Origin: Bilabrum cf. latius | Taxonomy: Eukaryota | Direction of reading: 5' to 3' | Assembly (NCBI GenBank): GCA_965178125.1 | Contig: OZ237768.1 | Span: 310,001 to 374,000, forward strand | DNA: 64,000 nt | Shown: positions 1 through 64,000 of the stretch, one piece after another | Position numbering within the stretch: position 1 is the first letter of the stretch | Layout: every line of letters starts with the position of its first letter | Notes under the pieces: generated by a model | Seen by the model: only the letters and a program-made list of their open reading frames with translations | Database searches by the model: none | Told to the model about the DNA's origin: nothing | Program-made: the position numbers and the translations under genes

Positions 1-40
1 CAGCGCGCGAGGTGCTGTCTCCGTAACGAGCATGCATTAT

Positions 41-2547
41 TCACGGTCGGCACCCGTTCGTGTTGCCTTCCTCCACGACCTCCCAGTCCTGCGCATCCTT
101 GGAGGAGAAATCGGTCAGCGACTGCCCCTGCGCCCCCTCCGAGCACATGGTGTTGCCGAGCAGCTTGTTGTGGACGGGGGTGCAGTACTTGTCGTCCAGC
201 ACTCCGGAGAGGAAGGGGAATGATTCTCTCCACGCGGGCTTGCTCGCTTGCTCTGCGAGGGTCTGGTTGTCCTCCCCGTGGCAGCTCGACTTCTGCCAGC
301 CGAGCCCTCGGTCATCAATGTGAATCGCGACCGCCTTGGTGCGATTGAGGGCGAAATAGTTGCCTTTCACTGTGGTATTGCGGCCACCGCCGATGAACAC
401 GCCCTTGTTGCAATCGATAAACGTGTTGTTTTCGATCGTCCACCAAGACATCTCGCTGCGAAAGGGGGATAGGCGGGGGGGAGGAGAGGGGGGGTTGGAA
501 TAGATGGGGAGAGGGGGGGGGCTAGTCGGGGGTCAATGACAGGGTCGGGGGTCTTCGACATCATACCATACCAGCAACCAGGATGAAAGCAAGGCAAAAT
601 GTACATTGAGTGGAGTTCAACCTTGCGCCATTCGCACTACGACAAAATTGTACCGATCCATGACAAACAAAGGATGCAACCCCCCGTTGTCTCACTCGTC
701 CAGGTAGATGGCCTGCACCGACGGATAGCCGAGGGCCACCGGCTCCGTGTTGTAGATCCTGCGGAACGTGTTACCTACAAGGCTCGAGTTGGGGTTAATG
801 AACGCCTCGCCCTTCTATCCACAGGTGTAGAACGCGCCTGAGTCCGACACTTCCCAGCTTACTGCGAGGGTAGGAAGGCAAGCTAAAGGCACGGGATCTA
901 GGAGAGGTTGTCCGTCGAGCAGCACTGGGCAAGCAGTTCGATGGTGCAGTAGTCAGCAACAGCACAACAACAGGCAGATTAACACACTTTGTAGGACCGA
1001 TGCCCGCCGTCCAATGAAGCTGCTCTCATGACCGAATGAAACAGCTGTCTCTCACGGTCTTCGATCAGGTTGCCCCGTACCACTGCGCTCACCCCAGGGA
1101 TTTCGTTCCCACCTCCCAGGATGCCCTGATGCGGCCCGTTGAACACATGGTTGTTCTCCAAAGTGACACCTACCCCGCCCCAGTGGATCCCAGGCATGTA
1201 GGTCCGCTTCCATCGGCCCATTTGGTGCGCGCTCGTGTTACGCACCACGATGCCAGACGGCGTCAGCGTGTCGAAGTCGGCTGCGGGCCCGGACACCGCC
1301 ACTGCGCTGCAGCCGACCCCGTACGCTTCCGATGAGTCCACGACGGTGCCCCGAGACCCCTCGATGGAGATTCCTTTGCGACCGTGCAGGGAGGCCACCA
1401 CGTTCTTCACACCGATGTTGGTGCAGTTGCCTTCCGTGCAGTTGACGCCGGATCCCATGGAGGACTCGAGCACGAGGCCATCGAACTGCACGTTGCTGGT
1501 GCCGGGACCCAGCTCAAACACATTCGCAGATACGCCAAAATATGCGCCATCGTTCATCGTGCGGCCGCTCACGCCCCGACGCCCGGCGAGCTTGGGAGCA
1601 GCTGCTCGCTGCTCCTCCGAGTTGCCGTCGAACCGCTCCAAATCGGACTGGGAGGGAGGGTAGAAGTACAGCGTGAGATCCGGGTCGGCTGTGTCGACGT
1701 ACCATTCCCCTGGGGCGTCGAGCTCCGACAGGAGGTTGATCCCGATGAAGCGAGCATTCTTTTTCCAGGCGGCCGGCCTCGTGCTGCTCGAGATGTTGAC
1801 GAGCGCTCCGCCGCTAGGAAGCGGCGAGATCGCGGAAATCTGCTCGTACTCGTCCGCCCAATCTACATGAACGTAGCCGTGGATCCAGGGGTCGTTTTCT
1901 TTTGCCCAGTTCAACGGACGGCTGTCGGTCGTGTTGAACCACGCAGACGTGCCGCCATCAGCGTGCGAGAACATCCAGGAGCCGTTCGCGGCAATGTTGG
2001 GGTACCGCGCCAGGGGCACCCAGGCAGAATTGTACGACAGGATTGCCTTGTTGTGCTGGCAGTCGTGGAGGCTGCCCGACAGGAAGTAGCCCACCTGAGT
2101 CTTGGACACACCAAGCTTGGCGAGAGAGGTGCACTTCGTCTCCGCGGGAAGCTTCAATCCCGCGTGATGCAACGCATCGTTTTGCAAAGCATGGCTTGCG
2201 CAGCTGCCCCAAGCAGATGCGGGGATCGGGACACCACCCGATACTTTGGTCGGGCCTTGCGCGTCGACAGCCTTGAAGACCACTGGACTCTCAGACGAAG
2301 CTCCCGAGTCCTGCTCGGTCAGCTGGATCGGAGTTTCACCAACGTATACACCAGGAAATATATGCACTACAGCGCCGCCGTTTGGAAGGGGGCGCTTGCT
2401 GCGCAAAATGTCCCTAGCCTTCGTGATGGATCGCACTGCTGCAGCAGGCGATGTGCCCGGATTTGAGTCGCTTCCGTTCGTGGCGACGTACAAGTCAAGC
2501 TACGCAAATGCCACAGAAATCAGGATCGATGCGAGAATAAGCCTCAT
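41..2547 (-). CDS. Secreted right-handed parallel beta-helix protein (GH141-like / pectin-lyase fold); exons 2547-1056, 861-696, 455-41
   Basis: ATG 2547 gives signal peptide MRLILASILISVAFA-[TAG]-LDLYVATNGSDSNPG. Motifs LARYPN, GYVHVDWAD, NLLSELDAPGEWY, DSGAFYTCG[TAG]KG, AIYLDD. GT..AG introns 862-1055 and 456-695 keep frame. TAGs at 2500-2502 and 815-817; TGA at 41-43. Confidence 0.8.
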
Positions 2548-2698
2548 GGCTAGAGACGGGAAGAATTCTGAATTGAAGTCGGCTTGGATCGAATTCTACA
2601 GTGTGACGAATGTGACGGCGACCGCGGCATTTGGGGTTTGAGTTGCACCATACACCGTGGCACACAGGCGCTTGCCATGGCGCGCATAATTTGCGTAC

Positions 2699-5467
2699 TT
2701 ACTGCCCGGGCGGTGGTGGCGGAGGCGGCGCGGATCCTCCGAACCCAGGTGGGAGGCCTCCGCTGGCAGGGGAAGGAGGAGGGTTTGCTACCACTGCCGC
2801 CGCCCCGCTCGCAGACGATACGCTGCCCCCACCCTCACTTCCCCTGGATCCCCGTCTGCGCCGGCTCCTTGGTCTGCGGACCCGCCCGGAAGCGGGTCGC
2901 CCCGTCGGGCTCTCAGGGGCCGATGGTGGCTTTGCAAGCACAGCACCCTTTGAGCCTGTTGGCATCGGCTTGGACTGCGGCTTGGACTGATCCTGATCCT
3001 GATCCTGTGCGCTGTCGGACTCTTTTGGCCCGGCACCAGCAGCTGTGCCCTCGGTTGCTCCCTCCGGATCCGCGCTTCCGCTCTCCGGCAGCGGGTCCGT
3101 GGGCTGGGCCTGCACCTGAGGGGGTGTCCCCGCTTCACTACCGTGCGATGCACCCTGATCCAGGGATCCCTCTCCCCTGGCCTCCCCTTCGTGCACCAGC
3201 TTTCGCCTCTGCTCCCGCTACACGGCTCGCATCCGAGCCAGGGACTGGATGCGAGCTGCTGCATGCTCCTGCTCGTCGGCTGGGACGCGGCTCCCGCTGG
3301 CACTACCGAGTTCCTTCTCATCCTTCGAAACCGCGGCCCCCTGCCCACTCGTCACATTCTTCCCGCCGGCCCTCCAGCTCTGCGCCCTCTGCATCATGTG
3401 CTGCTTGACCCCTTTCTCGATCGTCTTCAGGGCCTGCTCCTTCCTCCTCTCCTCTCGCCTGGCGCGCATGGCACGCATCGAGGACTGCAGCGTGCGGGCT
3501 GCCTGTTCCTCGGCCTCGTCGTCACCGTCCCCCCGCGACTCGAGCTGGTCCTCACCCGAGCCTTCCCCGCCCCTGACCCCAACTGGGGGGCTCTCCACCC
3601 TGGGGCTGAGCCCCGCAGCCCCGCCCCCGGCCCCATCCCCAAGCCCACCCATGTCCTCCCCGTCAGCCACGTAGCGACCGCCCGAGGCATCCCCCGGCAG
3701 GGCCACCCCTCGCGATCCCTCCCCCCCACTGTTCCCTGAAGCACCCGCGACCCCCGCATCGGCGAGACTAGCCCGCAGCTTGGCCGCTTCCCTGCGCATG
3801 GCCTCTTCCCTGTCAGCCGCCAGGTCAAGCTCGCGCCTGAGCCTGTCCGCCTCCCTGCGAGCCACAGCCGCCTCCTCCCGGGCTTCTCTCGCCTCTGTCC
3901 TGGCCTCTGCAAGCTCCTTCTCGACGACCTGCCTGGCCTGCGCCCGCGCCACCACCATGGCTTCCTCGTCGGCCTGCTTGACCCTCTGGTCGAATTCGGC
4001 CTCGGCTGCGTCGAGCTGCTTCCGCCTCTGGATGAGCTCCTGGTTGAAGGCCTCCAGCTGCTTCTCGTCCTCCACCCTCTCCCTCGCGGCCTGCTGGAAC
4101 TGCGCCTCAAGAGCCATAACCTTGGCCGAGTGTTCCTCCACCCTCTCCTCGAATGCCCTCGTGAGACGGTCCTTGCGGGCCTGCAGCGCGGCACGCTCCT
4201 CCTTCACCGACTGCCGCTCCTGCAACAGGGCCTCCTCTTGTTCCCTGAGGCGGCCGGTCAGCTCCATTAGTTCCCTCGGATTGAAGCTGCCCTCTATCTC
4301 CGCAGCCCCGGCACCGGGACCGGCACCGGGACCGGGACCGATCTGTCCGCCCGTCCCGATACCTTGGTCCGCAGAGTCCCCGGCACCGGCTACTTTCTTC
4401 GCTGTTTCCTCGGACACGTCCCTTGCCGCTTTCCGGACCTCCGCAGCCGCATCCCCCGCGGCCTGCAGCCGAGTCAGCCTCTGCTCCACTCTTGCCTTGG
4501 TCTCCTGCACCTCGTCCACGTACTCGGCGAACTGACGAAGGAGCACCTCGCGCTCCTGCAGCGCCGCCCGCCGCTCGTCCCGGAGCTGCTGCCGCAGCTT
4601 GGTGGAAGCTAGCTATGCCTCAGCCAGTTGGTGCATCGCGTCCTCGTAGTCGATGGTAGACGGCCGGCCCACGCCCCCGCCTGCCACTGCGCGGCGCACC
4701 TTTGAGGAATTGGCGGTTCCGCTGGCCGGCACGATGGCACCGCCTGTGGCTGCCCTCATCCGATCGCGTCCTGTTGGCCCCCCTTCCACCTGCCCCTACC
4801 CCTGCCCCTTCCCCTTCCCCGTACCACCGCCTCCACCACCTCCTCCCCTCGGTGACGTGCTCTGTCTCCGACGCACACGCTGCTACATGAGGTGCAGCAC
4901 GGGCTGGCCAGAGCTCATGCCGAATGCCGCGAGATCCTTGCCGCTGGGAGATCGGCGCATCCTTCGCGACACGGCGCCGCCGGGGCTGCTTCCGCCCGGG
5001 CTCGGTGCGATCACGTCGCGGAAGTGCGGGCGGTTGGGATCGTCCAGGGGCAGCAAATCGCGGCCAGACCTGGGCGAGCGCAACTGGCGGCCTCTCGATT
5101 TTCCCTGGTTTCGCTATTGCCTGCGACTGGCTGTGGTCTTCGCTCCGCCACTGGTCCTCGTTGGTTGCTTGCCAACTCCGCTGGTTGATGCTTCCTCCTG
5201 CCGTTGACCACCGGATCGCCCGCTCTTCTCATACAATCGGCGTAATGAAGGTGGGAGCGACTGTAAAATGGAATCAGCTCCTGCGGCGGTACGCGGGGCT
5301 GTAGCTGGCTTGGCGACAGGTTGCGCAGTCTGCTGAGCAGGGGCTGCCGGTCGAGATCCACCAGACGATGCTCCATCTGTCTTTCGCAGAGAAGCTGCGA
5401 ATTGTTCTGCCTCGCGCACGCGGGGAGTGTATCCATGGAGAGGAGCTTGCCCTCCGTTCGATGACAT
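2699..5467 (-). CDS. Coiled-coil protein with IQ-like motifs (~920 aa), function unknown
   Basis: ORFs 5114-5671, 4883-5083, 3218-4546 and 2699-3196 share one frame, broken only by TAGs (5114, 4883, 4796, 4613, 3218). E/R/A-rich coiled coil; AARIQSLARMR and AARTLQSSMR. The TAA at 2699-2701 overlaps a possible GTAAGT donor, so the 3' end is uncertain. Confidence 0.7.
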
Positions 5468-5761
5468 GTCGGATGCCGCGAATCGATTGCTGCAACGAAG
5501 GGAGTGTGCAGTTGATTGCGTGCTGGCAACGGTGGAAAGCAAGGTGGCCCGAATGTATACAATGCAATATAACTCACGACGATCGAGCCAAGTGGCGCAA
5601 GATTCGAGACTTTTGCAGCACACTTGTCTTGGGTCGCACCGCGGATCCGGTGCGCTGGCGGTCGCAACCACTTCGCCGAGTGGCGCCGCGCACTTGCCAT
5701 ATACGAACGAGGATTACAAAAGGCATCAAGTTGCCTCCTTCGTTTCTACTGAGCTAACCAT

Positions 5762-8700
5762 ATGAACATATTTTCCGATGTTCCCCGCCGCATCGAGGTT
5801 GAGATTCGATTGTTGGACATTGGGGAGGTATCTCCAGGCGGTTCCGCAGGAATGCAATGTGGCGGTGATGCCCCGACTGCTTGGCCTTGGAAGGCCGACT
5901 GGCTCGATGATGAGTCAAATACTCAGTTTCACGCGACTGGCTTGCACGGAGAAGTGCGATCAGAGACAATTTCCCTGGATGGTGTCTGCACCGGCCTCAC
6001 ACTGAAGGCGAGGATTCTCGATGTGTTTGATATCGCTATTCCAAAGCAAAAACTGTACTTTCGAGGAGCTGAAGTGTCAAATTCTGCTATTTTGTACGAT
6101 ATTGGCGTTGAATCGAAAGGGTCTACCGTATTTCTCACGGTGTCTGGCTCTTACCCGAGGGCTGGTGGTGCGAAGCAAGCCGCAAGCAGCAGCGGTGGCT
6201 CGAAGAGCAGCGTCTCTGCAGCAGCCCAGGCTCAAAGTTCAATTGATTTAACAACAGTAGCCCCATACATTCGCCCGTACTCTGGCTTTGGCTATTGGAA
6301 CCGCTCCCTTTTGATTTCTTTAGAGCAAGCACGCCTAGGCATGCGCGCCGGCAAGCTCCCCACCGCGGCGGGAGACGGCACATCCGGTACGTATTTCCTG
6401 CGATCTGAACGTGGAAATCCAGTAGGTTGCTTTAAACCAAGGGACGAGGAACCGCACGCCCCGAACAACCCCCACAAGATGTACGGCCAGCTTGGACAGG
6501 AAGGGCTCAAGGCGGGTGTGTCGAGCGGGGAGGCCTGGAAGAGGGAAGTGGCGGCCTATCTGCTGGACCGAGGATTCGCCGGTGTACCACCTACGGCCCC
6601 GGTCGAGTCAAGGCATGCGAAGTACTTCAACGGAGAGCCCACCGAGCCAGACGAGGACGGGGAGCACGGGGGTGCGGGGCCCGCTGGTGCCGGTGGGGGC
6701 GAATCAGCGGATGATGAGGAGGACGTGGACGTAGAGGCGGGAGAAATCGGAGCCATGACAGGCGACTGGTTCTTTGAATCGAAAGGAGAGGGTCGCCCTC
6801 ATAAGAAAGTGGGGAGCTTTCAGCTATTCGCTCGCAGCGATGGGCCCAGGGACAGCTTCAAGCCGAGAACTCTGCATCCCGACAGCATTGAGGCTCTGGC
6901 TCTGCTCGACATGCGGCTGGTGAACACGGATAGAAACAGTCAGAACGCCCTCGTGAAGCGCCGCCAGAAAGAGGTGATCAGATACGAGACGAAGCACAGA
7001 TTCGAAGACAAGCTGAAGCCTGGGGAGACCATCATCGAGGCAGTAGATGACGGCACGACCGCTGCCGAGGGTGTCACACCCAAGCCCAAGAAAGCAAAGT
7101 ATGTCCCCGGCGGGAAATGGACAAGGCTTCGCAAGGAACGGGAGGCCAAAGCAGCGGCAGAGAAGGCCAAGGCAGCAGGTGGTGGTGCTGGTGGCGGATC
7201 TGCATCTGGCGCTGCCTCCGAACGAGTACCAGCAGTAGCAGCAACAACCGCAGCATCTGCATCGGCAATGGCTGCACCCAAATCTGCAGAGCCTAAACTT
7301 GATACAAAGCCCAAACCCAAGCCGAGACTCGTGAAGGTTCGCTCCCCCGTCATAGAGCACGAGGATCTGCCTTCCGCTCTGATTCCAAGTGAGATTGCCC
7401 TGCCATGCACTGAATTTGTCGTTGCATGGGCTCAATCGATCCGTCAACTGCACGTTACATACCCTTAGTGTGTGTCCGTTGCAATCCACGCGTTTCGGTA
7501 TGTCCACCTCTTATCTCATGCCATACCTCGCAGTTGACCACGGCAGCTGCCTTCCTAGCCAGCTCATGCTCGACACGCTCTCTGCCGACTGGCTCCTATG
7601 GCCCCAGGCCAAGCGCCCGCTCAGCGACAGAGCCAAGACCTACCTGCAGGACTGCGAGGATCGACTCGAGGAGGACTGCAGCATGCTGCAGACTCAGCTA
7701 GGCATAGATCCCGAGGCCGTGCTTCTGTTCCGATGGGTCAATACGCTCATTTGCAGGGCAGCCAGGACCATCCCCAATGTGTCTCCTTATTGGATCGCCA
7801 CTGCCATCTACAGGCACAAGCAGAGCGACCCTGAGACACCCTCTCGGCTTGAAGTGTCCCTGCAGCAGGCCACAGCCATGGCACTCACCAAAGCGAACGA
7901 CCTGCTATTGGCAGACCCAGGCACTGTGTCTGCGTCCGGCCACAGCAGCAGCGAGTGGTCGAGTGCTTCGGATTCATCAGCTTCGTCATCTTCCGTGACT
8001 TCACCGGGCGCTAGCCCTGCAGAGCGACAGGGGGATGGCTCGGTGCGCCAGGTAGGCAGGGGCAGCGCGGCATCATCCCGCGAGGCACCTGCCGGCATGA
8101 AGCACGCTCGTTTCGTGAAGGCAGCCACCGCGGTCTCGGATTCAAAAGTGCGGAAGGTAGTCACTCTGGACCCGAGGATACCAAGCAGAACTTCGGGTGA
8201 CGGTAACACGCCAAGCAGTAGTGGTAGTCATCAGGAAGGGAGACGAAGCAGTGGTGCAACGCCGCCCATAGAGTATCAGAAAGCTGTGATGCCTCCTTAG
8301 TCTTCCCCGTCAGAAAGCAAGCCTGATCTAAGCAGCAACGGTACCCACTTGCTTGGCGCAACGCCGCAGCAGTCTGGCTTTGCCTCAGTGGCTGAGCCTC
8401 CCCTCGAAGACCAGCGATTGCCTTCGGCCGATAGCACGCAAGCAATGGCACGACACCTGCCAAATGGGTTCAGCACGCGAGCGGCCTCTCGGAAAGCACT
8501 CCCGACTGATCCTCACTTGCCTCAGGTAGCTGATGATAGTCTTTTGTCAGGCCGAAGCTCCTCAGACGGCCCACCCGCTGGCACCCATCACCAGGCGCAG
8601 GGTAGCATAACGCTGTCCAGGGCCCATTCCGCGTATGGATCGACTTCTGCGGGATAGCCTCCGGCACGCGCGACGCATCCACAGCGCAACGATCCCTCGT

Positions 8701-11700
8701 CTACGGATGCAGCCCGCCGCTCCCGCCGAAGCTCACAGAGCTCCCTCAGGAGCGTAGGCGAGCTGGCGTCCCTCGCCCGCGCCGAGAGCACGAGCATGGG
8801 GATCGCAGCGGTGGCGGCTGCCGCCGAGAGCGCGGTGAAGGCCGTCAGCATGGTGGAGGGCAGAAGCAATGCCCGCACGTAGGTTAGCAATGAAGTCAGT
8901 ATAGGAACTGTGCTGCGGGGGGCAAGCGACCAGGCCAGCATCCCTGGCCTGTGCCTTGCCATCGGAGTGGCGCGCATGAAGGACGACGCAGCGATCGCGG
9001 GCGCTTCCCCTCAGCATGTTCCTAGTGCTGCTCCCCCAGAGACAGAATACGTTTCCAAGGCTGAGTCACCCTCGTGGTTCTCAGAGCTGTTCGGGCCTGC
9101 CGCGGGGGCCCAAGGGCCGGGCCTCGGTTTGGATAGTGAATGGAGCGACAGCGGCGCTTGGTCCCGCAGCGGTTCTGGCCATGTCAGTGCCGTGAGCGTT
9201 GCTGTGTCTTGGAAGAAGTCCCTGACCGTCGCATGTGCCACGGCAAAGGGCAAGGGCGTTGTCTTGGCGCGTGACTCTGAGGCAGAGTATGCCGTCAGGC
9301 GAGCGCTCGCGTCTGCGGTGGCAGCGGCTTCGGCTGGGGAGCTGGCACGACTGCAGAGCTTGACTCGGTCCACTGGGCGATCCGAGTCGGATGCGGGGTC
9401 TCGGATTTCTGCCACGCTGCTGCTGCAGCACCGCGGCGGAAGAGGAGCTTCTGACATAGCAAGACCGATGGGGGAGCACGGCAAGGCGATGGAGATGCCG
9501 CTGGGTGTCAGCGGCAACAGCTCTAGCAGCCTGGTCGCCACAGATGGCAACAGCGGGGCGACATCCAAGCCTTCTTGGGATAGTGGAGCACCGGGCCAGT
9601 ACGATGATCTTGGAAATGTCGATGCAGACTAGTCAAGGGTTGTGCTTCTGGCGGAGATCGAGAGGCTGGTTGGCCGAGGCGGCGGTTCGGGTGAAATGCA
9701 AGGAGATCCAGGGTCGTTGTCTTCTGCTGTAGATGCATCGCATGGCCCCAGCTCAATTCGCGCTGCCATTGCACGAGCCTCACTGGCAGATGCTGCACCG
9801 CCAGGAGAGTTGCAGCCGGCTGTCGTTGACGTGCAAGCTGCCCTCGATTGGGCGGTGCAGCTGATGGTGGGCGAGCACGATGAAGATGATCGCGACAAGA
9901 CATCAGGCGAAGAGCAGACCAGCGTGTAGCTGCCAGTGGCTGGCGCGGGGAACAGAAGCCATGGCGCAGAGCTTTTGCTGCCCGACGTACCCTTGCACCG
10001 CACATCGTCGCTGCCTACCAGACCTAGAAAGACCAACGGGATGGGCCCTCACCGAGTGGCAGGATCAGCAGAGGCGCCTGCTGGTCCGCTCAAGGGAGCT
10101 CTCTCCACGTCGCAAACGGTGAAATCGCTGCGTGGTGGAGCTTCGTCGCAACCGAATGGCGCTTCCGTGGCGCCTCAGCTCGGACGGCGTCTGCACACCG
10201 TCTCCAGCTTTCACCTGCCAGCCCCCTCGGATTCGGAGCAAGACCCAGGAGACGATGCTGGGAACGTGTTTGGAGTCCCTGGGACCCAAAGTACCGCGCA
10301 GCAACCCTTTCTCCATGTCAGCGGTGCTGACGAGGCACCTATGGGCCTTGCTGACGATGCTCGCCGTAGGAGCGGCGGTGTGCCAGGCCCTGGGCAGGCT
10401 GGACTATCCACGATCAAAGAGGAGCGCACCACCGCTGATGCACCGGCTCGTGCGGGGCATGTGACGGATTCTTCAGTTCCTAAGGGTACATCTAGCATGA
10501 CGCTCCCACCAGTAGCACCAAACGCGCCACCGGCCTTGCGAGGCTCCCATCATCACCATCACCAGCAGCAGCCCGGCCCCATGGTTCGCTCTATGTCTGT
10601 GGCTGCGACGTCTGGGACCCCTGGCCAGCTCATGCGTGCCTTCACGCTGGAGGACCCCGGTCATGGCAGCGTGCTTCGATCCAGTAGGAGCCACAGCACC
10701 GGAGATTCTCTGCGTAGCCGCGCGGAGAGCGGCGGCAGGAGGAGGGGCGGGCTGCTTGACCAGATGAGGCGCGTGTTCCGCTCCACCGCGAGCAGCTCCA
10801 GCCTGCGAGTAGTGCGCCCTACCGCTGCTGCTGACGAAGTTTTAAATGGTGGTGGCTCGCAGCTTGGCGGGGAATATAGGGAGAAAGAAGAGGCAGGTAC
10901 CTCCCAGCCCGCTGCACGGGTGATGCCAAGAGCCAAGGAACCGGTGCAGCTGGCTCTGACTGCCCTGGGGCCGGTTGATCTGCAGGACGAAGATGAAGAC
11001 AACGGAGACGGCGGCATGGATGCATCGGAGGATGGCGGGCTCGGAGCTTCGACGCTTGGGAACTTCTTTGACAGTGCGGTCCGAGACGATTACCATGGCC
11101 TGAGACACCCCTAGTCCACTGGCAGTGGGATGGGCTCGGTTGGGCTGAGACGGGTTCAGTCCTCCCTTGGGTCAATGAGCAGCAGCAGGGCGAGGAGGAG
11201 CGCGGCGATGAACAAAGCGGGGGCCGCTCTGGCCCGTCAGTTCTCGGTCATGTCTCGCCGCAGCCGGGGCAGCGCCCGCTCGCAGGTGCACGTCATGCGT
11301 GCCGCCAGGATCCTAGGCACGAGGTGCGGGAGGGCGGCCCTGAGGGAGGCTGGGGAGGACATCGAGCTCGCGGAGACATCCGAGATTGCAGGGAACAAGT
11401 CCGGTGGTGGTGTGACGAGCGGTGAGGGTGCGACAAGTGGTGAACAGCACCGTCGCACGGCCCCCCGGGCCGGTGCCCAAGTGCCACCAGGGGGCGATGG
11501 CACTGCTGGCGGCGGCGGGCTGCGCAGGATGAACGCCTTGAGGCCCGAGGCCACCACGGGGATGGGTGTGACGAGCGATGCTGGCGAGACGAGCGCGAAG
11601 GGGGTGCCGTAGCCACGAGTCGTATCGGACAGTGAGCGCGCGCCTGCTGCCAGTCACAGTGGTGCCCCTCCTGCATACCAACTCGACAAGAAGCAGTCGA

Positions 11701-11894
11701 GCAGCGACCACACGGCCACGACAGTCTCGAGCTCTTTGGGGGAGGATGATGAAGATATCCCTGGGACGGTGCATCCCGAGGTGACTGGGGGCATGCCTGG
11801 GCGGCTCTTTGCCGAATACATGGAGGGCCAAGTGGACCTGCTGCTCCAGCTGATCCGAGGGAGGGCCGAGGAGGGGGGAATCGGCGGGGTTTGA
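5762..11894 (+). CDS. Type II phosphatidylinositol 4-kinase gamma-like protein with N-terminal ubiquitin-like domain and very long low-complexity tail (~1995 aa); exons 5762-7388, 7534-11894
   Basis: Ubl-like LKARI..IPKQKLYFRG. Kinase motifs GTSGTYFL, FKPRDEEP..PNNP, REVAAYLLD, GVPPT, GSFQLF, LDMRLVNTDRN, and LIPI/DHG restored across intron 7389-7533. Seven in-frame TAGs (8298, 8655, 8880, 9630, 9927, 11112, 11610) join same-frame ORFs; ends TGA TGA TGA at 11892. Confidence 0.85.
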
Positions 11895-12126
11895 TGATGA
11901 CAGCATCTCAGGTTGTGGGTTGCTTGGCGACTCTGTCCTCGCAAGGAGGGACACTAGTCTACAAGGGAACTCGAATGTTGCCTATTTTTCAATCATGCGG
12001 GAGCTTTTAACACCATTGTCTCGAAGGACTGGAAGTAATTGGGCCGCGTGCTGCAGTACTCCCTGATGCGGATGAATTACTATAAGGCATATCCACTACA
12101 TGCTTCTAGGCCAATAGACATCCTGC

Positions 12127-12177
12127 GGTTTTAATCTTCTTCTTGAAAATGCAACGCGGTCGCAACCTGTTGCGACC
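12127..12177 (+). promoter_or_regulatory. Candidate upstream element: 22-bp sequence shared with 43027-43048 plus a 20-bp dyad
   Basis: GGTTTTAATCTTCTTCTTGAAA at 12127-12148 is identical to 43027-43048. GGTCGCAAC-CT-GTTGCGACC dyad at 12158-12177. CCAAT lies just upstream of both copies. Confidence 0.4.
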
Positions 12178-12376
12178 ACTGGTGCATATCGCAAACTCTG
12201 TGCGGCACCAGTAGTCCTTCGCAGCCAATTGGGCCATACCTAGGCCTTCCAGCGGCTATCTGTTCGAGTCTAAGCATAAAAACCGTCCATTTCTGCAAAC
12301 TCTGCCGATTCTCCCTGCGAATCTTGCGGTTCCGCCGGCTTGACATAGTTCGATCACGCCAACAGCGTTCGTAAGC

Positions 12377-14794
12377 ATGGGCTGCGGGCTTTCGAAGATG
12401 CCGGAAGGCATTGCTACAGACGAAGTAAGTACACTAAAGACATCGAACGACTGCAATTGTACTCATTTATACTAAGCACTCGGCAAACACCTTGAGGGCG
12501 GGTTGAAACCATCGCAGCCAACGAAGGAACGCCAGTCTTCTTCTCGGGGCTAGAAGCATTCTTCCGCGCCACAACCGGACGTGCAAGCACCCAACCACCA
12601 GGAAGATCACAAACAAAATGATGGGTAGGGAATAGTTTCCCGGGGTAATATCATAGAAAAAGCGGACTAGGAAGCGTTTTCTGGCTATTTCGAGCCGGAC
12701 GGAACGAAGGTGGTGAGATCGAGTGCATTCGCAGACGGAACTACCGTGTGGATCCTTGCCGCAATCAAGTCGAGGCGTCAGAGGGTATTCTTTTCATGTG
12801 GTGTCAGCGAGGCAAGGGCTGTACAATCATGGTTTCAAGGTCTCATCTCGCTCTTGATCGACAAGGCAAACGTCGTTCCCGGTGTTCTGGGATCTGCTGA
12901 AAAGATTAGGTGCGTGCCAGCATGCGACAGCTCTTTCATGGCCCACGTGCCAAGTAAATTAAGCGTATGGACCGAGCGCGTGGCTGCCCGGGAAGCGCCA
13001 CGAAACGTCCAACTTTCCGTGACGGCAATGCTTCACAGCCTCCGGCTTCGTGGAGATCCATGCCAGAATCAGTACCGGGTAATCAGCGGAGTTGATATGA
13101 CAGGAGATGCTAGTGGCAGCGTGAGTGCCGCATCAGCAGGTTCCGTGAACATGTTTTCCTTCGGGGTGGGGAGCAGGATGAGCGAGCGAGGGAAGTCGGA
13201 TGGCGCTGTACTTGGCTTGAAGTCATGCTTCCGCAAGGCTTCGGATCGCAGTGAGCTAACCCCAAATGAGGTTATTTCTCTGAATTTGCGGGTACAGACA
13301 AGTGGCCGGGGCAAGTGGGCAACACGCACTTCAAAGGCTGCACGTAGTGCCCCGCAGCGAGCAGCATCGCAGCAATACTACACCACTGGCGTAGATGATC
13401 GGTCCGCAGGAAACAAATACCGAATCAAAGGAAGTGTGCCATTGGACCATGATAATGTTGGCGCGGAGGAAGGAGGCATGGGCGAGCCGGCCATTGCGGT
13501 CGCAAGCAAGAGCTATCCGGATCCGCAGAGAACCAAGTGGGTCGCAGCTAAACAAGCGTCCAAAGCTTCATCGTCTCGCAAAGAGACTGGTACCACTAGC
13601 CGCCATGCTGCTGCGGTTGCAGCTGCAGCTGCGCTTGCCGAAAACGGTAGCGGCGAGAGGAGCATCGATTCAGAGGAATCACGAGCGCACCGCACCAACA
13701 CTGACAGCAGCAGAAGCAGGAGCAAGCCAGCACTTACGCAGTCTCTCTCCTTCGAGCAGTTCTCTTCCTCTGGTGGCTCATTCGTGTTCGGCAGGAGGCA
13801 GGTCCTCGGGGCAGTGCAAGGCGGGTCGAGCCTGTACTCCACCAAGGGCCCGGGAGCAGTGGGCAGCGGTAGCGACCCCGGGCGGTCCATGGTACCAGTG
13901 CCAACCATCCAGGTGGCCCGGGCCTTCCTCGGCATGCCGGAGCAGGCTACGAGCAAGGATGACGATGGTGCATCCAGTGCCGCAGAGGACCGATCGGGCG
14001 TGCAGGTGGAAGAAATCAGGCCCGATGGGGGAGTCTTGTTGGCTGGAGGGAACAGCGCCACAGTAGTGCTGACCAGGCCCTCTCGCCGGTCCGTCTCGTG
14101 TCCTGCTGTGGACGGCCCTGCACACCCTGCTGCTGCCTCCACTGGCACGGCACACAGCCCGCACATGCCCACTGCCACCGGCCCTGTCTCCAAGTGGGGG
14201 GCCAAGAGAACAATGGCAAGGGGATACCCCGCAGCCAGCTCGGCCGGTGCGCCTCGTGCTGGCCCTGCTCCTCCCACTCGGTCAGCATTCACGTCCAACC
14301 AGGTCTTCCCCGCCCCGCCCAGCCCACCGCCGACCCATGATGTTGCTGCTGATGCAGCCTCGGGGCCCGGCACTGGTACAACTCCCGGAGACAAGTACAT
14401 TCCCACGTCCCTGCACTCGGTGCCCATGGCCCGGCTGGTGCCCTCTGATGTGTACCTGCCTGCCACCAAGCAGCACCAGACCATCCCCGAGCACGGGCCT
14501 GCGCCTGACACTACCACTGGCAGCGGGTCTCCAGACCACATCGCCAGGATGGCCAGCTCGGGTGCGTCCTCCGTGGGGTCCTCCATGATCGGCGTGCAGT
14601 AGGAGGAGAGGATGACGCTGACTCCACTGTTCCTGCTGACGATGCAGGGGCGCGGGTGGGACGGGCTGATGCGGCAGGCTCATTTTGTGCGGATGGTGAG
14701 GAACATGATCGGGGTGCACCACCTGGCCTTCGTGAAGCTCGAAGATGCGGGGGAACTTGCATGTGTGGACGCGCTGGGATCAGCTTCCATCTGA
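12377..14794 (+). CDS. Tandem family copy A: uncharacterised protein with N-terminal MGCxxS (putative myristoylation/palmitoylation); probable intron 12425-12517
   Basis: MGCGLSKMPEGIATDE|GTAAGT...ATCGCAG. In-frame TAGs near 12551, 12626, 12668 and at 14600; TGA at 14792-14794. Homologous to copies B and C. Confidence 0.7.
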
Positions 14795-15146
14795 TTGTTC
14801 GATTTGATTCGATTCGTGTCGTTTTGAAACATTCTTGCGTTGTGGGACACCATCGTACTGCTATCGACATAGTGTCGCCAGGGTAGGCGAGTTCGAGCAG
14901 CCGGTTCCAACCGCGGCGATAGCGTCTGCCGGTCGCAAGCTGGTCCACCACGAACGCCCGCGACTCTGGTTCGCATTTCCACGGCACTCTGCAAAGTGCC
15001 CCATTACGAACAGGGCGATCCTCGCGACACCTGGATTTCGAGAAGTGTACCATTCACTCACAAAGGTTGCTTCCCCGACAGAAGCACTGACACAGCGCCT
15101 CATTCGCAGACTTCGGCAGCAACGCGGGCAAGTTCCGTCGGAAGTC

Positions 15147-17503
15147 ATGGGATGCGTTTGGTCTCAGCCCGGAGATTTGGCTGCTAATCAAGTGAGATGC
15201 GATGATGACATCATACTGACTGCGAGCTTGTGTCGCTCTCTCGTATCCTTGTTTACCGTCAAAATGGCCATGACAAGATGCCCTGCCAAATTCCGCAGCC
15301 AGCCGTGCCCCGACCGCTGCACGGCCACGAGGAGCCCTCTGATCTGCATTCGTCCGGCAGCCTGAAGTCATTACATGGTGATGATGCTATCGGCTTGCAT
15401 CTTGGTCAAGGTGCGGGCCCAATACTTCAACAGACCGGCTCGTCCGGCTCAGCGATGTCGCTGAGGCCGGCAGGGCAGAGCGCCATGGCCAACGACACAG
15501 TCGTTTGGATCATCGCTGCAGTGAAAAGCAAGAGACAAAGAGCTTTCTTCTCTTGCGGGATCAACGAAGCAAAGGCCGTGCAGATGTGGTTTCAGAACCT
15601 GCACAGCGCCTTTGCAAACGTCGTCGCACGTAATGCCGACGCGATCGGTTCAGCAGACAAGCTTCGATGCGTGGCAGCATGCGAAAGCTCGTTCATGGCA
15701 CAAGTACCGAAGAAACTAAGGGTGTGGACCAAGCAAGCACCAGCGGCTCAGGAGCCGACACGAATCCCCCGCCATATCGTGACCTCGATGCTGCACAGCC
15801 TTCGTTTGCCTGGCGATCCGAGCCAGAATCGATACAAAGTGATCGGTGGAGTTGATATGACACGGGACTTTAGTGGCAGCATGAGTGCAGCTTCGGTTGG
15901 ATCTGTGGGCGTGTTTTCAGGTGGTTTGGGCAGCCGGTCGGGCACTCGTGGCAAGTCGGATGGTTCTGTGCTCGGCCTGAAGTCTTGTTTCCGGAAGCCA
16001 TCAGACCGCAATCAATTCTTGGTGAATGGATCTTTGTCACTGGATCTGCGGCTGTAGTAGAGGGGCATCGGCGGGAAGAGGGCTGGAAGCATAACTGGGA
16101 CCAGAGCGGCAAAGCGAGCAGCGTCGCAGCCATTCCACGCTACAACAGCAGGCCGGTGGTCGCACAGGCTGCGCCTGGACGATGACGATACAAGCAGCGA
16201 GTCTGGCGACGAAGGCGGCCCGGATGGCATCTCCAGGGTGCGCGGCGTCCCTCCCGCCCCTGAGGCTCCAGCCACGGTGGGACACGGAGACATGGACCGC
16301 TCAGCAGGTGACGACGATGCAGCGAGCAACAACGCCAGCGGTCCCGGGACCAAGCCAGGCGCCGATGATGGCAGAGAACACCGTGGAGACAGCGAGCTCG
16401 ACTCTGGTGCAGAGGACCAGCCCCAGCCCTCGCCGAGCAGCAGCAGCACCTACGACTCCCTGACCAAGACAGGGTCCGTCGGGATGAGCAGCGGCAGCGG
16501 AAGCTCACCAAGGGGGCCCGGCATGTTCAACCGTCAGATGGTGCTGCGGGCAGTGCAGGGAGAAGCCAGCATGAGCTCTGTGGCTCGGAGCGCCAGCGTG
16601 TACATGACCACACCCCCCGTGATCGAGGTGGCTGCGACTTTCCTAGGCATCCAGCCGCATGGGAGCGGTGGGGGGTGGAAGGGGACACACGGTGCGCGGG
16701 TCATGAAGGGGATCACCCACGGCAAGCAGTCCCAGCCCACCGCAGATTCATGTGCAGGTTCAGGTGCAGGTGTGTCTGTGGGAAGGCCCTCTTGCCGGAC
16801 CGTCTCGTGTCCTGCAGTGGACGGGACTGCACACCCTGCTGCTGCCTCCACCGGTACGGCACACAGCCCGCACATGCCCACTGCCACCGGCCCTGTCTCC
16901 AAGTGGGGGGCCAAGAGAACAATGGCAAGGGGATACCCCGCAGCCAGCTCGGCCGGTGCGCCTCGTGCTGCCCCTGCTCCTCCCACCAGGTCAGCATCCA
17001 CGTCCAACCAGGTCTTCCCCGCCCCGCCCAGCCCACCGCCGACCCATGATGTTGCTGCTGATGCAGCCTCGGGGCCCGGCACTGGCACAACTCCCGGAGA
17101 CAAGTACATTCCCACGTCCCTGCACTCGGTGCCCATGGCCCGGCTGGTGCCCTCTGATGTGTACCTGCCTGCCACCAAGCAGCACCAGACCATCCCCGAG
17201 CACGGGCCTGCGCCTGACACTACCACTGGCAGCGAGTCTCCAGACCACATCGCCAGGATGGCCAGCTCGGGTGCGTCCTCCGTGGGGTCCTCCATGATCG
17301 GCGTGCAGTAGGAGGAGAGGATGACGCTGACTCCACTGTTCCTGCTGACGATGCAGGGGCGCGGGTGGGACGGGCTGATGCGGCAGGCTCATTTTGTGCG
17401 GATGGTGAGGAACATGATCGGGGTGCACCACCTGGCCTTCGTGAAGCTCGAAGATGCGGGGGGACTTGCATGTGTGGACGCGCTGGGATCAGCTTCCATC
17501 TGA
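15147..17503 (+). CDS. Tandem family copy B (apparent C/A recombinant); intron 15192-15298
   Basis: MGCVWSQPGDLAANQ|GTGAG...CCGCAG. TAG TAG at 16055-16060 and TAG at 17309 join ORFs 15230-16057, 16238-17311 and 17321-17503; TGA stop. Confidence 0.75.
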
Positions 17504-17882
17504 TTGTTCGATTCGATTCGATTCGTGTCGTTAGATGCGTGTGGATGAGTTTTGAAATATTCTGGCGTTGTGGAAGACTAGCAAGTCTATCGTATTGCTA
17601 TCGGCATAATGCCGCCAGGGTAGGCGAGTTCGAGCAGCCGGTTCCAACCGCGACGAAAGCGTCTGCCGGTCGCAAGCTGGTCCACCACGAACGCCGCGAT
17701 TCTGGTTCGCATTTCCACGGCGCTCTGCAAAGTGCCCCATTACGAACAGGGCGATCCTCGCGACACCTGGATTTCGAGAAGTGTACCATTCACTCACAAA
17801 GGTTGCTTCCCCGACAGAAGCACTGACACAGCGCCTCATTCGCAGACTTCGGCAGCAACGCGGGCAAGTTCCGTCGGAAGTC

Positions 17883-20203
17883 ATGGGATGCGTTTGGTCT
17901 CAGCCCGGAGATTAGCCTCCTAATCAAGTGAGATGCGATGATGACATCGTACTGACTGCGAGCTTGTGTCGCTCTCTCGTATCCTTGTTTACCGTCAAAA
18001 TGGCCATGACAAGATGCCCTGCCAAATTCCGCAGCCAGCCGTGCCCCGACTGCCGCACGGCCACGAGGAGCCCTCTGATCTGCATTCGTCCGGCAGCCTG
18101 AAGTCATTACATGGTGATGATGCTATCGGCTTGCATCTTGGTCAAGGTGCGGGCCCAATACTTCAACAGACCGGCTCGTCCGGCTCAGCGATGTCGCTGA
18201 GGCCGGCAGGGCAGAGCGCCATGGCCAACGACACAGTCGTTTGGATCATCGCTGCAGTGAAAAGCAAGAGACAAAGAGCTTTCTTCTCTTGCGGGATCAA
18301 CGAAGCAAAGGCCGTGCAGATGTGGTTTCAGAACCTGCACAGCGCCTTTGCAAACGTCGTCGCACGTAATGCCGACGCGATCGGTTCAGCAGACAAGCTT
18401 CGATGCGTGGCAGCATGCGAAAGCTCGTTCATGGCACAAGTACCGAAGAAACTAAGGGTGTGGACCAAGCAAGCACCAGCGGCTCAGGAGCCGACACGAA
18501 TCCCCCGCCATATCGTGACCTCGATGCTGCACAGCCTTCGTTTGCCTGGCGATCCGAGCCAGAATCGATACAAAGTGATCGGTGGAGTTGATATGACACG
18601 GGACTTTAGTGGCAGCATGAGTGCAGCTTCGGTTGGATCTGTGGGCGTGTTTTCAGGTGGTTTGGGCAGCCGGTCGGGCACTCGTGGCAAGTCGGATGGC
18701 TCTGTGCTCGGCCTGAAGTCTTGTTTCCGGAAGCCATCAGACCGCAATCAATTCTTGGTGAATGGATCTTTGTCACTGGATCTGCGGCTGTAGTAGAGGG
18801 GCATCGGCGGGAAGAGGGCTGGAAGCACAACTGGGGCCAGAGCGGCAAAGCGAGCAGCGTCGCAGCCATTCCACGCTACAACAGCAGGCCGGTGGTCGCA
18901 CAGGCTGCGCCTGGACGATGACGATACAAGCAGCGAGTCTGGCGACGAAGGCGGCCCGGATGGCATCTCCAGGGTGCGCGGCGTCCCTCCCGCCCCTGAG
19001 GCTCCAGCCACGTTGGGACACGGAGACATGGACCGCTCAGCAGGTGACGACGATGCAGCGAGCAACAACGCCAGCGGTCCCGGGACCAAGCCAGGCGCCG
19101 ATGATGGCAGAGAACACCGTGGAGACAGCGAGCTCGACTCTGGTGCAGAGGACCAGCCCCAGCCCTCGCCGAGCAGCAGCAGCACCTACGACTCCCTGAC
19201 CAAGACAGGGTCCGTCGGGATGAGCAGCGGCAGCGGAAGCTCACCAAGGGGGCCCGGCATGTTCAACCGTCAGATGGTGCTGCGGGCAGTGCAGGGAGAA
19301 GCCAGCATGAGCTCTGTGGCTCGGAGCGCCAGCGTGTACATGACCACACCCCCCGTGATCGAGGTGGCTGCGACTTTCCTAGGCATCCAGCCGCATGGGA
19401 GCGGTGGGGGGTGGAAGGGGACACACGGTGCGCGGGTCATGAAGGGGATCACCCACGGCAAGCAGTCCCAGCCCACCGCAGATTCATGTGCAGGTTCAGG
19501 TGCAGGTGTGTCTGTGGGAAGGCCCTCTCGCCGGACCGTCTCGTGTCCTGCAGTGGACGGGACTGCACACCCTGGTGCTGCCTCCACCGGTACGGCACAC
19601 AGCCCGCACATGCCCCCTGCCACCGGCCCTGTCTCCAAGTGGGGGGCCAAGAGAACAATGGCAAGGGGATACCCCGCAGCCAGCTCGGCCGGTGCGCCTC
19701 GTGCTGGCATTGCCCCTCCCACCCGGTCAGCATCCACGTCCAACCAGGTCTTCCCCGCCCCGCCCAGCCCACCGCCGACCCATGATGTTGCTGCTGCTGC
19801 AGCCTCGGGACCCGGCACTGATACAACCCCCGGTGGCAAGTACATGCCCACGTCCCTGCACTCGGTGCCCATGGCCCGGCTGGTGCCCTCTGATGTGTAC
19901 CTGCCTGCCACCAAGCAGCACCAGACCATCCCCGAGCACGGGCCTGCGCCTGACACTGCCACTGGCAGCGGGTCTCCAGACCACATCGCCAGGATGGCCA
20001 GCTCGGGTGCGTCCTCCGTGGGGTCCTCCATGATCGGCGTGCAGCAGGAGGAGAGGATGACGCTGACTCCACTGTTCCTGCTGACGATGCAGGGGCGCGG
20101 GTGGGACGGGCTGATGCGGCAGGCGCATTTTGTGCGGATGGTGAGGAACATGATCGGGGTGCACCACCTGGCCTTCGTGAAGCTGGAGGGGGCGAGGGGG
20201 TGA
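17883..20203 (+). CDS. Tandem family copy C; intron 17928-18034; C-terminus altered by a 65-bp repeat
   Basis: Near-identical to B over the 5' part (offset 2736 bp). TAGs at 17913, 18791, 18794; CAG at 20045 where A and B have TAG; TGA at 20201-20203. Confidence 0.75.
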
Positions 20204-20444
20204 TGGTGAGGAACATGATCGGGGTGCACCACCTGGCCTTCGTGAAGCTGGAGGGGGCGCGGGGGTGATGGTGAGGAACATGATCGGGGTGCACCACCTG
20301 GCCTTCGTGAAGCTGGAGGGGGCGAGGGGGTGATGGTGAGGAACATGATCGGGGTGCACCACCTGGCCTTCGTGAAGCTGGAGGGGGCGCGGGGGTGATG
20401 GTGAGGAACATGATCGGGGTGCACCACCTGGCCTTCGTGAAGCT
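20138..20444 (+). repeat. 65-bp tandem repeat, ~4.7 copies, derived from the 3' end of copy C
   Basis: Units start at 20138, 20203, 20268, 20333 and 20398 (ATGGTGAGGAACATGATCGGGGTGCACC...). One site alternates A/C between successive units. Confidence 0.95.
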
Positions 20445-20537
20445 ATAGCAACAGGAAGTGGAGCCGGAGGTGGACTGACAACGCACCTTGCAGTGCATAG
20501 GCATATATCAGATACGTCAACTATTTTTTTTCTTAAA

Positions 20538-21438
20538 TCAAGAGCAGCACCCGCCGCTTGGCTTCGTGCCATCATCGTCGTCATCATCCACCTCTACAAA
20601 ATCTTCACCCCTCTCGCCTTCCCTCCCCACGTTATTTATGATCAGTTTAGCCAACTCTCGAAACGCCTCGGTGACTCCCTCGCCCGTCTTGGCCGATGTC
20701 TCCGCCACGACAAGCCCACCCTCCCGTTTCTCCAGGGCCTTTTTGACCTGCTCCACCAGGACTTTTCGGCTGTCGTCCGCCTCCTTCCTGCTCCGCGCGT
20801 CCATTCGGTCCAGGATGTCTGTCTTGTTTCCGATTAGCACGATCTGAGCGTCTTCGTCAGCCAAGCTGTGTATCGTTCTAACGTACTCATCGAGCACTTT
20901 CTGCAGCGTGGACATATCGGTGACGTCGTACACGAGGATGATTCCTTTCCTGCCGCGGATGTGGCTCTTTGTGATAGAAGCAAATCGCTCCTAGCCCGCA
21001 GTGTCGAACACGTTCAACCGGATATTGCAGCCATCCACCTGCGAGCCGAAACACTAGGCAGCATTGGCCGCGACGAACAGATCGATGCCATTCGCTTCGC
21101 AAGACGCAGCTTTGCAGCCAACATAGATGCTCTCACTTCGTCTGTAATACTAACTAGGTCCACACCGATCGTGGCACGATACCCTGGCCCGAAACGCTCT
21201 CCAGCGTATCCATGAACTAGTGTTGTCTTACCAACACCAGCGTCTCCGAGCTGCAACGGTGCGCATGAGTTCGATGAGCAGGATAAGAAATACGTGTAGC
21301 GCGCTCTTCGACCAACGATGAACAAGAAATGAATGATACAGTGCGCCAGCGAGTAGACCTTACTGTGCACGCCGTAGTCGACAGGTCGTCCTCAATGTCC
21401 CCTATTCCTCCATAAGCGCCTGAATGGGCACCTGCCAT
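20538..21438 (-). CDS. Rab-family small GTPase; exons 21438-21364 (tentative), 21250-21137, 21038-20538
   Basis: GDAGVGKT, ATIGVD, FDTAG[TAG]ERF, VYDVT, GNKTD, ETSAKTG and C-terminal CCS prenylation motif; TGA stop. GT..AG introns 21251-21363 and 21039-21136. Confidence 0.92.
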
Positions 21439-21630
21439 ACAATTGTTACGCAGCGAGTGACTTTGTCTGGCCGCAGATGTATTGGCTTAGTGTTTGACCA
21501 GATCCATCCACGAATGTTGCGTTCTGCCAATTCTTTGATATCATCTTCATATTTGGATGTTTGGTTACAACCGCTTTCGAATCGGTTGGACGCGAGCAAC
21601 TTCTCGGGACACCCAACACGTTTCTGGCTG

Positions 21631-24600
21631 ATGTCAACCCAGGATGAAGTGACCTAGCGATTGAAACGCATCCAGAAAAGGAAGCATGAGATCGCTGTGC
21701 TTGAGTCTCTGCCTCCTGCTAGGTATCAGGCATACGTGAAGCTTCAACAAAGGCAGGCCGCTGCTTCAATTTAGCGGGCCTTTCGGCGCAAGCAGGATGG
21801 CGATTATAGTGAAATCGACTTGCCACGTTTGTCTCCTTCAGACAGTCACGGCGGTGTAATCACGTCTTTGGAAGGAGAATCAAAACATGTAGAGACGAAA
21901 AGCCCAGACCGAGGCGACGATGTCGGCGATCGGCCGCAGGACAAGTTGGCACCGGAGACCGCCGCTGAACGCGATGTAGATGATGCATTTGCTGCACCGG
22001 ATGGAGAAGCTTCATTGAGCGCGGACGTCGCCGTTGATCCAGGGGCTCTGTCTCACAAGCAGCACGAGTACCTGCAGTGGGCCGAAGATGAGCACCGCGT
22101 CCGCGGCAGGCCGCGCTAGCTGCGCCATTGGAACGGATACGCGGACGTAGACGCCGACACGAGCGGTCGCGAAGCAAGCGGCCGGTGGATGGAGCGAGCA
22201 CGCCGGATTGCTCATCTCAGGGCAAGGTCAGAAGCCGCCCTGCAGTCCCTCCACGGCCTCAAACCGGAACATCGCGCCCCCGATGCCGCTCGATCAGCCG
22301 AGAATGCTAGCCCCGGATCAGGTGCTCGACTCAGCGGTCCCACGGCGCGCCACCGCCGCTCGCTTCTGGCCCGCAGGACGGCTGCACTCAGGGCCCGGCT
22401 CATGAAGCCACCGACTCTGCACGATGTGTGCCCGCCCACGACTGCGGAAGGTGCGGCGGCGGCGGAACAACAGCGAATCGGAGGCACGGGGCATGGGTCT
22501 GATTCTGGCTCCGAGTCGACCTTATCGGGGCTTGGTAGTGGCGAGTCTGCCAACAAGGGCCAGGGCCAGAGCAAGGGCAAGGGCGAGGGCAAGGGCGAGG
22601 GCGAGGGTAGCGGCCAAGACGGCGGAGAAGACGACGGGGAAAGGCAAGGGGGGAGAAACGGAGAGGGTGCAGACGAGGAGGGTGACGTTGCTGGAGACGG
22701 CAAGGCAGACGGAAGGCAGGTGCGGCGCCGCGCTTTGGACCGCAGGGCAGATATGTTCCGCAAGGCCGCCGAGGCTGCGCGGCGCCTCACACCATCAGAC
22801 CCTCGCATCCGGCGAGCAGGGGAGAGGGCACACCGGGACATGCTGCGGGCTCTGCTGCCGCCCGCCGACGCGGCACGGGAGTGGTGGGCCGTGCATGCGG
22901 GCGGGCAGAGCACGGATATCAGGCAGGAGCAGGAGCTGCCACTGCAGGTGCTAGAGGTAGACGCGACCGCTGCTGCTGCATCCAAGGGCAGCGCCGGCGG
23001 GGAAGGAGGAGAACCAGGCGATGGTACTAGCGATGAGAGCAAGGGTGCAGCGCACGATGGTGCAGCCACAGCTGCCGCTCCCGACGCCCCGCTGCCTCCA
23101 TCAGACCCCAACTCCCGCCGGTACACGGAGAAGCACCCCTCCAGCGGCTGGTGGCTCGCATACTCCGCAGGCCCGTTCGCGGGAGCGCCCCGCCTCGGGC
23201 CACTGAGCCCCGCAGGGGTACTCCCAGCTGCCCTCAGGCGAGGCACCGCCAGGGAACACAAATCCACCCATGGAGACAGGCGCGACAGGGGTCGCGCGTT
23301 GAGCCAGTATCCGAGGTCAAGACAGCCCGTGGCTGCGGGAGGGGGGGGCGGCCCAGAGGTTCCCCTGCCGGTGGTGGCCGGTGCGATGGACCGGCTGGGG
23401 ATCGTGGACCCGTGGGACGGGGACCGGATCCTTGCGCTGCAGAATGCGCGGCGCCGGGCGGACAACGGAACCGGAGAGGGTGACGGGTCGGCAGGCGGCA
23501 CGCTCCGTGTGGGCGTCAACGGGCAGGCGCTGAGCCTTGAGGGCATGGAAGAGGCCAGGAGGGCGGCGGCAGCGGCAGCCAGGGAACAAGACGCGGACAG
23601 TGGAGAGGTGGACCCCGATGTGACCAATGACGGTGTGACGAGTGCGATCGCGGGTGGGCAGGAGGCCGTCGGGGACGGAGAGTCGGCCGAAGCCGCAATC
23701 CAGGGAACAGCGCAGGCACTGCTGGGTTCCGCAGGCGTGTCCGCGGCAGAGGCAGCGGCCGCTGCCGGCCTGTCCGAGCTCAACGACCCGCTCTCCGCCG
23801 CCCTGCGAGCCGCTCCCTCGCTCGAGGCGCCCGTGGTGCGGCCCTCTTCGTCCTCGTCGGCCCCCGAAGGATCCGGGTAGCAGGCCGTGGGTGGTTCCGC
23901 TGGCGCGGCGCCAGGGACGGTGAGCCGGTACGAGGGCGGGTTTGACCGGTACGGCGCCCCCGTCGCCCGCAGGTTGCCATCCTTCGCCGTGCCCAGCGGC
24001 AGCGCGCAGGAGAGGGCAACGCTGGTGAGGGTGGGGCTGAGGAGAGACACAGGGAGGGTGCTTCGGGCGGCCCGGCGGGCGCAGGAGGAGATACTCAGGG
24101 AGCAAAGGCGTCAGGGTGGACAAAGTGGTAGCGATGGGGAGGGCGGCAATGACGACCAGAGAGACCACGATCAGGTTGACAGCTGGGAGGCGGGCGGCGG
24201 GGCGCAAGCAGACAGCATGGTCAGGGACTCGCTGGATGGCAACCGGCTTGCGGAACCGGATGAATCGCGCGGCGCCGGTGGGGTTGCCATCCCTGTTAGC
24301 ACCGTGGGACGATTAGGAGGTTCCGCAGGCGCCGCGCATCCAGGCAATTTCTTCGTGCTGACCAGGGAACAGGTCCTCGAGATGGCGCAGGCCGTGGGCG
24401 GCGGCAGTGGTGACAGCGACAAGCGGGGAGGAGAGAATAGCGGTGCTGGGGACAGGGAGAGGGGGACACGAGGTGTTGGTAGAGGGCGAGGAAATGGGGA
24501 GGCATTTTACGGTGGCAATGGCGGTGTGAGCGGCGCTGGGTTTCAGCCGGGGCGCTCTGCCAGGTCATAGAGGAGCGGCCGCTCCATCCCCTTCGATCTG

Positions 24601-25731
24601 AGCGCGAGCCCAGTGACCACGGTGGCGGAGGATGATGGGAGGCACAGGCAGGGCTACGGGCAGGGGCGGGGACGCGGGGACCAGCACAGGGGGGCTGGGG
24701 GCAGCAGCGGCCTTCGAATTGCTGGCTCCGGCACCAGCGGTGGCGGTGGCGGTGACAGCAGGATAACCGGAGAGTCGCCCTCGTATGGACGGGGGTCGGC
24801 CCGCCGCATGGGATCGGATCAGCATGTATCGCAACCGTATGACGCCTTGGAATCGTCGCACGCATCCGCCACGTCGGGCCGCTCCGCCGCCAGTGCCAGC
24901 GATGTGGGCCAGCGCGTGAAGGAGTCCTTCGGCCCTGCCGCCACCCCCTCCAGAGTTAGGACGCCTAGGGGCAGGCCGGTGGAGGAGGGCGCCAGGGAGA
25001 GGATGGAGCACCCCGGAAGGTCGCTCGCAGCGCAGCTGGCTGCCGACACGGTCACACCCGCGAGGCGGCGCGGGAACTGGGATGATGGCGCTGGTGGACG
25101 GACCGTGCAGGGGACCGGCGCTGCACGCGATGGGGGATTGGGAGACGCGACTGGGTTTGGGCCACGGGACAGCGCGGGCAGCGGCATGGGCGCGAGCTTC
25201 GAGCGAGACGCAGAGGCCCTGGTCCCTCGATTGGGTGAGGGCAAGGGCGAGGGCCGGGGTGCGCATTCTGGGACCAATGCAGGTGCAGATGCAGATACAG
25301 GGGGCGGGGGCAATGGTGCCCGGGCTAGCGGCATCCTTGGACCAAGAGATGCTGGGGGTAGGGACGGCGGGGGCAGGGAGGATCCCTTGAGAAGGTCCGT
25401 TCGGTTTGAGGGGGAGGGAAAGGGAGAAGAGGAAGAGGAAGGGGAGTCAGGCATGGGCGTGTATAGGGGGGGTGCGTCTTCTTCGTCTTCTTCCTCTATG
25501 CGCAGGCCCACTTTGAGCACATCTGAGGCCAGGGTGCGCGATCGTGAGCTGTATCTGCACAATTCGGCAGGATAGGATGGTGGCGGTGGCGATGAACACG
25601 GGCGTGGTAGAGAGAACCTGATGGACGCTACCGGCAGCAGCCTGGACTTCAGTCGGACCAGCGAGGTGGAGGCTGGTCGTGGCCATGCAAGTGCCGCTGG
25701 ACAAAGCAGCGTGGCCCGGAGGTACGGGTGA
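21631..25731 (+). CDS. IQ-motif protein with long Gly/Ala/Ser-rich tail (~1366 aa); N-terminus loosely reminiscent of the IQCB1/NPHP5 C-terminal region
   Basis: Single frame with six TAGs (21655, 21772, 22117, 23878, 24568, 25573). AAASI[TAG]RAFRRK is an IQ motif. Ends TGA TAA CGA TAA at 25729. IQCB1 similarity is from memory and unverified. Confidence 0.75.
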
Positions 25732-26402
25732 TAACGATAAACGATGGCAGAGGACGTAGATCTATGCAGACCGTATAATTCATTTAATGTGTGTTTTTCT
25801 TTCTGCACCTAGTGTTCATCTTGGATTCAAAAAATCGTGACCCACAGATCCTGGATGGACTGATGAACACGCGCCGACCCGTATCGGCAATGCTATTCGG
25901 CATCCCATTAAAATCAGCTCTAGTCGTGCACCTCGAGCGGGCACGGGTATACTGCGCCCAACACGCGAATTCAAACTTCGAGAGCGTGTTGGCTTCACCA
26001 ACGATTTTGCACGAGTGCGGTCAGCCTCCACCTCCGAGTCATTGGACCGGTTGAGGTTCAGGCTGCTGCCGCCGGCGGTGGCATCAATCAGGCACTAAGA
26101 TCCTTACGACGCATTGCACGCAGCACCCTGACCAGACAGTCACACATATGAGACAATTGGTTCCTTCAAGTGCAAACCACAACGTTGGCATATGTAGGAT
26201 CTCGCGTGCACTACCCCTTGGCACTCGATTGCCGCTCATCATCAATTCTGACAGGATTACTTACTCGAGTCAAAGATGCGATCCGATCCTGGCGTTTTGT
26301 CCTCCCTGACCGCACATGCGCTACAAGTGGGCCTGAGTACTGGAGGGTAAACAGTGCTAAGCACCAATGCACGATCCGATGTGTGGATACCGTATCATCA
26401 GA

Positions 26403-29400
26403 TCATACCAAAGCCACTGTAGCTTGCAGCGCACCCATCATACCATACAACGCAACCACAGGCCACAGAACCGCAACACGATCGCGGTGCATATCCGCGT
26501 ACAACCTCCTACTCTGCTGCTACACAGTCTCTGAATAGCCACTTGGATCTGCTTCGTACCCAGATCCATGCCCCGTCGCCCACACCGGCACATCCATCAT
26601 AGACCCTAACAAGAACACCACCACAAGCACCGCACGCAAGCAAGCCACAGCCACGCGCAGCAAGCGGCTCCTGGCCTCCACCACGGACCGGCGGTACATG
26701 CCCACCGCCAGCACCCGCTCTGCCCTCGACAGCCCCACGCCGCGCAACCGAGCAAGCACTAACGGGCCCAGGTCGGCCTCCAGGCATCCGCACGACAGCA
26801 CGCACCGGCACAGCGCGCATGCATGGGGCCCGGAGCAGGATCCTTGCGAGTCGCAGCATAGGCACCATGGGCTCGCGTGATCGTCCTGCATGCCCCTGGT
26901 CCGCATGCCTGCGCGCGTTCCCTTGTACAGCTTGCCGTCGATCACGTCAGGTGGAGGCACACTGCATGTGCACGGCCCGGGAACGAAGTGACGAGCCTTG
27001 ATGTCTAGGCGCTGAGCAGCTGCCATGACTTTCGGCTCGCCCTGGGGCGGCATAGACATCCACTGGTGCCCTAGTCTAGGTGCGCTTGAAGCCAAGAATC
27101 CTTTATTAGGGGGCTGCCATTGCGCCCGAGACTCGTCAGAGTAGTGCACCCTGGGCAGCATTCGTGGACCACCCGTGGCCCGGCCTGACCTGGCATCATT
27201 TGCTCGGTTGATCCGGAGGGAGCTGTTGTGCGCGAAGCCAACGGAGGGTCGAGTGGTCGTGGAGCATTCACTGGACAGCAGCTTGGCGGTCGGGTGCGGT
27301 CGCTCGGCACCGCGCGGTGGCTCGGGCGGGCCATGGTCATCACCAACCGTGCCGTTGTCGTAAATTGAGTCCATGGTGCCGCCGTCCTCAGCAAGCGAGG
27401 AGGGACCAAGAGACCGCAATGGGTTAAAGCCCAGTACTCCGACGGCATGACCCGACTCTATGCTCGTGCTGCGAGACCCGAGGCCGTGCTTGGCAGTGGC
27501 TAGTGCTCGGCGCGCTACATGGCCAGCTCTACCTGGCTTGATCGGCACATCAACCAGCTCAACGCTTTCCCTTGCATCGTTCTCTGTCTCGAGCTCCTCG
27601 AGCGATTCAGCGGCAGCGTCTTCGGACAATGCAAGCTATGCACTTTCGGAAGTATGCCGGGAAACAGGCACTGTACTGCCTATCCCAAGCACTGCATTGT
27701 TGGGGCTCTGCAGGCTACCTTGGTGTGACTCAGACTACAAATGCTGCACCAGCTCAGTGGGCAGCCCTTCCCCTGGCACAGCATCACTAGTTGCGGCTGG
27801 CAGCAACTCATGTGGTCTGACAGCTCGGTGTATTTCCAACTTATGTATTACAACAGGCTGCTGCTCCTAGTCCATGATCGTCACATCTCCCAGTCGCACC
27901 TCCTCCGCCTCTGCTTCAGCATGCTCGTCGAACCCCGTCCCATTGGTACTGGAATTGTGGTCGGCGCTGCGCAGCGTGCTATCGTCGGTTGTGGCCATCT
28001 CGCTTGTGCCAGTGACTTCAAAGGCAGCTAGTCTGTTACCTGGACGGCTTGTGCTCGATTCTATGCATGCCAGCGGCATGGTCGGCACACGCCTTAGATT
28101 TGGCACAGGCGGTGTGAGTACTTGGTGGGGCGGCACACCAGTCACGGCCGTGCTCCGAGTCTCGGATGCTGTCTTTGAAGCATTGGCTGTATTTGCGTGT
28201 GTCTGCTTGATCTCATCGTCCAATGCCGGCGATTGTCTCTCCGATGAAGGGCTGGACGAATCCGCGAACTCGTCGACACTACCGGTACGCTGGTCGGGTC
28301 TAGATCTCGTACCGCCGCTACCGCTGGCTGACTGACTCGGCGAGTATGCATGACCACTGGTGGACTGGCCTTTCAACGATTCGGACATGCACGCACACAC
28401 GCCCTGCTGCCACCGGTCCACGTCATCTCCCCACCCCACTTCGCCCTCTGAAGCTGCTCCATCGCTACCCGTGCACACGCTGCAGCAATCGAAACAGCAG
28501 ATCGACCGCCAGCACCCTCGCGACACGCCGCCCTGCATGGCGAGATATCCCGACGGATCGCACGCAAACAGACTCGCTACGGTGCCCCACGTCGCGTTCG
28601 TCCTCAGCAGCTCCTGGCCCTCGCCCACCCGCAGTCGGGACGGACCCGCCTGCCCGATCGAGATCGACATGCCCAGCTCCTGAGCCGCTAAGCAGTCCAA
28701 CGGGTCGGACAGATCCACGGGCCTGCGAAACTGAGTAGCCACGCTGCTACTACTGTGCCGGCTCCTTGCGGCCAGACTCGCCCCATCGGAATCGATCATG
28801 CTCTCTGCAAGATCCAGGGCTGTGGTGTGCCTCGATCGACAGCAGCCCCTGCAGCAGAGGCACCATGCAGGCAAGCACATGGGCTCAAATGGACACATGC
28901 CCACCAGAATACCCATCGTGCGGTACCGTCGTAGCGCCTGCATCCTCCCTGCAGCACGCTACCTGCCATGGCCAGTCCGCACGGCCTGCGAGTGCACGCT
29001 CTCCTCCTGTGCGGACTCAGTTGCGCTCGAGCCCCCAACGGCGGCATGCAGGTCGTGCACAAGGGACGAATCGCGAGCAGGGCCAACGGCTGACGATGAC
29101 AGCTCAAACCGAGGAGTCTTTGCCGCAATCCTGCTCGTAGTGGTAGGACCAAGGTGCTGGTGCCCAGAGTCATCCTCAATCCCGGTGCCGCCTGCAATGA
29201 ATTCATCTCCGTCCTCCATGCGATCCCACCCGTTGTTGCTCGCAGGCTCGTCTCGGTTTGGGAACGTCCCGACATCGGCTGGCAGCACCCGGCACAGCAC
29301 CACCATCACACCAAGCACAGCCTCCAGCAGCACGCAGCTCCAAGCCAGCCATCCAGCGATGCTGCGGTCGGCTTGTCCAATGGACATTGACACAGCAAAT

Positions 29401-32400
29401 GCCGCAATCACCAGATCGCATGCGACCAGCACAGCGGATAGCGCAGGGCCCATCACATCGCGTATCGAGGTGCATGCGATACGGCCCAGGTCGGACAGAC
29501 ACAGCCTGCACAGTGTCGACCGGGCCACGGACTCGTCGAGCCAATACACCAGAAGTGCCATCCCTGCACCCCTGTCACTACCATCACCTGCATCACCCGC
29601 CAATCTGCCTCTATGATCCGACACCAGCTCGAAAGCAGTGTATCCTGCAACCCTCATTCCGAAGCAGCAGCTCAAAGCAGCGACCAGCACACCCGCACAC
29701 AGCAACGATTGGGCAATGATAGCTTCAATAGAAAGACACCTGTGGAAGGGATCGTCCCCAGTGGCGAACAAATGCGACGCAACTGCATCTGCGTTACCGC
29801 TGTATTCTGTACTATGGGCGCGATGCCCCCACCCGAACGGGCACTGCTGCTCCAACCGAACGGAGACACCAGCATGCGAGGCCAGGGGCAGGTAGTTCCC
29901 CACGAGCGTGGCCTCAGCTCTAGTGCTCCCGGCGTACAGGTTTCTCAGCAGCGATCGTGCCATGGTTCTGGTCGACAAAGAGGCTGGCAAGGGAGCAGAT
30001 GCAAGACCGTCATTGCCCTGCGGTTGAAGCTCATCGCGCTGAAATGATATGCGCAACCTGACAGACGGCGGTGTCTGTGAAACAGACAGCCCCCTGCTAG
30101 ATTCCGCTGATCCAGACTTTTCATTGCGACCTAATGCCACTGCGACTCCTGCAGCCTTCAGCACGCAGTCATGCGCCGTGTGAATCCCTGCCTGCACTCC
30201 GAGGCGGGAGCGCAGTCGAGACCGGAGCGAGGAAAGCGGGAGGGGCCATCCATGCCGGTGCGAGCACGACACATTCATGCGATGCAACTGGGTGCGCAAG
30301 ACATCGTCAGTATCTGGCCTGGGCTCGAGAGCTGCGAGACTGCCGTCTCTTGGCTCGCCCACCTGCTCCCATGCCAACCCGATCCAGCTGTGGTCCAGGG
30401 ATCGCTCGTGGCTTGCAGAGGACTCACGCTCCGTATTCAATGCGACAAAAGTGGACCACGCTTCGTCTGCGTCCTTCGCACACGCCAGGTCCCTCTCATC
30501 CAGCGCTGCAGCACACAGGGCCTGCAGGTGCACCAGCGGAGGAGCAACGCCTCTGCCTGCACCCAGGATCCTGCACTGTTTCCGAGCGTGGCTTATGTTT
30601 GCTTCCATGATTCCGTTCTGCCCATCTACGCCCACAGCTGGTCCGACCTCCTGCGCATCAATCTCGCCTGCAAGCACCACAGTGCTGGCTCGAGCTACCG
30701 CGGCCACACCGAGCTCATCGGGCAGCAATCCTACAGGACTAGCACGAACGTCTGAAGCTGATGACCCGCCTGCGCCTTTTGCTGGCAGCATACGCACGTA
30801 GATCAGCTCAGAATATCGATCGGAGAGTGGACCGGATCCAGGCATGCCCAGGGCAGACAATACCTCCTGCTTGATGTCAACCTCAAGCAGCTGGGCAAGG
30901 TCTTCGTTCGTGTACCACTGCAGGCTCACCCCGGGTATGGACACATCCAGGTGCAGTGACTCAAGGCCCGATATGAACCCCACTCCACCCCTGGATGTTC
31001 CTCCAGCGAGCCACGTGTGACTTTGCCTGTGCAGCGATGCATCCACCGCGCGGCATTGCAAGGTATCCCCGGTCCACACGCGTTTGATAGCCTGTACGTC
31101 GGAGCCTTGCTGGCTCGGCTCCAACCACAACCTCACAGGGGCGTTCCAGAACCTGCTCCAATACCTGGTGGTGGAGGCGTTCACGCCACTGCGGTCATCT
31201 ACGGTGGACCGCGGGTCATTGCACACAGCCAAGCACTGAGGGGCCAAAGACAACGGGGCGAATGCACTGGTCTCGCTGCAGATCCACCTACCCCGTCGGA
31301 CCCGAGGCAGCCCGTTTGGCACCACATTACCGTGGAGGTCCTTGACAGCGAGATCCAGCCTCAGCCTGTGCGGCATGTACTGCCTCTAGAATGCCGCGTG
31401 CTGCACAAGAGCAGCAGGCATGGAGGGTGGCACCATTGTGGCGAGGTCCGCAGCATTCGTGTCGGCCGTCGATTGGAACCCACCCATGGCAAGGCCGATA
31501 GACGAGTTTGCATATATCACGTTGCCGCTGTACATGACATCCAATCCTACCAATACTACTGCCTCGAAAGTCGCATTACTGCCCAACTGACCGTTAGTCA
31601 TACCAGACCTACCAGCTGTCTTGTTGAAGCCATCCCACTTGTAGGGCATTGCAATATTGTTATGGATGTATGGGCCATAAAACGCACACTTCAAGAACGC
31701 ACCATCACCAGCGGACGTGTAGCCAGGTCCAACGAGGCTTGAATTCGAGTCGATCGAGGTGATCTGCATCATGGTCTGATTGCACCTCGAGGTGTCGGTC
31801 ACTCTGATCGCATCCGATGTGAAGGATGATGCCGTCACCATGTAATGCCACCGGTTCATGATGGAGTTGCTGGCGAACAGTGCATTGGGGTCCACACAGG
31901 TGCAGCCGCGCATGGTGTGGAAGCACACAACCTGGTCGCCTGAATCCTGCGGGGCAGGGCACGGGCTGGTCGCAAACTCGCTAGGAGGATGTCCGGGTGC
32001 CACCGGAGCGACAAGACGATCCAGTGACCGAGTACCTTTTTGCCTCGCTGCAGATCCATCGGTATTGCGCCCGCTCATAGCGACGACCGCTTCGTACGAA
32101 ATAGTCTGCCGCAGTTGCTGCGTCATCGGATCTGCAGTGGAGTTCACCTCGGTCACATGTGCACCGTTATTGCGTCCGAGCCACACGATTGAGCCTCCCT
32201 CATGTTCTGTCAAACGGCCCAATAGTGGCATTTCTGCCTCATCTAGGTGACCCGCGGCGCTAGGAATGCGATCAGCTTCAGGGTTGACATCAAGATCAAG
32301 AGTCGCATCCCACAGCCCGGTGGCACTACCTTGCGCGCTGCCGGCCCCCAAGGGCGGCGTTGAGTTGCTCTGGAAGCAGTCCGTCACGCATTGCATGCTG

Positions 32401-33432
32401 GCAGGACCCATCGATGCACCCGAAACACCCCTCTATCGCGCAGCCACCATGCCCCACGTCAGGTACCACACCCGCGGCTGGAACCGTTTCTCCGCCGGGT
32501 GGAACTTGTCGTACTGAAACGTAGGCCAGGACACGTACCATATCCCCCCCTCGGGTGGCAACAGGGCCGTGGGCATGAACTTCACCTCCATAGTGAGTCC
32601 GGGCCCGCCCGTCGGTCGCTCAATCGTCACACCGTGGTGCCGACCCAGCTCACACCTGACCTGCTTCGCAAGCATGGGCCTGGGCCTCCAGTTGATCTCG
32701 ACAGGAGGAGCCATGTGCAGAGACTCTCCCGTGCTCTGGCTTGATGCCAGTCCATACTTCGCATCGGGGGCGGGCTTGCTTACACTGACATTGTCGCTGT
32801 GCCAGGCGTGCTGTCGCTGTGGTGTTGCTGCATCAATGCAGCCGGTGAAGCGGGATGGCAGCAGGCCTGGTTTGCACAGTCCAGCACCGCCACCAGAGAG
32901 CAACGATGGGATTCCTTCGTATACTGGACTAGAATGGCTGCCGGGAGTGCTTCCGCTGTACACACCCGAAGCGAGCATCGACCGAGAGGCGTCCTTCCAA
33001 CGAGGATTGCTCCGTGGCAGCTGGTAGGCGTACAGTACCTCATTGTGTCGTGCACGTGGTTTTCTAGATCCACTTCCTGTCAAAATGATCGGGTACACCG
33101 GATCTGCGAGGCGAAAAGGCAAGGCATGGAAAGTGCGCTGCGTGTCTGCTATTGGCCCGGTTTTGCTGAGGTCCACCGACAGTTTAGCTTACAGCCTTGT
33201 GGTTCGCTCCCAGCGAGGTCCTGCCCCGATACTATAATCGATTCATTCGTCACGTCCAACTATAGGGAGATATGCTCCGGGAGATTGAGCTGCAAGAAGA
33301 ACTTGAAATTGCACTAGACCAAACCGAACCACTTTTCATAATGGCGTCAGCTCAAGTATGGTGCTGTAAGGCTGCGATGCTCACACATGTACTTCGCCAA
33401 ATAAGTGAAGCGATTAGAAACGTACATATCAT
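26403..33432 (-). CDS. Large Cys-rich multi-pass membrane protein with signal peptide, left copy; exons 33432-33385, 33289-33193, 33103-26403
   Basis: MICTFLIASLIWRSTC|GTGAG start. Same-frame ORFs joined by about 8 TAGs. Hydrophobic segments such as AIIAQSLLCAGVLVAALSCCFGM and LAWSCVLLEAVLGVMVVLC. TGA at 26403-26405 could instead be part of a GTATGA donor. Confidence 0.75.
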
Positions 33433-33564
33433 GGTAAACTCTATGGAAAGGTGATTTCTAGAGGGTATCGGGAGATGACGAATGAAACTGGCCTAGCAAT
33501 CAGTCACTTTGGTGGCAGTCCTCGGATTGTCTCTGGTATTGAATTGCGTGCGAAAACTCTATTT

Positions 33565-33580
33565 TCTCTCTCTCTCTCTC
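33565..33580 (+). repeat. (TC)n microsatellite in the palindrome spacer
   Basis: TCTCTCTCTCTCTCTC run. Confidence 0.85.
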
Positions 33581-33753
33581 AGTCAAGCAAATCTCAATTT
33601 TAGAACAATCGTTACACCCAATCAAGCCTATAGAGAAGCTTATTAACTAATAATCCAGCGAACCTCAATCCACAGCTGGACTGACGAATACGTGCCGCGG
33701 CCGAAGGTTCGACACATACACAACCAGACTAGATGTAGTCTGCACAGTATACA

Positions 33754-36700
33754 ATGTACGGTTACACGATTTTTGTCGCTTCACTTATTTGGCGAAGTAC
33801 ATGTGTGAGCATCGCAGCCTTATAGCACCATACTTGAGCTGACGCCATTATGAAAAGTGGTTCGGTTTGGTCCAGTGCAATTTCAGTTCTTCTTGCAGCT
33901 CGATCTCCCGGAGCATATCTCCCTATAGTTGGACGTGACGAATGAATCGATTATAGTATCGGGGCAGGACCTCGCTGGGAGCGAACCACAAGGCTGTAAG
34001 CTAAACTGTCGGTGGACCTCAGCAAAACCGGGCCAATAGCAGACACGCAGCGCACTTTCCATGCCTTGCCTTTTCGCCTCGCAGATCCGGTGTACCCGAT
34101 CATTTTGACAGGAAGTGGATCTAGAAAACCACGTGCACGACACAATGAGGTACTGTACGCCTACCAGCTGCCACGGAGCAATCCTCGTTGGAAGGACGCC
34201 TCTCGGTCGATGCTCGCTTCGGGTGTGTACAGCGGAAGCACTCCCGGCAGCCATTCTAGTCCAGTATACGAAGGAATCCCATCGTTGCTCTCTGGTGGCG
34301 GTGCTGGACTGTGCAAACCAGGCCTGCTGCCATCGCGCTTCACCGGCTGCATTGATGCAGCAACACCACAGCGACAGCACGCCTGGCACAGCGACAATGT
34401 CAGTGTAAGCAAGCCCGCCCCCGATGCGAAGTATGGACTGGCATCAAGCTAGAGCACGGGAGAGTCTCTGCACATGGCTCCTCCTGTCGAGATCAACTGG
34501 AGGCCCAGGCCCATGCTTGCGAAGCAGGTCAGGTGTGAGCTGGGTCGGCACCACGGTGTGACGATTGAGCGACCGACGGGCGGGCCCGGACTCACTATGG
34601 AGGTGAAGTTCATGCCCACGGCCCTGTTGCCACCCGAGGGGGGGATATGGTACGTGTCCTGGCCTACGTTTCAGTACGACAAGTTCCACCCGGCGGAGAA
34701 ACGGTTCCAGCCGCGGGTGTGGTACCTGACGTGGGGCATGGTGGCTGCGCGATAGAGGGGTGTTTCGGGTGCATCGATGGGTCCTGCCAGCATGCAATGC
34801 GTGACGGACTGCTTCCAGAGCAACTCAACGCCACCCTTGCGGGCCGGCAGCGCGCAGGAAAGAGCTGTCGCACGTTGGAATCAAGAGGATCCCACGGGTG
34901 CTCATGCTCGCTCGCCTCGATCTAGCAACAGTGCAATAACCTTTGTGGCGCTGGGGAAGTCACAACTATTATTAAACGGTACAAAAATAAACGGTGGCAT
35001 GCAGATGATGGGCGAGCAAGCTCGCACGTATCTGCCATCTCCGGTGGACCCAATGACGCAACAGATGCGGCAGACTATTTCGTACGAAGCGGTCGTCGCT
35101 ATGAGCGGGCGCAATACCGACGGATCTGAAGCGAGGCAAAAAGGTACTCGGTCACTGGATCACCTCGCAGCACAGGTGGCACCCGGACATCCTCCTAGCG
35201 AGTTTGCGACCAGCCCGTGCCCTGCCCCGCAGGATTCAGGCGACCAGGTAGTGTGCTTCCACACCATGCGCGGCTGCACCTGTGTGGACCCCAATGCACT
35301 GTTCGCCAGCAACTCTATCATGAACCGGTGGCATTACATGGTGACGGCATCATCCTTCACATCGGATGCGATCAGAGTGACCGACACCTCGAGGTGCAAC
35401 CAGACCATGATGCAGATCACCTCGATCGACTCGAATTCAAGCCTCGTTGGACCGGGCAAAACATCCGCTGGTGATGGTGCATTTTACAAATGTGCATTTT
35501 ATAGCCCATACAGCCGTGGGAGTACCGATCTACCGTTCGCGTGGGATGGCTTCAACAAGACAGCTGGTAGGTCTGGTATGACTAACGGTCAGTTGGGCAG
35601 GAATGCGACTTTCGAGGCAGTGGTTTGGGTTGGAAAAGATACCATGTACAGCGGCAACGTGATGTATGCAAACTCGTCTATCGGCCTTGCCATGGGTGGG
35701 TTCCAATCGACGGCCGACACGAATGCTGCGGACCTCGCCACAATGGTGCCACCCTCCATGCCTGCTGCTCTTGTGCAGCACGCGGCATTCTAGAGGCAGT
35801 ACATGCCGCACAGGCTGAGGCTGGATCTCGCTGTCAAGGACCTCCACGGTAATGTGGTGCCAAACGGGCTGCCTCGGGTCCGAGGGGGTAGGTGGATCTG
35901 CAGCGAGACCAGTGCATTCGCCCCGTTGTCTCTGGCCCCTCAGTGCTTGGCTGTGTGCAATGACCCGCGGTCCATTGTAGATGACCGCAGCGGCGTGAAC
36001 GCCTCCACCACCAGGTATTGGAGCAGGTTCTGGAACGCCCCTGTGAGGTTGTGGTTGGAGCCGAGCCAGCAAGGCTCCGATGTACCGGCCATCAAACGCG
36101 TGTGGACCGGGGATACCTTGCAATGCCGCGCGGTGGATGCATCGCTGCACAGGCAAAGTCACACGTGGCTCGCTGGAGGAACATCCAGGGGTGGAGTGGG
36201 GTTCATGTCGGGCCTTGAGTCACTGCACCTGGATGTGTCCATACCCGGGGTGAGCCTGCAGTGGTACACGAACGAAGACCTTGCCCAGCTGCTTGAGGTT
36301 GACATCAAGCAGGAGGTATTGTCTGCCCTGGGCATGCCTGGATCCGGTCCACTCTCCGATCGATATTCTGAGCTGATCTACGTGCGTATGATGCCTGCAG
36401 AAGGCGCAGGCGGGTCATCTACTTCAGACTTTCGTGCTAGTCCTGTAGGATTGCTGCCCGATGAGCTCGGTGTGGCCGCGGTAGCTCGAGCCAGCACTGT
36501 GGTGCTTGCAGGCGAGATTGATGCGCAGGAGATCGGACCAGCTGTGGGCGCAGATGGGCAGAACGGAATCATGGAAGCAAACATAAGCCACGCTCGGAAA
36601 CAGAGCAGGATCCTGGGTGCAGGCAGAGGCGTTGCTCCTCCGCTGGTGCATCTGCAGGCCTTGTGTGCTGCAGCGCTGGATGAGAGGGACCTGTCGTGTG

Positions 36701-39700
36701 CGAAGGACGCAGACGAAGCGTGGTCCACTTTCGTTGCTTTGAATACGGAGCGTGAGTCCTCTGCAAGCCACGAGCGATCCCTGGACCACAGCTGGATCGG
36801 GTCGGCGTGGGAGCAGGTGGGCGAGCCAAGAGACGGCAGTCTTGTAGCTATCGAGCCCAGGCCAGATACCGGCAATGACTTGCGCACCCAGTTGCATCGC
36901 ATGAATGCGTCGTGCTCGCACCGGCATGGATGGCCCCTCCCGCTCTCCTCTCTTCGGTCTCGACTGCGCTCCCGCCTTGGTGTGCAGGCAGGGATTCACA
37001 CGGCGCATGACTGCGTGCTGAAGGCTGCAGGAGTTGCAGTGGCAGTGGGTCGCAATGAAAAGTCTGGATCAGCGGAATCTAGCGGGGGGCTGTCTTCTTC
37101 ACAGACCCCGCCGTCTGTCAGGTTGCGCATATCATTTCAGCGCGATGAGCTTCAGCAGCAGGGCAAGGACGGTATTGCATCTGCTCCCTTGCCAGCCTCT
37201 TTGTCGACCAGAACCATGGCACGATCGCTGCTGGGAAACCTGTACGCCGGGAGCACTAGAGCTGAGGCCACGCTCGTGGGGAACTACCTGCCCCTGGCCT
37301 CGCATGCTGGTGTCTCCGTTCGGTTGGAGCAGCAGTGCCCGTTCGGGTGGGGGTATCGCACCCTTAGTACAGAATACAGCGGTAGCGCAGATGCAGTTGC
37401 GTCGCATTTGTTCGCCACTGGGGACGATCCCTTCCACAGGTGTCTTTCTATTGAAGCTATCATTGCTCAATCGTTGCTGTGTGCGGGTGTGCTGGTCGCT
37501 GCTTTGAGCTGCTGCTTCGGAATGAGGGTTGCAGGATACACTGCTTTCGAGCTGGTGTCGGATCAGAGGACCCGATCGGCGGACGACGCAGGTGATGGTA
37601 GTGGCAGGGGTGCAGGGATGGCACTTCTGGTGCATTGGCTCGATGAGTCGGTGGCTCGTTCGACACTGTGCAGGCTGTGTCTGTCCGACCTGGGCCGTAT
37701 CGCGTGCAGCTCGATGCGCGATGTGATGGGCCCTGCCCTATCCGCTGTGCTGGTCGCATGCGATCTGGTGGTTGCGGCATTTGCTGTGTCAACGTCCATT
37801 GGACAAGCCGACTGCAGCATCGCTGGGTGGCTGGCCTGGAGCTGCGTGCTGCTGGAGGCTGTGCTTGGTGTGATGGTGGTGCTGTGCCGGGTGCTGCCAG
37901 CCGATGTCGGGACGTTCCCAAACCGAGACGAGCCTGCGAGCAACAACGGGTGGGATCGCATGGAGGACGGAGATGAATTCATTGCAGGCGGCACCGGGAT
38001 TGAGGATGACTCTGGGCACCAGCACCTTGATCCGATCACTACGAGCAGGATTGCGGCAAAGACTCCTCGGTTTGAGCTGTCATCGTCAGCCGTTGGCCCT
38101 GCTCGCGATTCGTCCCTTGTGCACGACCTGCATGCCGCTGTTGGGGGCTCGAGCGCAACTGAGTCCGCACAGGAGGAGAGCGTGCACTCGCAGGCCGTGC
38201 GGACTGGCCATGGCAGGTCGCGTGCTGCAGGGAGGATGCAAGCGCTGCGGCGGTACCACACGATGGGTATTCTGGTGGACATGTGTCCATTCGAGCCCAT
38301 GTGCTTGCCTGCATGGTGTCTCTGCTGCAGGGGCTGCTGTCGATCGAGGCACACCACAGCCCTGGATCTTGCAGAGAGCATGCTCGATTCCGATGGGGCG
38401 AGTCTGGCCACAAGGAGCCGGCACAGTAGTAGCAGCGTGGCTACTCAGTTTCGCAGGCCCGTGGATCTGTCCGACCCGTTAGACTGCTTAGCGGCGCAGG
38501 AGCTGGGCATGTCGATCTCGATCGGGCAGGCGGGTCCGTCCCGACTGCGGGTGGGCGAGGGTCAGGAGCTGCTGAGGACGAATGCGACGTGGGGCACCGT
38601 CGCGAGTCTGTTTGCGTGCGATCCGTCAGGATATCTCGCCATGCAGGGCGGCGTGTCGCGAGGGTGCTGGCGGTCGATCTGCTGTTTCGATTGCTGCAGC
38701 GTGTGCACGGGTAGCGATGGAGCAGCTTCAGAGGGCGAAGTGGGGTGGGAAGATGACGTGGACCGGTGGTAGCAGGGCGTGTGTGCGTGCCTGTCCGAAT
38801 CGTTGCAAGGCCAGTCCACCAGTGGTCATGCATACTCGCCGAGTCAGTCAATCAGCCGTAGTGGCGGTACGAGATCTAGACCCGACCAGCGTACCGGTAG
38901 TGTCGACGAGTCCACGGATGCGGCCAGCCATGCATCGAAAAGACAATCACCGGAATCGTTCGATCAATTACACGCAAGTAGAGCCGGCAGTGCGCCAACT
39001 AGAGAACCCAGTGCACTTCGAGGATCGACTAGCACCAAAAGGAGCCACCAATAGGATCGTGCAGCAGCAGATCGAGGCTCAACTCGATCTCGGTTTCAGC
39101 TGCGCACTAGATTGGCTGGTGTGTGTGTTATTAATCATCACAGCGAATCGCACGCCAACAGCAGGCTAGGTGCGCTTTAGATGACCGGCACGAGCGAGCC
39201 GGCAAGCTCTGATGTCGGAACTCTACGAAGCGCCCAAGATACCTCAAGTGCGTCCAGTGTCGACGGAAAGGAATTCGACGTGCTTTTTGAGCCGAGTGAG
39301 GTGTTGATGGGAGGTGTGATGGTCGTGAACTAGAAGCAGCAGACCGTGCAAGCTCAGCAGCAGGTGTCGCAGCGAGATGCGGACGGAAGCCAAGCTGAAG
39401 GACGAGCTTATAGGAGCGAATCGCTGCTATATGAAGCTAGCACGGATGACGCCATGCCGTCCAAGTTCGGGCTGTATTTGGAGTCTGAGTTATAGCGAGG
39501 AGGTGGCGCACATAATCTCGAGGATTGTGGATTGGGTTCTGATGGCAGCGAGTCCGATAGTCAGCACCATGTCGAGAATGCACGGCTTGCATTGTCCGAG
39601 GACAATTTTGCCGAGCCATTTGACTATCTCAAATCAGAGCACGGTGCGGGTGAAGTCTTGGATCTGGATGAAATGCCTATCAAGCCAGGCCATGCAGCTG

Positions 39701-40809
39701 CACGATAGCCGGTTCCTGTAGGCGCCCTCGACACCACTGGCAGCAGCACGGGCACCGCATCAGACCTCTTGGGCGATGCGATGGGCTCACGATTTCTGCA
39801 TTCTGGCCCAACCTCGCTCCCAAGGATGTGCGGTGCCACGATGTCTCACGTCGACAGCGGAACGGTTGGTGACGGCTGGGGCCCACCCGAGCCACCACGC
39901 GGCGCCGAGCGACCGCACCCGACCGCCAAGCTGCTGTCCAGTGAATGCTCCACTACCACTCGACCTTCCGTGGGCTTCGCGCACAACGACTCGCTTTCGA
40001 TCAACCGAGCAAATGATGCCAGGCCTGGCCGGGCTACCGGTGGTCCACGAATGCTGCCAAGGGCGCAATACTCTGACGAGTCTCGAGCGCAATGGCAGCC
40101 CCCAGACGATGGCACATCGGTTCCGACTGCGCCTCGGATCGGTAGCCAGCGGTCGTCTTTGCCGCCCCAGGGCGAGCCGAAAGTCGTGGCAGCTGCTCAG
40201 CGCCTAGAAATCAAGGCTCGTCACTTCGTTCCCGGGCCGTGCACATGCAGTGTGCCTCCTCCTGACGTGATCGACGGCAAGCTGTACAAGGGAACGCGCG
40301 CAGGCATGCGGACCAGGGGCATGCAGGACGATCACGCGAGCCCATGGTGCCTATGCTGCGACTCGCAAGGATCCTGCTCCAGGCCCCATGCTTGCGCGCT
40401 GTTCCGGTGCGTGCTGTCGTGCGGATGCCTGGAGGCCGACTTGGGCCCGTTGGTGCTGGCTCGGTTGCGCGGCGTGGGGCTGTCGAGGGCAGAGCGGGTG
40501 CTGGCGGTGGGCATGTACCGCCGGTCCGTGGTGGAGGCCAGGAGCCGCTTGCTGCGCGTGGCTGTGGCTTGCTTGCGTGCGGTGCTTGTGGTGGTGTTCT
40601 TGTTGGGGTCTATGATGGATGTGCCAGTGTGGGCGACGGGGCATGGATCTGGGTACGTAGCAGATCCAAGTGGCTATTCAGAGACTGTGTAGCAGCAGAG
40701 TAGGAGGTTGTACGCAGATCTGCACCGCGATCGTGTTGCGGTTTTGTGGCCTGTGGTTGCGTTGTATGGTTTGATGGGTGCGCTGCAAGCTACAGTGGCT
40801 TTGGTATGA
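33754..40809 (+). CDS. Large Cys-rich multi-pass membrane protein with signal peptide, right copy (~2290 aa); exons 33754-33804, 33899-33995, 34085-40809
   Basis: MYGYTIFVASLIWRSTC|GTGAG start; two frame-preserving GT..GCAG introns. About 11 in-frame TAGs (e.g. 34450, 34753, 35791, 38770, 39052, 40690), no internal TAA/TGA; TGA at 40807. Confidence 0.78.
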
Positions 40810-40855
40810 TCTGATGATATCTTGTGAAACGTGTGCTGTTGTTCTGATCCGCACC

Positions 40856-42110
40856 ATGTCCAATGCAATGGGTCATCCGGATGCAGGCATTCCTCCTTAC
40901 CGGGTAAAACACCTGGGCATCGGGCAAGTGTGGTTCTTCTCCTTCTCGAGGTCATGCTGCCCCTCTGTCGCCAGCTTGGTCCGTAGCTGGGCGATGGGGC
41001 GCGCTTTGACGTACGGTACGTACCCACAGCCTGGCGCAAACCTCCTGTTGGAAGACGGCCTCAGTGATGCCTCTGTGGTATTGCCTGATGCTGCAGCCCT
41101 GAAGGCTCTGATGGTTGCCGCCCATGATAACGCGCTCCGGCCCTGCCTGTTTCAGCTTCAGATGCACCCAGTCTTACAGGTTCTTGCACTCCATATGCCA
41201 TGCTGGTGGTTCTAGTACCGCCGTCTTTGCTCGCGCGAGACGGTCCGTCCACCGGGGTGGACGGCCCCCGTTCTGCGGGCTGGGGGAAAGTAGGATCTCC
41301 GGGCATCTCGGGTGATTTGCCGGGCAGGGGCATGCTCTTATTTGCAAACTTGGGTCCTGTCTGCAGGTCCCGAGCATCTGCTCGGAACTTCTGTGAGTTC
41401 CATACTGTCTGCATGAAACTGGGAAACAAATTGGTGTCGAGAGGCTGGAATGGCTATGCGTTCCACTCTTTGGCCCCTCAGTGCTTGGCTGTGTGCAATG
41501 ACCCGCGGTCCACTGTAGATGACCGCAGCGGCGAGAATGCCTCGTCATCACGGGACACGGGTGCGACACCCAGGGCGACCTGGTCATCGTGGACAGCGCC
41601 TCCGGGCAGTACATCTGGCGGGTGCCTGCCTCGCTGATGGATCCGGGTGCAGACACCCTTCGTCTGCAAGGGGACGGGAATGTCGTCCTGCACTAGAGCA
41701 GGGAGGTGCGATCGCGTGGTCTGCGGGGTCGGCGGACCTGGACAGTCCTGACGACGACGAGACCTTCGGCAATGGTCTCAAGACGGCGGCGCTGCAGGCA
41801 GCCATCGAGGGGACGGCTCCTCGCTGCGACCCCCAGGCACATGCTAAGCGACCTGCTGCTGCCAATCGTTGGCCATATCTGTATGACTCTGAGAAGTTGG
41901 GTATGGGGTAGACGCTGAAGTGGTACAACTATCGTTCCTCTTACAAGCTGACGCTACATATATATAGATCTGGGCACTGGAGTTCTGTTGAAAGCCCGCC
42001 CACCCGTGAGCTCATGGAGGGTCTACGACAGGACAGACTGGCTGCGGTGCAGGATGTTACCTGCTGATCCGGCCAACTGGTCCCTGCTTGACGTGTTCTA
42101 TGTGTGATTG
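40856..42110 (+). pseudogene. Decayed, frameshifted paralogue fragment of the large membrane-protein family
   Basis: 41471-41543 matches 35933-36005 at 70/73 nt (LAPQCLAVCNDPRS..DDRSG). LKWYNY ~ LQWYTN and DRTDWLRCRMLPA ~ DRYSELIYVRMLPA occur in the same order, interrupted by frame changes and TGA stops. Confidence 0.55.
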
Positions 42111-43026
42111 ATATCAAACCTGCCGGCAGGGAGCTCACGTTCCCTGACGACGACCGGGACGTGATGGTGTGGGGTGTTGAGGCGGGCAGCCCTTGGGTGA
42201 GGCTGGTGCGGGCCAGCTCACCCCGTCCCCATCGCCGTCTTTCTCAGCAAATACCAACCGGCAGGTTGGACAGAGATTAATTATGCCTTCGTATTATTAC
42301 AAATCGGGACCCGGGACCCCTGCATCAGCAGGCTACGCACTCGAGCATCTGGGTAGCGGATGGCGGCTCTCAGTTGGGACACCTAGATGACGGGTTCGAG
42401 AATGCATTCGATTATCTGCGCGGGTACCAGAAGGAGTGAGAGGGGGTTGCTTTTGTACGGCGGTCGTGAAAGTACGGGTGGCGCTTGCTAGATAGTCTAT
42501 GCCAGTCCGGCATCACGGCAGATGTGCCCGTCGTCACATTGGCTCCCGCACACACGACACAGTGGGCACAACTTGATGCCACTGGTCTGCAGTGGTTGGG
42601 TACATGGGTCCTCTGATTCCCGGAGACGGTGTCCAGAAATGGCTGTCCGGGGGTGTTGCTATCCGGGGGTGTCTGGGGGTTGTTCGAGGGTGCCGCCTTG
42701 GTCAGGTCTGCCAGCTTGGCGGTCCAGCCGGGAATTATTTCGTGCAGTATATCTTAAATGAGATTCTTCGAGAGCCTCTATGAATGCCACACAGGGCTAG
42801 TTTTGGGCGAGGGTCCGAGGGATGATGACGATTGAAGGTTGCGCAGGCCCCGACTATCAAACGTTGTCGGCGGCTGGCGCACCTTCCACGGCAAGCGCAG
42901 TGGCGAGTGTGCCCACCGATGAGAAGACCAGAAGAGAGAAAAAAAATTCTCTTCCAGTCTCCTCCAATGTGAACTAGTAGTTCCATCTGTAGGCGGGATT
43001 GGCAGCCAATGGCCGAATGGCAGGGA

Positions 43027-43048
43027 GGTTTTAATCTTCTTCTTGAAA
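43027..43048 (+). promoter_or_regulatory. Second copy of the 22-bp upstream element
   Basis: Identical to 12127-12148; followed by GGTTGCAACC; about 160 bp upstream of ATG 43210. Confidence 0.4.
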
Positions 43049-43209
43049 TTCAACACAGCGAGGTTGCAACCGCAATTCGGAGCCTGGTTCCTGCAACAAT
43101 CTCCACCCTTACGATTCTCACTATTCTGGCGGCTTATCGCTACGGATTGGATCTCAACTTTCGTTTAATCTCTTGAATTATTTTAAAGGAAGCCACCGCT
43201 TTTCGAACG

Positions 43210-46200
43210 ATGTCTGCCATCACTGCCTTGGACGTAACGTTTGGAGAATCATTCAAGTCGGGAGCTTTCACACGAAAGCAGGACCGCTCTGTGAATGGGG
43301 CAGGTGGTAGTGGCGCTTCCTGGCTTTGGCTCGGTAAACACACTTTAGACGCCGAAATCGTTGAAATGCGCTTACTATCAGGTGACGAAGCTTGCCCGAC
43401 GGGCTGGGAGAAGGTGCGGAGAGAAGTGTCACACAAAACTGGCGAAGGTGCGAACGTGTTCATCGCTTTCAGACGAAAATCAATTGGCGAAGTTGCACAA
43501 CCAATTGTCGATGTTGCTGTCCTTCATGTTGGTGAAGATTCTGTGCCCTGTGAGACTATTGGTTTCGTGAACGGAATGTTCGATTTCCTCACCGATTCGT
43601 GGATATTTACGTATTGCCAGGATCGCATTCAAATGAGCACTTGTGCGGAAAATGTCTTCCGTTTGTCCTCTGCCTTTTCCATTTCTCACACTCAGATGGC
43701 TACACTGTCCTAGAGCACCACACCAGCCCGGTAGGATCCCCCGTGACGGTTCGGCTCGCAGTTCGCCATCGCAAGGCGGGCGACTGGTCCTACTAGTCTC
43801 CGGGAGATATGCTATAGGTGGGAGACCGCTGCGACGTGCGCTATGAAGGGGCGTGGTTCAAGGGGCACGTGACCATGTTGACCGGTATTCATGTGTTTGT
43901 CAAGAGGTGCGGATACGAAATGGACGGAGAGATCAAGCTCCTAAAGCAATCAGATGGACTGGCCGCTTTCGGCACCCACACGGAGTGCGGTACCTCCGAG
44001 AGTCGTAGGATGAACCCCGCCTTGGTTGGTCCAGGCGAGACATTCGAGATCAATGCTGAGACACTAGTCGCGATGCAAACTGAAATCGACGCGATCATCC
44101 GCGGTACAATGACCCTTGAAGCTGCTTACGATGTCGTCGAGCAGCACCTTGCTCCGTGTCTAGAACAGGCGCTCTCGGCCGACATAGCAGATGCGGAAGA
44201 TGAGAGCATCTACACGTTCACGCAGTCCGTCTTGCGTTTGTGCGTGTACTTCATGTGCAGGCCGGAGCCTCTGCATCCCGCCGTCCGGCAACAGCTGGTG
44301 CGTGTATTTCTTGGTGATCAAAAGTGCTCGCTGTACTTTCGCCGCAGGAGGAACGGGATCTTTGGGACGGCCCCGGGGGCGGACCGCTTCATCGGTGAGA
44401 CGGCTAGGTTTCCCGCAAGTGGAGCCTGCAAATACTTCGTGGGAAACGTGAACTACTTCGCCAAGATCGGGGGATACGAGGTGCTGGCTCGCCGGCTCGA
44501 CAGCTGCGGTAGCTTCCAGGTACCGATCAAGGAGCTCAAGGAGATTGTGCAGCACGTGATCAAGACGCCATTCCGCATGTTTACGGAGAGGTTTGCCAGG
44601 GACATGTTTCCGAGGCTGTACATCGCCGTGCTGAACCGGTTGCTGAGGATGAGCAGCAACGAGCTCCAGGTCTATCCAAGGGACGTGACAAGCAAAGAGG
44701 TGCAACAAATCATGACTAACGTATACGAGGCCATTTAGCTCCCGCCTGCCCGCGTACCCGGCAATCCTGGTTTCCACGGGTACGGGGAGGTGCTGCCCAT
44801 CCCATATGACGAGATGATGGAGACGTGGGACGCGAGGATGTCTCTGCGGCAGCTGCGGGCAGAGCCAAGATCGATCCGGATCTAGGGGATGATGTACCTC
44901 GTTGATATGGTGCAACAGACCAGGCGCAGGGAGGGGCGACTCGTCAATTTCGTGCTCGTGGACAACTAGCCTGTGAGGCTTCCCGAGTCGAAATACTGGA
45001 CGGGTTCCACCCTCGCCCAATGGATCAAAGAGGCCGGCGTGGTCTAGGCGCTGCTCGGTGCTGCAGAGGACGGTGACCTCTCGGGTGTGGTCAGGCGCAG
45101 GGCCACTCCCGATGCGGACGAACCTGATCGTCCGCTGCGAGCATGCGTCACTTTGGTAGACCCCAAGGCAGCCAAGTTCATGGCTGGGGAGGAAGAGGCC
45201 GCCCGGGCCGCCAGTGAGCACAGAACATTTGAAGAGGATGGGCCCGCATCGGGTGCTGGCGCAGGCTGGCCTGATGTGTCTGTGCACCAAGCAGTCTCGG
45301 GTCCGGCCACCGCACAGCCCCAGTGTTTTGCTGCTGGAGGAAGGCCTGGGCGCTTCAACTCAACGTATGCAGGTGTATTGGCTCATATGCCCGAAGTGCT
45401 TACGCTGCTAACAGAGGAGAAGCAGTTGGGCCCAGATCCCAATGCCGCAGACGATGCTCTCAGCAGAGCCTTTCAATCGGTCTGGCGCTCAGGAGAGGTC
45501 GGCCCAAAGGTGCCCTACGGGGGTCATGCACCGATGCAGGAAAAGCCCGATGCAGGGCAGCTGGCACCCGTGAATCACTTGGGCCGCTCAGCAACAGACC
45601 AAGGTAGCACCACAGCTGTAGTCGATGAGGCAGACACGGATGACGATGACGACCGTCGGCCCGCCCGGCTGGGCATCATGATATGCGGTGCATCCGAGTC
45701 CAGCAGCAGCGAATGGATCCTATGGTCGGACGGCACGACATTCCTGCACGACATCAGTGAAAAAGGACTGGTTACAGCGGTACCGCCGCGCCTTCGCCCG
45801 ATGCTGCAGTGGAGGAGGGCAGTGGAGGCCAAGAGGGACGCTGGGATGGTGTTCCAGGCGGCGAGTGAGGGCAGGCCACTGGAGCTGGGCAAGCGAGTGC
45901 GACTGGGTAAACTTGCTGGTGGGTTAACATCCATGGGAGCGATCGAGGTGCTGCCAGGGAGCAAAGTGGCCAGAGCGGTTGAGTTGATGACCGGTGGTCG
46001 AGCTGCTGATCAGGCCGCGCAGCTAACAACATTGCGTTGCACTCCGCTAGTCGCTGCGATGCTTCACGAGCATCATGAATGCGTCAAGGTGCTTGCAAAG
46101 GTGCTCCGAAGCTCGTGGGTATCAGAGCAACAGCTCGCAGCCAGGGCAGGCCCGAGCTCCGGAGGGCCCCCGATCGCGTCTGCAGCGGGCGAGGCAGCTG

Positions 46201-46442
46201 GCCCGCCGGCTGGCGGCTCAGCAGAGGATCCCACTGCTGGTGCTGGCCTTGGCCGGGGCCGAGTTGCCGCTGCCAGCGGTGCCGGCTGGATCGCGGAGCA
46301 TTCAGAGCTTATCAAGATCATCGGGCACCCTGAGACGCGGGTTGAGGTCAGCATTTTGGATCTTGTGAGGCTCTTGAGCGAGGCAGGGATGGACAGCGTG
46401 ACGCTCCAGGGAGCACTTGACGGTAACAAGCGGGATGATTGA
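43210..46442 (+). CDS. MABP-like + Tudor/Agenet-like + USP9X/24/34-N-terminal-like helical region + ankyrin-like motif; exons 43210-43549, 43696-46442
   Basis: ITALDV..CPTGWEKV..VFIAFRR..PIVDVAVL..P(Y)GYTVLE fits an MABP pattern. L[TAG]VGDRCDVRYEGAWFKGHV; YFVGNVNYFAKIGGYEVLARRL; RI[TAG]GMMYL; WIKEAGVV[TAG]ALLG; TPLVAAMLHEHHECVKVL. Six TAGs; TGA at 46440. Domain names are by recall. Confidence 0.7.
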
Positions 46443-47707
46443 TAGGCGATGTGGATACTGGCCCGATAGAACATGTCTAAGGCAGCATTGCGGCAGCCTC
46501 AGAATCAGTATTCGAACTTATTGCTCGGGCTCATGTGCACGGGGACGGGATTCGACGCGTGCGGTCCGTTCGCTTCCAGGTGCGTCACCTGGTCCTCGAT
46601 GAGAGCGAGCAGGGGTGACACCACGACCGAGCACCCGGCCCGCACGTTCGCCACGCGAGTCTAGTTTGGGAACGTCCCGACGTCGGGCCAGGTGCTTTGC
46701 GAACTGCGGGCACGATCGAAGAGCAAACACGGCTGGACGACTCGCATGGCACATCAGTCTACTGGGCATTTTTGTCCATATCTACTACTAGTAGTAACTT
46801 GCGGGGCTGAGCGCTGCATCTGCATGGTGTGGAATTGTAGTTCGTCTACTTTGCAGTATGCAACCAAGAGGACCATACCGCTGTAAACTGGATGCTCTGT
46901 CCATTTGTATAAAAGGCGGTAACCTGAAGTGCAAGTTACAACACCCAAGAGCAAGAAGGCAGAAAAAAGAGTGACGGCAAGGTGACGACCAACACGAGAA
47001 TTATTCATGGTACAATGTCCATAAACGCTAGCAGTACGATGATATAGAATTAAATTTTATATGTACACGTAGGACCACAGCCGGCATGTACTCGCCATTG
47101 TCAGTCTAGACCACAAAGCAAGAATCGCATCGAAACTATGTAACGTGCACCTATTGTACAAACTGCAAAAAATCGGTCCATCGATCCGTTTCGCTGTCAA
47201 ACAGTCGTATCTGCCAGTATCTTCGTGCACTGACAGAGTCCCAACGTCTTATCTGGGTGCTACAGGTCAGCAAGCTTCCTATAGTCTTGGTAGATACTGT
47301 TGTGTCGCAGGCAGATTCCATCCTGATCGTCGGGCCATTGCAGTTCAGCTGTGGCGAATACATTAGCCTATATTTGTGATTATACCATCCAAAAATGGCA
47401 GGTGGTGAGATATTACTGATGATTTCGACTTGGTCCAGGGAGCCTTTTCCAAGGAGCTTCCCGTGCGTATTTCGGAATTTGGCCTGTATCATTATCAAGA
47501 CATATGGCTTTCAAGCCCGTGCAAGCTGCACGTTTGCCCCCTTCATGGATAAAACACTCATTCAGAGTTATACCTTTCCAGCCTTCTCTTGGATGCGACA
47601 TGCGAGCATGACTGGCTGCAGTGCCGGTTGTCGGTCACGTCCCAGTCCATTCCTCGTTCGGATCGGCCGCCAAGATCGAGCCGGCGCACCGTTTGGTCCA
47701 GTCAAGC

Positions 47708-49880
47708 ATGCGTTACGTGTTTGACTCTGCCTAACCCTTTCCCCAACTCGCTCACTCGTGGAATCGCCGCAGCTGCCGGAGATGGTGACGACCCGTTGTC
47801 GCTGTTTGCAGAGGAGATGCAAAGCGAAGAGCCAGAAATTCGAATCGCCGCTATGAAGAAGCTAAGGAACGTTGCATTGGCTATTGGAAAGGCAAGCACG
47901 CAGACAAAATTGGTTCCATTGCTAGGAAGTGAGAGGGGACGTTGATGATCAGTTGCTTGAATTCCTTCCCCACCCATTCACGGGAGCAGCATTGCGAAGC
48001 CAAAGCGTTATTTTCATCTCCCCGGGCCCCGCCCCACTACCCCCTTATCCCCTCCGATTCTCCGCCGCCCCTCACCTTCATCCCCCCCCTTCGTTCAACC
48101 CCTATCCGCAGAGCACGTCGAAGACGATGACGAGGTGCTGCTGGTCATGGCAGAGCAGTTGGGAGACTGCGTGGACGTGCTGGGCTCGCCGGACGCCGTT
48201 GACCTGGTGGAGGTGCTCGGGCTGCTGGCCACCACCGAGGAAACGGTGGTCAGGGAGGCCGCGGTGACTTCCATCAACAAGGTGGTGGCGGTACTCCCCG
48301 CCGACACGGTGGCCTCCAAGGTGGTGGGGGTGGTGGAGAGGCTCACGAAAGGGGACTGGTTCACGGCGAGGGTGTCCGCTTGCGGGCTGTTCGCGGGGGC
48401 GTACGAACGGCTTGGTGCCGGGAGTGCCTAGGAGCGGACCCACCTGCGGAAGCTGTTCGCGGCGCTGTGCAACGACGACACTCCGATGGTACGGAGGGCA
48501 GCCTCGAAGTCCATCGGGGCTCTGGTGCGGGCCACCGAGGCGAGCGTGGCCGAGGCAGAACTGATCCCCTTGTTCAACACTCTGGCGGGCGACGACCAAG
48601 ACAGCGTGAGGCTGCTGGCTATCGGCAACTGCGCCGCGTTCGCCGAGGTTCTCTCCGAGTCGAAGAACAAGGAGCTGATCCTGCCCCTGGCAGTGGCATG
48701 CGCAGAGGACAAGTCGTGGAGGGTGAGGAACAACGTGGCCAAGGACTTCCACAAGCTGGCACGGGCCATCGGCCGTGAGACCACGCTCGCCAAGCTGGTG
48801 GCGGGCTTCGTGCGGCTCCTTCAGGACCCAGAGGCCGAGGTGCGCGCCTCTGCCGCCAAAAACGCGCACGAGTTCTGCGAGGTCATAGGCCCGGACGCCT
48901 TCGTGCAGAGCATCGTGCCGTGCCTGAGCGATCTGTCAGCTGACGTGGCGCAGAGCGTCAGGGTGTGCCTTGCGGGGTCACTCGTGGGAGCGATTGAGAA
49001 GCTGTCCGAGGCGGACGCGACCAAGCACTTGCTCCCGCTGGTGCTGCACTTCTTCAGACCCGATGAGGCCGCCCAGGTCAGGGTGAAGGTGCTCGCCTCA
49101 CTCGACGTGGTGGCTCGCGCCGTAGGCAAGGAGACGCTCAAAGCCAAGGTGCTGGAGCACCTCATCACGCTCAAGCAGGACTCCCAGTGGAGGGTCCGCT
49201 CCACTGTCATTGACCAGACTCCGCTCATCGCCAAACTGCTGGGCGCCGATGTGTTCTCCAAGCACCTGCTTGAGGTGGTCACGGACGGTTTCTCGGACCA
49301 TGTCCACTCCGTGCGGTTCGCCGCCAGCAGGTGCCTCAAGCCCCTGGCCGAGGGACTCGGAGCCGAATGGGCGGGCAGCGTGATGGTGCCCAAGCTGCAG
49401 GAGCTCTACAGGAGCGGCGAGTCGTTCATGCAGAGGATCACCGTGGTGCACGGGGCCGTGTTCCTCGCCCACGGGTGCAAGGGTTCGGCGGCCGCGGAGG
49501 CCTGCGCTGACCTGGTGGTGAGGGCAACCAGTGATGCAGTGCCGAACGTTCGTTTCGTGGGCGCGAGGGCCGCTGAGAGCGTGGCCGCGGCCGTGCCCAA
49601 GGCGACCCTCGACGGGAAGCTGGTGCCCGCCCTGAGCGGCATGGCCGAGGACCGTGACTCTGACGTCAGGCACTACAGCAAGCGAGCCCTCGAGAATGTT
49701 GGGTCGGGGCTCGCGGGCAGCTTCTCGCCAAGCAGCCTGTACGCCGGGAAGAACTACAAGGACGGGTCCGAGCTCGGAGGGGCCGGGTTGCTGGCTGGGG
49801 TCCGCGGCGCGCCGGGGGCCGATGAGGACGAGGAGGATGTGGGCGGGGGCGCTTCCGCCGCGGGCGGGGCGGGCAAGTGA
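47708..49880 (+). CDS. PPP2R1A: Protein phosphatase 2A scaffold subunit A (HEAT repeats); intron 47929-48111, possible micro-exon start 47708-47711 with intron 47712-47772
   Basis: DDDEVLLVMAEQLG, EETVVREAAV, DWFTARVSACGLF, DDTPMVRRAA, DDQDSVRLLA, EDKSWRVR, DPEAEVR, WRVR, DAVPNVRF. One TAG at 48429; TGA stop. Start codon uncertain. Confidence 0.93.
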
Positions 49881-50044
49881 TCTTGGTGTTGATTCCGGTA
49901 TTTGAACGAATGAGCCCCTTTATCATGATTTCAATGGTATCTTAAGCTTGGTGTCCGGATGTGGCTTTTTTGCGCATGGGGCCAAGGATTACATTTTCAT
50001 GGGTTCACGTCTGCGCGTGGCGCTTCACTGCTCTTCAAGCCAAA

Positions 50045-51000
50045 TCACCTGCCGGTCTAGTTGGAGAGCACCGCATGCAAAGAGGGCTCTTTCGCTCCCT
50101 GATCGGTCCGGGGCAGTCCATCGGCGCCTGCCATCGACATGCCCCCAGTAGCTGAAGCTGCACTACTCATACTAGCCGAGCCCTTGTCTTCGCCCTTGCT
50201 TTTCTTCTCGCCCTCTCCCCCTCCCTCGCCCTCTCCCCCCGTCCACCCGAACGCCATGGCTGCTGCCTCGGCAGACTGCATCTGCGCCTGCATGGCGCCT
50301 TGCCGGAGGAACCCTTGGGAGCCCAGGGGGTGCTCCCTTCGCGTGTCTCGCAGGCTGTCCAGTGCTGCCTCGGCTTTGGCCAGCCGCTCCCTGTGCGTGT
50401 CTGCTTTGCGCTGCAATGGGACGATCAGCCGGTTCGTGTGCCGGATCTGCTCCTGGATCACGGGAGGGGCTTCCAAGCGGGCATCCAGCTCCACCAGGAT
50501 GCCCAGGCCGATGGCAACGACTACTTTTGACGTATCCACGATGGCGTGCTGCCGCTCCCCGTGCTCGCCCACCTCTGCCAACGTCTCTGCCGGTCGGCCG
50601 AGCTCATTCGGAAGCACGTGGATGGCATCGAGCTCGTCCTTCGTTGCCTTGAAGGGGACACCGCCGGCTGTGGCAGAGTCAAGGCGCCGTACATTTGTAC
50701 CAAGAGGTTTGCCGTCCTCTGCTGATCGAATCGACTCGAGACGGCTGAGCAGCTTCTAGTACTCGTCTCGCCTTCTAACATAGCCCTCTACAACCTTCTC
50801 GGACTGCTCAAAGGCCGGCTGCGATGAACTAGTACCCACATACACCCACCAAATACTTTACAAATGCTTCGGTCGTTCTTTTGGTGCAAGCAGATCAAGA
50901 GCAACAACTATTTGTTCACCTTTATCTTTGTCGCGACAATGTGCTCAAATTTTGCTATTTGGGCCTCAAGCTCTGCCTCTGGGAGCTCTTCGCTGTCCAT
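50045..51000 (-). CDS. UXT: UXT-like alpha-prefoldin subunit; exons 51000-50920, 50818-50045
   Basis: IAKFEHIVATKIK|PAFE and DTSKVVVAIGLGILVEL resemble UXT (RYETFISDVLQRDL, DTSRIYVALGYGFFLEL). TAGs at 50756 and 50057; TGA at 50045. Confidence 0.72.
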
Positions 51001-51164
51001 ATGATTCTATTTTAATGGATAAGAACGCCGGTAGCCTACATAGGCTTGCTCTGAGGAAGCTGGTTGATTTCGAAGACCATGGCATCATGACGAGTGCCTT
51101 TTTTCCCCTGCGAATTGCGTGCACCGTAGCTTCCGAGAATATTTCGTGCCTGTAGCTTGTTAAT

Positions 51165-53099
51165 ATGTCTAGACCGAAGGTGTTCATGGACGTGACAATG
51201 TCGGGGGTCCCGCTGGGACGCATGGTATTCGAGCTCTTCAGCGACTTGGCACCAAGAACCTGCGAGAACTTTAGATGCTTGTGCACTGGCGAGCGCGGCA
51301 CTGCAGAAACAGGGGAAAAGAAACTATCCTTTCTGCGGAGCTGCTTCCATAGGATCATTGCTGGCTTTATGGCTCAGGGTGGCGATTTCACGAACGGCGA
51401 CGGAACGGGAGGCGTGAGCATCTACGGCGATCGATTCGAAGATGAACCATTTGATGCAAAGCATTCCTAGGCCGGGATGCTTTCAATGGCAAACATGGGA
51501 CCAGACACCAACGGATCACAGTTTTTCATCACATTTCGCGCCACTCCGCACCTGGACGGCAAGCACGTTGTGTTCGGCAAGCTTGTGGAAGGCTTCGGGG
51601 TGCTGAAGGCCTTGGAGACGGTGCAAACGGGCGAAGGTAATCGACCGATAGACCCCGTGGAGATTGCCGCGTGCGGACAGGTGGGCGGCAGGATGGCAGG
51701 CTAGACGTCCACTAGCTCGGTAGCGGTAGCCGGAGCAGGCGCCGCCGGGCAGGGCCCCGCAGGTGGTGGCGACATCCCGGGCGCCGCCCCGCTCACCTTG
51801 GACGCCCTGCCCAAGCGATTCGGCAGGCGAAGGGAGCGAGACGAAGAGGCGGGTGGGGCCACCGGCGTAGTGGACGAGCGAGCCGTGCAGCGGCTGCAGA
51901 CGGGTGCACCACTGCCAGCGGCAGGAGCCGGAGCCGGAGCCGGAGCAGGAGTGGGAGTGGGAAGCGCCGAGGGGCCGGGGGCCGCTGGCAGGCTAGCTGA
52001 AGGGGCCCTCGAACATACCCTGCGGGAGGGGCTGGCCCGGCGCAGGGCACAGGAGGCTGCGAGGAGGAGGGAGGCTCTCGCGGCGGCGGGGCTCGGTGAG
52101 GAGAGGGCTGGTGGAGGGGCAGGTGTGACGAGTGATGGTGTGACGAGTGGTAGTGCAGTCGGTATTGCAGACAGTGAGGTTAGTGCTGGCCAGGGCCAGG
52201 GGCTCAAGCCGGAGACAGGGGAATAGCCCGGGGCTGGCGCGGTGCCGAGCAATCCCTACTTGGCGCATTCAGCCCAGAGCGATGCAACATCGCTAGGCGA
52301 GCTAGGCCAGCCCCCTTCAAATCCATCAAAGCCGAAGAGCAAGAAGAAGCAGGTAATGGAGGCTCGTTTGGCCGCCATCAAGCGACAGATAGGTGCGGGA
52401 CGCAAGGCCAACATCAAGGCAGTGCGGCAGGAAGCGAGGGTGGTAGTGGGGGGAGGGGGGAGAGCAGGAGGTCAAACTGGCCGGGGTGGCCAAACCGGCG
52501 GTGACGATGGCCCCGACGCTGGCGCCCAGCTCCCCAGCGGGTTGAAGCACCTGGGTGAGACGGCCGCGGCCTCAAGGGCAGAGGGTGAGAGGCACAGGGC
52601 GAAGAAGAGGAGGAGGGAGGAGTCGTACGGATGGAACCAGCTGAACAGCGATTTTGCCGCGTCTCAGTACGAGAAGAGGCTGGCCAAGGTGACGGGGGGT
52701 AGGGCGAGGCCAGGCGAGGGTGTGGCGGCGGGGGCAGTGGAAACATCCGACGCTCTCGTGGCGTCGGCGGCGAGCGGCGGGGAGGTTGCAACCGGTGGTG
52801 CTTCTTCATCTTCATCTTCATCTTCATCTTCATCTTCATCTTCCTCAGGGTCCGCGATGGCTGGCGCTGGAGGGTCGAGCGATTTCGCGGATGCGTCCGG
52901 CCTCGATGCTCTGGCTGCGTCCTTGCGGCCTTCGGGGGCAGCCGCCTAGAAGCGCAAGAGGAGGAGGGCGGATCGACCCGACGAGGTGGTGGACTACATC
53001 AACGAGAAGAACAGGCTTTACAACAAGAGGATCGAGAAGTCGTTCGGGAAGTACACGGCTGAAACCAAGGCATCGCTCGAGAGGGGCACGGCGCTGTGA
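51165..53099 (+). CDS. Cyclophilin-type PPIase fused to a C-terminal SYF2 splicing-factor domain (644 aa)
   Basis: [33 protein letters not shown][TAG][26 protein letters not shown]-terminal YGWNQLN..YEKR and [32 protein letters not shown]. TAGs at 51468, 51702, 52224, 52947; TGA at 53097. Confidence 0.9.
52802..52843 (+). repeat. (TCTTCA)n coding microsatellite (poly-Ser)
   Basis: Direct repeat within the cyclophilin-SYF2 linker. Confidence 0.85.
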
Positions 53100-53353
53100 G
53101 CACGAATCTACTACTATGATAAGTAGTAGGTGCGGTTGAACAGGTTGGGTACAGGGGTGGAGGTAGGAAAGGGGGCTGGGGATACTGCCAGCGGTGCATC
53201 GGCGCAGCACAGCCTGCTGCTGCTGCATTCAAGTTGGGATGGATCGATCTGCAGCCTTCACTGGCAGGTGTGATGAGCTGACCCAACTGGTGTGGTGATC
53301 TTGTGAAGCGGCAATTCGTGGCAGATTTAATTCTTGCAAATTTTGTGCGCACC

Positions 53354-54289
53354 ATGCTTTCACATACGTCGTTGGTATGCAGCATGGCATGTACCATTGG
53401 CGCATGTACCATTGGCGCAATCGGGGTGGCAGAAAGAGTGCCAACTCCTCCAATCTTCGCTTCGGTGTTCGAGACAAACTTCACCGGGATTGATACGACG
53501 CATGGATATTCTTACGCTGGCTGGTGGGTATGGGACATGAATCAGCAAATGGACAGGCAGGACTCCTGGCACACAACGTCAGCGAGCTCGACCGGCCACC
53601 GGCAAGGTCGATCTTTATTAGTTGGCGACGGTTCTTCGTACCGCCAGATCGACATCGATAAGTGGCCTATTCGGTAGTCTTTCTTCTACTGCCCGTATCA
53701 AAACCCGCCGCTGTGCCAGCAGCTGATCCTGGTGCCGCCCATGCGCCCATTCGCCGTCCCGTCCGAGTCCACGTACAAAGGGACAGAGCATTGCGGCGGA
53801 GTCATCGACCCCCAAGGCACTTGTGACGTATGGGAATATGTGTTTTCAGCGTCGGGGGGCAAGAAGTGGATCACAACCTACTGGGTGGGGACCATGAGCG
53901 CCGAAGCAGAGAAGCCTGAGGATTCGGCGCACAACTTCCTGCGAGGTTCAGATTCGCATGCCACGGTCCCGTATCCATCTAGAATTGCGTATACGGGCGA
54001 CTAGCCGAACGTGTTTGTGAACTGGACGAGCTGGCGGCCAGTGCAGCGGATTCCAACCTCTGAATTCATCGTGCCGGCCAGCTGGGATTGCACGCCAGGG
54101 GGAATCGCCGAGATGGAGGCCCAACCAACTGCCGCTGCGGATCATTCAAGGAGCGCGCATTCGCTGTCTGGTGACGTGGCTGGCATGTCACGACGCCCCG
54201 GCGCGCCAAACTTGCCTGCAGGCCTCGACAGCAGCGGTGTGGAGCTCAAGGAAGCAACCTGTCCGCCCAGTGATGGGATTGGGATCTGA
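53354..54289 (+). CDS. Probable secreted/lysosomal protein, ependymin-related-like (tentative)
   Basis: Hydrophobic N-terminus; PPIFASVFET, GWWVWDMNQQMDR, YKGTEHC..CDVWEY, P..FIVPASWDC. TAGs at 53675 and 54002 join three ORFs; TGA at 54287. Confidence 0.6.
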
Positions 54290-54461
54290 GCATGTTGATG
54301 TCATACTGATTTCGGTGAAGAACTCAATTATTGATTGTATGGTTTGTCACGCAGCGCACGGCTTTTTTACCAGACTCCGAACGAGTTGCAGTGCACTTAT
54401 TTTGGACCTAAACCACTCTTTACACATTTGTGGTACTGCTCTGGTTCAATTCACTGCTTCT

Positions 54462-57400
54462 ATGGATTGCGTTTCCTACTTGCTGAGTAGAGGAGACTCT
54501 CAGCCCGCGGACGAGTGCGTTGTGGCTGGAGGGACAGTTGCCTTGTGCTTGCGCTCGAATCATTCTGGTACCGGTGACAGTTGGGAGTACCACGATTTCA
54601 GTGCGCAAAATGAGAAGCCTATTCGTATCGGAGCTGCAGGGGCGAAGAGTTCCTCGAGCCTTACCGAATTAGATGCCGATATTCTTCAGCGATTCGAACA
54701 AAAAATTTAGTTTCCCTTGTGCCGCAAGGTTGTCCTCCCTGTGGCCATGAGGACATCTGTGTCCACTGAGTATATCTATAAATTATCTGTCGTGACCTGC
54801 TAGACTGCTATGGGCGGGAAGGTCCCAGGTAGCCGACTTGGCTCAAAACGAAAACGGTAGACGTCTGGCTCTCGAAGAAGTGGCAACCAACCGTAGCAGG
54901 CTGGAAGTGCAGGAATGGTATTCCACGTATCACGAATATCTCGTGTGAGCCAAAAGCATTCGAGAAAGAAGGAAGGAAGCCGTAGACCAAGCGTTGAAAG
55001 CTCTGCGGAGAGCTCCGCGGGCAGCGTAGCTTTCGCGCTTGGCGCCGGCAGCGGACAATCTGCTGCGGCTCATAGCGCACGGCAGCAAGCAATCCAATAG
55101 CTAGTGTGGAAATCAGTGTCCAGTCCAAAGCCATCAGCACATGCGCTGCCGCATTCATCAGCTGCTGCATTGACATCATCGTCAACATCACCATCATCAT
55201 CGGCGGCAGCAGCGACGAGCCACGCCCGCGGGCAGCTGGAGGCGATGCTTCGATCGAATGGAGTGGGGCATACATGCCCTGCGGCCACGCTGGACGCAGC
55301 CGCAGCCTGTTTGTGGGAGCCCATGGGCCGGGTCGGCTTTGCTCACGCATCGCTAAGAAAGCGAGTGGCATTGTTCGGCGGACTGTCGTGGGGGCGACAT
55401 GCAGATGCAGCGGCAGAGGTGGGCTAGCACGTGCTGGCTGCACGCCAGCGCACTAAATTGAAACCAGGGGCTGCGCTTGCGTCTGGGTCGGCAAGCAAGT
55501 CGCCCAGAAGGGGAGACCAGAGCGCTGTTCCCCAGCAGTACGACTGGGAACTGCTCAGCGGGCTGGGGGCTGCAGTGCGGGTGAGCCGATCCGCTGGCAC
55601 CTTGGGCGGTGATGTGGATGCAAGCAGTGAAATTCCCAGATCCAGATCCATGCCTAAGCTGGGAATCAAATAGCATGACAGTGCGATGCACCCATCCAAT
55701 GGAGGACGCGCATCTGTCTCGGACGAGGGTGGTGAGGAGGAGGAGGAGGATGGGGAGCACAAGGGCGGGACCGGGGTACTTCTAGGGGACTTGTGGGTCT
55801 TCAATGCTGACCCAAGCAAGCTGGCATGGAGACGGGTAGTGGCACAATCCGGCGAGCCTCCTTGTCCCAGGGTGGGGGCCATGATGGCTCATGTGGGTCA
55901 GGCGTTCAGGTGCGTGCTGTACGGGGGATGCACCCACACCTCTACCACCACCAGTGCTGGTGCCAGACCGCAGGCGCGAGCGGCTGGCGCATTGGAGGCT
56001 TGGAGCCCTTCCAGCCCAGGGAAGACCGCGCCTGAAGCAATAACTCCCGGCTGGCAGAGTCTCGAAGACTGCTACGTGCTGAATCTGCAATCCTCGGTGC
56101 AGGCAAGGGACAGGTCCGTGACGGCATGCCGATGGGAGAAAGTGCAGCTCACGCCAAGGGCGCGTGCATGCCTGGGGCCGCGAGCCGGCGGGGCCATGCT
56201 GCACGTGTCTACTATGGCAAAGGACGCATCGAGGGCATTTCAGCTGCCCTCCGCTGCGTCTAGGTCCAGCCCAAGGGCAGCAGCCTAGACACTGGCAAGC
56301 CGCCCAGGTAGCGGCAACAGCAAGGCAAGCCGCCGAAGCTCGGACAGCGGAGACAGCAGCGGGACAGGGACAAAGGGCCCTGGAAGAAGCGAAATGATCA
56401 GCGAAGACAGTGATATCCTCTTTGTATTCGGAGGCAGGCAGTCCGCGGCACATGCGTCAGCTCGCGATGCCGAGAAGCACGCAGCGTCGCAGGACAGCCC
56501 AGGCGATAGCGGCATATTTCAGAGTACTGCAGGGTAGGGCGCCGAGGATGCTTTGGATCGAAGCAGCATCGACACGGGAGGTCTTGACGATATCCGGTCT
56601 CCCTCGTTGCTTCGTGGCAGGGACAGCGACGACAGAGGCGGAAGCACGTCGGGGAACCACCGTGCTGGGCTCTTTGAGGAAGGTGCTCTTTCTAGAGGTT
56701 CGTCCATACCCATTGACATGCCCATGCACATGCCGATGCCATGGAACGCGCTTGGAGGGCAGAGGCCGTATGCCGCCATCCTGCGGGTGCAGGCTGGTGG
56801 TCATGCTCTTCCGCAGCATGCTTCATCGCAGCATCGCCTCAAGCCCAAGCAGACAAGCACCAGCAGCAAGTCGGCATCCTCGTCCTCCTCTAGCGCTAGT
56901 TCGTCCGACCTGCCCCGTGGAGACGGGGTCGAGTTGTTCGTGCACGATGTGGTGCCAACAGGCATGCCTGAGTCCACTGGCACAAGCAGGTCTGGGACGG
57001 CGCCAGGCGATGGTGCCGATGCAAGTGCTAGTAATGGTCAGTATCATGGCGGTCCACCGGAGCATCCGAGCGCTTGGCCCGTGTGCGCCATTCTACAGGG
57101 TGACGAAGGTGACGAAGCTAACAGAGCTGGGTCAGGGTCAGGGTCAGGGTCAGGGCCAGGGTCAGGGTCAGGGTCAGGGTCAGGGTCAGGGTCAGGGTCA
57201 GGGTCAGGGTCAGGGTCCCCGTCCGAGGCAAAGGGTGGCGTCGACAAGCACAAAGGGGCCGGGGCTGCCGGTGCTGGATCCAAGTCGGTTGGGGAACGCA
57301 TCGGCGAGGTGAGCGACTGCATCGCACGGTGGTGCAACCAAGCCGGGCTTGCCACGGGCAAGCGCGCCCGTGGAATCGGGCTGTGGCCCCGGTCCTGGTG

Positions 57401-58943
57401 CCCCTAGCACCATCGTGCTGGTGCCACTCCCAGTGTTTCTAATGGTGCAGGCGTCGGTAATTTGGAGTCACGCGAGAATGGGAACACGGGCATGGGACGG
57501 CGACAAGCGGTCGCAATGCCATCGATCGTGGTGCCCGTGCCCTGCCAGGTGGGAGCTGCTGCTCCTTCAAGTGACCAGCGGCTCGCAGCTGAGAGTGCAA
57601 CGGCCGGCGCTAGGGGTGGGAACAGGCGAAGTGCATCAACCAAGCATGCATCGAAGTCACCGAATCGCCGCCAAAGCCACTTCACGCATGCGCTCAAGTC
57701 GCTGCTTGAGGAGCTGGCGGGACCAGGGCCAGGCGCAGCGGTTGGTGCAGGGAGTTCGGAGCTTGTCGCGAGGCATGGATCGGCGGGCGAGCACTCGAGC
57801 GCTAGCCGCAAGCACACTTATCAAATGCGCAAAAAGGGGTCGAGAGACCCAATAGCCGATACCAGCCGAGCCATGCTGAGTGGTTAGTTCGACGACGAAG
57901 AAGAGGGTGGTGCGGACAAGTCGAATCGCTTGCTCGATCAGGATGGAGAGGAGGGATCGAGCATGGTGAGCAGCATGGCGGCTGACATCACTCTGAGCGA
58001 CCAACGGCCCGTCAAACAGAGCAGGCAAGAACGGGGTGACAGGGTGCATGAAGACAGAGGCAAGAGCAAGAGCATTGCATCATCTTCGGAGATGCCTTTA
58101 GGCAAGGGTACCGGCAGCAAATTATCGAAGACTGGGGAAGATATGGGGTCAGTAGCAGGCGAGCAGGGTGGTGAACCGCTTGCAGGTAGCAGCAGTAGAA
58201 ACAGCCCAAGCACCGGCGATGAGCTTCCATTCAAGCGGAGAAGGGTGGAAGACGATCATATGCTAGGGGAAGAGGAGAATAACGGAGGCGGCGCCGGCGA
58301 TGCTGCATCGATGCGTGGATCTGTACAAGAGCAGGGGACTTTAAGGCGCCAGATACTGCAGCATATGGAATCTGGCTCGTTGTAGAGTGTGCTGTAGCCA
58401 GTCCTTGCCCCAATGCTTGAGCCAATGCTGAAGAAGGGCATGTAGCCTGGCATGCAGCACCTGCAGGGCAGCTTGCAGGAGACTGTCCGGGCCGCTATAC
58501 GCGACACGATGACCAAGTAGCTCGTGCGCGAATGCGTGGAGGGGTGCATCACTACAAGTGGGCAATCATCATCATCATCGTCCTCGTCCGCCCAGCTGCA
58601 GGCAGACCTAAGGGAGGAGCGGGCGGAGCGGCAGGCGGCCGACGCCATGCTGAGGCAGTGTCAAGGAGAGCTGGAGGCAACGAGGGCAAGGGCGCTGGCA
58701 GCGGAGGCTGCTCAGTAGCGTGCGATGGATCGGTATACGGTGGCTGAGACGGCGCTGGCAGTGGAGCGGGAGCGGTGCCGGGTAGCGGGTGAGAGAGAGG
58801 AGAAGGCGAGGGAGCAGGCCGAGAAGGCGAGGTCCGATTTGGATCGATTACGGGGGAGGCTGCAGAGGCTGGAGGAGGCGAGGCAGCGCATGGCTGCGTT
58901 TGTAGACGCGGGGGAGAATGAGGGAGGAGCTGGAAATACATGA
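54462..58943 (+). CDS. Kelch-repeat protein with long insertions and C-terminal coiled coil (~1493 aa)
   Basis: GRVGFAH..LFGG, LGDLWVFN..W, PRVGA..LYGG, LEDCYVLNL..WEKV, PRAGG, FVFGG. One frame with about 16 TAGs; TGA at 58941. Start codon tentative. Confidence 0.78.
57129..57216 (+). repeat. (GGGTCA)n hexamer repeat, ~14 copies, coding Gly-Ser
   Basis: In frame within the Kelch gene (GSGSGS); one GGGCCA variant. Confidence 0.95.
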
Positions 58944-59010
58944 TCCATTGACTGCTGGAAATAATGATCCATTGACTGCTGTTAATACGGTATACATGAC
59001 CCATTGACTG
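58941..59010 (+). repeat. Three copies of TGA(T/C)CCATTGACTG starting at the Kelch gene stop codon
   Basis: Copies at about 58941, 58964 and 58997. Confidence 0.7.
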
Positions 59011-59410
59011 ATGCTCAATAGGGTGTGCCAAGTGGGGTTCAGTCACATCCACCAGAGTCGACAAGAGAGTCAACATGCCGTGCAACCGCAACGGGGTGCC
59101 ATAAGCCACAGGATCCTTTTATTGGATGACGTGGGGGTTGACGAGGACCCCGCGCCACCCGCCGCAGACAACGCGGCGCCGAGGTACCGCAGGATCATAT
59201 TGGGTTTGTTGGGAGTCGCGCACCGTGGGCCCATAGATCGCTGAAGGTACCCCATGCAGAATAACCAAGGTGGCGCAAACACAGCGGTCACGGGCCAAGG
59301 AAGCTTGACCGCGTGCGTTACTCGCCCTTTCTCCCACTTCCTCCCACCCTCGACTGCTTCGCTTAGGCTACAGGCCTTCAACTTGCACATCGCATACCAG
59401 CTGGGGGCAC

Positions 59411-62095
59411 TTATTTGTCCTCCTAATCTTCATCCTGCTCGGAATCAGCCCCGCTGCTGTAATCGTGGCCAGAACTCGTAGCAACGCCACGGCCTGCGGC
59501 TCCTTCGTCCCGATCACCGGTTGCTGCTATATCTGCGGCTGCAGAAGCCGCACCCATGGAGCGAGGCGGCTCCTCACTGCGCTCACCTTCGTGATCACCA
59601 GGCTCTCCGTGATCACCAGGCTCTCCGTGATCACCAGGCTCTCCGTGATCACCAGGCTCTCCGTGATCACCAGGCTCTCCGTGATCACTGTGATCGCTGT
59701 GATCGGCGGCGAAACCATGGCCAGGAAGACTGGTGATGCTCTGTGGCGTACTAGATGGTGGGGCAGATTGTGAAGACTCAGAACGCTGACGCCGCGCAAC
59801 AGTTGGCTGCCTTGGAACTCGAGCCCCGCCAAAAGGTACGTAGCGTACCCCTGCATGATCTCCCGGGTCGTCAGCTACTACACTCGGTGCTGCTAGGCGA
59901 GGCAGCTGCATCTGACTTGCCGCATCCGACGCTTCGCCCCCAGCTTCTCGCCAAGAATCGATAGATGTCTGTGCACTGTGTGATGCTTGCTCACCAACTC
60001 TAGCTGTAACCCCGAATCCACTCACTTGCGATCGTGTCGTGCTTCGGATAGTAGCCGCCCGGCGCCCTGATACCTCGGATCGAGTGCTTCCAGCTGTCCC
60101 CGATCCGGATGCTGTGGAAGCTGTTTGGCGGTCGTTCTGACGTGTGGCGGCTCGTACAAGGTTACGGCCCTCGGTTGGATCAAAGCTGGGTAACCAGTCT
60201 GCAGCGTTGGATTGGTATTGCCTATCTTGCCTTCGTCGCCTCTCCCTCGAGGTCAGGCCGGTTCCAAGTGGCTGCATGGCTCCACTTGTCCGGCCCATCG
60301 GCGCCCGATGTGAATCTTCAGATACCGGCCACTAGACAGAAGACTCTCCCGATGATGGCACCGGTCTTCTAGCAGTACGATGGGCACTGTCGTCGGTAGC
60401 TCCTTCTGATAGTATGCTACTTCCCTAAAATCCTTGTGCACCAGGACGGGATTCATCCGGGTCAGGGTAGCCGTCCGTGTAAGCGATGCTACCCCGCGGA
60501 GCACGATCAGAAAGGGGCGGAGTCTTAGGCCTGTGGCTGTGATGGACCGCCGCCGATAAACCTAGCTGACGCCGAGGTCTACTAGCATGACCACTTTTCT
60601 ATTGACTTCCATCGTCCACTGTGTGCCCAATTCTGTCAGAATCCGTTGTTTCCGCCTCTCTGCCGGAGCTTGTTCCATCTTCTGAATCACGAGCCACTGT
60701 GTGCCCAATTCTGTCAGAATCCGTTGTTTCCGCCTCTCTGCCGGAGCTTGTTCCATCTTCTGAATCACGAGCCACTGTGTGCCCAATTCTGTCAGAATCC
60801 GTTGTTTCCGCCTCTCTGCCGGAGCTTGTTCCATCTTCTGAATCACGAGCCTCCCCCGAATTCGACGGTAAAGAAGATTCGTCGCTCTAACCAAGTGCTT
60901 TGCTTATAGCAGCTCGCTTTTCCGCGCTGCCGTGTCGCCGTTGGTCTCGCCGTTGGTCTCCCCCTAGCCCAATTTCGGGATCTTCGTCCAGGCTGCTGGA
61001 GAGCTGGTTCCCCAGTGGCTAGTTTGGCCAGGTCCCATATCCACCACTTTGTATGCTTGCTCCAGCACTACCTCTATTGAGTAGCGGGGCTCTGTCTCTG
61101 TTGTTACCATCACATCCTGCCCCTCGCCCGCAGCAGCAGCACAGCGATTGCCAAGGAAATAGGAGGGCCGCATTAACCACCAGCAAGATGACATGAATGC
61201 CGCCAGATCCTCGCATGAACAGCAACATATTAATGTACTGCTTCAGTGGCATTGATGCGTTCGCAATCATGAATCCCCACTGGTCCTCGTCCATGTGCTC
61301 CCACATGAGGTGTGGCGACGAGGTGACCACATGATGCAAAACCCGGAAAGACATGACCACCGAAGCAAGGCAGCATGCCGCACCAACGAGTGAAATGATA
61401 GAAAATGATACACTGAAAGAAAAGCTTGGTCTCTTGCGTGAACCAGAGCACCAGAGCACGACCCACGGAAGCAACTAGAATACTCCGAATCCCAGAGTGA
61501 AGACAGCCTGAAGCATCCCCCAGAACGAAAGCCTGATAAACCAGCTTCTTGTCTCCCTCCAAACATCCAGCTTTGAAGCTTCTATGTTTCTGCAAGCATC
61601 GATCCTGTGGTAATGGAGATCAAAGCGCCCCTCGTAGATCCAGTAGTTCAGTTTGTGGGAAATTGCTACGCTACGGTTATCAGCCTATGGCACTGGCGGT
61701 CGCCAAACTGATATATTTCCCATTGAAAGTTTCCAAAGGTCTACTTGGCCGTTCGTGACATCCCATGCATGCTAGGCCAATGGCATGGTGTTTGCGTTAA
61801 TGATTTGCTCCGCATCCTTGTCGGGATCTGACTTCGCAATTCCATCCGCGTATTTCAAACCATTATCCAGCCTTTCGACGAGATTAATATCCCAGCGAAT
61901 ATATTCCGTCGGCAGCTTCTCAACAAGCTATCTTCGCACACCGACGATGCAGCTTGGGTCCGGCAGCGCCGCTTTGGTCTGTGCAAACTTTGTTCGGACA
62001 TTAGCATACTGGAAAAGTCCAATGGTTACATTCGGGATACTGAGCATCATGTATATTACAGATACCATACAAGCAAGTGCATATTGGGCCTTCAT
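59411..62095 (-). CDS. Predicted four-TM membrane protein with large first loop and long repetitive tail (~894 aa)
   Basis: ORFs 61928-62200, 61019-61474 and 59423-60298 lie in one frame, open throughout except about 10 TAGs. TM-like segments YALACMVSVIYMMLSIPNVTIGLF, FWGMLQAVFTLGFGVF[TAG]LLPWVVLWC, FSIISLVGAACCLASVVM, IHVILLVVNAALLFPW. TAA at 59411. Confidence 0.7.
59590..59690 (-). repeat. 18-bp coding tandem repeat (DHGEPG)x5
   Basis: CGTGATCACCAGGCTCTC repeated. Confidence 0.92.
60616..60850 (-). repeat. 78-bp perfect coding tandem repeat x3 (ARDSEDGTSSGREAETTDSDRIGHTV)
   Basis: CCACTGTGTGCCCAATTCTG...GAATCACGAG three times. Confidence 0.95.
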
Positions 62096-62199
62096 TTCAC
62101 CGAAGATATGCCCACACTTGCGACGCCGCGGACAATCTCTATTTTCCAATTTTTGTAAACCACACACAACTTTTAATTCGTGCTTATCGAATGTGGACA

Positions 62200-64000
62200 A
62201 GTCGGGTACGCAGACGACTACGTGGCACTGACGTCGAACTGGAACGAAGCAGTGGCGGTCATGAAGCTAGTCAAGAGCCTGTTTGCACTTGCGGGCATGT
62301 AGCTGGGAATCAAGCCCCTGACAGCATCGGGCCAGGGAACCAAGACAGCGATCATGGCCTTTGGCTACGCTCGGGACTCAATTCCTGGGGACATGCCAGA
62401 GGGCGTCGCATGCAGAGCAGCGGACGCGGGAGAGACGGATGGGGAGTGGACCATCCCACTTGCCTCATCCTACCTGTACCTCGGTCTACTCATTTCGACC
62501 CAACCAGTACGGATCAGCCCAGATGAAGTAGCTGGGCTGACGCAGGCGAGAGACATCTGGGTAATTGATATGGCACCCCACGTACGCAGGAGGATTGCGA
62601 TGGCGTACCGGGCGGCCAGGGACATCACACGAGCGGCGGTGAACGGCAACTGGGCGGTCTCCCTGCACGCCCAGCTGCTCCATGCAGGAGCAATCACGAG
62701 TGCATTCTACGGAGCAGAGGCAGCGGCATGTGCAACAGGATGGGACACCTTGTCAGGATTAGGATATGGTTCCCAAGTTTTCTACGGGATGGAACTGAAC
62801 CTGGAAGTCCTCAAGATGCTGGACAAATTCCTGCTGGATACGCGCTGGATGATTGTCAGCGGATCGACACAGGTAAGGCCCTTCACCATGGGCGGTCGAT
62901 ACGTGCCAAACCTTGCGATGGACACTGAGCTGCTGACGGCATCGGCAGCAGGGCGTGTTGCTATGGGCCTGCTGGACCTGATCGAGTGTCCCTCGAAGAA
63001 GGGCCTTGATGTTGCGGCCAGGTTCATCCACCAGGGCCGATTCCTGCAGGGACCACCAGTACAGACAGGCCCACTCGGGGCCGCGCTGGCACTGGGATTC
63101 AGGATCAAGATGGCAGGGTGGACCCACCGGATCGATGACGCGAAGGACTGGCTGGGATGCCAGGAGACTGCAAAAAAAGTCACAAAGTGGAGGAAATCCA
63201 AATCCGGAGCTGCTGACCGATCGTTCACAAGCCTGAGCCTGGGATGCTCGCACGATCCGGCACTGTCGGATTGGGACCGGGAGAGAGCTGCGCTCGGAGT
63301 GGTCATGCTTAACCGGTACGCAACGAAGGGACGGTATGCCTTCGGACCAGGAGCCATGCCAACAGCAGCGGTGGTGCAGGAATACGGCCACCAAGGAAGA
63401 CGAATTCTGCGCATCCGAGCTGGACAATACCCGCAACAGGGCACGCCCAACCTTCAAGTGATGGGCACCGCGGTAGAGCAGATGGAGCGGGCCGAGCATG
63501 ACCATCATGCCGGAACGAGACCGTGGCAACCCGATGATGCGGATCAGAATAGAGGGAGGTCCCCTGCCTCCCTCCGGAAAGCATGGGCGAAGACAGCTCT
63601 CGCTCAGGACCCTTGGGACGAGAAGCTGGAGCGCACCAGCAGGGCCAAGCCAATCGTCGAAGACGCACTCACTCGGATAGAGCGTACGATTGCGCGGTCA
63701 TCGGAACGGACAGCTGTCAAGGAGCTGGCCAACCGAGTGGTGCAGGTGATCAGGAACCAGCTGCGCTAGCAGGAGTAGCTGACGTGCAGGCAGTGGATGC
63801 GAGGCGATGCGGCGGCTGCTCTTGCCGCCACGGCCACGCAAGAGCTGATAGCGGCAACCAATGCGAACGCTCGGCTACAGCGACGGATGTTTAAGCCCCA
63901 CGGCTTGCTAAGGGACATAGAGAGGCAATGGGCCAAAGGCATGAGCGCGTGCATGCTAGCCTCTCTGAAGGATCGTGAGACGCAGAGACGGTCATGGAGG
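62200..64000 (+). mobile_element. 5'-truncated non-LTR (LINE-like) retrotransposon: C-terminal part of reverse transcriptase and downstream ORF, running off the window
   Basis: GYADDYVAL at 62204; AGM[TAG]LGIK..TKTAIM; YLYLGLLI (RT subdomains 5-7); thumb-like AFYGAE. An in-frame TAA at 62174 precedes it and RT subdomains 1-4 are missing. Open to 64000 except TAGs at 62300, 63767, 63776. Confidence 0.75.

Follow-up and report, generated by a model that had tools for sequence, protein, structure and literature searches.

UAG as a probable sense codon, likely for glutamine, in a stramenopile-like nuclear genome related to Cafeteria

UAA and UAG are both read as glutamine (NCBI table 6) in many ciliates, Hexamita, ulvophytes, Streblomastix and Amoeboaphelidium. 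Beyond ciliates, nuclear code changes are few, and those in which UAG and UAA have differing meanings are fewer still, as far as the cases given in one source indicate (PMC11687900). UAG alone is listed there as glutamine in Iotanema spirale, Protocruzia tuzeti and two phyllopharyngean ciliate lineages, and UAG elsewhere as leucine (rhizarian, phyllopharyngean), serine (Scotinosphaera) or glutamate (oligohymenophorean) (PMC11687900). No nuclear UAG reassignment in stramenopiles was found in the literature searched, and a preliminary description of the DNA studied here likewise suggested that none had been described. We analyzed a 64-kb stretch of DNA, referred to here as the window, which probably belongs to a Cafeteria-related, stramenopile-like nuclear genome in which UAG is a sense codon genome-wide, likely for glutamine, UGA is the terminator and UAA does not serve as a sense codon, corresponding to NCBI table 15. 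We give about even chances to the broader reading that this is the first nuclear code change in stramenopiles, present in at least two G+C-rich, Cafeteria-related species in which UAG alone independently became a glutamine codon and the stops are almost only UGA.

The window has a G+C content of 56-63%, and UAG occurs in frame in nearly all of its genes, inside conserved domains and with conserved coding sequence downstream. Eighteen stop-to-stop frames bounded by TGA or TAA contain 95 in-frame TAG in 18,128 codons (85 in 17,004 codons when the same frames are counted from each first ATG), or approximately 5 TAG per 1000 codons, bearing out an earlier count of about 90 over 18 frames. The accompanying statement that every gene is interrupted by TAG holds for 17 of the 18 frames and fails for one, which has none. 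Some of the counted TAG sit in 5' leaders or antisense stretches (in frame 50103-53099, two of seven lie upstream of the cyclophilin start and antisense to the prefoldin gene), so that the number within true coding sequence is somewhat below 95. Because the frames are free of TGA and TAA by construction, these codons being their boundaries, the proper test is whether the three stops behave asymmetrically. When TAG is translated, the longest ORFs of the window have 2269, 2261, 1640, 1503 and 1435 aa; the standard code gives a maximum of 992 aa, and translating TAA or TGA instead does not change it. In 100 random Markov-2 sequences the longest TAG-sense ORF had a mean of 489 aa and a maximum of 709, a length exceeded by 13 TAG-sense ORFs in the window, and there was no comparable ORF gain, window against random sequences, when TAA or TGA was read as sense. 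This asymmetry agrees with the first impression that TAG is the sole interrupting stop. Counted from the first ATG, TAG occurred 85 times, compared with the 210 that base composition predicts; TAA and TGA occurred 0 times against 94 and 101 expected, in frames built without both.

All four bases occur after TAG (C 37, A 22, G 19, T 14), and gene-specific programmed read-through was ruled out by the presence of TAG in 17 of the 18 frames with no special following base. A score based on codon usage, with six ORFs as its training set, failed to tell coding frames from non-coding ones. The median ORF length downstream was 48 for TAG and 29.5 for TGA, a comparison muddied by the long non-coding ORFs of G+C-rich DNA.

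Table 1. Features of the window with positions, strands and supporting details.
Feature	Position	Strand	Details
Beta-helix-like frame	979-3351	-	3 TAG; ends TAA; weak Pfam Beta_helix
Coiled-coil frame	2699-5713	-	5 TAG; ends TAA
Ubiquitin-like + type II PI 4-kinase frame	5753..7537	+	Pfam PI3_PI4_kinase 8.2e-11; 1 in-frame TAG, 23 codons before TGA
Low-complexity frame, 1503 codons	7383..11894	+	7 in-frame TAG; ends TGATGATGA
Three tandem paralogs	12476-14794, 15209-17503, 17945-20203	+	4, 3, 2 in-frame TAG; no Pfam family
Rab GTPase main exon	20538..21227	-	Pfam Ras 5.6e-27; PDB alignments to Sec4, Rab14
Rab P-loop exon	starts near 21247	-	different frame from main exon
Low-complexity protein gene, 1435 codons	21424..25731	+	6 in-frame TAG; ends SSVARRYG + TGA
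Orphan gene, inverted-duplication copy A, 2261 codons	26403..33188	-	7 in-frame TAG; arms mapped; no Pfam family, no homolog of 1243-3957 aa
Orphan gene, copy B, 2269 codons	34000..40809	+	10 in-frame TAG
Expressed gene, no Pfam family	43554..46442	+	six in-frame TAG; ends TGA
Intron of 43554..46442 gene	43550-43695	+	GT..AG joint in X5; exon begins 43696
PP2A scaffold subunit A (PP2A-A) gene	47211..49880	+	Pfam HEAT/PPP2R1A (HEAT repeats 47961-49880)
PP2A-A exons	47211-47403, 47772-47928, 48112-49880	+	GT..AG joints in contigs of X5, X6, X7
PP2A-A signals	ATG 47395, in-frame TAG 48429-48431, TGA 49878-49880	+	
Prefoldin/UXT-like gene	50045..50857	-	Pfam Prefoldin 3.2e-06; in-frame TAG 50756-50758, plus one 4 codons before TGA
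Prefoldin/UXT-like intron	50819-50919	-	CT..AC joint in X5, X6, X7
Cyclophilin (PPIG-like) fused to SYF2	51150..53099	+	Pfam PF00160 1.7e-45, PF08231 1.7e-16
Cyclophilin-SYF2 in-frame TAG	51468-70, 51702-04, 52224-26, 52947-49	+	
Further cyclophilin-SYF2 TAG	51153-55	+	counts if start = ATG at 51150
Kelch-repeat low-complexity frame, 1640 codons	54021..58943	+	16 TAG; ends TGA; weak Pfam Kelch
Membrane-domain protein then repeats	59411..62377	-	domain 61130-62095; 11 TAG, 4 within domain; two distant homologs, E 1.8e-14 and 5.9e-12

The genes that the preliminary description had named were recovered at the positions in Table 1: PP2A-A with its HEAT repeats (Pfam), a cyclophilin core and a SYF2 domain in one frame, a Rab (Pfam, PDB alignment) and a prefoldin/UXT-like gene (Pfam), the protein of the last having no PDB match at E <= 0.01. 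The cyclophilin core aligns end to end with PDB cyclophilins and is gap-free across a TAG, and the SYF2 domain lies downstream of further TAG codons in the same frame; its C-terminus (ERGTAL, then TGA) coincides in alignment with the ends of SYF2 chains of known structure. This fusion is also found in Tribonema, brown algae and Lotharella. In the Rab frame the TAG that matters is the one at 20991-20993, which occupies the Gln of the G3 motif DTAGQE, so that the gene reads DTAG-TAG-ERF; translated with table 15, it ends in GGCCS followed by TGA.

If the code were standard, these TAG would be untranslated, whether through assembly errors, pseudogenes, small introns or mRNA editing to CAG. We consider this extremely improbable. 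Besides the interruption of frames by TAG alone, never by TGA or TAA, it is opposed by the agreement of TAG sites across contigs of four runs from three studies, by domain alignments without gaps at TAG, and by the observed introns, which contain no TAG and sit away from TAG sites. These introns, expected from the preliminary description, are four GT..AG-bounded segments retained in contigs of run X1 and missing from contigs of X5, X6 and X7 (three runs, two studies). TAG is kept in the spliced, transcript-like contigs: the listed X5-X7 pieces cover 11 in-frame TAG without a differing letter, three TAG of the cyclophilin-SYF2 gene are covered with zero differing letters, and X5 pieces cover all six TAG of the 43554..46442 gene, again with none. 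The retention of TAG after splicing, proposed earlier as a check, was seen in contigs whose library kind is a tool's guess (X5 is marked 'probably DNA', and 0 of 8 runs are recorded as RNA), so the absence of editing is only as sure as that guess. That the kind of the X5-X7 runs is not on record is the sole opening for a standard code.

Further evidence against untranslated TAG came from a metagenome contig of a related species (L001, 83% protein identity to the window). The spliced PP2A-A frame of the window is open from ATG to TGA and contains one TAG; the L001 gene has its own in-frame TAG at a different site and the same terminal TGA. Between the two, 236 codons were identical, 259 differed synonymously and 141 nonsynonymously, and this strong excess of synonymous changes indicates that the L001 gene is under purifying selection. 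The public gene call for it (P0001) stops exactly at its in-frame TAG; gene callers using the standard code truncate the proteins of this lineage in this way, with the consequence that its genes are fragmented in genome and metagenome catalogues. A second L001 gene (L001:1-1660) was orthologous in tblastx to the C-terminal part of the 21424-25731 gene, and the two have conserved islands after TAG in both, with the same C-terminus and stop.

The 18 frames ended at TGA in 14 cases, at TAA in three and at the window edge in one, consistent with the earlier account of frames running on to TGA or TAA. All four C-termini anchored by homology (SYF2, Rab, PP2A-A and the 21424-25731 gene) end in TGA and none in TAA, and the TAA that closes 2699-5713 is part of GTAAGT, which may be a 5' splice site. 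Read-through of TAA lengthened ORFs by chance amounts only. UGA thus acts as a terminator, and UAA does not encode an amino acid. Ambiguous stop/sense use of other codons occurs in Condylostoma, karyorelicts and Blastocrithidia, and UAG might similarly be translated within genes yet stop translation near some 3' ends. In 2 of 17 closed frames a TAG precedes the closing TGA or TAA by four codons, where approximately 0.4 would be expected at 5 per 1000 codons, and the contigs showed no poly(A)-anchored 3' ends. However, the base after these late TAG is A in one and G in the other, T comes next after 13 of the 17 terminal stops, and no homology-anchored C-terminus (0 of 4) ends in TAG; ambiguity is in our view very unlikely. 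The decoder of UAG would be a tRNA-Gln whose CUA anticodon differs by a single base from that of the CUG isoacceptor, and eRF1 would have lost or weakened its recognition of UAG while keeping that of UGA (and UAA). No tRNA gene was present in the window, in L001 or in a Cafeteria-like contig (L002), and an Rfam search gave no match; the eRF1 gene lies outside the window.

The preliminary assignment of UAG to glutamine held as regards a sense codon; for the amino acid, glutamine is favored by the Rab G3 position and one column of the membrane-domain protein, with E, D, K and W in other columns. The G3 Gln of Rab proteins is an invariant catalytic residue, and in three printed PDB alignments the residue opposite the Rab TAG was Q twice and L once. 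Against two homologs, the TAG columns of the membrane domain showed Q,Q; E,E; W; and a gap. The Q,Q column is the conserved SVW..P.PQ.D position and the best-conserved TAG column of this protein. Among the 20 amino acids, Gln agrees best with the residues neighboring TAG; this soft measure scored E and S lower than Q by 8.7 and 13.4 log-likelihood units.

UAG could instead be sense genome-wide for another residue, with Glu the likeliest, followed by Lys, Ser, Leu or Tyr. In addition to the E,E column, this is suggested by D or E opposite the SYF2 TAG in aligned chains and by PP2A-A, where the column of the window's TAG is a gap in 110 of 120 homologs and E in 7 of the 10 with a residue, and the column of the L001 TAG is GAG in the window and GAG or P in counterparts. 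The cyclophilin TAG column is mostly K or G, with Q in 2 of 120 homologs, and one TAG is aligned to S at an ortholog site between the window and L001. Being variable or mostly gaps, the PP2A-A and cyclophilin columns carry little information on the residue. Paralogs were also compared. Copies A and B have 1740 identical codons and share 4 TAG; in near-identical flanks, TAG is opposite CAG twice and TCG (Ser) once, and among the tandem genes copy 3 has CAG where copies 1 and 2 have TAG, in a C-terminal block that is almost identical. The partner at the four differing TAG is therefore CAG in three and TCG in one, but CAG says little about meaning because it is the commonest single mutation from TAG and the flanks are near-identical; these reflect recent duplication or conversion, and the synonymy of a TAG/CAG change cannot be shown from them. 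Well-aligned paralog stretches showed no TAG opposite TTG or CTG. UAG as Glu, Leu and Ser is recorded elsewhere among the cases in PMC11687900. Given the invariant catalytic Gln at the Rab site, the Q of both homologs at the best-conserved column and the neighbor profile, a residue other than Gln appears unlikely, and Gln is the most likely meaning as judged from few informative alignment columns.

In a PP2A-A tree of 46 rows, the window grouped with P0001 (support 100) as sister to P0002-4 (99), with the 90% cluster of P0002 including Cafeteria roenbergensis, and the wider clade with the window was sister to oomycetes plus Chattonella (100). The tree is of one gene, from a quick search with sparse named sampling. 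It supports placement of the organism as a stramenopile with Cafeteria as its nearest named relative, in line with the SAR-like or stramenopile affinity first guessed for this DNA. The clusters of 20 cyclophilin-SYF2 matches yielded one organism name, Tribonema. On the Cafeteria-like contig L002, four recognizable genes have no internal TAG and one apparently ends at TAG; the contig looks standard-coded. The change in UAG would then have arisen after the split from the Cafeteria lineage, and it is from this one contig that the argument for an independent origin is drawn.

The code type is already known, being of the NCBI table 15 kind, and what would be new is the lineage carrying it. Table 6 codes resemble that of the window in reading a UAR stop as glutamine, likely via a mutated tRNA-Gln anticodon. 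Table 6 itself was ruled out for the window: approximately 30 in-frame TAA would be expected under it from CAA:CAG = 171:484, whereas none is present in 18,128 codons and TAA read-through is at chance. The codes with UAG as leucine, serine or glutamate share with the window the decoupling of UAG from UAA, among the cases in PMC11687900; in contrast to these, glutamine is favored in the window by the Rab G3 site and by the Q,Q column, and there are no Leu-type partners. Table 15 lineages are alike in that UAG is sense (probably Gln), UAA is not sense and UGA is a stop, and table 15 translates the window genes without interruption. They are ciliates and fornicates, whereas the organism of the window would be a stramenopile by the PP2A-A tree, with approximately 60% G+C. 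If so, it would add one more independent origin of the UAG-only code type and would allow a test of the link between stop capture and base composition or stop usage, the stops here being almost all UGA. Cafeteria roenbergensis/burkhardae (Bicosoecida) resembles the window in its PP2A-A (53% identical), its richness in G+C and its few introns. Unlike that of the window, the recorded Cafeteria PP2A-A reaches full length when read with the standard code, and a standard-coded Cafeteria would offer a contrast for comparing eRF1 and tRNA-Gln.

With G+C at 56-63% along the window, the longest stop-to-stop ORF under the standard code was 992 aa. Reading TAG alone as sense produced ORFs of 2269, 2261, 1640, 1503, 1435 and 1004 aa, and the longest ORF stayed at 992 aa when TAA alone or TGA alone was treated as sense. 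In a random control of 100 second-order Markov sequences, the longest ORF with TAG as sense averaged 489 aa and reached at most 709 aa, a length exceeded by 13 such ORFs in the window. The preliminary description had put the in-frame TAG codons at about 90 over 18 frames; our count agreed, at 95 in 18,128 codons, part of them in leaders or antisense stretches (in frame 50103-53099, two of seven lie upstream of the cyclophilin start). Counted from the first ATG of each frame, there were 85 TAG in 17,004 codons (5.0 per 1000), with 210 TAG, 94 TAA and 101 TGA expected from position-wise base composition, the absence of TAA and TGA from the 18 frames being built into their definition.

Pfam recovered the families that had been named from the sequence (PP2A-A, cyclophilin, SYF2, Rab and a prefoldin/UXT type). 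The remaining long frames had no Pfam family, and several are paralogs. The copies of the inverted duplication lie head-to-head around a 581-nt spacer, each encoding a roughly 2260-aa orphan protein that fits no Pfam family and lacks homologs of comparable length. The window held no tRNA genes and gave no match in an Rfam search. At 45810-45900, inside the gene at 43554-46442, summed contig depth was 339-742 versus about 10-24 nearby, with many loose contig ends in all four sequencing runs aligned to the window, which suggests a short high-copy repeat. At 62177-64000 an open frame with three in-frame TAG encodes a YADD motif of the reverse-transcriptase type; Pfam gave no match to it at E <= 0.01, and it probably represents what is left of a retroelement.

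Features located in the window
Feature	Coordinates	Strand	Basis or remark
PP2A-A HEAT repeats	47961-49880		Pfam
Cyclophilin (PPIG-like, 1.7e-45) and splicing factor SYF2 (1.7e-16), single frame	51150-53099		Pfam
Ras-family GTPase (Rab)	20538-21227	-	Pfam
Prefoldin-type domain	50045-50857	-	Pfam
Type II PI 4-kinase with ubiquitin-like domain			Pfam
Kelch and beta-helix			Pfam, weak matches
Inverted duplication, 6.9 kb	26393-33303 and 33885-40819		arms 93-99% complementary
Three tandem paralog copies	12476-20203
Tandem repeat, 65-bp unit x 4.7	20137-20444		3' end of third tandem paralog
Tandem repeat, 78-bp unit x 3.0	60616-60851		within ORF 59411-62377; encodes repeated 26-residue unit

Several TAG codons fall within conserved domains. 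Residues 4-178 of the cyclophilin core match solved cyclophilins without a gap at the TAG (PDB alignment), and the SYF2 domain follows in the same frame downstream of four or five TAG, ending in ERGTA(L), as in solved SYF2 chains, and then at once in TGA. Contigs from runs X5, X6 and X7 (two studies) lacked the GT..AG segments 47404-47771, 47929-48111 and 50819-50919 (minus strand), segment 43550-43695 was absent in X5 only, and contigs from run X1 retained all four. Once spliced accordingly, PP2A-A stays open between the ATG at 47395 and its TGA and contains exactly one TAG. Removal of TAG by splicing had been raised as a check, and the intron-less contigs keep their TAG, with none within the three plus-strand introns. 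None of the 11 in-frame TAG under the listed pieces of X5-X7 coincides with the seven places where any run has a letter variant. The splicing pattern is as expected from mRNA, although the RNA nature of X5-X7 is a tool's guess, X5 is marked 'probably DNA' and none of eight runs is recorded as RNA; if DNA, they would still be intron-less copies retaining TAG.

In-frame TAG was also seen in a related species. On L001, a metagenome contig of 59% G+C, the PP2A-A gene shares 83% protein identity with that of the window; 236 codons are identical, 259 differ synonymously and 141 nonsynonymously. An in-frame TAG peculiar to the L001 gene stands opposite a GAG in the window, the window TAG is GCG in L001, and both genes terminate at TGA. 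Over its first 1.6 kb, L001 is orthologous to the 3' part of frame 21424-25731, with well-conserved islands downstream of TAG in both species and an identical C-terminus, SSVARRYG followed by TGA. Within the window, paralogs likewise maintain frame and sequence downstream of TAG, and four TAG are common to both large copies of the inverted duplication. Domain continuity, spliced contigs, the second species and the paralogs together rule out assembly errors, pseudogenes and introns that carry TAG as explanations; mRNA editing of TAG is excluded only as far as the run types of X5-X7 allow. The public gene call for the L001 PP2A-A (P0001, L001:2722-4719) terminates exactly at the in-frame TAG, and standard-code gene callers therefore fragment the catalogue proteins of this lineage.

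Frames had been said to run on to TGA or TAA, and this was the case for all 17 closed frames, 14 ending in TGA and three in TAA. TGA ends all four homology-anchored C-termini (SYF2, Rab GGCCS, PP2A-A and the 21424-25731 gene), the last two in both species. The three TAA ends (at 2699-2701 on the minus strand, 979 and 59411) include none anchored by homology, and that at 2699-2701 falls in a GTAAGT that could be a 5' splice site. UAA is nonetheless likely a stop: reading through TAA extended frames by a chance-sized 0 to 204 codons, and the 18 frames, as defined, contain no TAA where about 30 would be expected from CAA:CAG (171:484) were its meaning like that of TAG. Several ends are tandem stops, for example TGATGATGA, TGATAA and TGATAG, and the base after in-frame TAG is most often C (37 of 92). 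A slight excess of TAG four codons ahead of the terminal stop (two frames) leaves room for partial dual use of TAG, with some stop function; however, these late TAG are followed by A and G, whereas terminal stops are followed by T in 13 of 17 frames (11 of 15 with paralogs counted once).

As to the amino acid, the strongest single site, judged from alignments, is the Rab G3 motif, which reads DTAG-TAG-ERF. Sec4 has Q at the TAG site in two of three printed alignments; the third, a Rab14 chain that we take to be an engineered GTPase-deficient mutant, has L. A membrane domain at 61130-62095 (minus strand) had only two homologs among 1.84 billion representatives, and its best-conserved TAG column (SVW..P.PQ.D) is Q in both; the second is E,E, the third W (one homolog) and the fourth a gap. 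Of the four TAG that one paralog has and another lacks within near-identical flanks, three face CAG and one faces TCG, which is weak evidence because the single mutation that TAG most commonly undergoes also yields CAG. By neighbour profile (within two positions of TAG), a soft measure, Gln ranked first among the 20 amino acids; log-likelihood units relative to Gln were -1.9 for M, -2.7 for L, -8.7 for E and -13.4 for S. Other columns are uninformative or contrary to Gln: D or E in SYF2, K 53, G 26 and Q 2 of 120 in cyclophilin, a gap in 110/120 at the window TAG of PP2A-A, and, at the L001 TAG, P in 117/120 rows with E in the window. The preliminary claim that UAG is Gln stands in its sense reading, through domains, spliced contigs and L001, and divides on the residue, with the Rab Q and the Q,Q column in favour and the D/E, K/G, gap and P columns neutral or against; we consider Gln probable, with Glu as the next likeliest meaning.

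The best named PP2A-A matches were oomycetes (40-42% identity), with unnamed matches reaching 89% (P0001) and 53-54% (P0002-4); the 90%-identity cluster of P0002 includes Cafeteria roenbergensis proteins. A quick tree built by maximum likelihood from 46 rows (the window and 45 of 120 matches, 75 being left out; 24 rows with a source label, 19 of these an organism name, and 21 without) placed the window and P0001 (SH-aLRT 100) as sister to P0002-4 (99), nested in a clade of unnamed sequences (100) that is sister to oomycetes plus Chattonella (joint support 100). A cyclophilin-SYF2 fusion is also found in Tribonema, brown algae, Lotharella and PDB chain 8xi2_M. The earlier guess of a SAR-like organism, perhaps a stramenopile, gains from this placement near Cafeteria, and a stramenopile nearest to Cafeteria would be the best reading, not a firm one given one gene and sparse named sampling. 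In L002, a Cafeteria-like contig of 72% G+C, the anoctamin, mitochondrial-carrier, kinase and PP2A-A genes have no TAG within the coding part, in contrast to the window genes, and the carrier frame (L002:3665-5602, minus strand) has a TAG directly after the last carrier repeat, consistent with a normal stop in that relative. Because of this, the UAG change probably postdates the split from the Cafeteria-like lineage.

We conclude that this stramenopile-like protist, together with at least one relative, reads UAG as a sense codon genome-wide, its meaning being most likely Gln. By analogy with other lineages, UAG would be decoded by a tRNA-Gln(CUA) and eRF1 may be altered. Across the titles, abstract openings and passages covered, we found no report that a stramenopile or bicosoecid has reassigned UAG in its nuclear code; in these passages, code statements of the Cafileria paper concern the mitochondrial code only, a stramenopile review has the phrase in its reference list alone, and Streblomastix is the sole mention in PMC10120064. 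That UAG-only recoding is rare, as the preliminary description had it, agrees with passages of PMC11687900, where differing meanings of UAA and UAG are called rare in nuclear genomes and UAG is listed as Gln only for Iotanema spirale, Protocruzia tuzeti and two phyllopharyngean lineages, as Leu for a rhizarian and as Ser for Scotinosphaera. Under NCBI table 15 (TAG = Q), the window Rab translates uninterrupted. As far as these passages go, a code with UAG alone as sense, meaning Gln, is already known from other lineages, and the window's organism is therefore a further case of it, notable for its lineage and for the G+C-rich setting of the reassignment.

Follow-up and report, generated by a model that had tools for sequence, protein, structure and literature searches.

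TAG as a sense codon, most likely for glutamine, in nuclear DNA of a probable Cafeteria relative

Genes and reading frames of the window

The window, i.e. the whole stretch of 64,000 nucleotides analysed here, is eukaryotic nuclear DNA with 60% G+C and GT-AG introns. It carries conserved genes, tandem and inverted paralogues and other long open reading frames (ORFs):

2699..5713 (-): coiled-coil-like ORF, 1005 codons; 5 in-frame TAG, one at 4796; TAA end, then sequence non-coding in appearance
7383..11894 (+): ORF, 1504 codons; 7 in-frame TAG; stop TGA
12476..14794 (+): tandem copy 1; TAG 12551, 12626, 12668 and 14600; CAG 13295; open only with TAG as sense
15209..17503 (+): tandem copy 2; TAG 16055, 16058 and 17309; TGA end
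17945..20203 (+): tandem copy 3; TAG 18791 and 18794; CAG 20045 opposite a TAG of copies 1 and 2
21424..25731 (+): low-complexity ORF, 1436 codons; 6 in-frame TAG
26403..33188 (-): left arm of the inverted pair, 2262-codon ORF; 7 in-frame TAG; CAG 32736 and 28407; TAG 28959, 32433, 31386, 27867 and 26520
34000..40809 (+): right arm of the inverted pair, 2270-codon ORF; 10 in-frame TAG; TAG 34450 and 38770 opposite CAG; TCG 38218 opposite TAG 28959
43698..46442 (+): conserved gene, family unassigned; 6 in-frame TAG, at residues 33, 40, 347, 396, 424 and 450 in the numbering of the homologue-search query; stop TGA; intron 43549-43696 upstream
47211..49880 (+): gene for PP2A scaffold subunit A (PP2A-A); exons 47211-47403, 47772-47928 and 48112-49880, GT-AG introns; stop TGA
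51165..53099 (+): cyclophilin + SYF2 fusion gene; in-frame TAG at 51468 (cyclophilin domain), 51702, 52224 and 52947 (SYF2 domain); stop TGA
54021..58943 (+): ORF with weak Kelch matches, 1641 codons; 16 in-frame TAG; stop TGA
59411..62377 (-): ORF, 989 codons; 11 in-frame TAG; TAA end, TGA and more stops within 11 codons

The spliced coding sequence of PP2A-A is full length with one in-frame TAG, at 48429-48431, and about 480 codons that align with homologues lie 3' of it. In transcript contigs from three runs (X5, X6 and X7, from two studies) the exons are spliced together at GT..AG and 48112-49721 or more is covered with 0 other letters, and no T-to-C difference (U-to-C editing) is listed at any place in them. 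Since the spliced contigs retain the TAG, the mRNA keeps UAG. A related metagenome contig, L001 (83% aa and 77% nt identity to the window in the PP2A-A exon), has an in-frame TAG of its own at a different position of PP2A-A, continues with 237 more codons of the gene and stops with TGA at the same end as the window. Its second ORF contains 3 TAG and closes with TGA, and the C-terminus of the ORF at 21424..25731 is orthologous to L001 ORF 1-1662 (3 TAG of its own, TGA end).

These observations bear directly on the view that TAG is still a stop, the ORFs being pseudogenes or non-coding sequence, or UAG being lost from the mRNA by U-to-C editing. No evidence supporting it was found and we regard it as extremely unlikely: PP2A-A is conserved past its TAG in two species, and the transcripts of all three runs keep the codon. 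Moreover, by calculation, chance at 60% G+C would not produce frames that run for 1400-2270 codons with neither TGA nor TAA, and the two inverted paralogues differ most often at third codon positions (substitutions at positions 1/2/3: 49/43/98).

TAG is a sense codon, TGA and TAA terminate

TAG is a sense codon in the window. When it is read as such, the longest ORF grows from 993 to 2270 codons and the summed length of ORFs of at least 300 aa from 14,128 to 28,429 codons; with TAA as sense the latter total is almost unchanged (14,241 codons). Each of the 13 confident long ORFs contains TAG: over their 15,539 codons it is found 83 times in frame (0.53% of codons), and TAA and TGA 0 times each; the off-frame counts in the same ORFs are 104/137 for TAG, 35/49 for TAA and 272/336 for TGA. 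The in-frame zeros of TAA and TGA are a consequence of the ORF definition, the ORFs nonetheless covering whole conserved proteins. At the CAA:CAG ratio about 30 in-frame TAA would be expected if TAA were sense, and 0 were found. Long ORFs terminate in TGA (14 of 18) or TAA (4 of 18), and downstream of the TAA in two confident TAA-ended genes the sequence is non-coding in appearance. UGA, the main stop, and UAA thus still terminate, and UAG is reassigned alone. The sequence-only reading had been silent on TAA and TGA staying stops.

Two known kinds of recoding were compared. A Condylostoma-type code, in which all three stops serve as sense codons, does not agree with the absence of in-frame TAA and TGA, nor with ORFs that TAA as sense does not lengthen. 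Gene-specific recoding of UAG of the pyrrolysine type is a poor fit to a codon found at this frequency in every confident ORF.

An ambiguous UAG, read as sense within genes and as stop towards the 3' ends of some, in the manner of context-dependent codes, appears very unlikely. Nothing direct speaks for it; the ORF definition reads through every TAG, so that a TAG-ended gene would just look longer. Against it, 0 of the 18 long ORFs need TAG as a stop and the TGA end of PP2A-A in the window coincides with that in L001. The frame is also open and conserved past TAG 14600 and 17309, where copy 3 has CAG 20045 and reaches its TGA only after 52 more open codons. Finally, TGA and TAA are absent in frame, unlike in known ambiguous codes.

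The amino acid read at TAG

The sequence-only reading had claimed that paralogues swap TAG and CAG like synonymous codons. The triplets it named are present at 12 of 12 coordinates, 11 of them in frame in long ORFs. Partners of TAG were collected from codon alignments and from a flank search (12 nt on each side, at most 2 mismatches), which gave the same partner list. Both confirm the exchanges it had named, which amount to three independent events: TAG 14600 and 17309 versus CAG 20045, TAG 34450 versus CAG 32736, and TAG 38770 versus CAG 28407. CAG 13295 does align with TAG 16055 (and with TAG 18791), but there the surroundings have diverged more. At 4796 (-), as described, an in-frame TAG stands within GGG CAG GGG TAG GGG CAG. 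TAG faces TAG at 14600/17309, 16055/18791, 16058/18794, 32433/34753, 31386/35791 and 26520/40690.

Of the counter-examples that had been listed, the TAG/TTG case at 17913 falls away: this TAG lies past the TGA of copy 2 and ahead of the ORF start at 17945, in spacer DNA that belongs to no ORF, and is out of frame with the ORF at 17945; it therefore has no bearing. The TAG/TCG pair is real (28959 versus 38218, in identical context), another such pair occurring in poor alignment. GAG and CGG partners near 27640-27735 exist too, but the alignment of the two copies is poor there. CAG, which had been called the only recurrent partner of TAG, has three independent events versus one for TCG in the partner list.

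It had also been proposed to compare TAG/CAG exchange with the synonymous rate. At window scale CAG and TAG exchange between paralogues in 3 of 86 columns (3.5%, three events only), which is the synonymous rate: first-position exchange in Leu codons amounts to 4/155 (2.6%) and third-position transitions to 43/1373 (3.1%) and 27/1177 (2.3%). Non-synonymous transitions at positions 1 and 2 amount to 49/4952 (1.0%). With small numbers throughout, CAG/TAG differs from the non-synonymous classes of first-position C/T exchange (4/849; Fisher p = 0.020) and does not differ from synonymous Leu (p = 0.70); the Poisson probability of at least 3 CAG/TAG events at the non-synonymous rate is about 0.06. 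Among the partners of CAG, TAG is as frequent as CAA (3 each). The genes are fast-evolving, one paralogue pair (A) showing 87 synonymous and 84 non-synonymous codon differences.

The residues flanking 69 TAG codons provide a second line of evidence. Their Gln-versus-Glu log-likelihood ratio is +7.1, where samples of true Gln have a mean of +4.2 (sd 6.8) and those of true Glu one of -9.4 (sd 7.2). This score is reached by Glu in 0.3% of 400 samples, by Ser in 0 of 400, by Gly in 0% and by Ala in 0.7%; Leu (5.8%), Lys (6.8%) and Arg (4%) are marginally disfavoured, and Pro and Tyr are compatible as well.

Homologue columns, usable at 8 of 11 TAG sites, lean towards glutamate. The summed mean BLOSUM62 scores are 9.94 for Glu, 5.86 for Gln and 4.25 for Lys, with Leu, Tyr and Ser below these. 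The Gln-minus-Glu value of -4.08 lies between the controls from the same alignments at 8 sites (true Gln, mean +3.73, sd 3.73; true Glu, mean -8.49, sd 3.15), and opposite TAG the closest relatives (77-89% identity) have E, E, Q, R and A.

These columns are what chiefly favours a genome-wide reading of TAG as glutamate, under which the TAG/CAG differences would be conservative Glu/Gln replacements by the commonest mutation type. The PP2A-A TAG column reads AEEEE in the 5 homologues counted, Cafeteria-clade proteins among the E; residue 450 of the gene at 43698 is E in 5 of 10 homologues, including the 79%-identical P0268; a TAG of L001 aligns with a GAG of the window, and one TAG lies in an acidic tail, D-E-D-TAG-E-D-K. 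TAG sites are, however, variable positions at which Glu is common anyway, and the neighbour profile is un-Glu-like, the fraction of Glu neighbours being 0.041 for TAG versus 0.081 for Glu. The CAG/TAG rate exceeds that of non-synonymous transitions, and reliable paralogue columns hold 0 GAG/TAG pairs, though almost none are expected. Glutamate is in our view unlikely.

Still less likely is another residue, such as Leu (as in rhizarian exLh), Ser (as in Scotinosphaera), Lys or Tyr. It could draw on the TAG/TCG pairs, on the Tyr and Pro that the neighbour test leaves, with Leu, Lys and Arg marginal, and on the third place of Lys in the homologue columns. Yet the neighbour test excludes Ser, the homologue columns place Leu, Tyr and Ser below Glu, Gln and Lys, and reliable paralogue columns hold no TAG/TTG, TAG/AAG, TAG/TAC or TAG/TAT, as opposed to 3 TAG/CAG.

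On these sequence comparisons TAG most likely, though not provenly, stands for glutamine. Of the proposed synonymous interchange, the sense meaning of TAG and the synonymous rate stand; the meaning Gln draws on three exchange events, while the homologue columns lean to Glu and the neighbouring residues to Gln.

Host lineage and comparison with known codes

Cafeteria is the nearest named relative of the window by PP2A-A (Cafeteria roenbergensis PP2A-A is 52% identical). In a tree of this single gene, the window and L001 are sister to Cafeteria, P0005 and P0007 (support 100/99). Like the window, Cafeteria roenbergensis has high G+C and few introns. Unlike the window and L001, Cafeteria-clade PP2A-A genes have no in-frame TAG, and in the Cafeteria-like contig L003 reading through TAG barely extends the longest ORF (818 to 830); Cafeteria presumably uses the standard code. 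No tRNA genes were found in the window, L001 or L003, and the window does not contain the eRF1 gene.

The explanation we consider probable is that UAG is genome-wide an amino acid codon, most likely for Gln, in a heterotrophic stramenopile with the bicosoecid Cafeteria as nearest named relative, and in at least one related species, UGA and UAA remaining stops. By analogy with other UAG-to-Gln lineages, UAG would be decoded by a tRNA-Gln with anticodon CUA or by a near-cognate tRNA-Gln, and eRF1 would be blind to UAG while still recognising UAA and UGA. New TAG codons would come mostly from neutral C-to-T transitions in CAG, which on this proposal would be why paralogues differ by TAG and CAG.

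Our literature searches turned up no nuclear code variant described from stramenopiles. The chances are about even that this is the first nuclear code change in the group, in a Cafeteria-sister clade of at least two species, with UAG alone reassigned to an amino acid (probably Gln) and UAA and UGA as stops. If so, UAA and UAG would have become uncoupled independently here too, in a genome rich in G+C and poor in introns that is already covered by DNA and RNA data. Each independent UAG-only case tests how eRF1 discriminates UAG from UAA and how suppressor tRNAs become fixed, and a clean comparison with Cafeteria, which has no in-frame TAG in PP2A-A, would help to date the change and to trace its molecular basis. 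The matter has a practical side as well: the predicted proteins P0004 and P0124 both end exactly at an L001 TAG. Gene callers using the standard code fragment the proteins of this clade, so that its annotation, orthology and metagenome binning will stay wrong as long as the right code is not applied.

By the account in PMC11687900, independent UAG codes include those of rhizarian exLh (Leu), Scotinosphaera (Ser) and a ciliate with UAA = Lys and UAG = Glu. The window resembles all of these in that UAG is reassigned independently of UAA; it probably differs in the residue, Ser being excluded and Leu marginally disfavoured by the neighbour test, and Glu being the main rival. In many ciliates and diplomonads both UAA and UAG (UAR) encode Gln (NCBI table 6). 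The same UAR change is described for dasycladalean and cladophoralean green algae in PMC2984419. UAR-Gln codes are probably like the window in that Gln captures a stop codon, new codons arising from CAG or CAA by C-to-T. Unlike in these codes, TAA is not sense in the window, where it occurs off frame but 0 times in frame and ends two confident genes. NCBI table 15 is the code in which UAG encodes Gln and both UAA and UGA remain stops. As far as the account in PMC11687900 goes, reassignment of UAG alone with UAA as stop is limited to a handful of eukaryotic lineages, UAG-only to Gln being given for Iotanema spirale (Fornicata), Protocruzia tuzeti and two phyllopharyngean ciliate lineages. The window differs from these UAG-only Gln lineages in belonging, in all probability, to a Cafeteria-near stramenopile instead of a ciliate or metamonad, in its high G+C and in that Gln is only probable. 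What it shares with them is a UAG that is sense, probably for Gln, while UAA is still a stop, and the usual coupling of UAA and UAG is therefore broken.

Coding use of TAG and the remaining stop codons

Our analysis provides clear evidence that TAG is a coding codon in the window. With the standard stops, the longest ORF comprises 993 codons and the ORFs of at least 300 codons total 14,128 codons. Reading through TAG raises these values to 2270 and 28,429 codons, respectively; reading through TAA instead yields a total of 14,241 codons. With TAG as sense, the 18 non-overlapping long ORFs end in TGA (14) or in TAA (4). Whole conserved proteins and two 2260-codon frames are among the 13 ORFs of highest confidence (15,539 codons), and by calculation from the base composition chance would not yield a frame of 2260 codons free of TGA and TAA. 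In these 13 ORFs TAG occurs 83 times in frame versus 104 and 137 times in the other two frames; the corresponding counts are 0 versus 35 and 49 for TAA and 0 versus 272 and 336 for TGA, both zeros following from the ORF definition. Were TAA read like TAG, the CAA:CAG ratio of 160:450 would predict about 30 in-frame TAA codons. Behind the two confident genes that end in TAA, the sequence is not coding-like and further stops follow soon. Given the lack of in-frame TAA against this prediction and the non-coding look of the sequence behind these two genes, only TAG has changed. The sequence-only reading, which had treated TAG as a sense codon, is right on this point, and UGA and UAA demonstrably end genes.

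A code without a dedicated stop was rejected, TGA and TAA being missing in frame, and nothing in the 64 kb calls for a UAG that serves as both stop and sense codon according to context. Pseudogenes or non-coding DNA are ruled out by ORF length, third-position bias (paralogue differences at codon positions 1, 2 and 3: 49/43/98) and cross-species conservation.

Transcripts and a second species

The clearest individual example is the gene for the PP2A scaffold subunit A (PP2A-A, 47211-49880, plus strand), which was followed into transcripts. Contigs of the sequencing runs X5, X6 and X7, from two studies, join its exons 47211-47403, 47772-47928 and 48112 onward over GT..AG introns, while contigs of the DNA run X1 read straight across the introns, unspliced. 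That X5-X7 are RNA is a guess, and their contigs were counted as transcript only where, unlike those of X1, they join exons at GT..AG. The spliced frame encodes a full-length protein, with the starting methionine just after an upstream TGA. Past its single in-frame TAG, at 48429, the protein continues for approximately 480 codons in alignment with the homologues of many eukaryotes. The spliced contigs of all three runs span this TAG without any differing letter; the codon therefore survives in the mRNA and is no artefact of assembly. RNA editing of UAG was accordingly rejected, with TAG kept in the spliced contigs and no T-to-C difference listed in 15.5 kb. UAG is thus demonstrably transcribed and retained in spliced mRNA, inside conserved coding sequence.

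The 4964-bp metagenome contig L001 carries the same PP2A-A exon, sharing with the window 83% of its amino acids and 77% of its nucleotides. It has its own in-frame TAG at a different site (L001:4003); PP2A-A then continues for 237 codons to a TGA that lies where the window gene also ends. The proteins P0004 and P0124, called independently on this contig, both stop exactly at the TAG, as standard-code gene callers would. A second L001 ORF (1-1662), the orthologue of window gene 21424-25731, contains three TAG and ends in TGA. Since in-frame TAG occurs in both the window and L001, the reassignment is common to at least two species. Gene order is not the same in the two species: in L001 this ORF lies directly upstream of PP2A-A (2722-4719), but 22 kb separate the two genes in the window. 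Unlike the window and L001, the Cafeteria clade lacks in-frame TAG in its PP2A-A genes, and reading through TAG lengthens the longest ORF of a Cafeteria-like contig (L003) by little, from 818 to 830 codons.

The G+C content of the 64-kb window ranges from 54 to 70%. Its eukaryotic genes comprise PP2A-A, a fusion of cyclophilin with the splicing factor SYF2, and a protein with weak similarity to Kelch; the remaining ORFs are mostly long and of low complexity, without a Pfam match. Rfam gave no match at gathering threshold across the whole window, and tRNA scans of the window, L001 and L003 found none. A search for shorter relatives of the Kelch-like protein (1640 aa, 16 TAG sites) returned nothing at E <= 1e-5, low-complexity words having probably swamped it. 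Cyclophilin and SYF2 share one ORF (51165-53099). The same architecture (PF00160 + PF08231) is found in proteins source-named Pylaiella littoralis and Lotharella globosa, in one protein whose id suggests Undaria and in several unnamed proteins. Just upstream, a stretch of 101 bases with CT..AC ends (50818-50920) is left out of contigs from three RNA-like runs; it is a GT-AG intron of a minus-strand transcript whose gene is absent from the long-ORF set. Inside gene 43698-46442 lies a segment of about 80 bp (45801-45888) whose contig depth, in each of the four runs, is 20-50 times that of the adjoining sequence. Many short contigs match it at 90-95% identity, and its protein segment (residues ~694-765) matches about 100 short proteins of a representative library, which suggests a high-copy element or domain family of the lineage. 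ORF 59411-62377 (minus strand) contains a perfect 78-bp in-frame tandem repeat (60616-60851, three 26-residue units) and G-D-H-G-E-P repeats near its C-terminus. An ORF running past the window end (62180-64000, three in-frame TAG) has a Y-A-D-D motif resembling reverse transcriptases and no Pfam match at E <= 0.01.

The amino acid read at UAG

The window holds two paralogue families:

12476-14794, 15209-17503 and 17945-20203: tandem trio, copies 2 and 3 being 97% identical
26403-33188 (minus strand) and 34000-40809 (plus strand): ORFs of an inverted pair, arms 93-99% identical outside two diverged stretches

The inverted duplication of 7 kb (26393-33413 and 33776-40819, spacer of about 360 bp) carries two 2260-codon genes that point away from each other; membrane-like segments are predicted in them, and neither matches Pfam. 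The sequences of its arms diverge at 27360-28226 and 32132-32332. Just after the third tandem paralogue lies a tandem array with a 65-bp period (20137-20444, copies 98.8-100% identical).

According to the sequence-only reading, paralogues swap TAG and CAG like synonymous codons. The triplets it named are present at 12 of 12 coordinates, 11 of which are in frame within long ORFs. Its TAG/TTG counter-example, TAG 17913, belongs to no ORF and falls in the spacer that separates two of the tandem copies. The GAG and CGG partners near 27640-27735 are real triplets, but the copies barely align there (~27.4-28.2 kb), and the partners GTG, GAA, GAG, CAC, CGG and CGA in the diverged stretch 27360-28226 were set aside as alignment-dependent. 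Codon alignments and a flank search of the whole window (12-nt flanks, at most 2 mismatches) agree: TAG faces TAG in six pairs, CAG in three independent events and TCG in one pair.

Exchange rates were obtained from 2857 reliably aligned paralogue columns with at least 70% identity in 30 flanking columns.

Exchange classes between paralogues (class; count; rate)
CAG/TAG, first-position C/T; 3/86; 3.5%
Synonymous Leu pairs, first-position C/T; 4/155; 2.6%
All non-synonymous first-position C/T classes; 4/849; 0.47%
Synonymous third-position C/T transitions; 43/1373; 3.1%
Synonymous third-position A/G transitions; 27/1177; 2.3%
All non-synonymous transitions, positions 1 and 2; 49/4952; 1.0%
Conservative-type replacements among non-synonymous transitions, positions 1 and 2; 26/2720; 1.0%

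CAG/TAG has the highest rate of all classes, differing from the non-synonymous first-position C/T classes (Fisher p = 0.020) and matching synonymous Leu pairs (p = 0.70). The partners of CAG are TAG (3), CAA (3), CCG (3), CAT (1) and CGA (1). The proposed exchange at the synonymous rate is thus borne out (3.5% versus 2.3-3.1%), on three events only. Arithmetic on the observed rates gives only about five-fold support over generic non-synonymous change. The rates fit TAG as glutamine, with three events in genes under weak constraint.

For the neighbour test, profiles of six flanking residues per amino acid were trained on non-redundant ORFs and scored on 69 TAG codons. These codons score +7.1 (Gln-minus-Glu log-likelihood); held-out sets of 69 sites average +4.2 (sd 6.8) when drawn from true Gln and -9.4 (sd 7.2) when drawn from true Glu, with 0.3% of 400 Glu samples reaching the observed score. 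Ser (0%), Gly (0%), Ala (0.7%), Arg (4%), Leu (5.8%) and Lys (6.8%) samples seldom reach it; Pro (28%) and Tyr (58%) samples do so often enough for both residues to stay compatible with the test. A 20-amino-acid classifier proved too weak to single out one residue (Pro, Gln, Val and Leu within 2.2 log units; true Gln samples at an average rank of 5.4), and the neighbour evidence is limited to pairwise calibrated tests. TAG density in 50 blocks showed no signal with the content of Gln (rho -0.05) or Glu (+0.09).

Glutamate, the rival to beat, draws its support from homologue columns. PP2A-A, the cyclophilin-SYF2 protein and the conserved gene 43698-46442 were aligned with relatives, leaving 8 of 11 TAG sites usable. 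Summed mean BLOSUM62 scores are highest for Glu (9.94), followed by Gln (5.86) and Lys (4.25). The Gln-minus-Glu value of -4.08 falls between the controls of eight sites from the same alignments (true Gln +3.73, sd 3.73; true Glu -8.49, sd 3.15), closer to Glu. The closest relatives (77-89% identity) show E, E, Q, R and A opposite TAG. Glu is common anyway at such sites, which are clearly variable, and the homologues are not mutually independent. Even so, the columns appear to count against Gln. For the low-complexity gene 21424-25731, the alignment with the L001 orthologue, which places Y, S, R or gaps against TAG, was of too low quality for use.

The three independent residue tests are not all in agreement. 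The exchange and neighbour tests outweigh the homologue columns, and the precedent of known UAG-only cases points the same way. The reading of TAG as synonymous with glutamine codons is therefore likely rather than settled: we consider glutamine probable and glutamate unlikely; any other residue or an ambiguous reading, taken jointly, makes up the small rest.

By analogy with other reassigned lineages, UAG would be read by a tRNA with anticodon CUA that probably arose from tRNA-Gln, and eRF1 would have lost recognition of UAG and kept that of UAA and UGA. Once UAG was free, C-to-T transitions in CAG could create TAG neutrally, which would explain the TAG/CAG pattern among paralogues and the GGG-CAG-GGG-TAG-GGG-CAG repeat at 4796 (minus strand). 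If TAG is glutamine, it makes up 12% of Gln codons.

Position of the lineage and known UAG reassignments

The best named match of the window PP2A-A is Cafeteria roenbergensis (52% identity). In a single-gene maximum-likelihood tree (26 rows), the window pairs with L001/P0124 (support 100/100), and the sister of this pair is Cafeteria with the proteins P0005 and P0007 (100/99). Resting on one gene, the placement gives a position, not a name. A PP2A-A scan of genome contigs found no relative.

In open-access and bioRxiv literature, where very recent work could be missed, no nuclear code variant was found for bicosoecids, Bigyra, Opalozoa, labyrinthulomycetes or other stramenopiles. Among the matches listed, the phrase 'nuclear genetic code' did not occur in papers naming Bigyra, Opalozoa, Placididea, Labyrinthulomycetes or MAST-3. 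Since the runs with window sequence date from 2025, a description may already be under way. Reassignment of UAG alone is rare; the Discussion of PMC11687900 lists a rhizarian (Leu), Iotanema spirale (Gln), Scotinosphaera (Ser), Protocruzia tuzeti (Gln) and two phyllopharyngean lineages (Gln), glutamine being the residue in four of these listed cases (PMC11687900). The reassignment of UAG in the window is most likely the same type of change as in Iotanema and some ciliates, here in a new major lineage.

Follow-up and report, generated by a model that had tools for sequence, protein, structure and literature searches.

An in-frame TAG at the catalytic position of a Rab gene and the probable reassignment of UAG to glutamine in an apparently new lineage

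The locus studied here carries a TAG codon in the reading frame of a Rab gene, at the position where the G3 motif usually has its catalytic glutamine, and it raises the question of whether this codon ends translation or is read as an amino acid and, if so, as which one. The evidence base is the window, i.e., the whole 64-kb stretch of DNA that was analysed (64,000 nucleotides), together with one 5-kb relative. The finding reaches beyond Rab: TAG is almost certainly a sense codon in this DNA, and we probably observe a genome-wide stop-to-sense reassignment of UAG, probably to Gln, in an apparently new lineage.

The Rab gene lies on the minus strand and has the following features.

20991..20993, minus strand: in-frame TAG at the catalytic position of the G3 motif (DTAG-Q-E) of the Rab gene, supported by direct reading, alignment, and spliced contigs
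21364..21438, minus strand: Rab exon 1, 25 codons, MAGAHSGAYGGIGDIEDDLSTTACT; exon end set by the contig joint 21250/21364
21251..21363, minus strand: Rab intron 1, 113 nt, GTAAGG..TTGCAG; skipped by one contig each of runs X5, X6, and X7
21137..21250, minus strand: Rab exon 2, 38 codons, LGDAGVGKTT...IGVDLVSITDE; P-loop and switch I
21039..21136, minus strand: Rab intron 2, 98 nt, GTGAGA..CTCGCAG; skipped by one contig each of runs X5, X6, and X7
20541..21038, minus strand: Rab exon 3, 166 codons; DTAG-TAG-ERF, GNKTD, TSAK, and C-terminal GGCCS
20538..20540, minus strand: TGA stop of the Rab gene, directly 3' of the CCS prenylation motif, by direct reading

The presumptive start codon was placed at ATG 21438..21436, since it is the first in-frame ATG inside the covered 5' part. 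Positions 21005..20979 of the minus strand read GAC ACT GCG GGC TAG GAG CGA TTT GCT, with the TAG codon at 20993..20991. Translation of exon 3 from 21038 with TAG as Gln gives VDGCNIRLNVFDTAGQERF...GGCCS, and a longer extract of the same frame under the same reading gives VDGCNIRLNVFDTAGQERFASITK...GNKTD...TSAK...GGCCS, followed by TGA. This exon alone matches the Pfam Ras family (PF00071) with an E-value of 4e-28 and 98 bits and retrieves 667 distinct PDB chains at E<=1e-5, the best solved Rab relatives being Sec4, Rab14, and Rab1B (E 1e-20 to 2e-19). Exon 2 contains GDAGVGKT, an instance of the pattern GxxxxGK[ST] of the G1 P-loop of Rab/Ras-superfamily small GTPases; exon 3 contains the G4 motif NKxD as GNKTD and the G5 motif SAK as TSAK, both of which align to the Sec4 motifs; and the C-terminus, GGCCS before the TGA, carries a double-cysteine motif of the CCX type, the Rab prenylation motif. 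Of the G3 motif DxxGQ, the gene has DTAG followed by the TAG codon where Gln belongs, so that Gln stands there only if TAG means Gln; with this reading, 'dtagqerf' aligns residue by residue with the Sec4 G3 motif in the PDB alignments.

The encoded Rab is divergent, its best homologues being 40-46% identical and none of the 82 exceeding 46%. In the MAFFT alignment of these 82 homologues, the column under the TAG holds Q in 70 sequences, H in 9, T in 2, and V in 1, with E and L in none. The first-pass annotation had assigned the TAG to the equivalent of Ras Q61 in an otherwise intact gene and had proposed alignment to Rab relatives as a check. This alignment, with Q in 70 of 82 sequences, agrees with the minus-strand reading and the PDB alignment, and the remainder of the gene is intact, as judged by GDAGVGKT, NKTD, SAK, and the C-terminal CCS. 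The same annotation called the Gln invariant, which is too strong a word, as 12 of the 82 homologues have another residue in that column; since this is so and the Rab is divergent, a natural non-Q residue at the site is possible. Against the Pfam Ras model, the exon scores 98.1 bits with TAG read as Q, 94.9 as K, 94.5 as E, 94.0 as X, 93.4 as Y, 93.0 as L, and 92.9 as W, and the site thus speaks against Trp, Leu, and Tyr, as had been claimed in a list that leaves out Glu. Among individual codons, the one in Rab speaks most clearly for Gln, but it does not fix the amino acid by itself, because E is found opposite other TAGs of the window.

Contigs of three sequencing runs (one contig each from X5, X6, and X7) join 21250/21364 and 21038/21137 exactly, with zero depth in the Rab introns, and cover 20991-20993 without a differing letter; the DNA run X3 holds the unspliced Rab form only. 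That X5-X7 are RNA is a guess, X7 carrying the tag 'probably DNA', and only the clean loss of both introns suggests that their contigs represent spliced RNA. Since the contigs skip both introns yet keep the TAG, the spliced mRNA carries UAG. The intron at 21039-21136 (GT..AG, 98 nt), predicted before any transcript was considered, is real in that it is spliced out exactly in all three contigs. A silent gene and a cDNA with another codon or splice, the outcomes named beforehand as speaking against the claim, were both absent, the spliced contigs coming from three runs and retaining the codon. The three runs belong to two studies, separate from the study of the best DNA runs, and their contigs end before 20541-20629 (the last ~90 nt of the coding sequence) and the stop, which is a limit of coverage only. 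The runs in which the spliced Rab transcript occurs, with 100% identity, carry two organism labels that differ from the label of the DNA runs, and the source organism may be associated with other organisms, inside or on them, or be a contaminant of their cultures.

Three independent lines of evidence, namely ORF lengths, supported coding segments, and the relative L001, indicate that TAG is a sense codon throughout the window, the DNA of which has a GC content of ~60%. With all three stop codons in force, the longest ORF of the 64-kb window has 992 aa; when only TAG is dropped from the stops, the longest ORFs grow to 2269, 2261, 1640, 1503, and 1435 aa, and when only TAA or only TGA is dropped, the maximum stays at 992 aa. 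Nearly every long gene of the window is interrupted by TAG. We then considered ten segments in which homology determines the frame (the three Rab exons, PP2A-A, cyclophilin, SYF2, a conserved protein without a Pfam family, type II PI4K, prefoldin, and a beta-helix domain), which total 1971 codons. In frame, these segments contain nine TAG, no TAA, and no TGA, and in their other two frames 24 TAG, 11 TAA, and 80 TGA; thus, in-frame TAG is not avoided, whereas TAA and TGA are excluded.

The third line comes from L001, a related metagenome contig of 4964 bp with 59% GC. It encodes an orthologue of the PP2A scaffold subunit A (PP2A-A) of the window, which shares 81% amino acid identity with it and has an in-frame TAG of its own at a different position. 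The two genes diverge with a dN/dS of 0.09 and a dS of ~1.5, and the former value implies that both are under strong purifying selection. The TAG of L001 is opposite GAG in the window, and 117 of 120 other PP2A-A proteins have P at that site. P0084, the public gene call for the L001 gene, terminates exactly at this TAG.

Outside Rab, the following TAG codons of the window could be compared with homologous proteins or motifs.

48429..48431, plus strand: TAG in the PP2A scaffold subunit A gene (ORF 47961-49880, which ends with TGA)
51468..51470, plus strand: TAG in the cyclophilin domain of ORF 50103-53099, opposite A, G, or K in solved cyclophilins, a variable site
52947..52949, plus strand: TAG in the SYF2 C-terminal region of ORF 50103-53099, which ends with ERGTAL and TGA
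43794..45047, plus strand: six TAGs (43794, 43815, 44736, 44883, 44967, 45045) in a conserved protein without a Pfam family, ORF 43554-46442
21772..21774, plus strand: TAG at the Q of an IQ-like motif, AAASI-TAG-RAFRRK, ORF 21424-25731

The PP2A-A column at 48429 is variable, with A in 28, G in 23, S in 18, E in 17, T in 11, and Q in 6 of 120 homologues, and this site and the cyclophilin site were dropped as witnesses for the amino acid, both being in variable columns. The SYF2 codon at 52947 is opposite E in a nematode SYF2 and D in the human one. For the conserved protein of ORF 43554-46442, 50 homologues were found at E<=0.001; the TAG at 45045 corresponds to E in seven of 12 homologues, including a 76%-identical fragment, the TAG at 43794 is opposite Q in the 78%-identical fragment P0210, and TAG sites are often opposite K or R. 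A PDB search returned nothing usable for this protein or for prefoldin. At 21772, an IQ model matches with the Q reading only, and the match is not significant (E 0.32). A Pfam scan of 11 further ORFs matched only the beta-helix exon and the prefoldin gene, and TAG is absent from the matched domains.

The ORF with the IQ-like motif (21424-25731) is of low complexity and has a homologue at positions 1-1662 of L001, 49% identical over 481 aligned residues; its TAGs are opposite S, R, and Y in that homologue, at poorly conserved sites. The two proteins share a conserved C-terminus, ...DATGSSLDFSRTSEVEA...SSVARRYG. In L001, this gene is directly upstream of PP2A-A, whereas in the window ~22 kb, including an inverted duplication, lie between them.

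Recent paralogues within the window provide a measure of TAG exchange, and three sites differ between TAG and CAG.

34450..34452, plus strand: TAG in paralogue A (ORF 33946-40809), CAG in the inverted paralogue B (26403-33242)
38770..38772, plus strand: second TAG in paralogue A, CAG in paralogue B
17309..17311, plus strand: TAG in the tandem paralogue C (15209-17503), CAG in paralogue D (17945-20203)

Paralogue E likewise has TAG, at 14600-14602, at the site of the paralogue C codon 17309. The exchange test used the inverted pair 33946-40809/26403-33242 and the tandem pair 15209-17503/17945-20203, with 2446 well-aligned codon pairs in all. CAG and TAG are exchanged in three pairs against 74 conserved (3.9%), close to the synonymous CTG/TTG exchange (four against 131, 3.0%), while the pooled non-synonymous C/T differences at the first codon position number four against 708 conserved (0.56%). 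By our own Poisson estimate, the probability of at least three CAG/TAG events at the non-synonymous rate is ~0.01. No difference was seen for GAG/TAG (0 against 66) or CAG/GAG (0 against 130), nor for AAG/TAG, TTG/TAG, TAC/TAG, and TGG/TAG; one TAG/TCG pair was seen. Thus, TAG and CAG are exchanged between recent paralogues at a synonymous rate, which is the most telling point for Gln. The inverted pair has 63 synonymous and 57 non-synonymous differences, from which we conclude that it is under purifying selection.

The inverted pair consists of two ORFs of ~2280 aa, 26403-33242 on the minus and 33946-40809 on the plus strand, arranged as a head-to-head inverted duplication with 92% nucleotide identity. 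The two copies hardly differ in their first ~1600 codons but diverge in the C-terminal third, have no Pfam match, and show apparent transmembrane stretches; a search for shorter relatives of the duplicated ORF gave none at E<=1e-5. The tandem array comprises three plus-strand paralogues of 750-816 aa without a Pfam match (12344-14794, 15209-17503, and 17945-20203), of which the last two are 98.6% identical and spaced by 2736 bp, and the first is ~79% identical to both. An adjacent TAG TAG codon pair is conserved in the two close tandem copies.

We also compared the amino acids by a per-site likelihood over nine sites, in which each site contributes a single observation and the substitution frequencies are estimated from the alignments themselves; neither the degree of conservation of the Rab column nor the paralogue rates enter this sum. 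E comes out on top, leading Q by 1.0 bit and K by 2.2 bits; the deficit is 5.4 bits for S and 18 to 31 bits for L, Y, and W. A test on the composition of neighbouring residues was dropped, as its sign flips with the filter (Q over E by 16 bits for all 84 TAGs, E over Q by 5 bits for the 29 in the most clearly coding stretches) and it does not separate Q from L, R, or A. In Iotanema, Gln dominates only 23% of the UAG columns and 19.5% of the columns of canonical Gln codons (PMC5304391), so mixed columns are to be expected for a Gln codon.

It is highly improbable that TAG is still a stop and that the genes are pseudogenes, are expressed by low-level readthrough, or lose the codon by editing or alternative splicing. 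What leaves room for this explanation is that runs X5-X7 are only guessed to be RNA and that the reading of TAG rests on nucleotide data; yet the spliced contigs of three runs have the TAG with no differences and the two introns lie elsewhere, nearly all long genes hold TAG while TGA and TAA never occur in the 1971 supported codons, a PP2A-A gene with an in-frame TAG evolves at a dN/dS of 0.09 between two species, and ORFs of 1400-2270 aa are open except for TAG. Slightly less remote, and still very unlikely, is that TAG specifies a residue other than Gln or Glu, such as Lys, Ser, Leu, or Tyr, or that its decoding is ambiguous, as several amino acids or as sense and stop depending on context. 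Codes with UAG as Leu or Ser are known elsewhere (PMC5304391; PMC11687900), K is just 2.2 bits behind E in the per-site sum, K or R is often opposite the TAG sites, and one TAG/TCG pair occurs among the paralogues. However, that sum leaves L, Y, and W behind by 18 to 31 bits and S by 5.4 bits, the Pfam Ras score is highest with Q, the paralogues have no AAG/TAG, TTG/TAG, TAC/TAG, or TGG/TAG difference, and TGA stands at all three homology-defined gene ends.

Glutamate is the rival with the most to be said for it, although we consider it unlikely; Rab would then have E at its catalytic position. UAR means Glu in peritrich ciliates and Blastocrithidia. In the present data, Glu draws on the E in seven of 12 homologues at 45045 (one of them 76% identical), the window GAG opposite the L001 TAG, the E/D opposite the SYF2 codon, the 1.0-bit lead in the per-site sum, and the preference for E in the strict subset of the neighbour test. 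The GAG opposite the L001 TAG is, however, also expected under Gln, as four CAG/GAG pairs occur between the two related PP2A genes; moreover, none of the 82 Rab homologues has E in the G3 column, the Ras score falls by 3.6 bits with E, P0210 has Q opposite the TAG at 43794, and the paralogues exchange TAG and CAG at the synonymous rate, 7x that of non-synonymous C/T changes, with no GAG/TAG and no CAG/GAG difference in 2446 pairs. Gln is the commonest fate of UAG in eukaryotes, and this background together with all the evidence weighed above leads us to regard UAG, with good confidence, as a sense codon that most likely means Gln.

The remaining stop codons can be judged from the ends of genes. 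TGA ends all three homology-defined genes of the window (Rab after CCS, PP2A-A, and SYF2 after ERGTAL), and the L001 PP2A-A likewise ends with TGA. The sixteen longest ORFs contain 10 TAA and 96 TAG codons, though CAA and CAG number 198 and 499; these TAAs sit near ORF edges, and two of them look like true ends, after ...PPPPPPPGQ (ORF 2495-5725, minus strand) and after ...DEDxEDK (ORF 59378-62377, minus strand). Being rare in long ORFs, located at their edges, and absent from the supported codons, TAA probably still terminates, which would make the change one of UAG only.

We propose the following scheme. The window would come from the nuclear genome of a eukaryote with GC-rich DNA (~60%), where UAG has lost its role as a stop and serves as an ordinary sense codon, most likely for Gln, with TGA as the working stop and TAA probably a stop as well. 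Rab would be a normal, expressed, and spliced gene whose catalytic Gln happens to be spelled TAG. By analogy with other UAG reassignments, UAG may be decoded by a tRNA with a CUA anticodon, derived from a tRNA-Gln, and eRF1 may no longer recognise UAG. A tRNA scan of the 64-kb window and L001 found no genes.

The affiliation of the organism was assessed from PP2A-A. Besides L001, the nearest proteins are from metagenomes, with 51-54% identity; one cluster at 52% identity includes Cafeteria proteins, and named oomycetes come next at ~41%. In a quick single-gene IQ-TREE analysis of 40 PP2A-A sequences, the window and L001 group together (SH-aLRT 100) and are sister to a four-row clade that holds Cafeteria (SH-aLRT 99), all of them inside a stramenopile group with oomycetes and a raphidophyte. 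The organism is thus probably a heterotrophic stramenopile related to bicosoecids, as far as this gene sequence can tell. Cafeteria (Bicosoecida) is the nearest named relative, and both nuclear genomes are GC-rich and intron-poor, but the PP2A-A proteins are just 52% identical. The available part of the Cafeteria genome paper confines its mention of a non-standard code to the mitochondrion (UGA = Trp), with none for the nucleus (10.1101/751586). Halocafeteria was rejected as the source, having 46.8% GC and a genome paper whose available part does not mention a nuclear code change.

The closest counterpart among known codes is that of the fornicate Iotanema spirale, in which UAG alone is reassigned, Gln is its likely meaning, and UAA and UGA are stops, as is probable for the window; in-frame UAG occurs in conserved genes there too, and in the excerpted account UAG is not seen to terminate (PMC5304391). 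NCBI table 15 has the same layout, with UAG as Gln and UAA and UGA as stops. The two systems differ in that Iotanema, a metamonad, ends 104 of 119 scored genes with UAA (PMC5304391), whereas the window has TGA at three of three homology-defined ends, TAA that is rare, DNA of ~60% GC, and a position among stramenopiles in the PP2A-A tree; Gln is also firmer in Iotanema (634 columns, PMC5304391) than in the window, where a handful of sites bear on it. UAG and UAA likewise differ in meaning in some phyllopharyngean ciliates and Protocruzia tuzeti, with reassignment of UAG only, and in the rhizarian exLh (UAG = Leu) and Scotinosphaera (UAG = Ser) (PMC11687900; PMC5304391). All of these are other lineages, some with other amino acids; in the window, Leu is excluded by 18 bits and Ser is disfavoured. 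In NCBI table 6 (UAR = Gln; ciliates, Dasycladales, and Hexamitinae), a stop is also read as Gln, but TAA is reassigned too. UGA is the apparent terminator in Amoebophrya sp. ex Karlodinium veneficum, as in the window (PMC12005148); UAA is the commoner in-frame stop there, whereas TAA is found in none of the 1971 supported codons of the window and elsewhere at ORF edges only. In the table 6 codes and in Amoebophrya, the stop is presumably read as Gln by a suppressor-type tRNA. Amoebophrya sp. Kv was rejected as the source, being AT-rich with UAA as 58% of its in-frame stops (PMC12005148).

Changes of the nuclear genetic code are rare, and those that split UAG from UAA are rarer. Codes of the latter kind are reported for a handful of lineages in the literature available to us (PMC5304391; PMC11687900), and a further independent case would be a data point on their origin. 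The literature searched, which consisted mostly of abstracts with few subscription journals and no supplements, yielded no nuclear code change in stramenopiles or bicosoecids, and a published case is possible. We therefore think that the window probably adds a new lineage to those with a known type of code variant, the reassignment of UAG alone. The more specific proposal, that this is the first nuclear stop-codon reassignment in a stramenopile, found in a bicosoecid-related group of at least two species with GC-rich genomes, changing UAG alone to Gln with TGA and probably TAA as stops, and an independent origin of codes in which UAG differs from UAA, is tentative, and we lean slightly against its holding as a whole. 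The useful features of the system are its place in a GC-rich stramenopile, TGA as the main terminator, and a trait common to a second species, and it bears on whether low use of UAG as a stop in GC-rich, TGA-terminating genomes eases codon capture. In practice, gene callers that apply the standard code cut the genes of this organism short at TAG, as the call P0084 for the relative illustrates, so annotation under table 1 would be badly fragmented.

Several other genes of the window have features of their own. At 51162-53099 (plus strand), a cyclophilin domain and a SYF2 C-terminus are present in one uninterrupted ORF, an arrangement that suggests a fused gene. Since the solved chain 8xi2_M (563 aa, 'PPIase cyclophilin-type domain-containing protein') also matches the SYF2 part, the fusion may be present elsewhere. 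A prefoldin-subunit gene (PF02996, E 4e-6) at 50048-50944 on the minus strand is antisense to the first ~280 codons of ORF 50103-53099 (plus strand), and the upstream part of the latter is therefore probably non-coding. Positions 5753-7537 and 7383-11894 (plus strand) encode a type II PI4-kinase with an N-terminal ubiquitin-like domain; the kinase domain seems to run past an intron into the 1503-aa ORF (...AVDHGSCLP...WLLWPQAKRPLS...), which continues into a long low-complexity tail. Finally, an ORF at 61832-64000 (plus strand) with a reverse-transcriptase-like YADD motif runs off the window end and overlaps the 5' part of ORF 59378-62377 (minus strand); it has two in-frame TAA codons upstream of the motif and may thus be a decayed retroelement.
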